Shown here one piece after another: positions 1 through 64,000 of a stretch of 64,000 nt of DNA. The notes under the pieces are model-generated. The model had not been told where the DNA came from, searched no databases, and saw nothing but the letters and a program-made list of their open reading frames with translations. The position numbers were made by a program, and so were the translations under genes. Source of the DNA: Marsupella aquatica (taxonomy: Eukaryota; Plantae; Marchantiophyta); contig OZ316899.1 in assembly GCA_973895155.1 (NCBI GenBank), positions 3,493,455 to 3,557,454 on the forward strand, read 5' to 3'. Position 1 is the first letter of the stretch, and every line of letters begins with the position of its first letter.

Positions 1-1107
1 AACTTACAACGTTGACTAGGGGTGAAGGGTTTAGGGACACTGTTACCCACAATAACATCCTATGGAACGACGTTAACTGATTAAATATGTAGTACAGAAC
101 TACATTAATTAAATTCAACAAATTCCCTGCAACCTCAAAAACAACGTTAATTTGTGAAGAACGTCGTGTGGCTAAACGCTATTTGGGTTAATGTTGCAAG
201 ATACGTTGATGCTTGGGGTTTTATACATCGTGGGGGCCTTTGTAAATTTTTCTCACAGGGGACATGGCAACCTATGCATCGGACCATGATGGGGGCAGGC
301 ATCGTTGGCATAGATACCATCATCATCATAGGGGGACGTATGAATTGTTGGATAGGCGGAGGGATGACTTGTCTGTCGATGACAATGAGCATGGTGGTAG
401 TTCTCACCGACACAAACACCATCATTGGCATAGGGGGAGTTAAGCTTCATTGGGCTATAGGAGCGATGACGAGCGGCGGAGGAGGAGGGATGACAAGGGA
501 GGGAGGGAGGAGGAGGGATGACTCATCCTATGAGGACCATGGTGGGTCTACTTACACCCAACGCAGAGACAACCATCATCATAGGGGGAGGGACGACCTA
601 TCGGCCTGGGAGAGAGATTACTCACCAGACATGTATGATCAATCTAGGCATCATCGATCCAGGAGTCATTGACGCAGACATCGTTCCGAGGGCAAGAACG
701 GCTGGAGCCCCCATCGTGCAGATGGATTTGGAGAGGCCATGGCTGCTCTTCAGGGGATTGGGCCAGTTCGCAAGATGCCTTGCCCTTGCAAATGATGCAA
801 GGGTGTTGTCTTACATGAGAGGACCACTATCCTTAGCCATTTAGGGATCCATGGTAGTTACATCCCCCCGACCCAAGAGGTAATACAATTTTCTTGGGTA
901 TTGCAATTATGATAACATCTCCTTTAATTATTTTTTGATTGTCATATTCTGAACTTGTTTTGGTGAACATGTGGAACAGATTCCTGTTGTAGTGCGATCT
1001 TTGCCTGTGGACCGCTTGAGAGACATTGCATGTCGTGCGCTCACACCACTCGTCCATCCATCAGCATTGCGAGCCACATTGAGGGCAATAGACCGTGTAT
1101 TTTGTAG

Positions 1108-1485
1108 GAGGAGGAGAGTGTTTAGGATGTATCCTATTGAGAGGGAGTAGTGGTGACCTAGGATTGTTTCGCCCCAATGCCCTTTTCTTGATGCATCTTG
1201 TCCCGACAGTGTCCAACCTTTAGTCAATATGGCATGTCACTAAAGTTGGACCCTAGGTATGCTCAGATTGATGGTTACCTGCCTCGCACGGGGAACTTGG
1301 CGGGTTACATCAACAACACTATTGGTTCTTGGCGTTTAGGGTTTAGGCCAAACGCTGAGTGGCACAAGTACCATGACCTGAGTCACCCTCGTTTTCCTGT
1401 AGCATGCACGCATTACATCTTGACACATGCTACCCACACCATTAGAGCAGGGGAAGAGATTCTTGTAGATTATGATTGGCATTGA
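1108..1485 (+). pseudogene. SET-domain fragment (transposon cargo)
   Basis: ORF 1198-1485 reads YGMSL...IDG...GNLAGYINN...PNA...ILTHATHTIRAGEEILVDY, matching the SET signature GNxARFINH..PN...A.RDI..GEEL..DY. The upstream part of the same frame has stops. Confidence 0.65.
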
Positions 1486-2103
1486 TGTTTACATGTGTAC
1501 ATGACATATTCATTATGGGGTGACCCTTGCATTTTTCATTATTGACGTTTCATTGTAAGCTTTATCACGGAAACCCTTTCTCTAATTGTGATCTGTCATT
1601 GCATATTGAGAACTCTAGGATGGTGTACATATTACTCCCACACCTCACCCATCAATGATGACTACATCAGCCCGTGCCTTTCACGTACGTGCCACCTTAA
1701 ATTTCTCAAATGAGGAGGATGTTGAGGGTCATCCCCTTGACCATGATGAGATGGATGATCAGGATGAGGAGTACCATGATGCATATGATGGAGAGTTGGA
1801 TGATGATGGAGAGTTGGATGATGATGTTGACGATGAGGGAGATGTGACCCTATCCTTGAAGAAGATGCCTTTGCCCACCTTGTTGACGTTCACTTTGGAC
1901 CTCATGCACCTGACGCCGAGCACCCTATCATGGAAGTGGATCAAGAAGATTGGGATCACTTGGAAACTGAAGCCAAAACACCACTATTTGAGGGATCTCC
2001 ATCCTCACGATAAGGTTGTCCTTAAATTATCACAACTCTGAAATTTCATCCATTGAATATTGGGCAGTCTAAGTTGTAGTGCCAGGCATGCCATCTAGCT
2101 ACT

Positions 2104-5100
2104 TTGACTAATTGCAAAAGTCTGGTTTTTGTGGTTTTGCAAATACAGGTTGGGTGCAACTTTGTTGATGTTGAATTTGCAAGGAGTTTTCAATGGTTCG
2201 GATGTTTATACAGATGCACTCTTCCAATTGTTCCACACCAAACTCTTGCCCCAACCAAACACTCTCCCTGGATGTGTGAGGGAGGCTAAGAAGTTGTTAG
2301 CCTCAATTGGATTGGCTTTAGAGACTATCCACATGTGCCCAGGTGTGTGCATCTTGTATAGAGGGGTGTACAAGGATCACACTCACTGCCCAGAGGAACA
2401 CTGTAGGCTTCCATAGTATCGACCAGACACCATTGGAGACAAGATTGCAGAAAATGTAATGTTTTCCTCAACGCAATGTGAAAACAAGAAAGTTTGACTT
2501 TTAACGTTGCGTTCTTTCAAACAACGCCGTATATGACTATGTTACTTGATTACTTTACGTCGTCCATCTCACTTAGCATCTTTCAAAATGACGTAGATGT
2601 TTTTTAACGTCGTATGGGAATCCATAACTAACATCTCAAGATACATCATATTTAAGAAACATTGTCTGTGACCGTGTTCTTTTTCCTGATACGTAGTTTG
2701 GAAGGATGTTTAGTGTTATTGTCGTCAAATTGACGACGTTACATTGATTCTGGCAGGTTTTTTGTTATTTCCCAACCACTCCCCACTTCAGCATCTCTAC
2801 CAACAAAAGCACTTATCCACACTACAGACTTGGCATGTGGAGAACAAATCCCCACCAGGGATAATGCGATACCACCAAGATAGTCCAACGTGGAAGCACA
2901 TTGATGCCACTTGGCTGGATTTTGCCCAGGAGCCTAGAAATATTTGTTTGGGGTTGGCAATCGATGGAATGAACCCATATAAGCAACGACGGAAGCCTAA
3001 GTCCATCTGGCCTATTCGTTTGATAAATCATAACATCCCTCCATGGTTGGCAATGAAGAAGGGTCATGTACTTCTATTAGCTATAATTCCTGGACCCAAG
3101 GCCTGTAAGAATCCTGATACCTGTTTGGCTCCAGCTTATGAAAAGCTACATAATCTGTGGGAGGTTGGAGCATCAACAATAGATGTCACTCGTGAACCAG
3201 GCAATGGCAGGACCTTCAATATGAGGGTGATGATCACTCATTGCACCATAGATGGTCCAGGTAATTCATTGGGAAACCCAATGGCTATTGTTTGCACAAT
3301 GTCATGTACAATGCATGTGTTGGGGTTATTTGTGGTTTGAACATGGTTCAATGAAATGCCAGGTATGGGGACAATATCTAGCCTGAAGGTGGCAGGTTTT
3401 TCAGCTTGCCCTTTATGTGGCCCAGAGTTGCATGGGAGGTACTCAAGACTACTACACAAAACCACATATGAGGGCAGTAGGGTCCGGTTGGCAATGGATG
3501 ACCACTTGCAACAAAACACAACACATTGGGCAGAGACTGAATTGCGGCCATGTCCTAATGGCCCTTCAGCTGAAGGACAAATTCAAATGGCAGAGAAGGT
3601 GGAAGCAAAGTTACTGAAACCCAAGGATTGTGGAGTAAACCGATGCTCAGCTATGTGGGACTTGCCTTATTGGAGGGTAAGTGATAGAATTAAGTGCATG
3701 GTTCCTTTACAGCAAATTAGCCCAATTAAATGCTTAAGTTAGAGATTGCAATTGATGAAATATGCTATTTCAATTTCCAGAGACTCCAGGTTTGATGGTT
3801 GTTGGACCCCATGCACATTGAAGTGAATGTTGCAAAGAACTTGGTGAAGCACATTTATGGGACGAATGACACTCGTGGAGTCCGAGAGGATGCTGAGAGG
3901 GTTGGAGTAGTGAAGAGTTGTTGGATAACACGTATTGGGGAGAAACCTCCTGGTCCTTGGATTTTGCCAAGAGAGGTTTTGAAGGACATGAATGGGATGA
4001 TAAGCGAGATGAAGTTCCCTAGCCATTATGGAGCTGGTTTTTGTGGGTGCACTACAAGGAATGATCACATAATTACCCCCAATAGGGTTGAAGGCTCATG
4101 ATTATCACAAGTTGATTCAACATGTGCTACCAGCAGTCTTGCATTGTTGTGATGATTCTCGAGAGCGTCGTTTACTCCGTCTGACTATATATGAGATGTG
4201 CTCCATTTTCAGGTATGATCACGTACCCTCTTTTCCATTGCTCTCTTGCAAGTCCATGTTGCCACTGCAGGACCCTTGTAATTCAACAAGTATTTCAAAC
4301 TTATTTTTCTACGGCCCGATGTGGATCTGATATACAAAATCTTTGATGGTTTTGAGGAGGAACATAGGTGGGTATGCGCTAAGGAGATAAAGGAGTTGAG
4401 ATTCCTTTGATGAGGGAGAGGTCAACTCGCATGATGTGCAATATGGAGAAGGTGTTTCCCCCATGCATATTTGACATGCAATTGCATTTACTATGTCACT
4501 TGGTGGATGAGGTCGCGATTGCTGGTCCCGTCCATGCACGTTGGATGTATTGGGTAGAGCGCTTCATGAAAGTGCTCAAGTCCAGGGTGCATCAACCAGA
4601 GGGGAGTATGGCAACGGGGTATATCATGTTGGAGTGCCTCTTTTATTCCGTAGGGATGATAGGGGGTTTGGACATAGAAGCTCCCACGGTTGGGAAGAGG
4701 CACAAGATGATGACAATGGTGGGTTGCGTTTGATGGGTGCATCAAAAAAGTGTTCACTACATGACGACATACTTTGACTATAGATCCACAATTATGTGTT
4801 GGGAAATTGCCCAGAGATGTCTCAATGGAGGGAATTGCATAGGTACATATATGCAACTCTATATATATTAATCTAAAAGTAAATGTTATTCTACATTCTA
4901 TGTGTGTAGAATTTAGAGTGGGTTAAAGGAGCACTTCTTTGGATTGTGCAATATTCTCATGGATCCATACATTTTTTGCAGTGCATTCTTGGAGTAGCAA
5001 CTGATAGTTCCACGACGGTATGCATTATTTTGCATATGGGCATTGGAGCGCATGGATAGGGTCATTCCCATTGATGTACAAAACATCATTAGGGGACCAG

Positions 5101-5567
5101 GGTTGTGGGCAACGACCCATACACACATGTATGAGTCAGGGCACCACTTTTGCACTTGGAGGATGGACCACATGAAGAAGAGTACATGTAACTCAGGAGT
5201 GTTCATGTTGACAGACCCAGGTGATGTTGAGATTCCCTATTGTGGCACGGTATTGGATATTTTAGACGTTCACTTTGGGTCATTTACTACTATTGTGTTA
5301 GAGGCGCGGTAGCACAAATCCATCATGTCACCTCCACATAGAGCCACCATGGTGAAAGATGAGTGTGGGTTCTATCGGGTAGACACGACTCGTGTAGCAC
5401 CTTCCGGGACTGAGGTTAGTGACACTATAGTATTTCCTAGCCAGGTGGATCAGTGTATTATGGTTCCAATGCACACTATGAGAGGATGGTCCATCATCAT
5501 TCCCATCTTCCCACGATGGAGGAAGGGTTTGATGGCATCAGTAATTGTAAACGATATGGATCCATGA
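2104..5567 (+). pseudogene. CACTA TnpD-like transposase (Transposase_21 / DUF4218 / DUF4216-type regions), multi-exon, disrupted
   Basis: Motifs LP..VREAKKLL..IGL..ETIHMCP..CILY, DSPTWKHID...EPRNICLGLAIDGMNPY, SIWPI.L.NHNIPPW, LDPMHIEVNVAKNL, KAHDYHKLIQ, EKVFPP..FD.QLHLL.HLV.EV...GPV..RWMY.VERFMK.LK and NSGV..YCG...I. GT..AG introns at ~2456-2756, ~3261-3362 and ~3677; several stops and frameshifts. Confidence 0.9.
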
Positions 5568-5699
5568 CCATAAATGTATTCAGTGCATGTATATATTGGT
5601 TATGGCCACCTTCATGTGGGTTTGTAGCATCTGTGGGTAACGTCGTTGTATGACTATTACGTCCTGAGGCGCAAGGTAGACCAACATATCTTCAAACTA

Positions 5700-6337
5700 T
5701 GTTGTACCAAACAACCTCCTTCCAACGTTAATTCCAGCTGTCGTGCGCATAAACATTGCTACACAACATACATCACTTGTCACACATATCTAAGCATAGT
5801 CACAATCAACATCACAAACATAAGAGAATGGAGTACAAGTGGAACTCCTATCCACACATGTCCAAAGCCCACAATCTTCAAGAGCAATCAAACAGCGATT
5901 GATGCCAATCAAACACACAATCCTGTCCGACGCGATCACAGACTTATGTCAAGCCAAACGCACCTTGCGCCTCAAGGAATTCACGTTATGTACACACAAC
6001 CTAGACAGCCACACCATAGCCGCTAGAGTTTATGCTCGAAAGGCTCAACATCAAAAGATGAGACCTTTGAGCCAACACAAAGAGATATATACCTATCCCT
6101 CATAAACATACACTAACCCTAAAACACTTAGATAACACACATATGAAAGCCTCAAACCTACATAGTCCAATATCCTATACTACCTCATAATGGTGTGATA
6201 GTTGTTGTGCGCATAAACATTGCTACACAACATACATCGCTTGTCACACATATCTAAGCATAGTCACAATCAACATCACTAACATAAGAGAATGGAGTAC
6301 AAGTGGAACTCCTATCCACACATGTCCAAAACCCACA
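5700..6337 (-). repeat. Putative 3' LTR of element C (left boundary uncertain)
   Basis: Begins TG a few nt after the PPT on the minus strand; candidate ...ACAACA end at 5700. No second LTR is available for confirmation. Confidence 0.45.
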
Positions 6338-6339
6338 AT
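5741..6339. repeat. ~135-bp direct repeat pair (5741-5876 and ~6203-6339)
   Basis: GTGCGCATAAACATTGCTACAC...ACATGTCCAAA(G/A)CCCACAAT occurs twice, ~463 bp apart, with only a few substitutions. Confidence 0.9.
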
Positions 6340-6512
6340 TGCCCCCCTAGCTGGGAGCGAGGTCCCCTAACTCTAGCTAGCCATAAGTTCTACAAGGTTG
6401 ATATACACCTTTTTAAGTGTGGAGATCAGGAGGCCGGGTGCAAGTGAGCCCCATCGATCACCTTCTTGCAATCTATACCTTCCATGAGAACACCAATGGT
6501 AACTAGTCGGCT

Positions 6513-6660
6513 TCACTGACATTGAGGACACAACCATGATCCACTAGGAATCACCTCTAATGGTGGTGTCAAACACGACATGTGCCATCCTCTAGAACAC
6601 TTATCACAAATCAACATAGTGGCTACTCCTTGAGCAGATCCACACAACATACACTTCAAG
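6513..6660 (-). other. PHD finger at the C-terminus of the element C integrase
   Basis: CMLC...LICDKCSRGWHMSCLTPPLEVIPSGSWLCPQC is a complete C4-H-C3 pattern ending at the pol stop codon. Confidence 0.9.
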
Positions 6661-6769
6661 CCGGCACGAACATGAGCCAAACTTGGATCTACAGTACCAT
6701 CCGTCAATGTTTGGAAGACGACATGGTGCACAATTGCGCACATGATCCTACCAAACCATACCATCATGT

Positions 6770-7930
6770 CCTTCCAACATTAGGACACCAAAAGACAACA
6801 CTTCACGCACACGTAAGATTGTTTTACCTGCGGTCACATCAAGTGTCGTGGGTGCTGTTTGCTGCAAATAAATAAAATCACCATGATGAAACTATCAAAT
6901 CCTCGCACGATAACCTCCTCCACGAACAGTGACATACCTCAAAGTATCATGATGTTGGGCAATGGCAAGGTTGTCAAAGGCCATGGGCATGACTCTCTCA
7001 AAAACTTGTGCCCTTTCTGAACACACCTTGACCCAAACATTGGGATCATCCAAATCCACAACAATTGCCACATCATGACGAATAGCCGCTGGCAAATCTG
7101 GCTCTCTACCATAGAGTAAGAAATAAGGTGAGAAGGATGCAAGTGATGCTTGTCGACTGAAACGGTAGCCCATAGCTAACCAAGGTAGCTGGAGATCTCA
7201 ATCTTCCAAATGACCAACCTGCAAGCCATACTTACGCAGTCCTCTCTTCACGGTTTGTACAACTCTCTCTGCCAATCCATCTGCCTCAGGATGATCATGA
7301 GAAGTAGTACGATGATCAATAAGAGCTTGCTCACACAACCCCTCAAACTCTCCACAGAATTCCGTGCCCTGATCAGTCAACACCTCAGCTAGTGTTCCAA
7401 ACTAACTGAGTACTCGATCCAAAAATGTGATAGCCACTCCTCCACTAGTTTTATCTGGCAATGTCACTAGTTCAATCCACTTGGAAAAGTGTTCCACCAT
7501 AACCAACACATACCGATTATGACATGGGGTAAGAGGTAATGGACCAGCAAAGTCCAAACTCCATCAATATCCTAAACCCATTATTGGTAATGGATGCAAT
7601 TGGGGAGTGGGAGCATTGAACGATGCTCGCACTTGATCACATACCACACACTTAGCGATCAATTGTTGGACATCAATGCGCATACCACGCCACCCATATT
7701 GTGTCTGCAACAAGCTATATGTGCATTTCACACCAAAGTGACCCAACTCCTCGTGCGCATGTCGCACCAAACGTACTCGTTGTGACGGTTTTGGTACAAC
7801 CAACACCTTGCCATCACGTAGTATCCTCAAATTAAAGATGGTTTCCTTCCCATCAGAATCTCTTGGCTTGTTGTAGAACCCTATCTCGCTCCTTAGCATC
7901 ACAATTGCCAACAATGGAGCCACCACGCAA
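6770..7930 (-). pseudogene. Gypsy integrase of element C (fragmented)
   Basis: HEELGHFG...YGW.GM...C.VC (HHCC), LTDQGTEF, ADGLAERVVQT.K and SPYFLLYGREP are spread over several frameshifted ORFs. Confidence 0.85.
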
Positions 7931-8049
7931 ATATTTTAACACTCTCTTGTCATTATGAATATCTTGCTGCCCAAAAACTACCTCATCAACATCCATATCT
8001 GAAGACTCAACGTGTACCCCATCCAATGAAGTAGAGTCCATAGATCCAC

Positions 8050-9500
8050 TATATGTTAGAACCCAACAAAGAAAGGCAGATGCATGCCATCCTGGCACAC
8101 TCTCCTTATCTAACTCATCATGCCATCGAGCTCCAGTCTCATCCTCTTGACTGGTACATGGATTATGGCTCAACCCATCCGCATCCAAGTTCACTTTACC
8201 AGGCCTATGTACAACCTAGAAATCATACTCTTGTAACAACAATGCCCATCATGCAAGCTTCCTTGTAAGCTTATTAGACTCCATTAACCACTTGAGGGGC
8301 TGGTGATCAGTGATCAAGGTGAACGGATTACCAAACAAATAACAATGGAAATGAGCCACAGCCCACATTGCCGACAACACTCTCCCTCATACAAGCTATA
8401 CTTAGCCTCTGCTAAATTGTTTGATCTATTGGCACACGCCATAACAAACTCATTCCCCTCATCATCCTTTTGAGTCAGCACTGCTCCAAGTCCTACTCCA
8501 CTCCAATCGGTGTGTAGCTGAAATGGTCGTCCCCAAATGGGTCTTCTCAAAATAGATGTTGAAGCCAATCTTTCCTTCAACTCTTGGAAAGCATGCTCTT
8601 GGTTGTCACCCCAAATCCACTCCTGGTCCAACTTAGTGAGTATAGTTAAAGGCTTAGCAAGTTTGCTAAATCCTTTAACATACCGTCTATAATAGCTCAC
8701 CAATCCCAAGAATGCATAAACTCTACTCACATCAATAGGATGAGGAATCTGTGTAATGGCCTCCACCTTAGTCTCTTGCACACCCAATCCTCTTGGGTAG
8801 ATAGTGTGGCCCAAATACTCAATTTTGTCTTGGAAGAACTTACATTTTCCAGGATATATGGAGTTTCAACCCATGTTCTCTCAATCTCTCCGACACAATC
8901 TGCAAGTGTCTCTTACTGATGTTCTTCCACCGTAGCAGAATAGACCAAAATGTCATCAATGTAACATCTCACAAAATCCAAACCTGCAAGAATTCAATCC
9001 ATGACTCTTTGGAATTCAGTCGGTGCATTCTTCAACCCAAATGGTAAGAACAACCACTGATACAAACGATCTTTGCCATAAGAATCAATTCCCCAAAATG
9101 TTGTCCTGGATCTATCAGAATGCCTAATAGGCAACTGATGGTACCCCGCCTTGAGGTCCAACAAACTAAATATCTTTGCATGCCCCACAACATCAAAGAT
9201 CTCCTCTGGTGTGGGCATGGCATATCGATCAGATTTTGTCTGACGATTAATAGGTCGATAATCACCACACATTCGCCTATCTGTGTAATTGCCATGCAAT
9301 CCTTCTTGGCTGGCATCACTGTGGCAAATGCATGAGATCTCCACTAGACCAGCCTCCAACAAATCTTGAGTTCTACTTTGGATCAACGCCCTCTCCATTT
9401 CACTATATTGATACGGTCGTCGAAAGATTGGCGCATCACTAGCCAATTCAATCTGAATACCAGGGCCCTTTGATGTCCCCAAATCTTTCATACTAAATGC
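8050..9500 (-). pseudogene. Reverse transcriptase and RNase H of element C
   Basis: RMCGDYRPIN, LDLKAGYHQ, LPFGLKNAP.EFQR, YIDD region, FLGLVSYYRRYVKGFS, FQLHTDWSGVGLGAVL and NNLAEAKYS; frameshifts present. Confidence 0.9.
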
Positions 9501-9859
9501 AAAACAATTCTAGTAACTCTTCAAGAATTGATGCATGTGACGTCTCTCTCCCCCGGTTAACTTAGGACCAATCTGTGGTAAGTTCCCAACTCTCCATCAA
9601 AGTTGTGACATCCTCCTTTGGGGTTGAAGAGGCCACGGACCGTAGGTTGTGGGTGGAAGAGATACTCGCTCGTTGCTATTTATTCAACAGTTTGAGCAAG
9701 CTCCTTTTGCTCCACAATCTGTTCTGCCTTGGCCAATCCTGCCATAGGTCCATCAATAGTCTGCTTGCCCCCAATTGTGGCCGCTACTATCTCAGTAGGC
9801 CACAAGCTCACCAAAAGATGCTTAGTGACATTATTAGTGCGCATTCGCACCTATTTAGC

Positions 9860-10815
9860 TAACCCCAAGGTGATAATCCAAGTCAAGCAATTCAAATCCA
9901 TGGCTTGACCAAGGACTTGACGACGTGAAATTTCCGACACCAAGGCTACTGTCGTGGTGCTGGTCAAAAATCCCATAGCCCGCTCTCTCTCATTAGCGGT
10001 AGGCTCTACTAGTCATTGTAGAGCTGTATCACACACAAGTCCAGGGCCACCTGTTCAAAATGCGTATGAAGCATAATGGCTCACAAAAGTGGGTAATGCA
10101 CAACGCGGACGCCCAACTACATTCACCACTGCCAATGGGGGTCGATCAGATTGGGTAACACTTTGTGCACGACGCCCTGGATCCAAAATACCATCCACCA
10201 CTAAGGTTGTTGAGTGAGGTACACCATCAAAGGCTCGCTTCAAGACCTCACATGGTAGCAAATTAGTCCACCACAATCGTGGACGATGTGCACAAGAACC
10301 TACACGTGCAGCATCCAATGACACAGCAGGTCCAATCCAAGATTGAACTTGATGAACACTAGCAACAATTCAATGACGATCATCACCCAATAGTGGCACA
10401 TTCTCTAAAATGTATGCAGGAGAATGTGTTTGATGCAGTTGGAGATGGCGCAACACACGTAACATCTCCCAAAATAGTGCAGATCTTGGATCATGAAATC
10501 CATGTCCAATTCCAGCCCAAGATTGACCCTGACATGGCCAACCGCAATCAATGGGGCCAACACGATCCAAATGATCTGCCCCCAATAATGAAATATCAGC
10601 AAGCAATGCATGCTAATAACCACGAATGGCATCCACTGGCAACAACTGTGGATAATGTTCCACCAACATTGCTACATGACGTAGTGAGATCCTCCATGTT
10701 TTCTAATCATTTTCCACATACAAGTAACGACACACAGGAATTCCTGCTTGAAGAACAACAGCCAATCCAATGCTAATCCCACCAAATAAATCCAACAAAC
10801 AAATACCCCCCTCTG
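9860..10815 (-). pseudogene. C5-cytosine DNA methyltransferase domain inside the gypsy polyprotein
   Basis: Motifs in canonical order: I LLDLFGGI, II YLYVEND, IV GWPCQGQSWAG, VI YILENV, VIII AHRPRLWWTN, IX EPTANERERAMGF, X RRQVLGQAMD. Several in-frame stops. Confidence 0.9.
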
Positions 10816-10855
10816 GATACTGCCATGCAATAGGAGTGGTATCCAATGGTGAAAG

Positions 10856-12357
10856 GGTCACCGGTAGTCACGGAACTCGACTACCTTAACACTTAGCTCC
10901 GGCGTCGCTGACTCCAACGCCGAGCTCCCTTATGGTCCAGGCCCGGATAGGCCATCCGGGGAGGACTTAACATGGGGAGACTTGTGGGCAATGAGACGTG
11001 GCACTAGCGAGGCAAGGAGCCAAGCTGGGGGCACACACTAAGGACTTGGACTAGCCAATGGCTGGTCGGGTCAAGGAGATATGGGCTGGGCTCAAGGATG
11101 GCCATCCGGACCTCCGGATGGACTTTGAGTTATGAGGGCTTGAGTATGAGCTCCTCTTGGGCCCAGGGCCAATGGAGTTGAAGCCATTGGCAACGGACGC
11201 TTGGGGCGCAAGTTGTGGCCCGAGCCGGGTTGGGCCGGTCGGGGGCCCCAAGCGGTAATCAGACCTGAGGGCCTAGGCATGAGCACTGGGTCGGCCCGGT
11301 CACAACGGGCTAAGGCACTCCATTTGCGGATGCCTATCAAGAAAGTTATGGGCGTTGCCAGTTGGTGGCGCACCCATTATGCGCGATGGGATCCGGGTTG
11401 GGGGCCAAATGTTTAGGGACCAAAGCTGGTCTGGGGTGGCATGTCTCCAGAAGCATATATGAGGGGAGTGGTGTCTCCCTGGGGGCTAAGGGCGAGCCAA
11501 AGTCGTGAGCCGCGGCGGTCGCGACACTAAGGGAAACCGCCAAATGGAAATGGCGATATCTTCCCAACGGAAAGTCCGTTGGAGGACTTATTGGGTGTGT
11601 TAGAAAGCTCTTGAGGAGGGATACGCCCTCCGGAGCTCAGCTGGATCTGGGGGTACCTTGGGGTCTTGGGGTTTGCGGGTGTTAACTCACCCGCTTGCCA
11701 AATCCTGCCGAACAGCAGCCAAGCCGCGTTCAGTCTCCCAAGGGAGGTTGCATTGGGGAGGCAAGGCCAAGTAGGTGTGTAGGTTGAGTCCCAAGAGTGT
11801 TTGGCCCCTAGACCATTAGTGAGGTGAACCAAGAGTGGATTCTAGGGTTGGGGCCATTCTGGTCTCGGCGTGTTGGGCCATGAGCATGTCCTGAGATCAG
11901 GGCGGTCAGTTGGTGATGGATAGGTACGAGGGGGAACCCGAGCCGCGCCCAAGGAAGGAGCTATCCTGGACAGACAGTGGGCGTGAGCTCTGGTTCCGGC
12001 TTATGGCATCGGGAGGACCTATCGCTGACCTATTTACCAACGTCTGTTGAGCTTGAGTTAGGATGCTAGACTTGGGGAGTTCTAGATCCTAAAGGATCAC
12101 TTACTGAGGTGCTTGGTTGCTTGTGTAGATAGGGAGGACCATTGAGTAGCGGTTGTGTTAGGGAGCAAGTGCGGCTTCGTATGGGAGGGGCCACTGGCGG
12201 TGCAAGGGGCACTAGGTTGCTTGCTCGAGGTATTCCGTGGAGGCGTTCGGGCACCAAGGGCACTTAGGCGTGAGTGCTGGGATTGGTGAGGGCGCTGGGT
12301 GGCAAGGTCCAGCACTCCGGTCCATCGGCAAAAGACTGTTGTGCTCCTGACTCTAGT
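10856..12357. mobile_element. Unclassified ~1.5-kb GC-rich insertion flanked by a GTGAAAG direct repeat
   Basis: GTGAAAG at 10849-10855 and 12358-12364; removing the insert and one copy restores the in-frame join VMLS-PLDTTPIAWQYPEGGICLLDLFGG. Confidence 0.65.
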
Positions 12358-13357
12358 GTGAAAGCATGACGCCATGCATCATGCATGTATCAATTGGGCC
12401 GCATTTTGTTGCAAGGCCTCTCCAGTATGTGGCACCAGTACCACATACTGGTGCCACAATAGTATCAACAAGTAATACACTCATCATGTGTTCCTCATGT
12501 GGCTCCTCCATTGCCAAAACATCTGTTGCATGTGCGTTACCTTCAATCAAATCAGCAGATCTAGTAATCAAACTACTAAATGTTGCCAAAGACAATGGTG
12601 CAGATTTAGGACCTCCCATAGGTCCACTAAATTGCACTGGCAATCGGCTCAATTGAGCATCCCCAGATCGCCAATCGGGTCGATATGACATCGACTCATC
12701 CAAAAAATCAAGAACAAATCCCATAAGATAAAGTACTATACATCCCACTAACACATCATATGACTCAGCCTTAGTCAAAATAGCTTGAGCCTGGATCCGT
12801 GAGTTATCCTTTGGATGATCCTCTTGAATCCTAAATTCAAGTGCTTGTCTGGTGATATGTTGTTCGGGTGTAGGTCCTCCCAAAGAAGTCTGAATGGGAA
12901 AGGGACACTCCTCCAAATCATTTGGACGCAATCCCAATCCTTGTATTGCAGACTTACCCAACATCAAGGGCTGAGCACTAGTATCTAGTAACACTTGTTA
13001 TGGCTGGTATATTGCTCCAAAAGGCCCAACTAATTGGAAGATACCACTCCAATTATCCAATGATACCACACTAGGTTTAAACCTAGTTCTCTCAAAGGCA
13101 GGGCGTGTTGGTAACTCCATCAACCTCGCCACTGCTGCTTGCCATGTTTCACCACTAGCAATAGGTGGAATCAACTCCACAACTTCAACATTATGCATTG
13201 TCTTTGCACGAGAAGCAACAACTGGAGTCAGTGTCTTCACATAATGTGGCCGCCAATTTGAACACTTTAGCTGGACTAACTCCCAATGCCAACATATCTA
13301 TTGCTGAAAATAATGGGGTGTGCACAATGTTTGTGGCCGCCCCCATCAAGGTACTTG
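12358..13357 (-). pseudogene. Aspartic protease and gag remnant of element C
   Basis: VLLDTSAQPLMLG (DTG-like active site) and YDVLVG in ORF 12353-12994; degraded upstream frame. Confidence 0.75.
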
Positions 13358-13717
13358 TGTGACACTGCCGGTACGGTGGGTAATGAGTGATTCGGCCTAA
13401 CCACGCTTAGCACGCGCGTTAGGGGTATCTTAGGCCATAATTATTAGCGTAACAACAGTATTTAGGTAGCCATTATGAGTAGGACATCATTAGTCAATAA
13501 GGGGCATTCGTGTTTGGGCTGGCGGCGGGTTGCCATTTGCACGCCCTGTTTGCGAGCGTGTAATGGACCCCCTCCCTCGGGTCCGTATAACAAACTTCGG
13601 GAGACGGCCACTGACACGCGCTGACCCGGACTGGCAGAGTGGCCGGTACACTGCAAGCATGAAAGGCTTGGCCTATAAGCGACGAGGAGACGTCGGGCGA
13701 CCAACGAGCTCTCAGGG

Positions 13718-13725
13718 TATAAAAA
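13718..13725 (+). promoter_or_regulatory. TATA box in LTR A1
   Basis: TATAAAAA ~360 nt into the LTR and ~100 nt before the conserved ATG (13824); the same motif is present in A2 and A3. Confidence 0.55.
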
Positions 13726-13823
13726 GGGGGCCAATCCTTTGTAGTGCACCAGTTCTTCAGTCCACGCGCCAGCTTTGACCCCAATTCTCTCGCCCATCCT
13801 TAGTCGCCTTCTATCTCCTCTGA

Positions 13824-16574
13824 ATGTCGCACACGATCCTTTCTAGTTCAGCCATACGATTTTGGACATAGTTCTTGTCTATCGGGGGGCACTTGGCCGA
13901 CTCATTAAAACACGCCAACCCACACCGATACAAAATTGAACGCGAGTACAAGAGAGCCATCCGCCTAGCAGGCCGCCACCACTATCTCCTTAACTTTGAT
14001 TACCCGTCCCAGAGCAAGCTTTACCGACCCAAAGAAATATCAGGGTACTTCTTCGACAAGGGCAAATACATCAGCTTTTGGGAGGCATTGCTTTGGCTTC
14101 CGGACGCGGTCTTCACTATCCCGGGCACGATTGACTTACAGCGGCACCACTTTGACCACATCCCTGCTCGGGTCCACGCCATCATCCACAACAAGTTCAA
14201 CACTACCCGGTCGACAAGGCCGTCTACACTTGCTTCAAAAAACCTCTACCGACACCTGTAGAACTTCATGGGAACCAGACCATCAACCACCGGTGCCGGC
14301 CTAGCCGAGCCCATGCCAGTACTTGCACCAACACCGGCTCAGGCTCAGGCTCCGCCTCAGCCTAGCCGATCCCCACTGCCGGTTGCCCCGCCCGTACAGG
14401 TGCGATCCGTCATCAATGCTGTGGACCTTAGCGATGACGACGAGGATACCCCACCCTTGCTCAGGTGGCCCAAAGGAGCGAGCACCCAGGGAGCCGGCAC
14501 TACATTGCCCCCTCCCTAGGCCCGGACCCGAGTAGCGGCTCTGGTGGACAACACGGTGACCGTAGACGCCTCCCCAATACTAACGGCGGTGGCACTACCC
14601 ATACCCGATCGGGAGGATGGGGAGATGTCACCCTCTCCGAGCCATCACGGGAGCCAGTCTTGGGGAAAGAAGAGGAAGGAACCCGCAGCTGTATCCGGGT
14701 TAACCATGGCCACGGTAGCCGCGGCCAAGGTGACAATGCACCGCATGGGGGAGAACGTGCATAAGAACATCCTCCACCCCAAACATGTGGTGTACTTGAA
14801 GACTCAGGGGTTCGAGCACCTCGCCTCTCTCCTCTGGAACACCTGCAGGTACTACAGGGAGGACATGACGGAGTTCATCAAGAATTATGACGACGCCCAT
14901 CAGCAGACTCGGCTACGGGGGCAGGAATATATCCCTCATAGAGGAGCGGCTCAGGATGATCTTCGGGCTACCCAAGGGAGATCAACGAGTTGAATCACGG
15001 GCTCTCGGGGGCAAAGGAGCCAAGTACCAATCCTTGAGTTTTCCCTCCGAGGGGTCAGTGGACAACGGGTTCGTGATGAGGACCTGCCTCATCCCCAAGA
15101 TAGCCGAGCGGCTGGAGTTCCAGAGGTACACCCTCCACATGATGGAACCCCGGGGCGAGATCTCCGCTGCCCAGGTTATTCAAGTCGAGAACTATCAACC
15201 TAGGAAGTGGACGTTGTACTTTGCTAAGAAGTTCCATGAAGAGATGGAACGGCGAAGGAAGGCGCTATACATCAGCGGGAAGACATATTTTGCAAGCCAC
15301 GTCAAGATCATTCTTGAGTGGTACGCCCGGGTATAGCGACGGAGACAGGAAACAGGTAAACAGGATTTTTTTTCCTATTTTTAAAATGTTGTTACCAGGA
15401 AAAACTCACTGTTACCAGGAAAAATGACAATTTGAAAATGCTCCTAAAACATGTTATTTCCAAAAAAAATCAACAATGCAACATTTTTGGCTAGCTTTGG
15501 GTGCTACTATTAGCAACGCCGGGCGCTAGCAAAAAAAACTAGTCATAAAAAAATTAGCAGCGCCGGGCGCTAGCAAAAAAATTTCATTAAAAAAAAAATT
15601 TGAAAAAAAATTCTGCCGAAATTTGGTGCCCGTACAGTACGGACACCTGACCATCTCGGCTGACCCCGCCGAGAAGCGATATCCATACGGTACGGACACC
15701 CATAGTGAAAAAAATTTCAAAAAAAGTTTTTTTTTCTCCATCAAATTTTGAGAAAAAAAAATGAATTTTTTTTTTTGCATTTTTTTTCGGCGCCGCATCT
15801 TGGCGGCCTCTCTGAGATGATGTGGCGACTGATATCAGGTTGATTGATGGAAACGACTGATAACTGATGATGTTACTTTACTCCCGGAAAAAAAACTTTT
15901 TTTTCTCAAATTTTTTTTTTTCAAAAAAACAAATTCCACCCATTTTCCTGTTACTAGTTTTTTTCCTGTTACCAGTTTCTGTTATTAAATCCTGTTTCCT
16001 GTTTGCTGTCTTTTGTAAACACCTCGTACGCCCGGTTTGATCGACGAACCCTTCCTCGGGCCAATGTAACTAAGTTGGTTCCGACTAAGTGGGTCTTCCC
16101 GGCCTTGGAGAGACGGCCTCAACCCGAGGCCCAAAGTCTGGCAGCCACGCAGGCCTCACCCACCCCACCTCCACAAGTAGTCGTAGCCGTGGCCGAAGAG
16201 GTACCCGACGAGGCTGTGATCGCAACCTTAGACGCAATCAACCAGGCCGGGCCGAGTACAGAAGTCAGGGCGGTGGTGGTTTTGACCAAACCCGAGGGTC
16301 CAGAAGACCCATCGGTGGCTATTCCAGAGGATAGCACGATGATGGAGGAGGACACTCCAGCCCCTTCCAACACTACATCCCCAGGGCTGGATGTCACTAC
16401 TCCGGCTCCTGCGCGAGTTGACGTCTGCCCGTGCCCAAATCTGGACAGGCACAACCTGGACCACCCAAAACTCTTCGTACCGGGTACATTTCTGAATGGG
16501 CTTTTGGGAGATTTCTCCCAACAGATTGCCCAGGATACCGGGGAGTTCATGGCCCGGAAGGTAGCCTACTTCTT
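13824..16574 (+). pseudogene. LTR-internal ORF of family A (copy A1), disrupted
   Basis: ORF pieces 13875-14261, 14268-14519, 14544-14993, 14887-15336 and 16003-16611 are colinear with the A3 ORF. Confidence 0.75.
15329..16025. mobile_element. 697-bp non-autonomous MULE relative (MITE-like)
   Basis: TSD GTACGCCC (15321-15328, 16026-16033); removal restores EWYARFD. Termini GGGTATAGCG..GACAG / CTGTC..GTAAACACCTC, CTGTTACCAG subterminal repeats and the AGCGCCNGGCGCT motif all resemble the 28416-39893 element. Confidence 0.85.
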
Positions 16575-16579
16575 TCACT

Positions 16580-18062
16580 CAACTTTCTGGTCATTTGACA
16601 AGTGCCACTAAATGACATGAAAACAAGTCATTCGGGATGTCAATGTTGTGGTCATGTATGTCATGCACAATATGACTCCTAAGGGCCTCCGGTGTCTGAT
16701 TGGCCATAATGGTGATAGGGGCCAACCATTAGGGATGCTACCCACTCCACATGGTGCGGGATGTAGAAGGCATAAACTCTGGGCGACTAGTTATCTTAAT
16801 TTGGCATCGCAGTAGTTTTTATGACCCAACTTTTGCACCTTGAAAGGGCATCACCCAACTTTTGGCAAAACACTCGCAAGTTGTATGACTTTGGAGTCAT
16901 TTTCCCAAATAGTTGCAAACCACACTCATTTTGTCATTTGTAAACTAAGGATTTTGGGTCATTTGTGCGTGTGAATGAATATTTTCATCATCTATGCAGT
17001 CTTAGGAGAAGTTATTGATGCAAATGACACAAAACAAAGTCATTCATGATGTCAATGTTGCAATCATGCACGTCGCAAACAATATGACTCATTGGGGCAT
17101 GTGGGGGCTAATTGGCCATACTGGTGCTCATAGCCGGCCATTAGGGATGTTACCCACCCCACATGGTGTGGGATAGGGTACTCGACAACCTTGGGCCACT
17201 AGTTATACCACGTGGCCTCCACAAAGCTTTTTAAAACACACATTTTGCACCTTGGAAGAGCATCACCCAACTTTGGGCAAAACACTCCCAAGTTGTATGA
17301 CTTTGGAGTCATTTGCTTGAAGGGGTGCAAACCACTATTGCTTGGTCATTTGGAAAGGATTTAGAGTCATTTGTGCGCGTGACTAAGGGTTTTTGTCATT
17401 TGTGCAGTGCCGGGAGACGTCATTTGTGCAAATGACACAAAAATCAGTCATTCATGATGTCAATGTTACAGTCATGCATGCCATGGGTAATATGACTTGT
17501 TTGGGCCTTCGGGGGCTGATTGGCAATATTTGTGATTGTAGCCGGCCATTAGGGATGCTATCCACTCCACATGGTGCGGGATAGGATACTTTTCAACCCT
17601 CGACCACTAGTTATGCCACTTTGTCTCCTAAAGGTTTTTTGTAGCTGACTTTTTGCACCAAGGAAGGGCACTGCCCAACTTTGGGCAAAACACTCCCACG
17701 TTGTACGACTTAGGAGTTATTTACCTAAAGTGGTCCATATCACTCCCATTTGGTCATTCCCAAGGGATTCCGAGTCATTTTGCGAGTGAGTGCACTTTTT
17801 GGTGATTTGTGGAGTCCTCTAATACGTCATTTATGCATTTGACATGAAAATGAGTCATTGTTGATGTCAATGCGGCAGTCACGCATGCCATGGACAATAT
17901 GACTCTTTGGGTCTTGTATGCGGGATTGGTCATATTGGTGATAGGAGCCCACCATTAAGGATGCTAGCTACCCGTAAAGAATGTATTGCATTTGGCTATT
18001 ATGGAGTGCCGTGAGTTTAGGTTTTGGGCAATGACATCAAAACAAGTCATTTATGCTGTCAA
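16580..18062. repeat. Tandem satellite, ~408-412-bp unit, ~3.5 copies
   Basis: The unit marker AAATGACA..AAAC/T.AGTCATT..GATGTCAATG recurs at 16610, 17022, 17430 and 17838, with a shortened copy at ~18030. Confidence 0.85.
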
Positions 18063-18597
18063 CCCTAGGAGTGAGGACTATGAGATTAGTGATTTAATAT
18101 GTGAGTGACTAATTTTATGAGAATGTCCACCAAATGACTTCCTCACTTAGGTAATTGTGACGTGTCAATGAGGATGTACATCCTAAACCTATGCATATGT
18201 TTGTAATTTGTTTTGTGTTACATGCATATATGTGATGCCGCCGGTACGGTGGGTAATGAGTGATTCGGACTAACGATGCTTAGCACGCGCGTTAGGGGTA
18301 TCTTAGGCCATAATTATTAGCATAACGATAGTATTTAGGTAGCCATTATGAGTAGGAAATCATTAGTCAATAAGGGGCGTTCGTGTTTGGGCTGGCGGCG
18401 GGTCGCCATTCGCAGGCCCGGGTTGCAAGCGTGTAATGGGCCCCCACTCTTTCCCCTCGGGTCCGTATAACAAATTTTGGGAGGCGGCCATTGACACGCG
18501 CTAACCCGGACTGGCGGAGTGGCCGGTACATTGCAAGCGTGAAAGGCTCGGCCTATAAGCAACGAGGAGGCGACGAGCGATTGACGAGCTCTCAAGG

Positions 18598-18605
18598 TAT
18601 AAAAA
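18598..18605 (+). promoter_or_regulatory. TATA box in LTR A2
   Basis: TATAAAAA at the position equivalent to that in A1 and A3; ATG at 18704. Confidence 0.55.
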
Positions 18606-18703
18606 GGGGGCCAATCCTTTGTAGTGCACCAGTTCTTCAGCCCACGCGCCAGCTTCGACCCCATTTCTCTTGCTTATCCTTAGTCGCCTTCCCTCTCGTT
18701 TGA

Positions 18704-19767
18704 ATGTTGCACACAATCCTTTCCAGTTCGGCCATACAATTTTGGACGTAGTTCCTGTCTATCGGAGGGCACTTGGCCAAATCATTGAAACATGCCAACC
18801 CACGACAATACGAGATCGAACGCGAGTACGAGAGAGCCATCCGCCTAGCAGGCCGCCATCACTATCTCCTTAACTTTGATTACCCATCCCAGAGAAAGCT
18901 TTACCGACCCAAAGAAATATTAGGGTACTTCTTTGACGGAGGCAAATATATCGGCTTCTGGGAGGCATTGCTTTGGCTCCCGGATGAGGTCTTCAATATC
19001 CCAGGTACGATCGACTTACAGCAACACCATTTTGACCACATCCCCGCTCGGGTCCGGGACATCATCAACAACAATTCCAGCGCTACCCGATCTACAAGGG
19101 CGTCTACACTTGCATCAGAAAACCTCTACCGGCACCTACAGAATTTCATGGCAACCACACCATCGACCACCGGTGCCAGCCCAGCCGTGCCCGCATCAGT
19201 ACCAGCTCAAGCTCAAACTCCGCCTTAGCTTAGGCAACCCCCGCCACCAGTCGCCCCACCCCTACAGGTGAGATCCGTCATCAACGCTGTGGACCTCAGT
19301 AACAACGAAGAGGCTACCTTACCCTTGCTCAGGCGGCCTAGAGGAGCAAGTACCCAGGGAGCCGGCACTACATCGCCCCTTCCCCAGGCCCGGACCAGAG
19401 TAGCGGCTCTAGCGGACAACACGGTGACCGTAGCCGCCCCGGCCCCAATACTAACGGCGGTGGCACTACCTACACCCGATCGAGAGGATGGGGAGGTGTC
19501 ATCCTCCTCGAGCCAATCTCGGGGAAAGAAGAGGAAGGAACCCGCAGCTGTATCCGGGCTACCCATGGCCACGGTAGCCGCGGCCAAGGTAACAATGCAC
19601 CGCATGGGGGAAAATGTGCATAAGAACATCCTCCACCCCAAACATGCGGTGTACTTGAAGACTCAAGGGTTCGAGCACCTCGCCTCCCTCACCTGGAACA
19701 CCTACAGATACTACGGGGAGGACATGACGGAGTTTGTCAAGAATTATGATGACGTCCGTCAGCATAC
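18704..19767 (+). pseudogene. LTR-internal ORF of A2, 5' part
   Basis: ORFs 18773-19228 and 19268-19798; interrupted at RQH/T by element B. Confidence 0.75.
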
Positions 19768-22700
19768 TGTGATGCCTAGCCAGGAATCACTGGGCTAGTT
19801 TAAGGGGAAAAGGGAAGTGTACCCTAGAAACACCTTAGTATAGCTACATAAATAAGGAAAATATAAACAATTAAGGGTGACTATGGAACCCAAGCCGAGG
19901 CTGGAAGTAAGGACGCCAGGGGAGAGAACACGATTAGGGTTAGGGCACGCTAAGTGCCGGCGGCTAGGGGTAACCAACGGGAGCGAGAACCAGAGGAGGA
20001 GAGGGGTAAGGACCGCTCGCGAGGAATAGTAGCTCATTTGCAAGCACGAATTGAGCAGGCGACTACGGGCGGCCAACTACTGTCAACTACTTAGGCAAGC
20101 GCTCAGGGTGGGAACAGATACCGACTATCAACTCGAGAAGGGTATGAGCAACGTCAATCAAGCGGCACATTTTTGGGGATGCCTGTTCGAACGGGCAACT
20201 GAGTACATTGGGACTTACGAGGACGCAAAATCGGAGAGAGCAGCTCGAGAACGGCAGGAGCTCGCCCGATTATGGGAGCTGCAGAAAGCTGCCTTCTTAG
20301 GAGGAGAACTCATCAAGGCTGAATTCCTGTGGACGCCTACTGGCAACGAGCTAGACGACCTGCTGTTTTGCGAAGACAGAGTCGTCGGCATCCGAGAAGC
20401 CATCAAACGCTGCAATGACATACACTGGGAGTTGAAGGGTAGCACGGAGGGGTGGACAAAGGCAACCGTGCTAGGAGAGACATCCACGACAGCCGAGATG
20501 AAGAGGAAGGGGAACAACAACGAAGAGGCCACCCCGGCAAAAAGAACGCGGTCGGTGGCACCAAAGAAGCCAGCAGAACAACAGAGCAGGAGGCAAAGAG
20601 AAGCCGAGGAGGAGGAGGTCGACCCCATCAATGCCATTCCAACAAACGATGACACCTGGAAAGGTTGGGCGGCGACCCTACCGGAGGAAGTGCAATTACA
20701 CTTTGCACGGGAGGAGGATGCATGCTTTACAGCCATGCAGACCAAGAAGTACCAAGGCTTCATGGCCGGATCCGGCTTGGAAGCCTTTGTAAGATTACCA
20801 TGGCTGAAGCCGAAGGTGCAGGACTCAGACTTGTTAGAATTCATGGGATCATGGGAACCCGAGACCAATTCCACGAGGGTGTATGGGAAGGATTTCTATC
20901 TCACTCCCCGGGTGATTGCTGAAGTGTTTGGCTTGCCGATGGGTAATAAGACCAAGGTTGATACCAGGAAGACCTTACCTGACAAGGAGTTTCGGTCGTT
21001 CCCAGGACCATCAACAAAGAATGGCTTCTTCCGGAACACCTGCACCAACCCGCACATCGGAGAGATGATCGATTTCTTGCGGGTGACCATGCACTGTAAC
21101 TTGCCGAGGGCAGAGATTGGCAAGGCTCAGGTCTACCTGGCAGAAAGGCCAGACCCAAGCCGGGATTACAACGGGTACCTCCTCAACCAACTAAAGAAGA
21201 TCTTGAAGGAGGAACAGCAGGTGATTGGCGTGGGAAGCGTGTCCCGGCTTGGCTATCACATGCCGCTGTTGTGCCGGTATGCCAGAAGTCAAATCTTTGC
21301 CCCAGTACTTCCCCTATCGACAAGAGCACCGGAGGAGGTCCCGGAGCAGAGGCTGGCACCAGAGAAGCCCAACCAGCCCGACAGTCCGACGATCGAGCAG
21401 GTGTTTAGACCAAGGAAAGAAGACTTGCCGATGCAGCAGCCAGGCATGCAGAATCTGTTGAAATTGCTGGAGAACGGTTCCGGCAACGGCAACAGAACCG
21501 GCACCGATACAGGACGCTGCCCCAGAAGCCGACCTAAGCCGGATTACAAGGGAAAACCCCTTTACTGGAGTCAAGGAGAGAGGGAGGCCGGAACACGAGC
21601 CGGGAGTCCAGATGTATGTAGGAGCCTCAAGTCCCGAAGCTGAGGAAAAGCAGGCCGTAGCTCCCGGCCACGACAAGGAGAACAAGAGATCAACACGGAA
21701 GCCGGAGGAGGAACCAAGACCGGTGAGAGGTGAAGCCGTGTTCACAACAAAACCAGGAGAACAGCGGGAGAAGCCAGTAGTCCAAGCCGAGGAGGAGGCG
21801 GTAGAGGACTACAGCAATGATGACTCCGACTACGGGTCGGATCATCATGTTCCAGGAGTAAGGACCTGTGGCCGGTTCATCCCCACGCTCCCAAGAGTAG
21901 TTCGAGGAGACCCAAGCCAGCAGAGCAGCCCCAAGTCTCCCCCACCAGATGTCGCTCCCCCGAGCTTTGACGGCATAAAACAGACGGCGCAGGAATTTCA
22001 GGAGCAAATCAGGGAGGAAGAGGAGGCAGCCCTGGCTAGGGAAAAGGATTTACCAGGAGGAGAATGGCCAGAGGACATCAGGCGGCTTGCAGAAAAACAA
22101 AGCAACCCTCTTGCCACCGTAGAAGAAATCCGCAAGACGGCTTGGGAGCAGAGGCCGCGGTGGTTGATGCCGATGACTTCTAGTTACTCCACCTATGCTA
22201 AGGATAGAGCCATGGAGTACGGGGAAATGTGTGGAGAGCTGGCGCTCAGCATCTTTGGGGAGGAAATGGAGCAAGGACCCTTTTTCCAGAGGGAGATGTT
22301 GGAGAAGCGCCAATTAGAAGAAGCGGTGGCTTTGGAAAGAAGCAAGAAGGACGAGGTCATCCGTCGGCTTAGGGCAAGAGAAGCCGAAATCAAAGACCTG
22401 GGGGCGGCCAAGAAAGCCCAAGATGAGCTGTGGATTAAGCGGCATGAGCTAAATATCATGCAGGGCCAATTGGATACCGCACAGTCTGATAATCGGATTA
22501 TCGAGAATAAACTGACTCGAACCCAAGGAGAGTTGGCCGATGCGATCAAGGAGCGAGAGAAGTGGAAGCGAGAGCTGAGGGATGCAGAGGAGGCCCACAT
22601 AACGGCCAACAACCGGGCCATGGCGGAGACCCAGAGAAGGGAAAGGGCATTGAAGGGGGAGCTCAAGGTTATCCGCGGAGCCCTTGAGAAGAAGGAGGCC

Positions 22701-24502
22701 GAGTTAGGGAAATCCTATCAAGGGATTATTGCGCTGCAGCAAGAGCTTGCGTCCCTAACTGCCAGCTTCAAAGCCGACCTGCGTGAGAAGGACAATATGC
22801 TCGATCAGACTTACGCCAAGATGAACCAGATGGAGTCTGTCATCATTGCAGAGCTTGACAAGGAGTTAAGAGCGACCCAGGAGGAGAGAGCTGCGTTTAA
22901 AAAGGAATTGGAGGAAGCCCAGAAGGAGCTGGAGGAGGCGCGCAAGGACCTGGACAAAGTGCAGGAGGAGTTGGAGGAAAGCACGCGGAAGCTAGAGAAC
23001 TTACAACGACGAGCCGACAACCAAACGGAGCGGCTGAAGAAACAAGCCGCAGTATTTAAGTGCTTGGCTTCATCAGGGCCAACTCAAATTGAGGCCACTA
23101 AGTTACCAGGAGTGGTACTGGCCGAAGGACAAACCGCGCCATTTGCACCAGTGCCAGAAGTAAGTGAGAAGGGGAAGGGGCCAGCTGCCGAACCAGAAAA
23201 GAAGAAGAACAGAAACCTTCAGGGTCAAGGAGTAATACGGCTCCACAGGCCGTGGTGACCATGGAGGTAAATCCAGCACCGACCTCAGGCAGGATTACGG
23301 CAGAGGATCCAACTACCCTAGAAGGGGATGACAAAGCCAAGGCCAGGATACTCGATAATGAAGCCGAGGTACCCAATCTGCCACTTAAGTGTGCACGGGA
23401 GGCCGTAGTCGAGGCTGAGGCCGTAGCCAAGGCTGATGTTGAAGCTGATACCGTAGCCGATGCCGGGGGTGGACCCAGTCAGGCCGATGGAGAGTTGACT
23501 CAGTCAAGGACAGGTAATCTATCAGAGAACAAACCTACGGCAGTGGCTGAGGAGGAAGCATTGGGGGCGTCCACTGAGGGACAGACACCGCTGCCATGAC
23601 GGTGGTGGAGGGCCGCTCCTTTCAAGGAGGGTGGACGTGGATGGAGGAGGCGTGAGTGGGCAGGGCGGGCTCAGATCTCTAAGTTTAGGATTAGGATCAG
23701 GACCAGGAGGCGGCCCTGACAATTAGCTTAGTGGGATTGCGGTTCCACTGGTAAGAGCAACACTTGTACTCCTGCCTCGCTGTACATAGGTAGATTCAGT
23801 TAGGTAGATTAGGCTTACGTTGCAAAGAATTAGGCAGATCCACTACCAGGATAAGTACCTGGGCAGCGGGGAGCTCAGGGCCTCTTCTTTAGCAAGTTTT
23901 TAGTTGCACCAGCCGGGCTGGTATCAAGTAGTAAGAGAAGCTCTCGGTTAGTCATACAATGACCCTTGTGTATATTCATGTTTCCTCATGCCTAAGAGCT
24001 GAATAGAGTTGGCCTCACAGCTTAGTTCGCAGAGCTTGTGTATGAGACGTACTGTTTGTATGGCAAGTGCATGGTATGACTCAGTCAGAAGGAGTCATTT
24101 TGCTATTTGTGTGTCGCATTAACTTGTGTGAAGAGTGCCCACATCAACTAATAGATGAAGGAAAGTAAGCAAGGGAGTGAGAGTTGGATGTGTCGAGCTG
24201 AGAGAGGTCTTAGCGGCTTAACCAAGCCTATTGGGGATCATTCCGGCGGCGGAATCCAAATATACCTAACAAGAAGGAGGGGAAGACAAGGGAAGGCCTA
24301 GATTAGGCCGACTACGTATCTCATGACCCGATGAAGGATCTGTCCAGTATATGTGTGTAAAATGTTAATAGTAGTAGTAGAGGGAGGTTAGCAGCATCCC
24401 ATGCCACTAAGCCGCGAAAATGGCCTCGCCAAGCGCGAAACCTGCAGGAATCGGCTTGTGAAGGGGGTTTCTGGGGTTTAGGGAGCCATGGGACGCACCA
24501 CA
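19768..24502 (+). repeat. 5' LTR of element B (4735 bp)
   Basis: TGTGATGCCTAGCC...GGACGCACCACA; matches 42047-46800. Confidence 0.95.
20051..23599 (+). pseudogene. Long ORF(s) inside the B 5' LTR: conserved plant-retroelement accessory domain plus coiled coil
   Basis: ORFs 20051-21643, 21612-23258 and 23252-23599. GLEAFVRLPW..DLLEF..TRVYG..LTPRVIAEVFGLP domain followed by a heptad-rich E/K/L region. Confidence 0.7.
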
Positions 24503-24506
24503 TTTT

Positions 24507-24523
24507 TGGCGCTAGATGGAGGG
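24507..24523 (+). other. Primer-binding site of element B
   Basis: TGGCGCTAGATGGAGGG lies 4 nt after the LTR; TGG start is complementary to tRNA CCA. The tRNA isotype was not determined. Confidence 0.75.
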
Positions 24524-24571
24524 GGCATTTCTTAAGCCGTGAGATATGAAGTTAGGAAAGAAGCGTAGGTA

Positions 24572-26377
24572 ATGACTAAACCTACGCCAAGGGAGGAAAG
24601 AGCGATTCAACGGGAGAGAGCTTGTCTGCAGCAGCTCGCCGAGTGGCATGATACACAACGACTGAGAGGGGCAGAAAGAGCTGGTAGCTCCGAAGCTGGA
24701 AGTGGCGTCGAAGAAGACATACCAGAAGAAGAGTCGATAGGAAGAAACGAGTACCCAACCGACATGGGGGAACCAGAGGCACGGCCAGACGAGAGGCCAG
24801 GGACTAGACTGAGCCAACGGTCGCGCATTCATTACAAGGCATTTCATGGGAGAGGAGATGAGGATCCGGACGAATGGTTGAATGATTTCGAGGGAACCGC
24901 TGCAGCAAATGGAGAATCGGCCATCAAGATGCAGATTCTTCCCGGCCTGTTCAAGGGTGAGGCTAGGCCTTGGTACAGAGCATTGGATGTGGAAGATCAA
25001 GCCATCTGGGATACCTTCAAAACACTATTTGTTAAGGAGTTTCGACCCATTGGAACTTCAGAACTAGCAGTGCTGAAGTTGGGACGACTTCGGTTCAAGG
25101 AGAACAAATCCTTCAGGAAGTTCTTGCAACGCTTTCAGAAACTGGTAAGACGTACAAAGACCAATGCATCTGAAGGTATGCAACTTCAATGGTTGGTGAA
25201 TGCTTTGCCACAGAAGATGAGTTTTGCAATTAGGAAGGAGAACCCAAAGACTTTAGCCGAGGCAATTAAAGATATTCAATTATACATTAATGCAGATATC
25301 ACAAGCCGGAAGAAACAACTTAAGTCTGAGAGTTCCTCATCGGAGGAAGGATCACCCCATAAGAAAAAGGATAATAAAAAGAAACACTCTAAGAAGTCAA
25401 GAAGTGATAACTCAAGCTCGGATAGTGGAAGTAGCAAGAGTGAGTCATCCTCTAGTTCTGAAGAAGAAAAAACTAGGAAAAGGAGGGAGGATAGCTCTGT
25501 ATGGTGTGCCTTATGTTATAAAACCGGACACCATAAAGATGCATGTCCTAAGCTCAATACTAGTCATGTTCGGCATGTGGCTGAAGTCAGACCATGTCAG
25601 GGAGAAGTAGAGTACTTTCTAGGAGATGCCGCTGATAGTGTTTTCGGCATCAGTGAGACTGGAGCACGAGACCTATCCAACCGACCTGCATCTCTCTGGT
25701 CAGGATTAAGGAACAATCCAGGAGAGATGTATCCTCGGATTATTCAGAATCCGTCAGTACCTCCTAGGCTGAATGTGCAAAGATTTGCGGCATGCTATAA
25801 TTGTGGTCAACCTGGCCATTTTGCTAGAGAATGCCCGAATGCACGCAAACAAGGTGATGGATAGCCAGCTCAGCTATGTATGGGATGCCGACAGGAGGGT
25901 CACATGCTAGGACAATGTCCTACTTGGTTGGCGGGATTGGCCGCAAATCATAAGCTCTTGCCGGTCAAGGTCTTGCCGCCAGGTACTACCCCAGGAGGAG
26001 TTCAAATCAACCATATCAAACTCGGATGGCAAGTGGATGCCGAGGCAGAATTTGGACCATCTGATGATGAGACCGAGGCCCTATCAACATTTTCAGAAGA
26101 GGATATGGATCGTGATTGCTACCGGGTCTCTACTCGATCAACCAGAAGGAAGGAAAGGTGGGATGGGCTGGCCAAAAATAAAGGGAAGGTTCAGGAAGAA
26201 AGATCGACTCTTCGTCAACATCAACGGAAGGAGAAGCAAGGGCACCGTCAACACAGGCAAGCCATGAGCCCACCAGTGAGCCCAATCCTTCACAGGACAG
26301 CGACTTCAATCGAGACCACCCTAAGTTGTTCTACCCATCTATCACGGCTAGTGTTAAGGAACAACTGCGAGAATTAG
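24572..26377 (+). pseudogene. gag of element B with three CCHC zinc knuckles
   Basis: EDPDEWLNDFE..A..N, L.GEARPWY, WLVNALP; knuckles at ~25505, ~25793 and ~25877. In-frame TAG at 25862. Confidence 0.85.
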
Positions 26378-26401
26378 AATACTGAAGCCATAGCCAAGGA
26401 T

Positions 26402-28415
26402 ATGAAACGAGCAAAAGCATTGTTTGCTTCGGAAGATCCAACGGCTGTGGGGACTAGCGTGACACCACTGGAGAAGCCGATAGTTCCCTATGACCTGGCT
26501 AAAGATGTACTAGAATCTAGAGTCTCGGCAACAGTAGGTCAACTATTGAAAAATAGCCCGTACTTCCGGAAGCAGTTAAGAAAAGCGATCCTCGGCAAGC
26601 CAAGATTACCCAAGGTAGCGACCAGATCCGACGTACTAATGATAGAAGAAGATCAAGGAGCCCCAGCATTACCATTAGTGATTCAAGGAGAAATATTACT
26701 ACGGGTACCCATCGATGGAGGATCAGGGGTATGTATTATGATTGATTCAACAACAAAGGGGTGGGGTCTAACACCGGAAATGACTGGAAGAGTGTTGAAC
26801 ATGGCCAATGGGTATCAGGTCATTCCCACGGGAGTGTTACCCGGCATCAAGACAAAGATAGGAGGTATCTTCTTTAGCATTAACTATGTAGTAATGAAGC
26901 CGGTAAATCCTACGTCATTCCGGCTATTGATTGGTAGGCCGTGGCTATACCTAGCCAAGGTAATAAAGGATTGGGGTAAGAAGGAGTTCACTTTTGGGAC
27001 CCCCTCTATCACGGTATCCTGGGATACCAAGGATGACCACAGAAGAAACATCAGGGAGGTAGACGGGTACGACAGTGGACTGGAATCAGCCGATGAGGTA
27101 CGATGGTTAGAATGCCTCGCTGACCAAACCGAAGAAAGTGTCTTTGGACCAGAGGTATCCCCCAGCGGACTATGGCAAGAACCTATGGAGAATGACTTGG
27201 AGGATTGTGAAGACGAAGCCGAGGACTGCTTTGCCATAGAGTCCACCTTTTTAGCTGCAATTCCGGAGGAAGCACAAGAAGTAAGCCAATTGGATGAAAC
27301 AGCTAAGGGGGGAGCTATACCCGTGATGGTGGATTTTCCTCAGGCGTTGTGGCAAAGCCGGCAGGATCCACAACGCCGTCTATCATCGGCAAGCAATTAA
27401 ATACCAAGGGATCGGCATATAAGCCGATTACGAGGGCAGAACAAATTGAGGCCCTATTAGAAGCCAGGAGAGCACAGCGGCCTGACCCTCAGGAGGAAGA
27501 GGTGGAAGAGATGCACAGACACAATCCAGAGCCGAGGCAGGAAGGGAAGCCGACTACCAATTCAAAACCGAATAGACCGGCAAGGAGACAATCTGTGGGC
27601 ACCAAGGGAGAAACCAACTCGGCTAGTACAACCGAGATTCCAGTTTATGGAGGTATGAGACTGGAGAGGCTGGAAGCCAAGCTGGACCCGAATTTGAAGA
27701 AGCAGATTAATATGATCCAAGCACGGCAATATCGGAAGCTCGACTTAGGAGAAGGAAGGGAACTGAACTTAGGGAGAGACCTAGCACCTAAGCTTGAGAA
27801 AGAGATCAGTGACTTATTGATTGAATTTCAGGATGTGTTTGCATGGAGTCACCAAGATCTAAAGGGAGTAGATCCAACATTAGGGGAACATCGAATTGAT
27901 CTCATGTTAGGAGCCAAATCATTCAGACAACCAATTTGAAGGATGAATCCTAAGTATTCCCTGATGGTCAAAACAGAAATTGACAAATTAGTGGACGCCG
28001 GATTCATCACTCCAGTCCTGCATTCAGACTGGGTGTCTCCAATTGTGATAGTACCTAAGAAAGCTGGACCCGATGGTCAACCCAAGATCCGTGTTTGTCA
28101 GGATTACAGAAAGTTGAATGAGGCTACGTTGAAAGATCATTTTCCTTTACCCTTTACTGATATGGTGTTAGACATGGTAGCCAGTCATGAACTATATTCA
28201 TTCATGGATGGGTACTCTGGTTATAACCAAATCAGGATTAGGCAGGAGGACCAAATCAAGACGGCCTTCATCACGGAATGGGGGATCTATGTCTTCAATC
28301 GTATGCCATTTGGACTCTGTAACGCACCAGCTATGTTTCAACGATTGATGGTGAACATTTTCCATGATTACTTGAGAAAGTTCATGGAAATCTTCATTGA
28401 TGACTTTGCAGTATT
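26402..28415 (+). pseudogene. pol of B, 5' part (protease and RT N-terminus)
   Basis: VPIDGGSGVCIM and LLIGRPWL (protease); WVSPIVIVPKK, RVCQDYRKLN, MDGYSGYNQI, MPFGLCNAPAMFQR and FIDDFAV (RT). Cut by the MULE right after the YxDD motif. Confidence 0.92.
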
Positions 28416-29128
28416 GGGTATGATAGCCATGACAGAAAACAGAAAACAGAAAACCTGTTACCAGGGGTTTATTTTCTGTTAACAGGGAAATTGTACCTGT
28501 TACCAGTAAGCTTGTCCCTGTTACCAGTTTTGCCTGAACTATAACGTGCATATCCACCACTCTAAGGTGCATATCCACCACTCTAATGGCATAATTTTTG
28601 GGGGGGCAATAAAGTTTAAAACAAACAATTATTTTGTGCCATCCGATGGATGAAGTGTACTATCAATCCTCCATTGACACAACAATTTATTGTAGAAGAT
28701 AAAAAACATGGTATTAGGAGTGTGCCTAAAGAAACATTCATGCAAATCAATCTATTTTCATCGCCAAATAGTGACCCTTAGAGTGGGACCCACCATAGCA
28801 CATGTCAATCGTGGAGTCCAAATGAACCCAATCTAAAGGAGTTGATTAAATGGACCTTGTAACGTCACAAACAAATGACAAATCACATCCTCGAGGCTTT
28901 GAAGACAGTAGACAATTTAATCAACTTACACATTTTAAATAAAACAAGAGGTCATTCTTCCACAATGCACGTACATAATGAAGCAATGAATATCCGGTTT
29001 CCTAGAACCAGCGCCCGGCGCTAACCAACAAAGTCTCAATAAAACAACTAAAATATCCGTTGGAAAAAGACAAAATAGGGAATAACCGTTATATTGAACG
29101 ACGACCTATTGGGCAGTTTCGATCTCTC

Positions 29129-32100
29129 TCATAAGCCATTCAAGTTCTGCCTCTCCAGCACAAGCCTGACTTTGCCTAAAGTCAAAATAGGTTGGCTACA
29201 AAGAGTCGACTCCTCAATCTCAAGTTTGAAAACATTTATGTACACCCAGTATAGATGTTTGCAAGGCATGTACGACTTGCCACGCGAATGTCGGAGGAAG
29301 AAGTCTTCACAAGAGCAAGCGGGGAAGATACAGATTTGGACGAAGTATGTGCTTGGTGATCGATGGTTCTCATGGGTTCGAATTCGAAATTGCTTTCCAA
29401 AAGCATTTCCGGTCTGAACATTCCATTCCCCATCCAAACTCATCACTTCTTGTCGTGCAGACTCCATTCGCTTCGTGTGACCCACAGTGAGATTAGACCG
29501 AGGCCTTGAGTTCCTCCCATTCCGACTACCAAGTCGGAGATTCGGCTCCAAAAACCTTATTGTTTCTGGGAACACGTTAACATTTATCCTGAGGTCAAAA
29601 GCAGATGGCACAGATCGACTCAATCCTGTTGTTCGCGCTAAGACAAGTCCTTGCTCTTCCAGGAATGTAATTTCAGAAGGAGACAGGCTCGTACCCTTCA
29701 GAACAGGCAAAATGTCAGGAAAAGGAGGAAGCTTCTGAACACCACGACGCGGATGACTCTTGTAACACGCTTGGTTCGGGCAAAACCAAATCATTTCGGA
29801 GATGGGTTCGCCCCTGAAGAGACGATGGCCCTTCACGACAATTCCGACAACACCTTCAGACGAATGGAAGCCAACCTTCTTGATACGATTTCGACACTCA
29901 TCGCGATCCGAACTCCCATTCAGTGTACCATTGCATTGCGGACCTGCTCCATACTTCGATGTCCGTCGCAACTGCCACTGCCCCGCAGGGACATCCTTCT
30001 CTAGCACAATCGTGCGTGGAAGTTGATTCTGAAGTGCTGTTGGGGCACTGATCGGAGGTTTTGAGGATCTTGTTGTTCGGGTTGTTTGAGGAGTATAGTC
30101 CAGTGAATTAGTATCACTCTCTGATGTGACCATACCTGAGAGATTCACCGCCTTTGTGACAGGATGATCAGAACTTGAGGGAATAGAAGAAAAATCAGTT
30201 CTGTTCAGGTTCTTCCTTTTCAAACCACGAGTATTTGGTGTGGTTATTAGAACGGTGTCATGCCGATGGGAATCTTGTGGAGAGACAGTCCCAGTTGCAT
30301 GTCCCTTCCTCTTCATTGACTTCGTCATTATATCTCCATTCAGGGGAGTACTTCTTTCCAAATTGAATTCTGCTGCGTTAGATAGAAGCATATTAGTCGC
30401 TTCTTCAAACAATCTTGGTGAACCTGCTTGATCGGCGGAATGGAACGCCAATTCCCATATAGTTGGCCCCTTCCCCCGGTTCAAGCCTTTACGGTATGCA
30501 CTGTATCCGGCAACTTGAGACAGAGCACGGTTTTGGTCAACTTCGCAAGCTTCATAAAGACCGACCTTTTTCTTTGTAGCTGAGGCTTTCATGGATGCAT
30601 GCCTTGATTCTGACCCTGTACAGTTGGGGATCAAGGCACCTTCCTCAGCGCTTTTGCTCTGCCATACGAAAATGTCAACCGTAAGTAGTATTCTATTACC
30701 AGCGCCCGGCGCTGGCAACATAAATATGTAGAACAGGCCTGAAATACAATTTCAATGTTTAATACTGAATTCTAACTACATATTGGCTTCAATTTCTTGT
30801 ACTACTTGTTTTGACGTGTATGGAGAAAATAACCAGCGCCTAGCGCTAATATGAAGTTGATGAACATTATAGTCTAGATAGATGGATGCCTTACCACTCG
30901 AATAAAATTGCCCCACTGGCGCCAGCGAACAACCCACCAAGACATCCAGCTTTGCAGCATCTTCAGCTTTCCGGGGACACAGTTTCCTGATTGCCACCAC
31001 ACAACAATCTCTCGGGACACCCGGTATGCTGCCACAAATGATGGAGCATTTCTCAGTTTCTCCCAAAGTCTTCGATGCTCCGATTGACATTCTTCCAGTA
31101 CTCCTTCCTTGGAATGACGATGAAAAGATTGATAAAAGTGAAATGCATCAGAGCGCTCCCTCTCCGGGTCCGGGTGTCCACCCAAAAAAACATTTCGCAC
31201 TGCATTCCATCCAGCTTGTGCATTGTCGGCCATAAATCCTTGGATGACAACCTCCTGAAGTTCATTTTCTTTGCAAACCTCAATCATCACTCTCCATGCC
31301 TTTTCAAAAGACTCAGTGTCTTCACCTTTCAACTCGCATGTGAAAATTGTACACAATGCACGGAAATTGTGGTCGTAGACGTGTGCGCTGAAAGTAAACC
31401 AATCCGTGGTGACACGCTGCATCACATCAAAACTTACCCAGGCTCCTTCGAGTCTTCCACCCGGTTGCATCTGCCTCAAAAGATCCACACCGGAACCGTG
31501 ACCTTTCACGGTCATTTTAAAGATGTGAGGCCTATCGTTCTGACATCCCTGACCTGGAAGCAAATACCTCTGGAGAAACGACACATGAATCCTCCTCTGC
31601 ATTTGCGAGAGAAAATCTAATTCACCCGACCTTTTTGGTCTATCCTAACGCTCCGACAAAGAGATGCAAACTTCTGCGGAGTGGAAAGGACCATCAAAGA
31701 CTTCCATATTTCAGTTTCTTCGATATCGACCATGTCGTCAACATGTTCGCAGAGAGATTTCACTAAGGACCCTGTAGCAGAATTCAAGATCCCTGCCGGT
31801 TTTGACAGAGGATTGGCTTCATGTTTTTTTTAATTAGATCCTCAGCTATCTTCTCCGCACTCCTACAAAAGGTTTTTCTACCTGGATGGTTGTGCTCACC
31901 TATATGAATTGCCAGGCGGGACATATGACTACATGTTTCCGCATCAAGTAATACTTGGGGGTACATGTAAAACAAACGGGCAGGGCAGTACTTCACACAA
32001 AAAGGAATCTGTTCGCAGTAATGACAAACAACACCTCCCTCTTCGATGAAAGATCCCACAGCATACTGACCACTGAGCTTTGGAGTACCCTGCCATGCCT

Positions 32101-32931
32101 TAGCATTTGCCTTCTTCTTCCTTTGGAAATAGTCGTAGGACTTGTTCCTGCATTCAATGAATCCCGTACAGGTAACCTTCCCAAACTGCCAAAGGTTTTT
32201 AGGATGAACAGTTGCAGTTGTTGGAAATATGCGTGTCCAAATGTAACAATCTTTGGCACGATCCATGTCCATAAGCCTAGAGCCTTTAGAGAGCATCTTA
32301 TCAATGGGCGGCAACTCAAACACGACGTTACCATTGTACTTAGTTGGCAGACAGGACACTTGTTCATGCCTGAAATCACCCGCTGATATGAACCGTGACA
32401 ACTCACTATGACCAGTTGATTTGAGTAACGTATCCATCGCACTGTGCCGGTACACGACCTCCAACTGCTTAGAGCTTCCCGGAGTCTCAACTTTCACGAT
32501 AGCAGGGAGCGGGCTTTTCTTCTTCGACGGTGGACTTAGAGTACAATCTCCATCCTCACTTGAAGAAATCTCAACCACATCACATGGAACCGGCGGGAAA
32601 CTGGACAGTCCTGCATGCTGTCTTAAATGAACCGAGTACGAGATCCCTGCGTAGAGATGCCAAAACCGTTACCGTCATCGACATTGAACGTTGCAGCATC
32701 CTCGATATCATCAATGGATTCGAGCTCTCGAACAATGGCCTCAATGTCATTCACCTTCAAATCAAATCTCCCGCAGAGATACCTCTCCCGGACCTGCTTG
32801 TACGTATCTTCCATGGGGACGGGGATAGTCACAATATCTTCAGAACCAAATCGAGAAAGAACGATAGACCGAGACATGGTGAACAAAAACAAAAACCGAG
32901 GGCTATAGCGTTTGAAAGAAGAAAAGTTCAT
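29129..32931 (-). CDS. MULE transposase (GCM/WRKY-like Zn domain, DDE core, SWIM finger), multi-exon, two apparent frameshifts
   Basis: CTGFIEC..C..C..C.ARL..RLAIHIGEHNHP; FDVMQR, FMADNA..NAVR.VF, FHFYQS, SESRHASMK (candidate D-D-E); CSCEDF..PCKHLYWV. The 5' start is uncertain. Confidence 0.8.
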
Positions 32932-33807
32932 GGTATTGTTCAGCTTATATCTGTCGAACCTGGGAATTTGACGTTAACCGATCCGTTTGTATACGACATA
33001 AAACATTGACGATGGAGGATCCGTTGGCACCATAAATGATTTTTGTCATTTTTTCCCCGAGAAGTCCGGATGTCAGACACGAACATATTGCTAAAAAGAT
33101 CACCAACCTTACTTAAACAGACCATAAGATATGACAAGGTATTGTCAAATTTTAGTAGCGCCTGGCGCTAACTAAAATACGCCACTAAAAATGTGTCTGA
33201 AATCTCGACATTCCAAACTAGCGCCCGGCGCTAGTATAGAATAAATTCCCTGAAAATGAACATTATGACCACATACCAGGTGGTAATTGGGAATAAATGG
33301 TGCCTTCAAAGGATGGTTTTGATGGATTATGGATGATAAATGAACATTTATACTAGCGTCGGGCGCTAGTATTACATTTGAGAAATATTTCTCCGTAAGC
33401 GATGTATTGAAGGATACTTTAATAAAATATGGGGGTGGAAAGGCCGAAATTTATGTCATAGCTCCTTCAAAAAAGACCTCTAAATTTCTTCTAGTTTATA
33501 CTAGCGTCGGGCGCTATTATAAGCATACCCTCTAAATTGTTCACCTTGATGGTCATCATTAATGCTAGCGCCCGGCGCTAGTATTGATATGATGTTAGGA
33601 AATGTCTTTAACGGTAACATTCAACGGTAACTTATGACTTCCGTGTGTGTTACGCATCTTCTACCGTTTGATTTTGGTAATTAAACCTTCCGTATATAGA
33701 CGTTGGAAACCGCCAAACATCAGAGCTAATGGCTTTCCTCTAGGTTATGTCATCCTCCCGCTAGAATATATTACACGTTCAGAGATGATTATAGTTCCAT
33801 AATTTCA

Positions 33808-36800
33808 TTGTACGATAGTTCGTACGCTTCTAGAAGGAAGACGATGGAGGTATTCCCCTCTTCTTCCAGAGGGTATAGTGCGGTTCCTGACCAGGAGCGA
33901 GCTTATTCTGAATCTTCGCAGTCTTCATTTACTGGTTCAGTCTATACACGTCGTGTAACTCGTTCCTCAAAGTTGTTGCCGCTCACTTCTGTCAGCGGTG
34001 TTTTGGGTCCAAATCCTTTGCGAAGAAAGATGGACAACATAGACACAATTGCGATCCAGGATGTTGCGGATTGCGCGCTTGCTGAGACTGATCTCATTTC
34101 GAAACATGTCATGTCTTTTGGAAAGGATTCTCGTGGATTTGACAAGGAGCCGCCTCGAATCCCTCTGTGTCGATTGGTTCACATGGAGGTGGTTTGTACT
34201 CTGTAGAAAGACAGCTCTTCCATCGAGAAGCTGAAAGACTCTTTTCGTAGTATGGGTTACAACTCTTCGATAGGGATGCGTTTCTATGTGCAGCCAACGG
34301 ATGAGAATGGAATTGTTCTGACCTGTACCCAGGACATTCGTGATTCATGGGATCCAATATGGCAATTGGAGAACGAGAAGTTTGAGGCTGAATGCGAGGC
34401 TGACCCGGATTTTCTCGTCTTGAAGGATAAGATGTTCTCTGTATTCGATGGAAATCACAGGCTGTACTCCTGGACGCTTGTAACAGAGGAGAACCCGGAC
34501 AATCCAAAATATCATCCTTGTGTGCTCTGTACAATATTTAAAGGAGACAAGGGATCTCTCATTGAAATTGAGGCAGCTATGCACACCGTGAATCAGTAAG
34601 TTCTCATGATTTCCAGTTCTTTCGTTAAATCTTGTGAGTGCTGTATTTACTAGCGCTCGGCGCTGCTTATACATGAATTGTTTTTCATTGACTCTTACTC
34701 TCAACGTTTGTTCGTGTAGGCTTGGCCAAGCAGTTGTAGAGCCTTCCTGGATCCTGGATGCGGACATAATCAAACGAATTCTGGCGCATGACCTTGAGTA
34801 TTACAGTAAACTGATTGACCCGAGTAATTTCAAGAAGTTTGAAAGCATTCGGCTGAAAACTCGGAAGGGGTCATGGTATACGAAGAAGATGCCACAAGAA
34901 GCACTTGTTTACATTCTTTGTGAGAATAAGATAAAGTCGTACTCGCATCAATTCAAACTCGACATGGAGGCAGCGGAGGCTCAAGGGAGTCCATGGTCGG
35001 CGGACGAGATTTCAAAGCGGCATGCGGCCATGATGAAAGACGCAACCAAAGATTGGGCAGTGAAGTCTTCAAAAATTACGCCCTTATTAAGTCCTGAATT
35101 TGAAGATTTCCTCAGTACATGTGCAGAAATGTATGCTGTCACAGAGAGAAACAAGAGAGAGAAGAAGCCTGACACCGTTGTATGTACGATGGACCGCGCA
35201 CGATTGTTCACCGCTGTTTCTGCTATAGACCCAAAGTTACGAAGCACTTTACTTGTGGCACATTGCAATCCTGAGCTGCGGAGACAGTTTTTTCACCCAG
35301 CAAGTGTTAACGATGATCCAGTCAAATAGTGGTGCCACACTTGGATCACTTGGAATAGTGTGGAGGGAATTGCTGCTGGCATGTTACATTCATGTCTACG
35401 TGAAGTTGAGCAAACCATGCCCGCGAATAGATTGGAAGAGTGGAATTGTAGTTCGTTTGATGATCTAGTTCAGTTTGTTACAAATGAATTCAAGAGATTT
35501 GGTGATTCCGTGAAGAATAAGTTCTTTCACACTATGTGGCCTTCAAAGTACCCTGACAAAGAAGATTACACCCAGAGAAACCAGAAGCGAGCGAAGAGGT
35601 TTGTGTATAGGTTCTACATGCACATGGAGGTAACCAAACCTGATTACTTCTGGGCATATCCTGCAGCTTTTATGAAGTGGATTTCAATAAGTGAAGATGA
35701 TGCCTTGGCTGATTTGTACTCTATGTACTCCACGGAGGGCATATTTCCTCCGAGACCAATGACAGAATGGGAGAGAACTCACTGCCCCTAGTATCTAGAT
35801 ACAGATAGATGGGATTCTCCTTTTGATCAAAGGGAAAAAGATGCCTTCCATAAGCTTTCAAAGTCTCAGATGCCAGCAAAACTTGTGTCCGACATGAAGC
35901 AGGGTCTACTTGACGATGTAGACAAGTCTGCCACAAACTTGCAAACTATCTGTGAAACAACTGTTGTGCATATGGACCGAAGTCGCAAACCTCGCGCGAA
36001 AGCCAAAGCGGAGCTAGCAGCACCGAGCGAGTCTACTAAATCTGGAAAGAAGAGTAAGTATTGCTATCCATGATTTTGGCGTTGGCAAAAAATATTCTGT
36101 TGAGGGTATTCTCTTTCTTGGTTATTAGGCTTCGGTTGCGACTTAAGTGAATTGCATTTGGTTAGCGCCAGGCGCTAGCTTCTTTCAATACTTTAAAAGT
36201 ACTTATTCTAACTACGACCTGGTTATATTTTAGGAGGGAGGAAGTCTAATACGGTGGGAACGGGAGATACGAAAAAGGATGCTACACCTGAAGTTTCTGA
36301 GGCAAACACGGGAGCTCGATCGGACCCCATTACTCCAGTCGACAAAGGGAAGGTTATAGTTCCTATCGACGCCACGAGTACCAGGAAGAAACGAAAGAGA
36401 GCTGTCGAAGGTGGACAATCTTTAAGGGAGAGTGTTATAGCTTCTGGTTTCCAACGTGAAGTTGGAAACTTCAAAACAACTGTGTCTCGCCATTGCATGG
36501 TTGAGACAAGCCTTTCTGAATTTTTTGACTCGACGTTCAACAAGGAGGAGAAGCCCGAGTGGGTTAGTGATGTGGAGAAATGGGGAAAAGACCTCGTTAA
36601 GTTGGGATTTAAAGAGAAGGGAGTTGTTCGGTGGGGAAAAGTAAGACCGTTTGGAGTGGATGCCGGCTTCATTTACCTACCGACCGGGTTCAAACCATCT
36701 ATCATTGATAAGAAGGTTCCTAAATGGAACATTCCAGATCACTCAATGGCTAGATCTTTTTTCAAATCCATGGATCCATTTTTATCAGATGATGGGTTCC

Positions 36801-37510
36801 TTGTAATTCTACACAATGGGGAGTACGATCCCATGTCGCAAGTCATTGCTGCCTGTCAGGAGTCAAGGAAATTTCAGTGTATATGCTCGCATAATGTTGT
36901 GATGTCTGACCCGATGTATGCGGCAAAGACAGACCAAGAGATGTTTACCCTCAGGCTCAACATATTTGGCCGAATTAATGGGAAATGTAAAATTCCCAAA
37001 GACCCCAAATTTCGGCCGCTGTCCATCAGTGAGGACCCTTCGGTTACCAATTTGATCGGACTCTCTTTGCTCAAATCAGATCCATTCCCGCAAATGGAGT
37101 TTGTTGGAAATGCTCGTCTGTCTGTGGGTTTTATGCAATCTGTTATAGAGCTTGTCACACGGCCTCGTGATATTTTTATGGATTGGACTGCTGGGGCTGG
37201 AAGCTCTTACATTGCTAGCGACTTCTCTGGACGATTTGTACTCGAGATAGAACACCGGAAAGAATTTATTGAAACCGCTTCAAAGGTTTTCATGGATTTG
37301 TTGTCTCCCAAAGAGATTGCAGTGTTACCTCCACTTGTTCCTACTGCCGACAGAAAAAAGAGAGATAAGCTTCGGTCGGTTCTCAATTTTGATTCTGATG
37401 ATGAATCGAGTGAAGGTGGAGAGGAACAAGGTACAAGAAACTCCGAGGAGGAAAAGGGAGAGCGTCGTGCAGCTGCAGATGAAACCGATAGTGATGACTC
37501 TTCCGAGTAA
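33808..37510 (+). pseudogene. Multi-exon MULE cargo gene: ParB/Srx-like domain, unknown helical region, N4/N6-DNA-MTase-like domain
   Basis: IPLCRL..VV(C)TL..IEKLKDSFRSMGY...FSVFDGNHRLYSW. GT-AG introns at ~34597-34718 and ~36055-36231. C-terminal FMQSVIELVTRPRDIFMDWTAGAGSSYIAS..SGRFVLEIE. A few in-frame stops. That all exons form one gene is inferred. Confidence 0.65.
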
Positions 37511-37573
37511 TGTTCATAAACTCGTAAGCTTCTTTCTCCATTCCCGTCAATTCATAACATTTCTTTTGTTGTT

Positions 37574-37924
37574 TTGGGGAAAGGCGCCTTACAAAATGGA
37601 CTTTGTTATATCAGGTCAGAGTGGAATGCAAGGAGACGATTCAAACTACGAAGGAAGATCGCGAGACACAACGTAGAAACACCGGAAAAACCGTTTGTTC
37701 TTCCCTCCTATGCAAAGAAAGCCGCAAGGAAAGCAGAAAGTGCAAGGACACTTTGTTGGGAAAACAAAGGTCTTCGGTTACGAAGGGGTGTTGACCGAAA
37801 GTTCATTAAACATCCTTATGTTGATGACTTCTCCCGCAGCCAGTACGTAGATGATGAGGCTGTGTCCACGGACAGATCCCAGAGTACAGATTCTGGTTCC
37901 GACTCAGAATCTCCGGAACCGTGA
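37574..37924 (+). CDS. Hypothetical MULE ORF or exon (basic then acidic)
   Basis: 116-aa ORF on the same strand as the cargo gene; no recognised motif. Confidence 0.3.
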   Translation: MGKGALQNGLCYIRSEWNARRRFKLRRKIARHNVETPEKPFVLPSYAKKAARKAESARTLCWENKGLRLRRGVDRKFIKHPYVDDFSRSQYVDDEAVSTDRSQSTDSGSDSESPEP

Positions 37925-38194
37925 GAAGTAGTGGGTAGTTGAGGCTAAATCTTTTAGCAGCGCCCGGTGCTTGTAACATCTGTATTATTTCCCTCTGCTG
38001 AGGGTCCTTTTAAATTGTTGATTTCTCTCTACTTGTTGATTACTTTTGACTTCTGTTCTTTACAAGCGCCTGACGCTCGCCAAATGGAATCTCTAAATGG
38101 CCGTTTAGTCTTTGTCATTTCCTGTCAACGATCATCGTCATTGGATACCAACTGCCATTTGGATTGTGTTCTTTAGTCAGTCGTCAGAAAGCCG

Positions 38195-38590
38195 TTGGGG
38201 ACCATAGTTTCGGGATGATGATTCCATAGTTTAGGGACCGGGCGGAAGGGACGACTATAGTTTCAGTTTAGGTTTGTTCGGGACGACGAGAGTTGGGGAC
38301 GTCGATAGTTGAGGACGACGATAGTTTTGGGAGGACGATAGAACGGGACGATAGAACGGGACGATAGAACGGGATGATAGAACGGGAGGGGAGACTTTGT
38401 TTCGGGAGGATGATAGAACGTGACGATAGAACGGGATGATAGTTCGTTTGGGAAGACTTTGTTTCGGGAAGATGATAGAACGGGACGTTAGAGCAGGGCG
38501 ATAGAACGGGACCATACCTGTTACCAAGGCGAAGATAGTTTCGGGAGGCAATAGAACGAGACGATGATAGTTTGATGGTCGTTTCGGAAC
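38195..38590. repeat. Minisatellite of GATAGAACGGGAC (13 bp) and GATAGTTTCGGGA variants
   Basis: Direct tandem and interspersed copies are clearly visible. Confidence 0.85.
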
Positions 38591-38722
38591 GGTAGTGTAC
38601 GCGGACCTTTATCTGGCGTCTTAGTCTTTGCGGACCTTTCTTTGACCTTTGTCGGCTATAGCACTCGCGGACGACGTTCTTACGGGAGGAGAGGTTACAT
38701 ATTAGATCGGGATCTTTGAAAC

Positions 38723-39184
38723 ATGGCGAGTCAGTATGAGCCAATGGATTGGGAGGCAGCTTTTTGTCCTTCTCGTGTGCGTCCGGAAGAGAGCCATTTC
38801 AGCTCTTTTGAATCGCGGATGGAAACTGAAGAAACTGAAACTTCCACTTTTTGCAACCGTCATGCTCTACCGTATGATGAGGCTATTAGTCCTGGAGAGA
38901 AGAACATCCCTTGGATTGTCGATTCCCCTGCGCCTCCGTTCTCTAGTCGGTTTTCGTCTCACCCGGGAGTTCTTGTTGATGGGGTACTCCCAATCGATCG
39001 AAGAGTACAAGAAATGTTTGGGCGAGTTGATTTTAAGGACAGTAATATTCCTAATGAACATTTTACGAGGGCTGTTCGTCGAGGACCTTCAGAGGGATAT
39101 GTTCGTTTGCGTGGTCTCGGCTTCAAGAAAGATCGGCGGAGAGAAGCAGCAGGAGTGGATGATGATTGCAACTCGGAAAGCTAG
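38723..39184 (+). CDS. Hypothetical 153-aa MULE ORF
   Basis: ATG-initiated, natural-looking composition, no recognised domain. Confidence 0.4.
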   Translation: MASQYEPMDWEAAFCPSRVRPEESHFSSFESRMETEETETSTFCNRHALPYDEAISPGEKNIPWIVDSPAPPFSSRFSSHPGVLVDGVLPIDRRVQEMFGRVDFKDSNIPNEHFTRAVRRGPSEGYVRLRGLGFKKDRRREAAGVDDDCNSES

Positions 39185-39893
39185 ATGGAAATTTCGTTTT
39201 GCTGATCGCTTTAAGCTAGCGTCAGGCGCTGCTAAAGTTTTCCGGATTTTGTGGCATTGAAGTCGACCTCAGCTCTGGCGTTAGAGTTTTCCCGGTTGTC
39301 TACTATTTAGGTTTTGGCTAGCGCCGGGCGCTATTGAAACGACAACGGATTTTGTGGGAGGGAATGGATCTTGACTATGTTGTCTGGGTTTGGACGCATC
39401 TTGTCTCCAAGAAACGACTAGTTTTCTAGTTAGTTTTTGGCTAGCGCCGAGCGCTGTTCATGTATTAGTCGAAAACCTCCGACGGTGTCGACCATGACTT
39501 CATGGATGGGATTTTTAGGCCAGATTGTTGATGTTGATAACTGCATTTTGTATCACTTAAGCCGAGCGCATTTTCTATTTTGCGATAATATATGCGAATG
39601 TTTTTCCCGGCCTTTCTTTTCTACTTGTATTTGTCTTGGATTTTGTGTATCTCAATTGGCAGCCGTCTTTTATGTTTCAAAAAATTGTTTCCTTGTTGTT
39701 CTTTTATTTATCACGAGGGTTTGGTGGTTTTGTTTTCTATTCTTGTACTTTCAAATGGAGATTTTGAGACCTTTTTTTAAGATAACTGTTCACGACCATC
39801 CAAACACTGTTCACTGGTAACAGCTCCTTTTAACTGGTACCAGAATCTGTTTCCTGTTACTGTTATCTGTTTGCTGTCATTTGTAAATTCCCC

Positions 39894-42058
39894 GCAGTAT
39901 TTGCGAAGGCATCGAAACATGCTAAATACCTAAGGAAAACCTTCATGAGATGCAGAGAGGTAGGTCTCAAGTTACATCCAGATAAATGTTTCTTTGGGGT
40001 AACAGAAGGTGTGCTACTAGGTCACAAGGTATCAAAGAAGGGCATCGAGATTGACAAGGGTAAGCTAGCAGTATGGCTTGACATCATGCAACCTAAGAAC
40101 ATAAAGGATGTAAGATCCTTCTTGGGTTGCATTGGGTACTATCGCCGGTTTATTAAAGATTTTGCCAAACTAGCTTTACCATTAACCAACATGCTCAAGG
40201 CAGGCGCAGACTTTGAACCCACACCAGAAAGAGTAACAGCTGTGGTGGAATTAAAGCAAAAGTTAGTGGAAGCCCCAGTCATGATAGCACCAGACTGGAA
40301 CAAGGAATTTCATGTCTTTATAGATGTCTCAGGCTTCTGTATCGGCTCAGTACTAAGTCAGTTGGATGAGAAAGGGAGGGACCATCCCATATACTTTGCA
40401 AGCCGTCAGCTTGCCGATGCCGAACGGAACTACTCCACCACAGAAAGAGAAGCATTAGGAGTCATTTATTCATGTAAAAAGTTTAGGCATTATTTGCTAG
40501 GGTACAAGGTAATCTTTCATACCGATCATGAAAGTTTGAAGTACCTAGTAAATAAGCTGGACCTTACAGGCAGGGTAGCAAGATGGATTTTGCTATTACA
40601 GGAGTTTGACTACGAGTTAAAGATCAAACCGGGGAAGCTACACGCCAATGCCGACTTCTTTTCAAGGATCACAGGTGAACCTGCCATGGATTGCATCGAT
40701 GATCGATTCCCCAACGAGGAGCTATTCGTTGTGGAAATAGCTGATACATGGTACTCGGAGATTTTGCAATTTCTCAGCACGACCAGATTACAGCCAGGGC
40801 TAACCCGAGAACAAGCCGCAGTCTTTCTGTGGAAGGTCAGACAGTATCAGTACATTAAGGGTGTACTACACAGGTATGGAATCAGCAGCACTTTTCAAAG
40901 GTGTTTAGAAAAGGGAGAGGTAAAACGAGTCTTACGGGCTATGCATGGAGAAGAGGCCGGAGGACATTTTGCCCCAGTAACCACTTCTAAAAAATATTAA
41001 ATGCCGGTTACTGGTGGCCCACCTTGCACAAGGATGTCTATCAATTCATCAAACAATGTGATCCCTGTCAACGAGCAGGAGGACCAAGGGCGTCTACAAG
41101 ACATCCACTGCACCCTATTCTACCTCTGGCACCATTTGAGAAGTGGGGTATTGATTACATTGGACCGCTGAAACCATTAACCTATCCTCGGAGAAACAAG
41201 TATATAATCCTGGCCACGGATTATGCAACTAAGTGGGTGGAGGCCAGACCGACAATGAAGGATGATGCAATTACTACAGCTCGATTTCTGTATGAGCAGA
41301 TCTTCACCAGGTATGGAGCACCCCTAGAATTAGTTAGTGATAGAGGAACCCATTTTCTGAATGATATAATTAGTCGTTTAAATGAGCAGTATTTAGTTAG
41401 ACATAGGCCTACTACTCCTTACCACCCAAAGGCAAATGGATTGACAGAACGAGCCAATGGGATTATAGGAAAGATATTGAACAAGACAGTAGCTCAGAAC
41501 AAACTCGATTGGGATGATAAATTGTTTGCTACTATTTTTGCTTACAATTTAGCCTATAAATCCACCACTGAATATACACCCTTTTTCTTAACCTTTGGAC
41601 AAGAAGCTCTGGTACCCATGCAACTTGAGATACCGACATTTCAAGTTACAATTGAGGAAAGAGTCTCAGAGGAGGAAAGCCTGAAAGAGCGAGAATATAG
41701 ATTAGAAGCTTTAGAGGAGGCAAGAATGATTTCAGCCGAGAGAGTAGAATATAGACATAATACCATGAAGCAGCAGTATGATAAAAAGTTGAAAGTAGTT
41801 AGTATTCACACAGGAGATCTTGTATTACTTTATGACAGTAGGTATAGTAGGTTTCCAGGGAAGCTTTACACTCGTTGGTTAGGACCTTTCAGGGTATCAA
41901 AGAAGTTCCCCAACGGCTCTGTGCAATTGACCAACATTACCGGAGAGGTGTACCCAGTTCGTATTCACTACGACCGCCTCAAGAAATACTATATGGACGA
42001 AGATGAAGTTGTTCGCGAGGACGCTTCACAATTAAGTGGGGAGCTATGTGATGCCTAG
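39894..42058 (+). pseudogene. pol of B, 3' part (RT thumb, RNase H, integrase)
   Basis: FLGCIGYYRRFIKDFA, FIDVSGFCIGSVL, YFASRQL..AERNYSTTERE, HGEEAGGHF..CDPCQ, WGIDYIGP, VSDRGTHF and NGLTERAN. One frameshift at ~41000. Confidence 0.93.
42031..42046 (+). other. Polypurine tract of element B
   Basis: ATTAAGTGGGGAGCTA directly precedes the 3' LTR; a near-identical tract precedes LTR A3. Confidence 0.7.
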
Positions 42059-45000
42059 CCAGGAATCACTGGGCTAGTTTAAGGGGAAAAGGGAAGTGTA
42101 CCCTAGAAACACCTTAGTATAGTTACATAAATAAGGAAAATATAAACAATTAAGGGTGACTATGGAACCCGAGCCGAGGCCGGAAGTAAGGACGCCAGGG
42201 GAGAGAACACGATTAGGGTTAGGGCACGCTAAGTGCCGGCGGCTAGGGGTAACCAACGGGAGGGGGAACCAGAGGAGGAGAGGGGTAAGGACCGCTCGCG
42301 AGGAATAGTAGCTCATTTGCAAGCACGAATTGAGCAGGCGACTACGGGCGGCCAACTACTGTCAATTGCTTAGGCAAGCGCTCAGGGTGGGAACAGATAC
42401 CGACTATCAACTCGAGAAGGGTATGAGCAACGTCAATCAAGCGGCACATTTTTGGGGATGCCTGTTCGAACGGGCAACTCAGTACATTGGGACTTACAAG
42501 GACGCAGAATCGGAGAGAGCAGCTCGAGAACGGCAGGAGCTCGCCCGATTGTGGGAGCTGCAGAAAGCTGCCTTCTTAGGAGGAAAACTCATCAAGGCTG
42601 AATTCCTGTGGATGCCTACTGGCAACGAGCTAGACGACCTGCTGTTTTGCAAAGACAGAGTCGTCGGCATCCAAGAAGCCATCAAACGCTGCAACGACAT
42701 ACACTGGGAGTTGAAGGGTAGCACGGAGGGGTGGACAAAGGCAACCGTGCTAGGAGAGACATCCACGATAGCCGAGATGAAGAGGAAGGGGAACAACAAC
42801 AAAGAGGCCACCCCGGCAAAAAGAACGCGGTCGGCGGCACCAAAGAAGCCAGCAAAACAACAGAGCAGGAGGCAAAGAGAAGCCGAGGAGGAGGAGGTTG
42901 ACCCCATCAATGCCATTCCAACAAACTATGACACCTGGAAAGGCTGGGCGGCGACCCTACCGGAGGAAGTGCAATTACACTTTGCACGGGAGGAGGATGC
43001 ATGCTTTACAACCATGCAGACCAAGAAGTACCAAGGCTTCATGGCCGAATCCGGCTTGGAAGCCTTCGTAAGATTACCATGGCTGAAGCCGGAGGTGCCG
43101 GACTCAAACTTGTTAGAATTCGTGGGATCATGGGAACCCGAGACCAATTCCACGAGGGTGTATGGGAAGGATTTCTATCTCACTCCCCGGGTGATTGCTG
43201 AAGTGTTTGGCTTGCCGATGGGTAATAAGACCAAGGTTGATACCAGGAAGACCTTACCTGACAAGGAGTTTCGGTCGTTCCCAGGACCATCAACAAAGAA
43301 TGGCTTCTTCCGGAACACCTGCACCAACCCGCACATCAGAGAGATGATCGATTTCTTGCGGGTGACCATGCACTGTAACTTGCCGAGGGCAGAGATCGGC
43401 AAGGCTCAGGTCTACCTGGCAGAAAGGCCAGACCCAAGCCGGGATTACAACGGGTACCTCCTCAACCAACTAAAGAAGATCTTGAAGGAGGAACAGCAGG
43501 TGATTGGCGTGGGAAGTGTGTCCCGGCTTGGCTATCACATGCCGCTGTTGTGCCGGTATGCCAGAAGTCAAATCTTTGCCCCAGTACTTCCCCTATCGAC
43601 AAGAGCACCGGAGGAGGTCCCGGAGCAGAGGCCGGCACCAGAGAAGCCCAACCAGCCCGACAGTCCGACGATCGAGCAGGTGTTTAGACCAAGGAAAGAA
43701 GACTTGCCGATGCAGCAGCCAGGCATGCAGAATCTGCTGAAATTGCTGGAGAACGGTTCCGGCAACGGCAACAGAACCGGCACCGATACAGGATGCTGCC
43801 CCACAAGCCGACCTAAGCCGGCTTACAAGGGAAAACCCCTTTACTGGAGTCAAGGAGAGAGGGAGGCCGGAACACGAGCCGGGAGTCCGGATGTATGTAG
43901 GAGCCTCAAGTCCCGAAGCCGAGGAAAAGCAGGCCGTAGCTCCCGGCCACGACAAGGAGAACAAGAGATCAACACGGAAGCCGGAGGAGGAACCAAGACC
44001 GGTGAGAGGTGAAGCCGTGTTCACAACAAAACCAGGAGAACAGCGGGAGAAGCCGGTAGTCCAAGTCGAGGAGGAGGCAGTAGAGGACTACAGCAATGAT
44101 GACTCCGGCTACGGGTCGGATCATCATGTTCCAGGAGTAAGGACCTGTGGCCGGTTCATCCCCACGCTCCCAAGAGTAGTTCGAGGAGACCCAAGCCAGC
44201 AGAGCAGCCCCGAGTCTCCCCCACCAGATGTCGCTCCCCCGAGCTTTGACGGCATAAAACAGACGGCGCAGGAATTTCAGGAGCAAATCAGGGAGGAAGA
44301 GGAGGCAGCCCTGGCTAGGGAAAAGGATTTACCAGGAGGAGAATGGCCAGAGGACATCAGGCGGCTTGCAGAAAAACAAAGCAACCCTCTTGCCACCGTA
44401 GAAGAAATCCGCAAGACGGCTTGGGAGCAGAGGCCGCGGTGGTTGATGCCGATGACTTCTAGTTACTCCACCTATGCTAAGGATAGAGCCATGGAGTACG
44501 GGGAAATGTGTGGAGAGCTGGCGCTCAGCATCTTTGGGGAGGAGTTGGAGCAAGGACCCTTTTTCTAGAGGGAGATGTTGGAGAAGCGCCAATTAGAAGA
44601 AGCGGTGGCTTTGGAAAGAAGCAAGAAGGACGAGGTCATCCGTCGGCTTAGGGCAAGAGAAGCCGAAATCAAAGACCTGGGGGCGGCCACGAAAGCCCAA
44701 GATGAGCTGCGGATTAAGCGGCATGAGCTAAATATCATGCAGGGCCAATTGGATACCGCACAATCTGATAATCGGATTATCGAGAATAAACTGACTCGAA
44801 CCCAAGGAGAGTTGGCCAATGCGATCAAGGAGCGAGAGAAGTGGAAGCGAGAGCTGAGGGATGCAGAGGAGGCCCACATAACGGCCAACAACCGGGCCAT
44901 GGCGGAGACCCAGAGAAGGGAAAGGGCATTGAAGGGGGAGCTCGAGGTTATCCGCGGAGCCCTTGAGAAGAAGGAGGCCGAGTTAGGGAAATCCTATCAA

Positions 45001-46800
45001 GGGATTATTGCGCTGCAGCAGGAGCTTGCGTCCCTGACGGCCAGCTTCAAAGCCGACCTGCGTGAGAAGGACAATATGCTCGATCAGACTTATGCCAAGA
45101 TGAACCAGATGGAGTCTGTCATCATTGCAGAGCTCGACAAGGAGTTAAGAGCGACCCAGGAGGAGAGAGCTGCGTTTAAAAAGGAATTGGAGGAAGCCCA
45201 GAAGGAGCTGGAGGAGGCGCGCAAGGACCTGGACAAAGTGCAGGAGGAGTTGGAGGAAAGCACGCGGAAGCTAGAGAACTTACAACGACGAGCCGAGGAC
45301 CAAACAGAGCGGCTGAAGAAACAAGCCGCAGTATTTAAGTGCTTGGCTTCATCAGGGCCAACTCAAATTGAGGCCACTAAGTTACCAGGAGTGGTACTGG
45401 CCGAAGGACAAACCGCGCCATTTGCACCAGTGCCGGAAGTAAGTGAGAAGGGGAAGGGGCCAGCTGCCGAACCAGAAAAGAAGAAGAAACGGAAACCTTC
45501 AGGGTCAAGGAGTAATACGACTCCACAGGCCGTGGTGACCATGGAGGTAAACCCAGCACCGACCTCAGGCAGGATTACGACAGAGGATCCAACTACCCTA
45601 GAAGGGGATGACAAAGCCAAGGCCAGGATACTCGATAATGAAGCCAAGGTACCCAATCTGCCACTTAAGTGTGCAGGGGAGGCCGTAGCCGAGGCTGAGG
45701 CCGTAGCCGAGGCTGAGGCCGTAGCCGAGGCTGATGTTGAAGCCGATACCGTAGCCGATGTCGGGGGTGGACCTAGTCAGGCCGATGGAGAGTTGACTCA
45801 GTCAAGGATAGGTAATCTGTCAGAGAACAAACCTATGGCAGTGGCTGAGGCGGAAGCATTGGGGGCGTCCACTGAGGGACAGACACCGCTGCCATGACGG
45901 TGGTGGAGGGCCGCTCCTTTCAAGGAGGGCGGACGTGGAGGGAGGAGGCGTGAGTGGGCAGGGCGGGCTCAGATCTCTAAGTTTAGGATTAGGATCAGGA
46001 CCAGGAGGCGGCCCTGACAATTAGCTTAGTGGGATTGCGGTTCCACTGGTAAGAGCAACACTTGTACTCCTGCCTCGCTGTACATAGGTAGATTCAGTTA
46101 GGTAGATTAGGCTTACGCTGCAAAGAATTAGGCGGATCCACTACCAGGATAAGTACCTGGGCAGCGGGGAGCTCAGGGCCTCTTCTTTAGCAAGTTTTTA
46201 GTTGCACCAGCCGGGCTAGGATCAAGTAGTAAGAGAAGCTCTCGGTTAGTCATACAATGACCCTTGTGTATATTCATGTTTCCTCATGCCTAAGAGCTGA
46301 ATAGAGTTGGCCTCACGGCTTAGTTCGCAGAGCTTGTGTATGAGATGTACTGTTTGTATGGCAAGTGCATGGTATGACTCAGTCAGAAGGAGTCATTTTG
46401 CTATTTGTGTGTCGCATTAACTTGTGTGAAGAGTGCCCACATCAACTAATAGATGAAGGAAAGTAAGCAAGGGAGTGAGAGTTGGATGTGTCAAGCTGAG
46501 AGAGGTCTTAGCGGCTTAACCAAGCCTATTGGGGATCATTCCGGCGGCGGAATCCAAATATACCTAACAAGAAGGAGGGGAAGACAAGGGAAGGCCTAGA
46601 TTAGGCCGGCTACGTATCTCATGACCCGATGAAGGATCTGTCCAGTATATGTGTGTAAAATGTTAATAGTAGTAGTAGAGGGAGGTTAGCAGCGTCCCAT
46701 GCCACTAAGCCACGAAAACGGCCTCGCCAAGCGCGAAACCTGCGGGAATCGGCTTGTGAAGGGGGTTTCTAAGGTTTAGGGAGCCATGGGACGCACCACA
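42047..46800 (+). repeat. 3' LTR of element B (4754 bp)
   Basis: Matches the 5' LTR. The 19-bp length difference is accounted for by an 18-bp tandem duplication (~45690-45725) and one extra base near 45490. Confidence 0.95.
42330..45897 (+). pseudogene. Long ORF(s) inside the B 3' LTR
   Basis: ORFs 42330-44012, 43891-44568 and 44575-45897; TAG at 44566 where the 5' copy has CAG. Confidence 0.7.
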
Positions 46801-46805
46801 CATAC

Positions 46806-48359
46806 TCGGCTGCAGGGGAGGAATATGTCCCTCACAGAGGAGTGGCTCAGGATGATCTTTGGGCTACCCGAGGGCGATCACCGAGTTGAATCACGGGCTC
46901 TCGGGGGCAAGGGAGCCAAGTACCAATCCTCAAGTTTTCCCTCCAAGGGGTCAATGGACAACGGGTTTGTGATGAGGACCTGCCTCATCCCCAAGATAGC
47001 TGAGCGGTTGGAGTTCCAAAGGTAAGCCCTCCACATGATGGAACCCGGGGTGAGATCTCTGCTGCCAAGGTTATCTAGGTCAAGAACTATTGACCTAGGA
47101 AGTGGGCTTTGTACTTCGCTAAGAAGTTCCATGAAGAGATGGAGCGGCAAAGGAAGTCGCTATACATTGGCAGGAAGGCGTATTTTGCGAGCCACATCAA
47201 GATCATTCTCGAGTGGTACGCCCGGTTTGATTGACGAACCCTTCCCCGGGTCAATGTAACTAAGTTGGTCCCGACTAAGTGGATCTTCCCAGCCTTGGAG
47301 AGACGGCCTCAACCCGAGGCCCAAAGTCCGGCGGCAACGCAGGCCTCACCCATCCAACCTCCATAGGTAGCGGTAGCCGTGGCCAAAGAAGTACCGGAAG
47401 AGGCAGTGATCGCAACCTTAGATGCGATCAACCAAGTCGGGCCTGGTGCAAAAGTTGGGGCGGTGGAGGCCTTGCCTGAGCTCGAGGGTCCAAAAGACCC
47501 ACTAGTGGCTATTCCAGAGGACGGCCCGATGGTGGAGGAGGACACTCCAGCCCCTTCCAACACTACATCCCCAGGGCTGGATGTCACTACCCCGGCTCCC
47601 ACTCGAGTTAATGTCTACCCGTGCCCAACTCCAGATGGGCATAACCTGGACCACCTAGAACTCTTCGTACCGGGTACATTTCTAAATGGGCTTTGGGGAG
47701 ATTTCTCCCAACAGATAGCCCGAGATACCGGGGAGTTCATGGCTTGGAAGGTAGCCTACTTCTTCAATCAGGAGTTGGTTACCGTAGTAAAAGCAGGTCG
47801 GGCTCAGTCGGAGGCCCTTCAGCGGATAGAGCGATACCGGGTTGAGTCCGTGTACCTAAAGGATGAAGTTGCAGCTCAAGAGGCTGAGCTTCTGCAACTA
47901 TGACCCAAGGTTGCAGTCGCCGATGAGTTGTTAGCAAATGCGCATGCCCTTACCGCCTTAGCCAAACAGGCCAAAGCCGAGAAGGAGGCCGAGATTGCAC
48001 GGCTCCAGACCTAAGTTGACAGTTTGAAGAACCAAACTGTCATCTGGCAAAAAGACCTAGAGGAGGCCGAAGAGCGGGCCCAGCATGACACTACGGAGAT
48101 TGCCACCCTGTAGGCCAAAGTGGCACGGCTTCAAGCCAAAGTCGAGAAATAGACCCAGGTGGTGGATAAGCTGACAAACAACGCCCAGCAACTGGAAGAG
48201 GCATGTTGGGAGGCAGCTGAGGAGACGGACGCGGCAAAGCGAGAAAATGAATCTTTGCTGGACCAAGTCCAGCTCCTCAAGGCGGACAACGACAGACTCC
48301 ATAGGCAGCAGGATGACCGCTCCCACTCGGATGGCTCTGGCAAGCGCACCAGACATTAG
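46806..48359 (+). pseudogene. LTR-internal ORF of A2, 3' part (conserved domain plus coiled coil)
   Basis: Continues T-RLQGRNMSLTEEWLRMIFGLP and ends ..GSGKRTRH, as in A3; multiple stops. Confidence 0.75.
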
Positions 48360-50689
48360 CGGAGGGTTAGGCTTAGAATAGACTTAGGAGTAGCTAAAAC
48401 AGGCTGGTAGGACAAGTGCCGGCCAGAAGATAGCGGCGCTGACACATTAGCCAGCCTGTGTAGAATAGGTTAGACTAATAGGACAAGCAAGCACCAACTT
48501 AGCAAGGATATAAGTTAGCATAGATTTGGGCACAAGGCCAGGCCGGTACTCAACCCTTAGTATTTAGCGGCCCCCCAGTAGAGGTTAGAGAGGGGGATTT
48601 TAGACTCAGAAGTTGGCCATTCGCAGTACGTACGGGGAGTCCTGAACTCGGTGAAGTACCGGAGTACCAAGGGGAGGGTATACGACTAAGCTCGTTGGGC
48701 GAGTGCGGAGCCGGGCTCCGTTGTAGTGTATACTCCTCGGCCTTGGGCCCGGTCGTTCACGAGGTGTCAGGTCAACCAATTGTAAAGTGTATGATCATAA
48801 ATGAATGAAATCCTTTCTCCTTAATTCCTTTGTGTAAATTGAGATTTCTGTTATGTATGTATGCATGTATGAGTCTCGTGTGCAAGTATCAATGTCGGGC
48901 CAAACATGTTATGCCAACCGTGCACGGGGTGCAGGATACGGGTACGGGGTTGCGAGCCCGGGTTGAGCTCTTGTACTAACGGATCCGGATCGAAGGCGGT
49001 AACACAAAGGCTTAGAAGTCCGTGAGCCGGGGTCGACCCCGTGTCGACTAAGGTACGTTCCGGCGGCATAACAGTACATAACAATAAGCGCACTTAGCGC
49101 TAGTTTACATGAATTAGGAGCATTCCGTGCGTCCCTCCCTGCCCAACCCTCATATTCACAAAGGATGTGCCTGTCTAAGCCAAAGCCCGGGTTAAGGCCT
49201 AGGCTGACGACGTGACAATATACTATTTGGGAATTTTGGCACCTAGGTTTCCACATCAATGGGTTTCAAAGGCGACCAGTACATTAAGTTTTTGAGTCAC
49301 TGGTTATTGTAAATGGTAATACATACTTGTGACAAGTATTTGTGTCATCAAAAAAGCATTTGGCCCCAAACTTCCTCCATCTTCTAAAATTGATTGGCGA
49401 GGGGATAATAATGTTAGAGAGGTATTATGGAACCTGGAGATTGACTCCATTACTACCCTCAACATCCCAGTAAAATTCCCGTTGTTGTCCCAAAGCCTTA
49501 TTTGCCGACCATGTGTCATCATGTCATGCCCGGGCCCTATCTTCCTTGGATCCCACAAAACAATGCCTGGCCACATTGGATCCCATTTTCCCATAAGAAA
49601 TTCAGACCTGGGTTTAGGGTCGCCCGTTCAGTCACACCGGTCACACAAGTCACAAGTTCACGTTGGGAGTTAAGGTACTCTCGTGAAGTTGAGCAGCGAG
49701 TGCAGGTGCGAGGTCACTACTGCAAGTTTGAGGTGCAAGGTCGCTGCTACAAGATCGGGGCTGGGCGGTGAGTTGAAGTGCGAGCTTGGTGCTGAGCAGT
49801 GAGTTGAGGTGCAAGGGCACTACTGTGAGGTCGCTGTGAGGTTGTTGATGTGAGGTTGCTGCTGTGAGGTTGCTACTGTATCAACCTATTCATTAAAAGA
49901 GTGGTTTTTTTTGTTCACAAATGAGTCTTGAAATGTACACTTTCATGGCCCCAAATGTACACTTTTGTGTCTCTAAATAATGTACACTTTATAGGCCAAA
50001 TCACATTAGTATTATATTATTAAACAATACATATTATATTATTTAATAATTCACAGAGAGTGGAGGATAGGAACTTATAAAAATATTTCATCCCCATTTA
50101 AGGACCATTGATACTGTGTGAACAAAATAACATCATTCCAAATAGATTATAAAATATTTTTATACAATTATCTGCAAATTTACAATGAGTACGAACACAT
50201 TTCTAGTACTATCCAAGGGGCTTAACATGAGTCAATGAAATATCTAAACCAAGTGCTCCGTACAATGTGTATTTGAGCATGTGCCCCTGTCTCCTTTCCT
50301 ATCTACCCTATTGTCACGGTTGCAACGCCCTTTATTTTCAGGGAGTTGAAATTTGGTGGTGTTGTTCCTAATGGCTATAATCTCCTGCAAAAAGTGTCTG
50401 GGATTTTCTCTATATGGACCTGAATAGTCCTTTCCTAAAAATGATTTAGCAAGTGAGTTGACAAGTGCATTGTCAAGTTCCTCCTCAGGACGTAAACTAC
50501 ATATATGGTGCTTTACATTCCAAGGGATCTCATTGTTGTTGAGGTCCAACACACTATGCGTAAAGTGTGACTTCCAAATTTTTGCTGCAAATTTCTTGCT
50601 AAGTTGATCATAAGTAATCTCATTTTTTGCCTTGTCTCTCTTCATGTGCAAAAGAGACCACTTTGGAGAGTTCAGAAGAAGATAACATC

Positions 50690-51260
50690 AAATGTCACTT
50701 GCATGTGAAAGTTTCTCAAGACATGGCCAAAGAATTGCTAGAAGAAAATTATCTCCACGATTGGCATGCGTGTAGGGCACTGGAAATAATCCGGTCATGT
50801 CTGGGTTGGCAAAGGCCTTAAGGGGGGAGTCATCCACAAGGAGGGTGTTGGTTTCATCATATAGATTTCCAAATGCATTCCATACCATCCAAAAATCCTT
50901 CAATAGCACATTTGCCTTTCCGTTTGTAATGTCACGCCTTTGAATGCTTGTGTCAAAAGCTTCCACCTGTGTGAATACAAACTGGAGTTTTGACCTCTCC
51001 TCATCAATGAACATCATGTTCAACATTTTCATTGTTCGCAGTATCCCAACACATGTCCAAATTGCAACGTCAAATTTGTCAAAACTTAAGAAACTCATGG
51101 ACCCCTGGTCATTTTGTATACATGCGACTAATACCATTTTTTTCTATCCCAATGCACTCCACTTGAGGTGACAATATTCCTGGATGTGCCCTTGCTTTGG
51201 AATTCAACAGAATCCCATAGTATTTTATTAAGGTCCAAAATCAGCAACTTCCGCTTGACG
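50690..51260 (-). other. FCP1/NIF-like phosphatase domain
   Basis: RKLLILDLNKIL (~51218-51255), (R)PGVHEFL, DVAIWT, LLKDFWMVW..Y..TNTLLVDDSPLKAFANP..GLFPVPY. Confidence 0.8.
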
Positions 51261-51977
51261 GGACAGGTCTCAATTCTGCAAGTGCACCAAACACCATTCT
51301 CAGAGAAAAGACCAAAAGTGAACTTTGGATTAGGATTGTCTCAGTCCAAAAATACAAGACAATGGCTGACAAAAAAGAAAATTAACCTACATACCGTTTT
51401 TAGAAGCCTCACAATGTGTAGACGGATATGGAGACTTTAATTGGTGAGCGCATTCTGTGAGACCGAGAAGTATTTTAGATTGGTATGAATAAATAGAAAG
51501 TCAAAAGCTGAATTTCATTTCAAAATAAGAGATCCATATTCATCAATAATCATGTCAACACCAAGCTCTTGTTGGATTTCAAAATTGACATCTGAAGTAC
51601 TTTGTTCTACCCAATAAGGTGAAGTCCAAACAGGAGTTAACAACCCCAATTCTGCCCTCTTATACTCCTTATTGAGAATTGAAGGAGCAGCATCCAATGA
51701 TATTTCTTGGCCTTCTACCCCATTACTTGCTTTTTCAGACTTCTCATTTCCTTCTACCCCAGCTCCATCGGGAAGTTTCCCATCCAACCACAACTGGCAT
51801 ACCAAACTCCATAAATCAAAAAGAGCATTGTCCGCAAACAGTAACCAGTAAACATTTTGACAATCTTTCCTTCCCATGGTCATTCTTGCAAGAGCCAACC
51901 AATCCTACAATTGCAAAGGAAAGTCTTTTAGTTCTCCATAACTCAATTGTTTGAAAGCACTCAGGTGCAGACTGAGA

Positions 51978-52312
51978 TCATCCCAGTCCAACACAGAACT
52001 AGACAATATCAGTGGAAATATTTTATTGAATGTGCATGATTTAGTTTGGACTGGGACCATCCTAGTCCAAAACAAAACTAGACGGTATCAGTGGAAAAAT
52101 ATTCTATTGAATGTGCATGAATCCATTTGGACTGGGACCATCCCAGTCCAACACAAAACTAGACGATATCAGTGGAAATAGTCTATTGAATGTGCATGAT
52201 TCCATTTGGACTCGGACCATCCTAGTCCAACACAAAACTAGACAATATCAGTGGAAATATTCTACTGAATGTGCATGTATCCATTTGGACGTGGACCATC
52301 TCAATCCAAACC
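51978..52312. repeat. Four ~79-bp tandem units, each with a hairpin TTGGACTGGGA-CCA-TCCCAGTCCAA
   Basis: Units are visible directly; 11-bp stem and 3-nt loop at the unit junctions. Confidence 0.9.
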
Positions 52313-52399
52313 AAACTTGAAGCTTTGTGGTCAAAGACTACCATCTCAATTGTAACCACATATGGAGAGTCTGCGGTATTGTACCCATCAAGCAGTAAC

Positions 52400-52990
52400 A
52401 CTTCGTACCTGAAATTTTTGATTGTCTTGAGCGTTTGTTTTGTTGTCCTCATGTTTTGGCCGGCTAGGTCTTCCACATTCCACAAATTGTCGCCTAGCAT
52501 GAACAACTGTATCTTTGAAGCAGGACTGAAACACCATCGTGCTATTGATAGCATTAGATCGCATTGAATGCTCAACTAATATTGACGATGCTGTTCGATG
52601 AGATAATATTCTTGACTTTCAAAATTCCAGCTTTTTTGCCAATGTTGTTAGCTTGGCATCCTTGTTTGCCCATTCTTGAATCCATCTGGTTGCTCTGGCC
52701 GAATGTTGACCGCTAATGGCAAGGAATTGAACCTCACCCTTTTTCACGGCTGCTACAAAGTCCCTCCTATCTGATTCCGTGTTGTCATACTGCATTAGGT
52801 TTCTATGTTTTACAGTGTAAGGAATCAAGTTTGCTATGTGTGGTTCATGCCCCCGATTTCTTATCATGGAATTGGCCACCTCCTTTACATGGTCTGCATT
52901 CAACATTCTGTAACAGAGTCTTGCCGACGCAGGGAAAATACTCTTTACGGGAATAGAAAATATCAAATTGATCCCAAACATATAATATTG
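52400..52990 (-). other. ParB/Srx-like domain of element D
   Basis: FSIPVKSI..CYRMLNADHVKEVANSM...VQFLAISGQHSARA resembles ParB R...l.eLa.S and the G.HR/HS box. Confidence 0.6.
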
Positions 52991-54187
52991 CTCCATTTGT
53001 TGTAGTACCTCATTACCTTCTAAGACCTTCTTCTCCTCAGGAGCGTCCAACTGCTCGTCCACATCTTGTGAATGCACTGTCAGGTTTTTTGTAGTGTCAT
53101 CCATGATGGCACTGTCAATTTTCTGTTTCTTCTTCTGTCTTGGCCTCTTTTCACTTGCACTCGGCTTCGCAACCGGACGTTAATTTCTTCTCAATTGGCT
53201 TCTCAACTCGACTTCTCATGCTTGGGTTCTCAAATGGCTTCTCAACTGGAAGTTTCTTCTCAACCGGAGGTTTCCTTTGGCTTTGTTTTCATTTTCCCAC
53301 TGCTCTTTGAGAGGTTGCTGCTGTAGTTCCTGCGGTCTCTGTTGTAGGTTTTGGAGCTTTCTCTGGCGCTTGCTCGGGCACAGGGTTTGTATTCACCGCT
53401 GGAAGCTTTCTCGCCTTGGACAAAGATTCTATCCACTGCTTTGCTTTGACTAAATCAAACTTGGGAGCAAATGCAACATCTTTATCAATTAAAACCAGGC
53501 TCCTCTGACTCCAACGATAACAATCCAGCTTTCTCAAGTAAATTGCTTAACGTCTAGGTAGTTGGAAAAGAGAAATTGCCTTGGTGCTTCATCATGTTGA
53601 GTTTCAAATATTGAAACCCATACATAATGTCAACTGGAAGCATACCAGTTACCCCGTCGACCAAATTCTTTGTGTCATAGGTCTTTGGAAAAAATCCCAT
53701 TGACAAAACACTCAATTCCCCACTTGAGTGCCATTTGACATTGAATTTAGAGGAGTATGCCTTTGACAGAAGGTTAACTTTAACCCAACGAGACTTATCG
53801 TGCATCTCCAGAATGACCAAATTCATCCCTCTCCCCCCAATGCCAACAGAGACCACAGGTTCACAAACAAAAGTCAGGCTATCATTTGCCTAGAACTTTA
53901 AGGTCAAAACAGGTTCATTCGTGCTTGATGGCACTTCATTATTAAGCGGGGTTCTTGAGAACTCAAGCCCCCATCGGAAGCCTGGGGATCTCTCATCTAG
54001 TAAGAATCCGTCCAGGCAGTCGGTCGATGCAATCGTGGGTTTGAAACCAACAAGATCGTTCCCTGCATCATAAACGCCATCCATGTTAGACTTAAAACCT
54101 TTAAAACATTCGAATAACTCTTGTTGGATTAGGATGGTCCTAGTCCAACTTGAGATGGTTTTAGACTTGCTCCTACAATCGGGATTC

Positions 54188-54355
54188 AATCTCCTGGGTG
54201 GATTAGGATCATCCGAGTCCAACTTTGGATTGGGATCATCCGAGTCCAACTTTGGATTGGGATCATCCGAGTCCATCTTTGGATTGGGATCATCCGAGTC
54301 CATCTTTGGATTGGGATGGTCCCAGTCCAACTTTGGATTTGGATGGTCCCAGTCC
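54188..54355. repeat. 27-bp palindromic minisatellite (in frame as DPNPKLDSD repeats on the minus strand)
   Basis: GGATTGGGATCATCCGAGTCCAACTTT repeated ~6 times. Confidence 0.9.
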
Positions 54356-55614
54356 TCTTAGACTTAGGGAGGATAGGTGATGGATACTTACAAGGGATTC
54401 ATGATTGAAATTGTCTGCCAGAGTCTTCAAGTGCCAGTTCTACAGAGTTGCTTATAGAGGAGAGGTCAAACTCCTCCGTTGCTTCCACAGTGGACAGCAC
54501 AGGGATGCAATTTGCTTCCATCTTGCTGACAAGTGGCATCGTGACACGTGGTGTCTTAGCAGGCGTCTGATCTAGGGCAATGAAAAAGAATGGAGGTGGA
54601 GGCGGAAGGCAGAGGCAAGCGGAGACAGGGAGCGAACGGAGAGCGAAGAGTGGAGAGCGAGAGCAAGAGAGCAGAGAGCGAGAGAGCGGACGGCGAGAGG
54701 AGAGTGAGGAGCAGAGCAAGAGGAGGAGGAGAGCGAGAGTGAGGAGCGGAAAGTAAGAGAATGAGAATGAGGTCCTGGCTGGACCTCTTCGTCCCTTTAC
54801 CCCCTCCTGCCTCACCCCGGCCTGCGTACGGCCGGTTGCCTCTGTATGGCCTTCCTGCGTACGGCCTGCTCCTGCGCACAACTTTCTGGCCTTCCTGCGT
54901 GCGGCCTGCTCCTGCGTATGGCCCGTTGCCCTCACCCTGAATACGAGCCTCCTTCCTTGATGTCCTGCCCAACAACCTTGGATGGTAGTCCACGCGCAAT
55001 TAGGCTCGTGAAGATAAGGTGTGTCCGCAAGCTAAGGTGAAGGGGTACTCGACCCTTATCTTCATGCAATTTCCGGTTGAGCCAACTTGAGCGAAGGGTA
55101 TAATTTGGGAGACGCCCACTTCGGAGCTCATTCTTGTTCTAGTTTCCCAAATCTAAGCTCCATGTAATCCGGAGTTTCTCTTAAAGTTTTATGTATTGAG
55201 CCACTTACCTTCAATGGGTCAGCTTATGTAGCTTCTTGACTTTTGGAGTCCTCTCAATTTTTTTACAGGCATGTGTGGTTTAGGGTTCAGTAGGTTTTTC
55301 GCTCCCAAGATTTAGTGGCATATAGCTTGTATTTCAAGATTCTGGGAAAGTTTTTACCCATCTACAAACAACAATGTGTACCCCTTGGATGTGATATTCA
55401 TCTTCTACTAGATCTTAATACTAAGGTGAGTATAAGGTTAATGCATTCAAATATAAGGTTCCATTATTTCATGAGACTGTATGTAGACATTAGGGTCTGC
55501 CTTAAGACCATGCAAACTTTAGGCTACACCATATAGGGAGATCCATAAAATACGGAGTCTTCCTAAATTTGGATTTGTCTTAGCTTAAGATGTTTGAAGT
55601 TTATCTCCCATTAC

Positions 55615-56520
55615 ATGGGTTGGTCTAGGATGGTCCTAGTCCAAGTTTGGATTTGGATGGTCCTAGTCCAAGTTTGGCTTAGGATCATCCGAGTCCAACT
55701 TTGCATTGGGATCATCCGAGTCCAATTTTGGATTGGGATGGTCCGAGTCCAACTTTCCATTAGGATGGTCCGAGTCCAAGTTTGGACTTGGATGGTCCGA
55801 GTCCTAGTTTGGACTTGGATGCTCCGAGTCCAACTTTGGATTAGGATGGTCCGAGTCCAACTTTGGATTAGGATGGTCTGAGTCCAACTTTGGACTTCGA
55901 TGGTCCAAGTCCTAGGTTGGATTGGGATGGTCTGAGTCCTAGTTTGGATTGGGATGGTCCGAGTCCTAGTTTGGATTGGGTTGGCCCGAGTCCTAGTTTG
56001 GATTGGGATGGTCCGAGTCCTAGTTTGGATTGGGTTGGCCCAAGTCCTAGTTTGGACTTGGATGGTGCAATTCCAAGTTTGGATTGGGATGGTCCTAGTC
56101 CAACTTTGGACTGGGATGGTCCCAGTCCAAATCCGGACTTAGATGGTCCCAATCCAAATCCAGAATTGGAGGACCTTAGTCCAAATCCAGACTCGAAGGA
56201 TTGCAGTCCAAATCCAAACTTGGATGGTCCCGGTCCAAATCTGGACTCGGATGGTCCTAGTCCAAATCCAGAATTGGAGGATCGTAGTCCAAATCCAGAC
56301 TCGGAGGATTGCAGTCCAAATCCGGACTTGGATGGTCCTGGTCCAAATCCGGACTCGGATGGTCCCAGTCCAAATCCAGAATTGGAGGATCGTAGTCCAA
56401 ATCTAGACTTGGATGGTCCCGGTCCAAATCCGAACTCAGATGGTCCCAGTCCAAATCCAGAATCGGAGGATTGTAGTCCAAATCCAGACTTGGATGGTAC
56501 CGGTCCAAATCCAAACTTGG
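55615..56520. repeat. Large 27-bp (and 33-bp) palindromic minisatellite array
   Basis: TTGGA(T/C)TGGGATGGTCC(C/G)AGTCCAA units over ~900 bp; produces repetitive LDWDGPSPS ORFs. Confidence 0.92.
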
Positions 56521-56959
56521 TTGGTCTAATTAAAATTTTAGATTCAACATTTGGTCTGAATCAAAATTTGCATGACTTTGGTTTTAATCCATTTTTTTCA
56601 GTGTGTAGGATAATAGGAAAAGGATGTCTCAAAGGTTTTCTAGGGGCGATGATGTGACCTTGACAATGGATGGTTACAACATTGGAAACGGGACAATTCA
56701 AAAGACAGATCCGCGAGAGAGTGTTCAAAATATTGTGTTGGGAGAGAATTGAATTGGGGTTCTCATTGAGAAGGCCTTTGGTGAGACCAGGAAGCTCCCT
56801 TTTCCAATACCTAGGGTGGAAAATATTCATGATGCCATTGACTCATGTGTCATTTGGGATATGTCATGTGCATATCGATCTGCGGATAAGATTACTCAAA
56901 ATGCATCAGTATTGGTATTTGTTCAACTCGAAAAGATAACAACATCCATAATTTTGCAA

Positions 56960-58140
56960 ATGTAGAGGAGGATGCTTCGACCACCCTAAGGCCAGGCAAT
57001 GGGGTTGAAATGTTTATCTCTGGCCATTGTGTGGCCTTTGGAGTTGTTTTCAAGACCGATCCAATGGAGAGATGTCATAACATATTACTCGGTGAGTCTC
57101 GGGTTAGTGTAAAAATCACAGATGTGATTCATGGTAGTAAGACTTTACCTTATGCACATGGTGGAGCTGCAACAATTGAAGAGGCAAAGGGCTCTTGGGT
57201 TCTATGGGATGTGGCTGACATCCACAATAAAGTATGGGATGTTGATATCGATGGGAGCAACAAATCTTCCTCTAAGAAGCAAAAGGACAAGGCGGATTTT
57301 GTTTCACAGTCTTGTTTGGCGAACACCATAGACACTAAGCGTGACTATTTTCATCGGGAAAACTGGATGTCATAGTTGGTTGAACTCTACACTAGTTTGC
57401 ATCAAACCAAAATGGTTGCCACTAGAACGATCATTGTCCTTCAAGTGACGGAGGCAGTTGATGATGAAATTCTTGGTGATGACCATGTTGGGATTGTTGT
57501 GAAAGATGTCGTGGCAGCACAATACTTTCCCAACATCCACAAGGGAGTAGTGAGTTTGATTCGATGGCGGATTGATTCAACAAAACTAGTGGCAAATGGA
57601 AAAATTTTGTCAGACATTTTGGTGGAAGGTTCTGAGAGGATGGACTCAATGGATAGGGATGAACTCAATGCAGATGTAAGTGACAGAGGAGTACCGCGTT
57701 CAAGGCCTTACAATTTTAACAAGAGGAATCAAGTAGATCCAAATGAAAAGAAGAGGAGGTTGTTGGAAACCAAGGCAATTTCAAAAACAACAGAGGCGTC
57801 AATTGATGACGTGAAAAGAGAAAATTGTTGCAAGCAAAAATGTTGTCTCATTATGCCAAGGGAAAACATCAAAGATATTAGGATGGAATTTCATGGGATG
57901 TCAAGCTAGTCAAAAACATCACACATTTTCAACCTCTTTCACTATAGAGAGGATGATGTTCATGATAAGGGACATCATGTTCTTAAGGGTATGGTCGTAT
58001 GCAGACATGCATTTGCAATGATCCACGGTTTTAGTCACACCAAATATTATGATTACAAAAGGAGATATGTGGAGGGTTGCAAAATTGGGTTCCATGGCAA
58101 TACGGGCTTGATGAAAACAAGGGCAAATACCTTGCATGCA
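56960..58140 (+). pseudogene. Transposase-like gene N-terminus (two Tnp1/EnSpm-like beta domains plus Cys/His-rich region), truncated by LTR A3
   Basis: One frame with two stops: VAFGVV..D..CHNILLGESRVSVKI..LPY..TIEEAKGSWVLW; second copy VAT..I..ILGDDHVGIVV; CCKQKCC..R..F..VVCRHAFAMIHG..YY.YK..HGNTG. Confidence 0.5.
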
Positions 58141-59031
58141 TGTCACGTCGTCGGCTTCGGCCTTAACTCAGACTTCAGCTTAGACAGGCACATCCCTCGT
58201 AAATCTGAGGGTTCGGGCAGGGAGGGAAGCGCGTAATGCACCTAATTCACGTAAACTAGCGCTAAGTGCGCCTACTGTTAGATACGGACATCTCCTAGGT
58301 ATGGTTTGTGTTCCGCCGCCGGAACGTACCTTAGTCGATAACAGGATCGACCCCGGCTTAAGGACTTCTAAGCCTTCGTGTTGTCCGCCTTCGATCCGGA
58401 TTCCATGATACAGGTCCTCAACCCGTGCTCGCAACCACATCCCCGCAAGCTGCACCTCGTGCACGATTCGGGTAGTGCGTTCGGCCCGGCGTTGTCACCT
58501 ATACATGAGATTCACACACACATACACGCGCACAAGCATACAATCTCGATTTACACGAAGGAAATAATGGGAAAGGATTTTACTACATAGGGGACATGTG
58601 CGTACACTTGGTTGACCCGATAGCTCCGGAATGAACAGGTTCAAGGCCGAGAGTAACTACAACGGAGCCCGGCTCCGCACTCGCCCGACGAGCTTAGTCC
58701 TACCCCCTCCCCTTGGTACTCTTTCACTCCCAGAGGCCGCGACTCCCCGCACATACCACGGATGTCCAACTCTGAGACTAAAAACCCCCCTGCCTCTACC
58801 GAGGGGTGCACTAAATACTAAGGGCCGAGGGACGGGGTGTCCTCTCGCCAAAGATTCGCTGACTAAGGTCCTAACTAAGCTGACAGTCAGGCCAGAAAAC
58901 GGCTGTGTCTTATTAGAAGATCCTAATCTACGCAGGCTGGACAGCATGGCAGCGCTGCTGTACCTAAGGCAGGTGCCTGTCCCAAGAGCCTGACTAAGCT
59001 ATCCTAATCCTAATCTATTCCTGCTCCACTG

Positions 59032-61688
59032 CTAATGCCTGGCACGCTTGCCAGAGCCGCCCGAATGGGAGCGGCCATCCCGCTGCCTTCGAAGCCTGTC
59101 ATTGTCCGCCTTGAGGAGCTGGACCTGGTCTAGCAGAGATTCGTTCTCTCGCCTCGCCGCGTCCATCTCCTCTGCTGCCTCCTGACATGCCTCCTCCAGC
59201 TGCTGGGCGTCGCTCGTCAGTTTACCCGCCAGCTGGTCCTGCTTCTCGGCCTCGGTTTGGAGCCGCACCACCTCGGCCTGTAGCGTGGCTATATCCGCAG
59301 TGTCCCGCTGGGCCCGTTCTTCGGCCTCCTCTAGGTCCTTCTGCCAGATGACAGTTTGATTCTTCAAACTGTCAATCTGGTTCCGGAGTCGTGCAATCTC
59401 GGCCTCGTTCCCAGCTTTGGCCTGCTCGGCTAGGGCGGTAAGGGCGTGCGCCTTTGCTAACAAATCATCGGTGGCTGCAACCTTGGGTCGTAGTTGCAGA
59501 AGCTCAGCCTCTTGAGCTGCAACTTCGTTCTTTAAGTAGACGGACTCCACCCGGTACCGCTCTATCCTCTGAAGGGCCTCTGACTGGGCCCGACCTGCCT
59601 TTACTGCGGCAACTAACTCCTGATTGAAGAAACAGGCTACCTTCTGGGCCATGAACTCCCCGGTATCCCAGGCAATTTGATGAGAGAAATCTCCCAGAGC
59701 CCGTTCAGAAATGTACCCGGTACGAAGAGTTCCGGGTGGTCCAGGTTGTGCCTGTCCGGAGTTGGGCACGGGCAGATGTCAACACGCGCGGGGGCCGGGG
59801 TTGTGACGTCCAGCCCTGGGGACGTAATGTTGGAAGGGGCTGGAGTGTCCTCCTGCAGCAATGTTCGGTTCTCCGAAATAGCCACCGGTGGGTCTTTGGG
59901 AGACCCGGGCTCGGGTAAGACCTCCGCCGTACCGACTTCTGTACTTAGCCCGGCCTGTTGGATCGCATCAACGGTTGCGACAACCGACCCATCTGGTACC
60001 TCCTCGGTTACGACTACAACTACTTGTGGAGGTGGGGTGGGTGAAGCTGGCGTGTCCGCTGGACTTTGGGCCTCGGGTTGGGGCCGTCTCTCCAAGGCCG
60101 GAAAAACCCACCTAGCTGGGACCAGCTTTGTAACGTTGACACGGGGAAGGGTTCGTCGATCAAACCGAGCGTACCACTCAAGAATGATCTCGATGTGGCT
60201 AGCGAAATACGCCTTCCCGCCAATGTATAGCGTCTTCCTTCGCCACTCCATCTCTTCATGGAATTTCTTAGCGAAGTACGACGCCCACTTCCTAGGTCGA
60301 TAGTTCTCGACCTGGATAACCTGGGCGGCGGAGATCTCCCCCCGGGGTTCCATCATGTGGAGGGCATACCTCTGGAACTCCAGTCGCTCAGCTATCTCGG
60401 GGATGAGGCAGGTCCTCATCACAAACCCGTTGTCCACTGCTCCTTCCGAGGGAAAACTTGAGGATTGGTACTTGGCTCCCTTGCCCCCGGGAGCCCATGA
60501 TTCGACTCGATGGTCACCTTTGGGTAATCCAAAGATCATCCTGAGCCGTTCTTCCGTGAGGGACATATTCCTTCCCCGCAACCGAGTATGCTGACGTGTA
60601 TCATCATAATTCTTGATGAATTCTGTCATGTCCTCCCCGTAGTACTTGCAAGTGTTCTAGGGCAGAGCGACGAGGTGCTCGAATCCCTGAGTCTTCAGGT
60701 ACACCGCATGCTTGGGATGGAGGATGTTCTTATGCACGTTTTCCCCCATGCGGTGCATTGTTACCTTGGCCACGGCTACCGTGGCCAATGGTAACCCGGA
60801 TGCAGTGGCGGGTTCCTTCCTCTTCTTCCCCCGTGACTGGCTCGGGGAAGGTGACACCTCCCCATCCTCTCGATCAGGCATAGGTAGTACTACCGCCGTT
60901 AGTATTGGTCCCAGGGCGGCCACGGTCACCGTGTTGTCTGTTGGAGCCACTCCTTGGGTCCGAGCATGGGGAGGGGACGATGCAGTGTCGGCCCCCTGAG
61001 TGTTTACTCCTCTGGGCCGCCTGAGCAAGGGTGGGGTAGCCTCGTCGTCATCGCTAAGGTCCACAGCGTTGATGACGGAGTGTACTTGTACTGCTGGCGG
61101 GGCGATCGGCGGTGGGGGTTGGCTAGGCTGAGGCTGAGACTGAAGCTGAGCCTGAAGCTGAGCCTGAGCCTGAGGCTGCGTTGGTACGGGTACGGGTATG
61201 GGGTCCACTGGGCTGGCGCCGGTGGTTGCGGGTCTAGTTCCCATGAAGCTCTGCAGGTGCTGGTAGAAGTTCTCCGAAGCAAGTGCGGACGACCTTGTCG
61301 AACGGGTAGTGGTGGACTCGCTGTTGATGATAGCCCGAACCTGAGCAGGGATGTGGTCAAAGTGATGTCGTTGCAAGTCGATCATACCCGGGATATTGAA
61401 GACCTCGTCCGGAAGCCGAAGCAATGCTTCCCAGAAACCGATATATTTGTCTCCGTTGAAGAAGTACCCAGATACCTCTGCTGGTCGGTAAAGCTCGCTC
61501 TGAGACGGGTAGTCAAAGTTAAGGATGTAGTGGTGTCGTCCTGCTAGGCGGATGGCTCTCTCGTACTCGCGTTCGATTTCGTATCGGCGCGGGTTGGCGT
61601 GTTTCAATGAGTCGGCCAAGTGCCTTCCGGTAGATAGGAACTGCGTCCAGAATCAAATGGCTGAGCTGGAGAGGATCGTGTGCGACAT
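59032..61688 (-). pseudogene. LTR-internal ORF of A3 (~880 aa when repaired)
   Basis: ORFs 60657-61619 and 59637-60629 share a frame (TAG at a Trp position); a single frameshift leads to 59032-59769; ATG at 61688. Confidence 0.78.
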
Positions 61689-61788
61689 TCAGAGGAGATA
61701 GTAGTGGCGACTTAGAGCAAACGAGAGAGCTGGGGTCGAAGCTGGCGCGTGGACTGATGGACTGGTGCACTCCAAAGGGTCGGCTCCC

Positions 61789-61796
61789 TTTTTATA
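61789..61796 (-). promoter_or_regulatory. TATA box in LTR A3
   Basis: TATAAAAA on the minus strand ~100 nt upstream of the ATG at 61688. Confidence 0.55.
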
Positions 61797-62122
61797 CCTT
61801 GAGGGCTTGCCGATCCCCCGACATCTCCTCGACGCCCATAGGCTGAACTGCTCACGCTTGTGGTGTACCGGCCACTCCGCCGGTCTGAGTCAGCGCGTGT
61901 CAGTGGCCGCTTCCTTAAGTTCATTATACGGACCTGAGGGAGGGGCCCCTCCACGCTCGTAACCCGGGTGTGCGAATAGCAACCCGTCGCCAGTCCAAAC
62001 CTGAATTCCCCCTTATTGCCTAATGATGTCCTACCCATAATGATTACCTAAATACTGTTGTTATGCTAATAATAGCGGCCTAAGACACTCCTAACGTGCG
62101 TGCTGAGCGCAGTTAGACCGAA

Positions 62123-64000
62123 TCACTCATTAACTGCCGTACCGGCGGCGTCACATAGCTCCCTGCTTAATTGTGAAGCATCCTCGCGAACATCACTCTC
62201 GGCGTCGTCATCTTGATGGTGGTACTTTTTTACACGATCGTAGCTGATTCGCGTGGGGAGTAAATCGCCGGCATACGTCGCAAGCTCCAAAGATCCGTTA
62301 CGGTAGATCTGATTGACAAGGAAGGGCCCTAACCACCGGGTATGAAGCTTCCCTGGAAACTGCATGTACCTACTATCGTACAGAAGGACTAGATCGCCTG
62401 CCACGACGTCGACCCTCCGTAGTCCTTTGTCGTGCTGCTTCTTCGAAGTTGCCTGTTTCTTCACGGCGTGTCGAGCTGCTAGTAGCCGTGCTTCTTCTAG
62501 GGCTTCAATCTGATAAGCTCGGTCTGACAAACTTTTAGGTTCGGGTAAGCGATCCCGAATGCTGACTCGTGGAGTGTGTACTTCAAACTCGACGGGTACC
62601 AACGAATGTTGGCCGAACACGAGAAAGTACGGGCTGTGACTCGTAGTAGTTTTGTAAGCGAGATTATACGAGTACACCGCTGCGTACAACTTATCATCCC
62701 AATCCGTTTTGTGCGCCGCTACCGTCTTGTTGAGGATTTTCCCAATGATACCATTGGCTCTCTCTGTCATCCCGTTGGCCTTAGGATGATACGGGGTAGT
62801 CTTGCGATGCTTGACTAGGTAACGCTCCATAAGCTGGGCTACGGTGTCATTGAGGAAGTGGGTTCCACGGTCGCTTACCAATTCTAAGGGTGGGCCGAAC
62901 CGGGTGAAAATCTGTTCATATAAGAACCTGGCGCTGGTTGCGGCGTCGTCCTTCACCGTAGCCCGTGCTTCGACCCACTTGGTGGAGTAATCAATAGCTA
63001 GCAGGATGTACCTGCATCTTTGTCTTCGGGTAACGGGAGTAAATGGCCCGATATAATCAATACCCCACTTTTCAAACGGTGCTAATGGAAGTACGGACGT
63101 GAGAGGGTGATGATGAGCTCGTCTCGGGGCCCCAGCCCGCTGACACAGGTCACAGCTCTTGATGAAGCGTTGTACATCCCGATGCAACGTAGGCCACCAA
63201 TATCCGGAGTCCAGAATCTTTCGGGCTGTTGTGATAGCCGTGAAATGGCCTCCAACTTCTTCTTCATGCAAGGCCCGCATCACGATAAGCGTCTCCTTAT
63301 ACTCCAAGCAGCGTCGTAACTTCCCATTAACTCCTTCCTTATGTAGGTGACCCTGTACCATGACGTAAGGCTCGGCTTTCCGTAGAAACACAGCGGCGGC
63401 TTCCTGATTGATGCCGTCAGGGATGCGGCCTGTCAAGAGGAAGGTGATAATTGAGCCGTACCACGTTGGCGTCCCCGCCCCTACGTGGAACAACTCCTCA
63501 TCCGGAAAAATATCATCAATTGGCTGATCAACTGGTACGCCGTCCAGCCTTGAAAAGAAGTCGGCATTGAGGTGTGCCTTTCCGGGCCGAACCCGAACTT
63601 CGTAGTTAAATTCCTGGAGAAGTAGCACCCACCGGGCTATCCATACCGTTACGTCCGCTTTGTTGACCATGTACTTCAGGCTATCATGATCCGTGTGGAA
63701 TATGACCTTGTAGCCTAGCAGATAGTGTCGGAACTTTTTACACGAGTAGATTATTCCCAGAGCTTCTCGATCAGTGGGGGAATAATTCTTTTCGGCTGTG
63801 AATAATTGACGGCTAGCGAAGTAGATGGGGTGGTCGCGTCCGTTCTCATCAAGCTGACTGAGCACGGATCCAATACAGAACCCTGACACATCGACATACA
63901 CGTGGAACTCCTTATTCCAGTCCGGAGTGACCATGATAGGTGCGGTGGTGAGTCTTTTACGGAGTTCTTCGAAAGCAATCCGTCTCCTGGGTGTCTCCTC
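62123..64000 (-). CDS. pol (RNase H and integrase) of A3, uninterrupted within the window
   Basis: YVDVSGFCIGSVL, HEEEVGGHF..CDLCQ, WGIDYIGPF, VSDRGTHF and NGMTERAN; clearly homologous to the pol of B. Confidence 0.93.
   Translation of the reverse strand, partial: EETPRRRIAFEELRKRLTTAPIMVTPDWNKEFHVYVDVSGFCIGSVLSQLDENGRDHPIYFASRQLFTAEKNYSPTDREALGIIYSCKKFRHYLLGYKVIFHTDHDSLKYMVNKADVTVWIARWVLLLQEFNYEVRVRPGKAHLNADFFSRLDGVPVDQPIDDIFPDEELFHVGAGTPTWYGSIITFLLTGRIPDGINQEAAAVFLRKAEPYVMVQGHLHKEGVNGKLRRCLEYKETLIVMRALHEEEVGGHFTAITTARKILDSGYWWPTLHRDVQRFIKSCDLCQRAGAPRRAHHHPLTSVLPLAPFEKWGIDYIGPFTPVTRRQRCRYILLAIDYSTKWVEARATVKDDAATSARFLYEQIFTRFGPPLELVSDRGTHFLNDTVAQLMERYLVKHRKTTPYHPKANGMTERANGIIGKILNKTVAAHKTDWDDKLYAAVYSYNLAYKTTTSHSPYFLVFGQHSLVPVEFEVHTPRVSIRDRLPEPKSLSDRAYQIEALEEARLLAARHAVKKQATSKKQHDKGLRRVDVVAGDLVLLYDSRYMQFPGKLHTRWLGPFLVNQIYRNGSLELATYAGDLLPTRISYDRVKKYHHQDDDAESDVREDASQLSRELCDAAGTAVNE

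Follow-up and report, generated by a model that had tools for sequence, protein, structure and literature searches.

This locus raises the question of whether a plant LTR retrotransposon can carry a long gene wholly inside its LTRs and, if so, what that gene would do for the element. The window analysed is a 64-kb stretch of Marsupella aquatica DNA, and the element concerned, B, has LTRs of about 4.7 kb (Table 1). A gene inside these giant LTRs is almost certainly real. What its product does is a separate matter, taken up after the structure, relatives and selection of the gene.

Limits and age of element B

Self-comparison of the window returned a single long direct repeat, whose two copies are 97.6% identical over 4,754 columns. 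Both copies start with TGTGATG and end with CACCACA. The 5' copy is followed, after a spacer of four T, by a TGG-led primer-binding site (PBS), TGGCGCTAGATGG, presumably of the tRNA-Asn type, and a purine tract lies directly before the 3' copy. The flanks of B are two halves of one older LTR, solo LTR A; both align with copy C (62157-58141), and in the self-comparison these two matches overlap only at the target-site duplication (TSD). Because TSD, PBS and polypurine tract (PPT) lie at the limits and the host LTR is continuous without B, the 4.7-kb repeats are true LTRs. An earlier note on this DNA had fixed the limits from the TSD, PBS, PPT and TG..CA ends, and all four were found there.

The LTR pair differs by 93 substitutions over 4,735 aligned sites (K2P 0.020), spread evenly along the length (1.8-2.1% per region), and by two indels, one of a single base and one of 18 bases. 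It is scarcely credible that the repeats are instead a segmental duplication or assembly artefact with a short true LTR inside, although relatives such as contig L004 have a 1-kb LTR behind the same gene, and B, unlike C, has a purine-rich tract after the stop of the gene. Besides the signals at the 4.7-kb limits and the host LTR that closes up once B is removed, the even divergence of ~2%, with 79 transitions to 14 transversions, argues against it, as do solo LTR A, with its own TSD around 3.95 kb, and two related contigs, L005 and L009, with matching inverted termini at an integrase-adjoining PPT.

Table 1. Features of element B and of the related LTRs in the window.
Feature	Position	Strand	Basis or remark
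5' LTR of B, 4,735 bp, TG..CA	19768..24502	+	self-comparison, terminal motifs
3' LTR of B, 4,754 bp	42047..46800	+	self-comparison, terminal motifs
Left TSD of B, CATAC	19763..19767	.	flank reading
Right TSD of B, CATAC	46801..46805	.	flank reading
PBS of B (TGGCGCTAGATGG...)	24507..24524	+	
GTTCGCG-type conserved motif and PPT	42011..42046	+	directly at integrase end
TATAAA, LTR position 95, candidate promoter of LTR gene	19862..19867	+	sole one in B's LTR
LTR gene of B, 5' copy, about 1,150 codons	20144..23599	+	broken near 21474 and ~23207
N-domain (5' copy)	to ~20455	+	then basic linker
VANC/PMD-like core, predicted (5' copy)	~20645-21298	+	then acidic/proline linker
Coiled coil (5' copy)	~22300-23050	+	then low-complexity tail
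LTR gene of B, 3' copy	42423..45897	+	5' copy's frame break (~43750) and stop at 44566
Non-coding LTR tail of B, 903 bp	23600..24502	+	T/TG-rich stretch ~23970-24120
gag (Retrotrans_gag, zf-CCHC), protease-like region, first part of RT	24569..28415	+	several stops and frame change
Mutator-like DNA transposon in B's RT	28416..39892	-	9-bp TSD with one mismatch; foreign to B
Rest of RT, RNase H, integrase of B	39893..42058	+	integrase frame crosses PPT into first LTR bases
Solo LTR A, left part	18231..19767	+	TSD ATATA 18226-18230; TATA box 18598; B sits in its LTR gene
Solo LTR A, right part	46801..49217	+	TSD ATATA 49218-49222
3' LTR C, 4,015 bp	58141..62155	-	preceded by integrase and PPT; TATA box at LTR position 360
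LTR gene of C, ~885 codons	61688-59032	-	two stops and one frame break
Truncated LTR D	13358..16574	+	small insertion ~15330-16025

A broken gene in both LTRs of B

The coding region was claimed to lie wholly inside both LTRs, in sense with gag-pol, and its coordinates confirm this: from ATG 20144 to the stop at 23599, the gene takes up 73% of B's LTR. The starts proposed earlier, 20051 and 42330, are in-frame TTG codons; homologous N-termini align with ATG 20144 instead, which matches five homologous proteins that keep this end (P0124 and P0197 being near-identical). The single ~3.5-kb ORF that had been described also needs correction, as neither LTR is open. In both, an upstream frame (20033-21643 / 42312-44012) overlaps a downstream frame (from 21462 / 43741) that is offset by one base; beyond this shared defect, one base is missing from the 5' copy at ~23207, and a stop interrupts the 3' copy at 44566.

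We mapped contigs from four public runs onto 21150-21950. Their depth falls 27- to 87-fold after 21474, where 13, 13, 15 and 3 contigs have loose ends, and by eye the loose letters continue the upstream frame into the downstream frame. Among the 40 variant sites listed of the 190 found, those before 21474 fall mostly in the third position of the upstream frame (11/16) and those after 21700 in the third position of the downstream frame (7/9), while the 15 between these points favour neither. We read this as one long family gene that probably suffered a lesion in B's lineage. Since the frame break is common to both LTRs, the lesion likely predates or accompanied the insertion of B; gene conversion is an alternative source of the shared break.

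Internal region and classification

Pfam matches to Retrotrans_gag, zf-CCHC, RVT_1, RT_RNaseH, Integrase_H2C2 and rve follow one another in the Ty3/gypsy order, and a protease motif was seen by eye at a place with no Pfam match for protease. B is a decayed, dead Ty3/gypsy LTR retrotransposon of ~15.5 kb, not counting the 11.5-kb Mutator-like insertion nested in its RT. No chromodomain was matched by Pfam in B's pol pieces or in C's RH-INT frame, and B's integrase ends at the PPT. For an added (archaeal-type, aRH) RNase H, no second RNase H family match was found in the protease-RT, RH-INT or post-INT regions.

These features separate B from two of the described groups. The available part of one survey (PMC6317226) defines Tat by the added RNase H and presents Phygy and Selgy as short elements without extra ORFs; B falls outside Tat (TatI-III, Ogre, Retand), with aRH absent from its Pfam matches, and outside Phygy and Selgy, with its length and its 3.5-kb extra gene. 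B agrees with Athila in lacking matches to a chromodomain or an added RNase H. The sense extra ORF that Athila has between pol and the 3' LTR is present in L004, whereas in B the ORF lies behind the PPT, in both LTRs. In its overall make-up B is Athila-like, the extra gene being housed in the LTR. Among named proteins, the best integrase matches come from Calypogeia fissa (53-69% identity), followed by those of Marchantia, Riccia and Adiantum, so a leafy liverwort is the likely host.

The integrase frame runs across the PPT into the first LTR bases both in B (42011-42058) and in C (62123-62190, minus strand). The Calypogeia protein P0004 ends with a similar peptide, so an integrase-adjoining PPT is likely there too. 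Separately, the Mutator-like transposon contains, at 36212-37510 on the plus strand, a frame of 432 codons whose product resembles N6/N4 DNA methyltransferases (Pfam PF01555, E 0.0078; ESM Atlas 0.94 to N6_N4_Mtase clusters), and the word AGCGCC is over-represented in this transposon (22 against 2.2 expected).

A second family with a homologous gene under purifying selection

The layout is not confined to B. A second family in the window, made up of solo LTR A (3.95 kb), 3' LTR C and truncated LTR D, has a homologous gene in its LTRs (tblastn within the window against B's core, E 1e-17; 26% identity over 223 columns), and the PPT motif at C is the same as at B. The LTRs of the two families have no blastn match to each other at E 1e-10 in the window self-comparison.

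The earlier note had looked to a dN/dS near 1, together with a missing transcript, as one sign against its reading. Between C and A or D the ratio is well below 1 in 10/10 segments (0.10-0.49, every bootstrap interval below 1), against 0.59-3.56 in a shifted-frame control. The LTR gene is under purifying selection in the second family. The other danger foreseen, that B's long LTRs are a local duplication in a family of short-LTR elements, is countered by long LTRs elsewhere. Contig joints at 24502 and 19764 reveal the same LTR ends in other copies, and L005 carries its LTR gene within the LTR. Summed contig depth of the gene is 2.2-4.5 times that of gag-pol in 4/4 runs, which is weak support, since depth is not copy number. 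Short LTRs with the same gene internal do exist, in relatives such as L004.

None of the window's five LTR copies of the gene is intact, and B inserted carrying the break that its two LTRs have in common. This might be expected if the coding sequence were a passenger, derived from a piece of some other element or gene, that got into one ancestor's LTR and has been copied neutrally since. We regard this as highly improbable, and the dN/dS values already contradict it. Homologous genes moreover occupy the same place in two families without a mutual LTR match by blastn at E 1e-10 and lie 3' of integrase in sister clades, and by eye no TSD or inverted repeat surrounds the gene.

Several other features of the window were recorded. 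The insertion at ~15330-16025 in LTR D is small and non-coding, is flanked by a 9-bp duplication, and has ends that resemble the Mutator-like element in B's RT. Adjoining LTR D, at 12353-12997 (minus strand), is a protease-like frame of another retroelement, seen by eye. A CACTA Transposase_21 fragment (Pfam) lies at 2714-3340 (plus strand), and tandem arrays with units of ~410, 80 and 27 bp occupy 16610-17973, 51970-52320, 54123-54356 and 55618-56591.

Position of the PPT in related elements

Scanning metagenome contigs for integrase yielded 40 loci. At six of them, the core profile matches an ORF located behind integrase (E<=0.01). These six ORFs and that of L005 align as one family, with a profile-comparison probability of 85 to the window cores; the L004 ORF alone reaches 95. 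L004 (1-10852) is a circular contig and apparently a complete relative, with a 745-codon extra ORF between two purine tracts. Its order is pol, a first purine tract without a following TG, the ORF, a GTTCGCG-type motif with PPT, TGTG, ~990 bases and the PBS, which is the ordinary Athila layout; the LTR start is placed by the motif because the two LTRs are collapsed in this contig.

The GTTCGCG-type PPT immediately follows integrase in L005 and L009. Beyond it, the sequence matches, in inverted form, the LTR end that precedes the PBS (9/9 and ~12/13 bases, respectively), and the LTRs are at least 1.5 kb long in L005 and at least 2.3 kb in L009, the ORF of L005 starting inside the LTR. In an integrase tree of window, metagenome, liverwort and fern sequences, three clades are well supported, one of B and C, one of the L005 group and one of the L004 group; they meet in an open fork, which gives no direction of change.

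A simple mechanism could account for both layouts. Plus-strand synthesis would prime at the PPT directly behind integrase, so that everything downstream, the gene included, would be duplicated in the two LTRs. In L004, the equivalent PPT would be the one behind the gene, leaving an LTR of ~1 kb. Given this difference between L004 and B, the size of the LTR would depend on where the working PPT lies with respect to the gene.

Promoter and place of the gene within the LTR

B's single TATAAA has a counterpart in 3/3 second-family copies, where the sole TATA consensus lies upstream of the gene, at LTR positions 360, 361 and 368. No TATA consensus was found in the LTR tails of B, A and C, and a T/TG-rich stretch follows the stop of the LTR gene. 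The gene may be transcribed from the TATA promoter near the LTR 5' end, with transcripts ending in the T/G-rich tail. With promoter and end both within the LTR, a solo LTR would contain all that is needed for expression, whether the gene belongs to U3 or to R.

The earlier note, rightly, did not choose between U3 and R/U5; a location in U3 is mildly favoured here. The tails behind the gene, 903 bp in B and 891 bp in C, are close to the whole LTR of L004 (~990 bp), and a TATA consensus lies ~100 and 150 bases before the LTR end in L004 and L009, though it is missing at the matching place in L005. Mouse mammary tumour virus (MMTV) offers a precedent of a U3 gene with its own U3 promoter (PMC9412291, available part). 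These points tell against a giant R, which is nonetheless a serious contender for the promoter step, the only step it affects. Here a single 5' TATA promoter would make both RNAs and R would span the gene (3-4 kb); a stop in the 5' LTR would yield the accessory mRNA, and read-through the genomic RNA. The TATA consensus found only upstream of the gene, its absence from the tails and the T/TG-rich stretch past the stop all suit that arrangement. A gene in U5 is very unlikely.

Although otherwise unalike, the tails of B and C share one identical word of 14 bp (24241-24254 in B; 58311-58324, minus strand, in C). It could form a hairpin with TTCCG arms and is perhaps a packaging or 3'-end signal.

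Homologues and predicted fold of the product

The core profile matched 75 proteins; three of the ten looked up are from Calypogeia fissa and one is from Riccia sorocarpa. One homologue cluster contains an unbroken 906-aa protein with the full layout of N-domain, linker, core, linker and coiled coil. Matches to ATHILA (PF03078) or Transposase_32 (PF20167) among the homologues were limited to 2/34 at E 0.006, below the cut-off, and ESM Atlas leads to Transposase_32 and ATHILA clusters reached 0.87, under the 0.9 mark.

The best fold matches of the core were VANC21 of the Arabidopsis transposon VANDAL21 (PDB 9LNJ, 9LNK) and the plant mobile domains (PMD) of MAIN/MAIL1. The core is thus weakly predicted to fold like a DUF1985/PMD/VANC transposon protein that undoes host silencing. 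The model combines a PMD/VANC-like core bearing a basic patch with a coiled coil elsewhere in the protein, and the product is predicted to be a VANC/plant-mobile-domain-like DNA-binding protein.

CG words and a possible anti-silencing role

Short CG-containing words are enriched in a clade-specific way. Seven contigs of one clade (L003, L005-L009 and L011) are strongly enriched in TCCGGA, at a density of 2.8-9.7 per kb and with 56 occurrences against 4.7 expected in L005; in L004, AGCGCT occurs 14 times against 0.6 expected. CpG observed/expected is 0.83-1.06 in the seven TCCGGA-clade contigs versus 0.30-0.63 in four contigs of the L004 clade, and 0.57-0.64 in B, little above the window background of 0.44-0.47. 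In B, AGCCG is roughly twofold above the mean of synonymous shuffles, both in the LTR gene and in gag-pol, and 0/200 shuffles reach that level; among ~500 five-mers, its ranks in these two parts are 4th and 10th, against 385th and 129th for C. Between the two coding parts of B, the scores of CG words are correlated (rho 0.29, p 0.002); no such correlation was seen between B and C or within C. The enriched words were picked after looking and none is clear in C, so that a sequence-specific binder is modestly supported.

In the mechanism that we propose, the protein would oligomerise through its coiled coil and bind a short, family-specific CG word: a GCCG core in B, TCCGGA in the L005-L009 clade and AGCGCT in L004. 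Bound there, it would lower methylation or other silencing at the copies of its family. As both LTRs of B share one frame break, B would have needed no gene copy of its own to insert; other copies, solo LTRs included, may have supplied the protein in trans. We give a probability of about one half to this main reading, in which the predicted VANC/PMD-like product of an accessory gene acts in trans against the silencing of its own family.

A less probable, but still plausible, reading keeps the LTR gene as real and makes its product a replication accessory: an LTR-promoter transactivator, an integration-targeting tether or an RNA/particle chaperone. The predicted fold, basic patch and coiled coil would suit a transactivator or tether equally, and reviews propose retroviral-accessory-like roles for plant extra ORFs (PMC7264820, in part). 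B is itself inserted in another family's LTR, and four contig joints link B-family LTR ends to sites inside B-family LTRs. On the other hand, the clade-specific CG words span coding and non-coding DNA, and the difference in CpG ratio between the TCCGGA and L004 clades fits protection from methylation better than a promoter-only role. The anti-silencing reading is the preferred one.

Comparison with known systems

In the available parts of six sources, an extra ORF in a plant Ty3/gypsy element is located either before gag or in the interval from pol to the 3' LTR (PMC7264820, PMC6317226, PMC4408406, PMC11728184, PMC3485330, PMC1142308). One of these allows LTRs of up to 6 kb, and Marchantia is absent from its main text (PMC6317226). 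The function of such ORFs (Athila 'env-like', PMD, Transposase_32) is called unknown in what is available of PMC7264820, PMC4408406 and PMC6317226. Judged by titles and abstract openings, the literature searched held neither a plant retrotransposon with a gene wholly inside its LTR nor a VANC-like factor of a retrotransposon. Neither was met in the available portions of PMC12859917, PMC12844716, PMC12885004 and 10.1101/2022.12.06.519325, and PMC12844716 treats the matter as an open question for Athila.

Athila, an OTA non-chromovirus, is one of the closest known systems. It shares with B the Ty3/gypsy order without a chromodomain or second RNase H match, the 5-bp TSD, long LTRs and a sense extra ORF downstream of pol, the ATHILA/Transposase_32 ORF to which the Atlas leads point. 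In B and C, however, the PPT directly behind integrase puts the ORF into both LTRs and into solo LTRs, whereas it is internal in Athila, and a Pfam search of the window's LTR-gene proteins matched neither PF03078 nor PF20167. The PMD-coiled-coil ORFs of Tat/Ogre and the Transposase_28-coiled-coil ORFs of Retand likewise encode a globular domain, PMD-like as predicted for B, followed by a coiled coil (PMC4408406, in part), but these elements are defined by the added RNase H, and their ORFs lie upstream of gag or antisense downstream of pol.

VANC21, the best fold match of the modelled core, forms a coiled-coil oligomer (PMC13547354), and B's protein has a predicted coiled coil. It recognises family-specific short words in its target element (PMC5735166); corresponding words are strong in the L005-L009 clade and L004, about twofold enriched in B and not clear in C. 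VANC genes differ in being carried by VANDAL (Mutator-like) DNA transposons, B's gene being in a retrotransposon LTR. The rice elements Retrosat2, RIRE3 and RIRE8, compared here by description only, also combine LTRs over 3 kb with an extra ORF, but theirs is an ORF0 upstream of gag-pol, queried apart from the LTR (PMC3485330, in part). MMTV sag/naf resembles B's gene in lying inside the LTR, but belongs to a mammalian retrovirus and encodes an unrelated protein, and the U3 placement in B is a proposal. The sag/naf ORF measures ~1 kb, against 3.5 kb in B.

Implications for LTR evolution and host defence

The usual view takes LTRs to be non-coding DNA and a solo LTR to be a dead end. In at least two families and a sister clade considered here, a gene under selection fills roughly three quarters of the LTR, and such genes would be overlooked by annotation that masks LTRs as non-coding. 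The L004 and L005 pair, with one gene on either side of the LTR boundary, offers a simple route for LTR growth from 1 kb to over 4 kb. The VANC-like fold and the clade-specific CG words make a directly testable set of word, binder and methylation effect, all three predicted.

A broader and more tentative reading is that bryophyte Athila-like elements moved a VANC-like, sequence-specific anti-silencing gene into the LTR by a switch of PPT, with solo LTRs acting in trans as counter-defence genes and each clade having a co-evolving CG word. If so, every insertion would bring two copies of the gene, and solo LTRs left by host deletion would keep the family demethylated. The host's main route for removing LTR elements would then leave the anti-silencing gene in place.

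Follow-up and report, generated by a model that had tools for sequence, protein, structure and literature searches.

Two papers of 2025 (Petroll et al., bioRxiv 10.1101/2025.02.11.637652; Dinatale et al., PMC12477816) are precedents for transposons that carry a ParB-like accessory gene. They set out the concept for PAG3 of red-algal Plavaka elements and for a ParB-methylase gene of Ectocarpus Sola1, and include a comparison with VANC of VANDAL elements. In the Plavaka elements, arrays lie specifically beside the ParB-like PAG3 gene, and this literature also describes other effectors on the ParB-like domain, such as a fused 2OG oxygenase. An earlier note on the DNA analysed here knew of no description of the combination; the concept was already in print for algal transposons, and the present case extends the same kind of system to land plants.

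The window, a stretch of 64,000 nt of Marsupella aquatica DNA, is a nest of transposable elements. It contains two unrelated DNA transposons: one is MULE-like, the other a CACTA element that LTR insertions have broken up (Table 1). The MULE is a genuine insertion, and its boundaries are exact. The 8-bp TSD GCAGTATT flanks it (28408-28415, 39894-39901), its imperfect TIRs begin with GGGTATGATAGCCATGACAG and GGGGAATTTACAAATGACAG (first letters GGGTAT/GGGGAA), and a gypsy RT reading frame is split by the element, with '..FIDDFAV' before the insert and 'FAKASKH..' after it. This unit, with its transposase and divergent accessory gene, was delimited correctly in the earlier note. The subterminal repeats CTGTTACCAG at both ends differ from the palindrome described below. 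A Pfam search with the transposase returned no family match, even at E<=10; its 19 homologs include two Calypogeia fissa proteins (61% and 53% identity), and the gene is collinear in the C. fissa loci L005 and L006. The MITE-like derivative of this family is missing from the paralogous LTR copy at ~47236.

The second unit had been placed between 49218 and 58140, and neither position is a transposon end: 49218 is the edge of the solo LTR with TSD ATATA, and 58141 marks where the 3' LTR of a gypsy element on the minus strand ends, the RNaseH and integrase of that element lying at 63934-62123. The plus-strand ORFs proposed as its transposase, here called gene X, have a weak TNP1/En-Spm match (PF03017, E=0.015), and the ORF at 57991-58236 extends into LTR sequence. 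Riccia, too, has gene X beside its ParB-like gene (L009 4208-3765; 34% identity over 148 aa). The clearly recognisable transposase is the TNP2-type gene at ~700-5600, which includes a SET-like exon (1192-1482, SET E=2e-4). This gene and the cassette at the second unit, hereafter D, probably belong to the same element, split by nested LTR retrotransposons; positions 726-2467 are collinear with 17859-15730 of Calypogeia locus L004, where this segment is convergent to and directly beside the NIF-like gene.

Table 1. Features of the window and their coordinates
Feature	Position	Strand	Remarks
CACTA/EnSpm TNP2-type transposase gene	~700-5600	+	PF02992 E=7e-34; DUF4218 E=2e-23
Non-autonomous MITE-like derivative of the MULE family, 697 bp	15329-16025		TSD GTACGCCC; CTGTTACCAG subterminal repeats; two palindromes (15515, 15559)
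Solo LTR, ~4 kb, TG..CA	18231-49217	+	5-bp TSD ATATA
LTR retrotransposon inside the solo LTR	19761-46800		4.76-kb LTRs, 97.6% identical; contains the MULE
MULE-like DNA transposon, 11.5 kb	28416-39893		8-bp TSD, imperfect TIRs
15 MULE palindromes (T)AGCGCC-N-GGCGCT(A), <=1 mismatch	29010-39455		all in non-coding DNA
Palindrome 3' of transposase	29010
Putative MULE transposase gene, several exons or frames	29129-32578	-	C-terminal SWIM-type CxCx16CxH motif
Palindromes in gap between transposase ORFs	30701, 30835
Palindromes in divergent intergenic region (5)	33157, 33220, 33355, 33503, 33567
MULE accessory gene, divergent from transposase	33808-37510	+	DGNHR region, middle region, methylase-like end
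Palindrome within accessory-gene intron	34652
Palindrome in non-coding DNA ahead of methylase-like exon	36164
Palindromes 3' of accessory gene (5)	37959, 38065, 39218, 39320, 39443
NIF/FCP1-like gene, at least 2 frames or exons	50247-51340	-	PF03031 E=3.9e-6, 27.1 bits (cut-off 21.8)
D-type accessory gene intron	51905-52409	-	79-bp-period array, four palindromes (51969-52228)
D-type accessory gene, 5' part	52391-53889	-	N-terminal region, K/P-rich linker, 'ISGQHS' domain
27-bp-period arrays of TTGGACTyGGA-N3-TCCrAGTCCAA	54126-54355, 55622-56452		between D-type accessory gene (-) and gene X (+)
Gene X, Cys-rich	57010-58140	+	cut off at 58140 by LTR insertion

Each element carries an accessory gene; every window and Calypogeia copy inspected is degenerate. 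The MULE gene has a DGNHR region (34093-34595), a canonical intron (34596-34719, GTAAGT..TAG) and a PF01555-like methylase motif-I region at ~37115-37282. Judged by its sequence, the window copy is a pseudogene: in-frame stops occur at 34204-34206 and 35327-35329 with more between 35789 and 36250, and relatives have Gln where it reads TAG. The D-type gene, for which 65 homologs were found, encodes a conserved N-terminal region (53889-53292), the linker and the 'ISGQHS' domain (53032-52622). An in-frame stop follows at 52619-52621, where relatives have Arg, after which the frame runs on to '..QKFQ' near 52410. The exon after the intron (51904-51731) starts with 'DWLALARMTM..', and the spliced relative P0029, in which '..SKFQ' is joined to 'DWQVLAKITM..', matches this intron placement. 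The methylase-like exons are missing, about 2.7 kb of Calypogeia L004 being absent here. By its stop codon and lost exons the window copy of the D-type gene is dead.

A ParB/Srx-like domain had been proposed for both proteins. The accessory domain looks ParB/Srx-like, in the D type by predicted fold and in the MULE type by motif-level hints only. The AlphaFold model of the D-type domain is confident (pLDDT 95.4). The folds closest to it in PDB and BFVD were those of Noc, ParB, sulfiredoxin and SbnI (TM ~0.45-0.49 against Srx; highest probability 0.77), but none of these matches is significant (all E>0.09). Profile searches gave no support: Pfam ParBc matched neither protein even at E<=10, and Pfam, NCBIfam and PDB searches yielded no profile link to ParB for either. 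The MULE-type domain gave no usable model (pLDDT 41), and its hints include matches to DGQHR TIGR03187 (E=0.06 for P0003) and NF010253 (E=0.012). An hhalign comparison of the two families was not significant.

The methylase-like end claimed for the MULE protein is backed by a sub-threshold PF01555 match (E=0.007). Such matches, all to one motif-I segment, recur in four independent proteins of both families (E=0.0016-0.023), and in a tblastn search of phages with the MULE accessory protein 11 of the 12 best matches fell on DNA methyltransferase genes. The D-type ParB-like protein of the Calypogeia and Riccia relatives has a PF01555-like end of the same kind, and in Riccia one annotated protein (820 aa) contains the ParB-like and methylase-like parts together. 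Since YLPTG, CLPTG or CLPNG stands at the DPPY position, the methylase-like domain may not methylate anything.

The FCP1-like domain reported for D is real, with D-L-N-K-I in place of the active-site motif DxDxT, but it most likely belongs to a separate gene, a second accessory gene of the CACTA lineage judging from the relatives, and not to the C-terminus of the ParB-like protein. In Calypogeia L004 the NIF-like homolog has its Met start at 14021, and both the stop codon that ends the methylase-like exon and an intergenic array precede it; in Riccia the NIF-like ORF lies past the point where the annotated gene P0069 ends. These findings bear on the mechanism of the earlier note, in which a ParB-like CTP clamp would load at the palindromes and spread, carrying an exchangeable effector (a methylase for the MULE, an FCP1 phosphatase for D). 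The predicted fold of the D-type domain, the spacing of the ParB-like and NIF exons in the window copy (on one strand, with only ~0.5 kb between them) and the published 2OG oxygenase fusion agree with such a clamp, but the NIF domain occurs in 0 of 46 homologs. The separate NIF gene in relatives and the loss of methylase-like exons from the window mean that a swappable effector is not supported. Neither family has the GERR arginine motif for CTP binding, DGNHR or SGQHS standing in its place, and a CTPase signature could not be demonstrated. We regard a clamp with exchangeable effector as very unlikely.

That each element has many copies of a palindrome of its own was borne out far above chance. 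The exact MULE palindrome AGCGCC-N-GGCGCT occurs eight times in the window (0 expected), seven copies being within the element and one at 15559. With up to one mismatch there are 15 in the MULE and 2 in its MITE-like derivative, and the sole further match lies at 62923 with 2 mismatches. For the D palindrome GGACTGGGA-N3-TCCCAGTCC, 18 matches with <=2 mismatches and 31 with <=3 were found against 0-0.04 expected, all confined to 51327-56452. They form tandem arrays with a period of 79 bp at 51970-52317 and 27 bp at 54199-54355 and 55620-56510.

The strongest new evidence comes from relatives that have palindromes at the same non-coding positions in altered sequence. The suggested co-occurrence of gene and palindromes holds in Calypogeia fissa, Riccia sorocarpa and metagenome contigs, where both are kept in place and the palindrome sequence has changed. 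The transposase divergent from a DGNHR/middle/methylase-like gene is collinear in two C. fissa loci at 30-58% aa identity. MULE palindrome positions are syntenic with those of L005 and L006, and the five classes of non-coding site that they occupy in the window recur in L005. The window palindrome is shared with L002; the Calypogeia MULE-type palindrome is AGCGAGCTCGCT (20 and 17 matches against 0.02-0.03 expected, 0 in the window), and a third lineage has CCAGCG-N3-CGCTGG. D-type palindromes are GGACTyGGA-N3-TCCrAGTCC in the window, GCCTCGAGA-N3-TCTCGAGGC in Calypogeia L004 (14 matches against 0 expected) and GGGACGCGTCCC in Riccia L009. In all three D-type lineages one particular intron of the ParB-like gene contains an array, that of L004 (10499-10624) consisting of its own palindrome, plus arrays up- or downstream; periods in the CACTA lineages are 27-28, 35, 48 or 79 bp. 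The palindromes overall are lineage-specific, 12-21 bp long and CpG-containing, and lie in the divergent promoter region, introns and 3'/subterminal regions.

The palindromes could be cis-regulatory or structural DNA (host TF sites, hairpin or small-RNA sources, satellite-like arrays) without an element-encoded binder, the accessory protein then being a ParB/Srx/DndB-type enzyme (NTPase, nuclease, modification factor) with no sequence specificity. Sulfiredoxin, SbnI and DndB, all of the ParB/Srx fold and not parS binders, are among the matches or hints; an HTH or other DNA-binding module could be demonstrated in neither accessory protein; and the mostly tandem D-type palindromes could expand neutrally. 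The MULE palindromes, in contrast, are isolated islands of 13-17 bp in AT-rich, mutually unrelated flanks, so that conservation is confined to the palindrome itself. At syntenic positions they change in sequence and stay palindromic, which argues less for a conserved host factor than for a dimeric binder that evolves along with them. An absence of any dedicated binder seems quite improbable.

The accessory gene and the internal palindromes appear to be the only things common to the two unrelated transposon superfamilies. We favor, at about even chances for the explanation as a whole, a long-conserved accessory gene in each element, encoding an N-terminal ParB/sulfiredoxin-type and a C-terminal beta-class (PF01555-like) DNA-methylase-like domain, whose product would act on the palindromes of its own family. 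The protein would dimerise on these palindromes and thereby bring the methylase-like module, maybe non-catalytic, to all family copies including non-autonomous ones. The DNA would be marked, or host silencing interfered with, an anti-silencing role resembling that of VANDAL VANC and of bacterial ParB-family anti-silencers.

If the transposase or gene X/TNPA bound the palindromes, the co-variation with element lineage would be explained equally well, as it would by any element-encoded binder. CACTA elements (En/Spm) encode TNPA, which binds repeated motifs, in En/Spm the subterminal repeats, and reactivates methylated elements. By analogy the palindromes could be sites of the transposition machinery (MULE transposase; TNPA-like gene X) for transposition or autoregulation, the ParB-like protein having a different job. 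Inverted palindrome copies lie near both MULE ends, the MITE derivative has retained palindromes, and gene X, with its weak TNP1 match, adjoins the arrays in the window and in Riccia. We nevertheless consider machinery sites an unlikely alternative to action by the accessory protein. Most palindromes are internal, in promoter and introns, and the motif nearest the MULE termini is CTGTTACCAG, not the palindrome. Two unrelated transposase superfamilies are alike in this respect with the accessory gene as their common part, and the Plavaka arrays specifically adjoin the ParB-like gene.

The MULE-like unit at 28416-39893 is a genuine transposon insertion, as the earlier note had read it. The unit interrupts a gypsy reverse-transcriptase reading frame and is bracketed by an 8-bp target duplication GCAGTATT (28408-28415 and 39894-39901). 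Its ends are formed by imperfect terminal inverted repeats, which are followed on both sides by CTGTTACCAG subterminal repeats. Terminal inverted repeats with a target duplication of 8-11 bp are the hallmark of MULEs, and a duplication of 8 bp was found in the autonomous copy and in a shorter MITE-like derivative alike. This derivative (see the table) sits in one LTR copy of which the paralogous copy near 47236 contains no MITE. No Pfam match was obtained for the MULE transposase, the MULE domain PF10551 included; a SWIM-type CxCx16CxH motif and a DDE-like pattern were visible in its ORFs, and homologs are present in Calypogeia fissa. The right subterminal DNA of the MULE (38276-38511) contains repeats of 13, 16 and 62 bp (GGACGATAGAACG).

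The palindromes described in the earlier note for this MULE and for the second unit (D, 49218-58140) were found where it had placed them and in numbers far above chance. Eight exact copies of AGCGCC-N-GGCGCT occur in the window against 0 expected from shuffled sequences, and seven of these lie inside the MULE. When one mismatch was allowed the MULE contained 15 copies and two were located outside it, at 15515 and 15559; the sole remaining match in the 64 kb carries two mismatches. The flanks of the MULE copies are AT-rich and unrelated to one another, so conservation is confined to the palindrome itself, approximately (C)TAGCGCC-N-GGCGCTA(G), and does not extend to any larger repeat. The D palindrome, GGACTGGGA-N3-TCCCAGTCC, gave 18 matches with at most two mismatches and 31 with at most three, all within 51327-56452, where it is arrayed in tandem with a period of 79 bp (51970-52317) or 27 bp (54199-54355 and 55620-56510).

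The boundaries of unit D required revision. The interval 49218-58140 is exactly bounded by inverted arms of 2.4-4 kb, which could be taken for giant terminal inverted repeats. The arms are LTRs: they have TG..CA ends, the right arm is preceded by RNaseH and integrase sequences on the minus strand (63934-62123) and by a polypurine tract, and the left arm belongs to a solo LTR of about 4 kb (18231-49217) with a 5-bp duplication ATATA. Positions 49218 and 58140 are therefore insertion edges and not transposon termini, as the earlier note had assumed, and a plus-strand ORF (57991-58236) is truncated by one of them. The LTRs of the retrotransposon nested in the solo LTR are unusually long and carry ORFs of 560 aa and 440 aa.

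A TNP2-type transposase, which identifies CACTA/EnSpm elements, was found near the start of the window. In Calypogeia fissa a related locus (L004), which was reached via the spliced protein P0029, has its TNP2 transposase convergent with and adjoining a NIF-like gene, that is, a gene with an FCP1/SCP-type phosphatase domain (PF03031). Because of this same adjacency we link the D cassette to the TNP2 transposase of the window, and D most likely comes from the interior of a CACTA element that nested retrotransposons have fragmented, judging from gene order. The CACTA termini are probably outside the window. The 5' part of the TNP2 gene region contains a SET-like exon that is conserved in Calypogeia and recalls the SET domain of the red-algal protein PAG2. 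A tandem repeat with a period of about 410 bp (16610-17973) has an LTR fragment on one side and the solo LTR on the other and may be internal to the CACTA element.

Coordinates of transposon features in the window and in related liverwort loci (L004, Calypogeia fissa; L009, Riccia sorocarpa)
Feature	Coordinates	Strand	Details
CACTA TNP2 transposase	~700-5600		PF02992 E=6.9e-34, PF13960/DUF4218 E=2e-23; collinear with L004
SET-like exon	1192-1482; L004 17199-17013	+; - in L004	PF00856 E=2e-4, 22.1 bits against a cut-off of 22.4
MITE-like non-autonomous MULE derivative, 697 bp	15329-16025		same termini as MULE, 8-bp TSD GTACGCCC, CTGTTACCAG subterminal repeats, two palindromes
LTR retrotransposon nested in solo LTR	19761-46800		LTRs 4.76 kb, 97.6% identical; contains the MULE
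MULE accessory gene	33808-37510	+	canonical intron 34596-34719, GTAAGT..TAG
Gene X	57010-58140; L009 4358-3180	+; - in L009	Cys-rich; motifs CCx3CC and HGNxG, in Riccia also '..IIHDKMDQVKTNIP'
Riccia GGGACGCGTCCC arrays	L009 2876-7614 and 10977-11174		upstream of and within intron of KAL3695087.1 gene

Judging from their reading frames, the accessory-gene copies in the window are dead. In the MULE, the accessory gene has an in-frame stop at 34204-34206 where relatives read Gln, and more in-frame stops follow downstream, which makes this copy a pseudogene. In the D-type gene the stop at 52619-52621 corresponds to Arg in relatives. An explanation of the stops at 34204, 35327 and 52619 as parts of introns was ruled out since relatives read through in frame. 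Relatives place the end of the D-type exon at '..KFQ', and the 79-bp palindrome array occupies the next intron. An ORF at 52222-52575 was rejected as a coding exon because relatives conserve the other frame.

The earlier note had assigned a ParB/Srx-like domain to both accessory proteins. For the D-type protein the predicted fold makes this probable; profile matches were missing for both proteins, and the model of the MULE-type domain was unusable. The D-type ORF 52622-53104 (-) has 65 homologs in a library of 1.84 billion proteins, the named ones all being 'hypothetical proteins' of the liverworts Riccia sorocarpa and Calypogeia fissa, and an ISGQHS motif is near-invariant among them. An AlphaFold model from a 46-sequence alignment reached a pLDDT of 95.4 and a pTM of 0.84. 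The top Foldseek matches to this model were Noc, sulfiredoxin, SbnI and ParB in the PDB, and phage proteins labeled 'ParB/Sulfiredoxin' and 'ParB/RepB/Spo0J' in BFVD, all with E>0.09 (0.09-3), a probability of at most 0.77 and TM scores of 0.33-0.49 (about 0.45-0.49 against sulfiredoxin). The modeled D-type domain thus probably has a ParB/Srx-like fold. The DGNHR region of the MULE-type protein has three relatives at 59-73% identity, and with an alignment of only four sequences its AlphaFold model had a pLDDT of 41. The only profile hint of ParB/Srx type was a match of the protein P0003 to the DGQHR family TIGR03187 (E=0.06), and we lean slightly towards a ParB/Srx-like fold for this domain as well.

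Sequence comparisons gave no further link to known ParB proteins. Neither window ORF matched the Pfam ParBc family (PF02195) at E<=10, and 0 of 46 D-type homologs had a ParBc match. Single-sequence and profile searches with the ParB-like regions of both proteins found no ParB match in Pfam, NCBIfam or PDB sequences (the last by phmmer and hmmsearch), and phage genomes searched with the two regions by tblastn yielded no match. Between the MULE and D types, BLASTP detected no similarity in either the ParB-like or the methylase-like regions. An hhalign comparison of the MULE-type with the D-type family was non-significant (probability 0.2%) and collinear, with DGNHR over SGQHS. MULE-type proteins conserve the motif FDGNHRL and D-type proteins ISGQHSA; neither contains GERR, the arginine motif of CTP-binding, clamp-forming ParB. 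With this arginine patch replaced in both families, the load-and-spread clamp proposed in the earlier note is without support.

The C-terminal ORF of the MULE accessory gene weakly matched the methylase family PF01555 over its motif-I segment (E=0.007), and the MULE-type C-terminal region weakly matched NF010253 (E=0.012). In a tblastn search of phage genomes, 11 of the 12 best matches to this end fell under DNA methyltransferase genes, each match being non-significant. PF01555 matches in four independent proteins covered the same profile positions (~138-220) and, at 15.1-18.9 bits, stayed under the cut-off of 26.7. AdoMet motif I (FxGxG), close to the C-terminus, is kept in the MULE type (DWTAGAGSS, DWSVGEGSS or DWTAGEGSS) and reads DFFSGG or DFFSGE in the D type. 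The motif IV site of the MULE type was located by eye and without formal alignment; instead of (D/N/S)PP(Y/F/W), the window has VDAGFIYLPTG there, the protein P0001 has VDAGFVYLPTG, and Calypogeia has CLPTG or CLPNG. Hence the methyltransferase-like domain claimed earlier holds as far as motif I, while the PF01555 score stays below the gathering score and motif IV is non-canonical. With YLPTG in place of DPPY the MULE-type domain may be non-catalytic.

For the D unit, an FCP1-like effector had been suggested in place of a methyltransferase, so that the effector would be swappable between elements. The FCP1-like domain is genuine, with PF03031 scores of 27.1 bits in the window and 29.2 bits in L004 against a gathering score of 21.8. 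Its position in relatives speaks against a swap. In L004, the exon that comes after the ParB-like ones contains a PF01555-like motif I ('ILDFFSGE', E=0.0016) and a stop; palindrome arrays lie beyond it, and then a NIF-like ORF opens with Met (PF03031 E=8.8e-7). The annotated Riccia protein P0069 (820 aa) comprises ParB-like and methylase-like parts and terminates before the NIF-like ORFs. The stretch with the methylase-like exon and arrays measures 3.2 kb in L004 and its window counterpart about 0.5 kb, so the apparent ParB-FCP1 gene is best explained by a deletion in a dead copy that joined two genes. The gene order in relatives makes it likely that the NIF-like gene is separate from the ParB-like gene. 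Judged by profile positions and motif I, both ParB-like families pair with one kind of methylase-like domain. In Riccia sorocarpa CM100796.1 the NIF-like ORFs lie directly downstream of the KAL3695087.1 gene, which encodes ParB-like and methylase-like parts.

In place of the catalytic motif DxDx(T/V), the NIF-like domain has DLNKI in the window copy as well as in Calypogeia, and DVEGL in Riccia; these departures from DxDxT are conserved within each lineage. Decay of the window copy does not account for DLNKI since Calypogeia has the identical motif. With methylase and phosphatase modules that lack canonical catalytic motifs, modification of the element's DNA by its own proteins should not be taken for granted.

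The co-occurrence of accessory gene and palindromes noted in the window extends to relatives, where palindromes are kept at the same non-coding positions with a changed sequence. Two MULE-type loci of Calypogeia (L005 and L006) retain the full layout of a transposase and a divergent accessory gene. AGCGCC-N-GGCGCT is missing from both; they contain instead 20 and 17 copies of AGCGAGCTCGCT against 0.02-0.03 expected, and this sequence has 0 copies in the window. The copies occupy the same five kinds of site as the window MULE palindromes: the 3' side of the transposase, the transposase intron, the divergent intergenic region, the accessory-gene introns and the 3' side of the accessory gene. Intron 34596-34719 of the window gene holds one copy of the window palindrome. 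A metagenome relative at 64% identity (L002) retained the window palindrome in three copies, and a third MULE-type lineage (L001, L007 and L008) uses CCAGCG-N3-CGCTGG. AGCG..CGCT half-sites are common to all three variants. The D-type palindrome varies similarly, from GGACTyGGA-N3-TCCrAGTCC in the window to GCCTCGAGA-N3-TCTCGAGGC in Calypogeia and GGGACGCGTCCC in Riccia, where the arrays have a period of 27/28 bp. The same intron of the ParB-like gene carries an array in all three D-type lineages.

From this comparison the palindromes are very probably element-specific and under selection. Conservation of position and palindromy with a change of sequence points to selection on the sites of a dimeric, element-encoded and co-evolving binder, and the pattern is silent on which protein this would be. 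The ParB-like protein is a putative binder because it is shared by two unrelated superfamilies and because the repeats closest to the MULE ends have another motif; we put the chance that it is the binder at about even.

The earlier note knew of no description of this combination, the concept of which was published in 2025. In red algae, Plavaka (EnSpm) elements carry PAG2, a PF01555 methylase with SET, and PAG3, with a weak ParB-like N-terminus (HHpred 7BNR_B, E=0.29) and a 2OG oxygenase; inverted-repeat tandem arrays adjoin PAG3, homologs occur in Chondrus Mutator elements, and self-binding and self-modification were proposed with an explicit comparison to VANC (Petroll et al. 2025, bioRxiv 10.1101/2025.02.11.637652; Curr Biol). 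The Ectocarpus element Sola1-1_Ec32 has a gene opposite the transposase for a protein of ~1100 aa, ParB-like with an N4C/N6A methyltransferase, proposed to bind and modify its own transposon; accessory proteins of this kind, the authors suggest, may form a class of their own that is new (Dinatale et al. 2025, PMC12477816). ParB-HTH-methylase fusions were also described in chlorophytes and chytrids (Iyer et al.). The window elements are a land-plant addition to these transposon-encoded ParB-like accessory proteins: their genes lie in DNA transposons beside or opposite the transposase, encode a modifying-enzyme-like domain and are accompanied by inverted repeats, the ParB likeness being weak. 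A non-exhaustive literature search found no bryophyte report of such elements.

Compared by description, the Ectocarpus protein shares with ours the position opposite the transposase of a large DNA transposon, the ParB-like N-terminus and the PF01555-type C-terminus. It comes from a Sola1 element of a brown alga, whereas ours are from MULE and CACTA elements of a liverwort with a non-canonical motif IV and a ParB domain undetected by Pfam. Plavaka resembles the window CACTA element in the EnSpm/CACTA-type host, the inverted-repeat arrays and SET, for which the window has its SET-like exon. In Plavaka the effector of PAG3 is a 2OG oxygenase and the methylase is on PAG2, while here a single protein combines the ParB-like and methylase-like parts; compared with PAG3 by description, the NIF/FCP1-like gene is an extra member of the cassette. 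Co-variation of palindromes at syntenic sites across species goes beyond the Plavaka report.

VANC of Arabidopsis VANDAL elements is likewise a MULE accessory protein, for which binding to short motifs enriched in the non-coding DNA of its own element has been proposed or shown. These motifs differ from family to family, and the protein also acts in trans on non-autonomous copies; this likeness is by description, function here being only inferred. The VANC motifs are not palindromes, however, and VANC has no enzyme-like domain. The CACTA element En/Spm encodes a DNA-binding protein, TNPA, whose sites recur in the regulatory DNA of the element itself, and it reactivates methylated elements. TNPA differs in recognizing 12-bp subterminal motifs, as opposed to the palindromes of 9-3-9 form found here in introns and in intergenic DNA inside the element, and is not ParB-like. 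The bacterial ParB family (ParB/Spo0J, Noc, KorB, VirB) provides the best D-type fold matches and consists of dimeric binders of replicon-scattered palindromes. KorB sites are 13-bp 6-1-6 palindromes, the same form as AGCGCC-N-GGCGCT. VirB is a ParB-family anti-silencer (PMC10164555). Unlike these proteins, ours are encoded by eukaryotic nuclear genes with introns, lack profile-level similarity and have the GERR/CTP motif replaced. Host beta-class enzymes are found in Marchantia, where the N4-cytosine methylases MpDN4MT1a/b (TSPPY motif) deposit 4mC at CG in sperm (bioRxiv 10.1101/2021.02.12.428880). These host enzymes may be evolutionarily linked to the PF01555-like domains carried by liverwort transposons.

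Overall, the earlier observation is confirmed in part and its interpretation is partly supported. Anti-silencing as the function is conceivable and in our judgment rather unlikely. Equally tentative is the full proposal that a ParB/Srx-fold protein with a degenerate beta-class methylase would form a family-specific self-recognition or anti-silencing module in two unrelated liverwort transposon superfamilies, with co-evolving sites and a recruited pseudo-FCP1. In this mechanism the CpG-containing palindromes would be dimer sites that co-evolve with the accessory protein as parS does with ParB, and the additionally recruited pseudo-FCP1 could engage the CTD of RNA polymerase II. To our knowledge, VANC of VANDAL elements is the sole transposon anti-silencing system understood mechanistically. 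A second, recurrently acquired system on a ParB-like DNA-binding fold was put forward in 2025, solely from the architecture of elements in red and brown algae. New here are liverwort, and thus land-plant, examples in MULE and CACTA elements, and the comparative evidence that palindromes stay fixed in position and palindromic while their sequence shifts between lineages. If the proposal is true, these elements would contain a land-plant counterpart of VANC made from a prokaryotic partition/anti-silencer fold. The MULE-type variants AGCGCC-N-GGCGCT, AGCGAGCTCGCT and CCAGCG-N3-CGCTGG, and the three CACTA-type variants of 9-3-9 or 6-0-6 form, are sets of cognate and non-cognate sites that make the binding hypothesis directly testable, with Marchantia as a transformable model in liverworts.

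Both in the window and in Riccia, gene X and the ParB-like gene are divergently oriented, with palindrome arrays in between. Gene X belongs to no Pfam family and gave a weak TNP1 match; it could encode a TNPA-like protein or a second transposase. For CpG the MULE has an observed/expected ratio of 0.86, compared with 0.46 for D and 0.40 for the CACTA transposase, and many mismatches in the D palindromes are CpG-to-TpG/CpA changes. The low ratios and these mismatches suggest an old, formerly CG-methylated CACTA copy and a MULE that may be younger or less methylated.

What the first reader, a model, noticed from the sequence alone, without database searches (positions are those of the whole stretch)
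50244..54540. Second ParB-like gene fused to an FCP1/NIF-type phosphatase
The minus-strand gene contains CYRMLNADHVKEVANSM...FLAISGQHSARA and, further down, LLILDLNKIL / PGVHEFL / NTLLVDDSPLKAFANP, the hallmark motifs of the FCP1/SCP HAD family that includes RNA Pol II CTD phosphatases. A transposon-borne DNA-clamp-like protein with a CTD-phosphatase-like domain suggests local control of transcription (inference). This copy is degraded.
Basis: partly seen in the sequence, partly recalled or inferred. Interest (0 to 1): 0.8.

Follow-up and report, generated by a model that had tools for sequence, protein, structure and literature searches.

The report
Transposon helper gene with deleted middle
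A broken helper gene on a likely jumping gene, likely from a liverwort, has a predicted bacterial ParB-type fold and a phosphatase-like domain that lacks a standard catalytic residue; the two lie close together here likely because the middle of the gene was deleted, and the intact protein would likely bind the element's own mirror-image repeats, a design already reported in algae.

Summary
Both domains are real. The first folds like ParB/Srx (AF2 pLDDT 94; the top eight structural matches are ParB/Srx-family, with middling scores). The second passes Pfam's NIF cut-off.

The direct fusion is likely a deletion artefact of this dead copy. Four relatives stop aligning at 51728-51734 and run on for 42-452 residues. 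Contigs of related runs leave the window's sequence at 51727 and at 51713. Relatives carry helical and weakly methylase-like sequence there.

Splice phases suggest NIF is the last exon of a longer gene in intact copies (about 65%); a separate NIF gene is not excluded, and no RNA run was listed.

A CTD-phosphatase role is unsupported: the motif reads DLN, not DxDxT, and the ParB motif lacks the GxxR arginine.

The gene lies opposite a transposase-like fragment in a high-copy repeat. All 38 copies of one near-palindrome lie outside exons. The likely role is self-recognition of the element, as proposed for algal transposons.

The scan has noted ParB/methylase-like/NIF cargo transposons on other pieces of this genome many times. 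I found no paper on the NIF domain in such elements.

The parts
54392..54539 (-). Likely first coding exon (ATG at 54539; one in-frame stop)
   Evidence: ATG, GTAAGT donor, phase 1 matching the next exon; no homologue tested
54063..54391 (-). Likely intron 1 with 7 palindrome copies (27-bp array at 54199-54355)
   Evidence: GT..AG ends
52409..54062 (-). Exon: unnamed N-terminal domain (about 54030-53515), charged linker, ParB/Srx-fold domain (about 53060-52409); several stops and two frame changes
   Evidence: tblastn of P0001-P0003 and P0005; AF2 and fold searches; stops per frame
51905..52408 (-). Intron 2, with a 79-bp repeat that holds 5 palindrome copies
   Evidence: The annotated Calypogeia protein P0012 joins the two flanking exons at this place
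51741..51904 (-). Exon after the ParB domain (start of the next, likely helical, region); 3' end approximate
   Evidence: P0012 E=1.4e-13; three Riccia proteins E=0.001-0.005; profile hit E=4e-12
51713..51727 (.). Likely internal-deletion junction; the 13 bases between the two ends overlap a 12-bp copy of sequence 39 bp away (likely filler DNA)
   Evidence: Loose ends at 51727 (X1, X3) and 51713 (X4); homology ends at 51728-51734 in 4 relatives; duplication printed
51562..51712 (-). Coding segment downstream of the junction (linker exon remnant)
   Evidence: One open frame; 5 of 7 listed substitutions synonymous in it, against 0 and 1 of 7 in the other frames; two 3-bp indels
51395..51454 (-). 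Likely 60-bp mini-exon, phase 1 at both ends; its upstream donor at 51561 is weak
   Evidence: Only one open frame, and it fits both neighbours; poorly conserved in a diverged version (table 5)
51276..51394 (-). Likely last intron, 44% T, one palindrome copy; holds an alternative ATG at 51297
   Evidence: GTATGT..TTGCAG ends
50244..51275 (-). NIF/FCP1-type HAD domain with DLN motif, then a helical extension and a C-terminal Cys cluster; frameshifts near 51263, 51140 and 51085, and one internal stop
   Evidence: Pfam; relatives P0083-P0085; indels against other copies
55620..56510 (.). 27-bp tandem array between the two divergent genes; 25 palindrome copies
56890..58140 (+). Transposase-like 5' fragment, head-to-head with the helper gene, cut at 58140/58141 by an LTR element
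   Evidence: Weak Pfam Transposase_23 hit, E=0.015, below cut-off; other copies run on past 58139-58140; Sola1-like Cys motifs are recalled, not tested
49603..58140 (.). Part of the high-copy element held in the window; left end is only a candidate (AATT at 49599-49602), right end lies outside the window
   Evidence: 916-3780 contigs laid per run in 4 of 4 runs, all 30 bins covered; one X4 contig spans 49262-49707, which argues against this end

Best explanation
This is a broken, likely internally deleted copy of the helper gene of a likely large cut-and-paste transposon, and the intact protein would likely use its predicted ParB-type half to bind the element's own palindromes while a likely weak or inactive phosphatase-like domain sits at its far end. 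Shown: the domains, the lesions, the palindromes lying outside exons, and that relatives continue where this copy jumps. Inferred: the deletion; a longer ancestral order of N-domain, ParB fold, helical region, methylase-like fold, linker, DLN-type NIF and Cys cluster in one mRNA (about 65%); and binding to the palindromes to keep the element's two divergent genes expressed or unsilenced. The NIF domain would more likely act as a phosphate-binding or interaction module than as a Pol II CTD phosphatase. This copy cannot make the protein.
For: Fold. NIF. Deletion: 4 of 83 proteins hit the exon after ParB, all stop at 51728-51734, and 97, 275, 42 and 452 residues are left over. A profile of those C-terminal parts matches only its first ~70 of 402 positions in the window. 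Loose ends lie at 51727 (X1, X3) and 51713 (X4), and none of 32 listed contig pieces (of 1051) bridges the junction. One gene: linker, mini-exon and NIF exon join in phase 1 once the extra base that other copies have near 51263 is allowed for; a diverged version keeps the same acceptor (loose end at 51265, read by hand). Palindromes: 38 of the window's 39 hits lie in the element, in three introns and the divergent spacer, 0 in exons. Precedent: PMC12477816 and bioRxiv 10.1101/2025.02.11.637652 (passages).
Against: No RNA was seen, and no protein with both domains was found: none among 3 and 0 hits in the 'longer' searches (weak tests) and none among 83 proteins. The Riccia relatives that carry the methylase-like tail have no NIF domain. 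The methylase-like part rests on sub-threshold Pfam hits (E=0.0039, 0.023), with no solved-structure hit for P0071. The donor at 51561 scores weakly (matrix recalled). In a diverged version the mini-exon is replaced while the supposed intron beside it is well kept, with 6 differences in 117 bases. An ATG at 51297 would allow a stand-alone NIF gene. The read laying tables are cut, so copies that share the junction are not excluded. Structural scores are middling (Z<8). The palindrome pattern was drawn from the sequence itself and most copies are tandem. The transposase class and the element ends were not established. Binding is untested.
Confidence: 0.5

Rival explanations
1. Same element and same deletion, but NIF is a separate small gene downstream of the ParB gene: the upstream frame ends at the stop at 51517, and NIF starts at its own ATG (51297) or behind a non-coding exon.
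For: In-frame stop at 51517 and an ATG at 51297 that would be in frame in copies with the extra base. Both NIF relatives were recorded as stand-alone proteins of 332 and 388 aa. Several earlier notes call it a separate gene (not checked).
Against: Leaves only about 220 bp for a terminator and promoter. A strong acceptor is kept in a diverged version. Phase-matched mini-exon. The stand-alone relatives come from contigs under 2 kb, so their gene calls may have ignored introns (inference).
Confidence: 0.25
2. One reading: a ParB clamp tethers an active FCP1-type phosphatase that dephosphorylates the Pol II CTD on the transposon.
For: NIF family membership; the first Asp and the DD motif are kept; the palindromes could act as loading sites.
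Against: DLN replaces DxDxT in 4 of 4 rows; no BRCT hit; nearest solved relatives are UBLCP1 and CTDNEP1; the GxxR Arg is absent.
Confidence: 0.1
3. The short ParB-linker-NIF form is a real, spreading subfamily that lost its middle and was selected as a direct fusion.
For: The frame stays open across the junction; depth does not fall to zero in the junction bin; tables are cut.
Against: One frame in three is open by chance. Loose ends lie on both sides in 3 runs. This copy's private changes are mostly non-synonymous, 8 of 9 in the NIF core, and it has many stops.
Confidence: 0.07
4. Both domains are passively carried fragments with no role for the element.
For: No expression or activity data; the standard catalytic motifs are altered.
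Against: Synonymous bias among versions in the linker and the NIF start; near-invariant residues across 53 ParB-side sequences from several liverworts and unnamed sources; conserved Cys cluster at 32-43% identity.
Confidence: 0.08

Closest known systems
Accessory gene of Ectocarpus Sola1-1_Ec32 (PMC12477816; passages, reference passages and supplement rows seen)
   Same: Giant DNA transposon with a ParB-like gene on the strand opposite the transposase; proposed to bind and modify its own element.
   Different: That 1104-aa protein has ParB plus an N4C/N6A methylase; 'phosphatase', 'NIF' and 'FCP1' occur 0 times in its 5 held supplements. Here the methylase-like part is missing from this copy and a DLN-type NIF domain follows. 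Sequence homology to it was not tested.
PAG3 of Bostrychia Plavaka elements (bioRxiv 10.1101/2025.02.11.637652; passages; supplements not seen)
   Same: ParB-like accessory gene beside tandem arrays of inverted repeats; proposed self-binding.
   Different: EnSpm/Plavaka transposase; ParB is fused to a 2OG-oxygenase and the methylase is in a separate gene.
VANC/VANDAL anti-silencing system (PMC5735166; abstract and outline only)
   Same: Works-like model: an element-encoded protein whose targets are element-specific tandem motifs.
   Different: VANC activity is shown by experiment; no homology to VANC was tested or is expected; nothing is shown here.
ParB/Srx superfamily (Noc, PadC, KorB, SerK, SbnI, Srx; PMC12704722, passages)
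   Same: Predicted core fold; ParB-methylase fusions are common in phages.
   Different: GQHS in place of GxxR; an HTH and a dimerisation domain were not shown; 'phosphatase' occurs 0 times in that survey's main text.
NIF/FCP1-SCP HAD family (UBLCP1, CTDNEP1, TIM50-labelled clusters)
   Same: Pfam PF03031 above cut-off; RP..HEFL, AIWT and DD motifs align.
   Different: DLN(K/G) in place of DLDET; extra C-terminal helical region and Cys cluster; no BRCT hit.

Membership tests
ParB/Srx fold | Core alpha/beta ParB N-terminal fold | tested here: met
   AF2 pLDDT 94; ranks 1-8 of VIA-align are ParB/Srx-type, Z 4.7-7.7, rmsd 2.8-4.6; Foldseek best E=1.7e-3. Scores are middling; no Pfam ParB hit.
ParB CTPase DNA clamps | GxxR P motif with the nucleotide-binding Arg | tested here: not met
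   G118 51/53, Q119 50/53, H120 53/53, S121 51/53, no Arg. The positional match to GxxR is inferred from the strand-helix pattern and recalled topology.
ParB CTPase DNA clamps | HTH DNA-binding and C-terminal dimerisation domains | not tested
   The region after the ParB core is cut off in this copy; no longer relative was folded.
NIF (PF03031) HAD family | Pfam NIF match above the curated cut-off | tested here: met
   27 bits (window), 57.9 and 67.7 bits (P0083, P0084) against 21.8
FCP1/SCP CTD phosphatases | DxDx(T/V) motif I | tested here: not met
   DLNK or DLNG in 4 of 4 rows that cover it; aligns to DLDET of CTDNEP1
FCP1/SCP CTD phosphatases | BRCT domain of Fcp1 (recalled) | tested here: not met
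   Only NIF is found in the window piece, P0083 and P0084
FCP1/SCP CTD phosphatases | Activity on phospho-CTD | not testable with these tools
   Needs an assay
Sola1 DNA transposons | Terminal inverted repeats and 4-bp AWWT target duplication (PMC3845634, passages) | tested here: inconclusive
   AATT at 49599-49602 precedes a candidate end, but the other end is outside the window and an X4 contig spans 49262-49707
Sola1 DNA transposons | Sola1-type transposase core | tested here: inconclusive
   Only the 5' part is in the window; weak Transposase_23 hit, E=0.015. The Sola label comes from earlier notes and recalled motifs.
ParB-methylase transposon accessory genes | ParB-like gene opposite a transposase, with inverted-repeat arrays | tested here: met
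   (the transposase itself is only weakly identified)
ParB-methylase transposon accessory genes | N4C/N6A methylase domain | tested here: not met
   Absent from this copy; only sub-threshold hints in 2 of 28 scanned relatives

The most novel reading that the evidence does not exclude
Liverwort transposons encode one multi-domain self-targeting protein that joins a ParB fold without the nucleotide-switch Arg, a methylase-like fold, a DLN pseudo-phosphatase and a zinc-binding tail. It loads on the element's private palindromes and uses the NIF domain to hold a phosphorylated host factor, such as the Pol II CTD, on the element. That would be a transposon anti-silencing system that works through the transcription machinery and not through DNA marks.
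Probability: 0.12. Interest if true: 0.75.

Novelty: new variant of a known kind. Interest (0 to 1): 0.38.

Why it matters
ParB-type accessory genes beside inverted-repeat arrays are described for algal giant transposons as an untested self-recognition system. Liverwort elements add a NIF/HAD-type domain that my paper searches did not find described. This window also holds two unrelated ParB-like genes on two different elements, each with its own palindrome, which gives a natural specificity test: each protein should bind only its own motif. This particular copy adds little beyond showing how a deletion can mimic a new two-domain fusion.

Tried and rejected

No RNA holder was listed; this is no evidence on expression.

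Related-locus scans found nothing: metagenomes 0 of 90 and 0 of 87 pattern matches confirmed; viral contigs 0 of 14. Two scans did not run because the NIF alignment had no usable stretch.

The 'longer' search with the NIF part gave 0 of 564 candidates.

The AF2 model of NIF relative P0083 was too poor to use (pLDDT 49), so no fold search was run on it.

P0070, a repetitive 944-aa hit, was dropped as spurious.

No solved-structure hit for P0002, and no meaningful one for P0071.

No useful Pfam hit for the linker, exon 1 or the left flank.

The transposase fragment was not classified beyond the Pfam scan of its unbroken frames.

Earlier-finding look-ups by near place, by sequence and by words gave nothing.

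Paper searches with no relevant hit for a transposon-borne NIF domain, a DLNG-type FCP1 study or a DUF3723-ParB link. Searches returned only the Bostrychia preprint as relevant.

Rejected: the two ParB-like genes of the window as paralogous copies (no cross-hit); contig depth as a measure of copy number or constraint; the 1-of-9 synonymous count in the NIF core as evidence against coding, because those sites are nearly fixed in the other copies and so are this copy's own decay.
Full report
SETTING. The window is repeat-rich eukaryotic DNA with nested LTR elements. No whole genome is held. The only named relatives of the gene are from the liverworts Calypogeia fissa and Riccia sorocarpa, so the source is likely a liverwort (inference). 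In 4 of 4 related runs, 916-3780 contigs lie on 49000-58300, many of them 80-99% alike, and all 30 bins are covered. The whole region is therefore a repeat with many versions.

OBSERVATION. The quoted motifs are all present. The downstream domain passes Pfam's NIF cut-off (27 against 21.8 bits), as do its two relatives. The upstream domain has no Pfam ParB hit. It has 78 hits among 50%-cluster representatives, one of which (P0070) I dropped as spurious. An AF2 model from 53 sequences is confident (pLDDT 94). Foldseek's best matches are Noc, ParB, PadC and Srx, but none reaches E<=1e-3. The independent wide search ranks PadC, KorB, pNOB8 ParB, SerK, SbnI, Srx, Atu1540 and Srx first to eighth, Z 7.7-4.7. 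The scores are middling, but the agreement in family supports a ParB/Srx fold. The Atlas links the domain to unnamed and DUF3723 fungal clusters (0.95-0.96), a lead only.

GENE ANATOMY. A minus-strand model has its ATG at 54539 and introns at 54391-54063, 52408-51905, 51561-51455 and 51394-51276, all GT..AG. Intron 2 is supported by the annotated Calypogeia protein P0012, which joins the same two exons. The copy has many stops and frame changes. At NIF-core sites where the other versions nearly all differ from this copy, 8 of 9 changes are non-synonymous, as expected of a dead copy.

THE 'FUSION' IS LIKELY A DELETION JUNCTION. Of 83 proteins searched against the window, 4 hit the exon after ParB (P0012 at E=1.4e-13; three Riccia proteins at E=0.001-0.005). 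All four stop at 51728-51734, with 97, 275, 42 and 452 residues left over. A profile of these C-terminal parts matches only about positions 7-71 of 402 in the window. Independently, contigs from the ParB side leave the window sequence at 51727 (X1, X3; median 150 loose letters in X3), and contigs from the NIF side leave it at 51713 (X4, 4 contigs). The bases between overlap a 12-bp copy of sequence 39 bp away, which resembles repair filler (recalled). None of the 32 listed pieces bridges the junction, but 1019 were not shown, and only 24 of 141 loose ends were listed, so copies that share the junction are not excluded. What was lost is only hinted at: 2 of 28 scanned relatives have sub-threshold N6_N4_Mtase hits, and P0071 has no solved-structure match. 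Earlier notes on other pieces of this genome describe 12-13 kb elements with a methylase-like part in this position; I could not check them.

ONE GENE OR TWO? The segment just downstream of the junction is coding: one open frame, 5 of 7 listed substitutions synonymous against 0 and 1 of 7 in the other frames, and two 3-bp indels (only the best-supported rows were listed). It can be spliced in phase 1 to a 60-bp exon whose only open frame fits, and from there in phase 1 to the NIF exon, given the extra base that other versions carry near 51263. A diverged version keeps the same acceptor (read by hand). Against this: the first donor is weak; the mini-exon is replaced in a diverged version while the supposed intron is well kept; an ATG at 51297 would give a stand-alone NIF frame; and no database protein has both domains. 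No RNA run was listed. I put one gene at about 65%.

CATALYTIC MOTIFS. Motif I of the NIF domain reads DLN(K/G) in 4 of 4 rows, against DLDET in CTDNEP1. The second Asp is the proposed general acid/base of DxDxT enzymes (PMC9062747, passages). The nearest solved relatives are UBLCP1 and CTDNEP1, and the nearest Atlas clusters are TIM50-labelled plant and giant-virus NIF proteins. Nothing points to the Pol II CTD. The ParB-side motif is GQHS in nearly all of 53 rows, with no Arg; PMC12704722 (passages) reports loss of nucleotide binding when the P-motif Arg is changed, and lists ParB-fold proteins that are not clamps. The NIF protein ends in a conserved Cys cluster, likely metal-binding (inference); its model was too poor to test this.

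ELEMENT AND PALINDROMES. A 21-bp near-palindrome occurs 39 times in the window at up to 2 mismatches, 38 times inside 49603-58140: 1, 5 and 7 in three introns, 25 in the spacer between the divergent genes, and none in exons. Shuffles gave a mean of 0.02, but the pattern was taken from the sequence and most copies are tandem, so the placement counts for more than the number. On the plus strand a transposase-like fragment (weak Transposase_23 hit) is cut at 58140 by an LTR element, where other copies run on. The left end is uncertain and the right end is outside the window, so the superfamily is not established here; Sola1 is a lead from earlier notes and recalled motifs.

MECHANISM. Most likely (inferred): the intact helper protein binds the element's own palindromes and keeps the two divergent genes expressed or unsilenced, with the NIF domain as a weak enzyme or binding module. 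This follows the proposals for Ectocarpus Sola1-1_Ec32 (PMC12477816; passages and supplement rows) and Bostrychia PAG3 (bioRxiv 10.1101/2025.02.11.637652; passages; supplements not seen), and it would work like VANC/VANDAL (PMC5735166; abstract). None of these steps is shown here. The window offers mild support: the other ParB-like gene (33.7-37.5 kb) is unrelated by profile, lies on a different element, and has its own palindrome, with 15 of 17 hits inside that element. Its ParB fold was not tested.

NOVELTY. The ParB-plus-repeat design is in print for algae. A NIF domain on such elements was not found in my searches, which cover open-licence text only. The scan has already noted such cargo elements on other pieces of this genome. 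Verdict: a new variant of a known kind, seen in a dead, likely deleted copy; the direct fusion and the CTD-phosphatase reading are not supported. Interest 0.38.

Noticed in passing
window 28429-39880: A second cargo element inserted in a gypsy pol: 24-bp inverted ends (87.5%), a Mutator-like transposase (recalled motifs, no Pfam hit), an unrelated ParB-like gene with a methylase-like tail (Pfam E=0.0078; PDB DpnA E=0.003) and 15 copies of its own palindrome.
   Followed up: partly
window 15336-16025: A 690-bp insertion inside an LTR with two copies of the same palindrome as the 28.4-39.9 kb element and similar end sequences; likely a short non-autonomous relative.
   Followed up: no
window 50244-50330 (minus): C-terminal C-x-RD-x11-C-x-N-x2-C-x2-(C/H) cluster, conserved in NIF relatives at 32-43% identity; possible zinc site.
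   Followed up: partly
P0002 345-549 (relative of window 52409-53060): The nearest Atlas clusters include fungal DUF3723 proteins (score 0.95); DUF3723 is recalled as Starship cargo; no paper held both terms.
   Followed up: partly
window 53515-54030 (minus): A conserved unnamed N-terminal domain ahead of the ParB fold, shared with relatives (25-34% identity); no Pfam family; not folded.
   Followed up: no
window 18231-49217: Nested LTR elements: an LTR (18231-19768 plus 46801-49217, with ATATA on both sides) split by a full element with 4.75-kb LTRs that are 97.6% alike (19768-24502, 42047-46800).
   Followed up: partly
window 49223-49602: High-copy segment left of the candidate element end; one X4 contig spans 49262-49707; no Pfam hit. 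Whether it belongs to the element is open.
   Followed up: partly
window 16610-17966: 408-bp tandem repeat, 3.3 copies.
   Followed up: no
window 2714-3340: CACTA Tnp2 transposase remnant (Pfam Transposase_21, E=6.9e-34).
   Followed up: no
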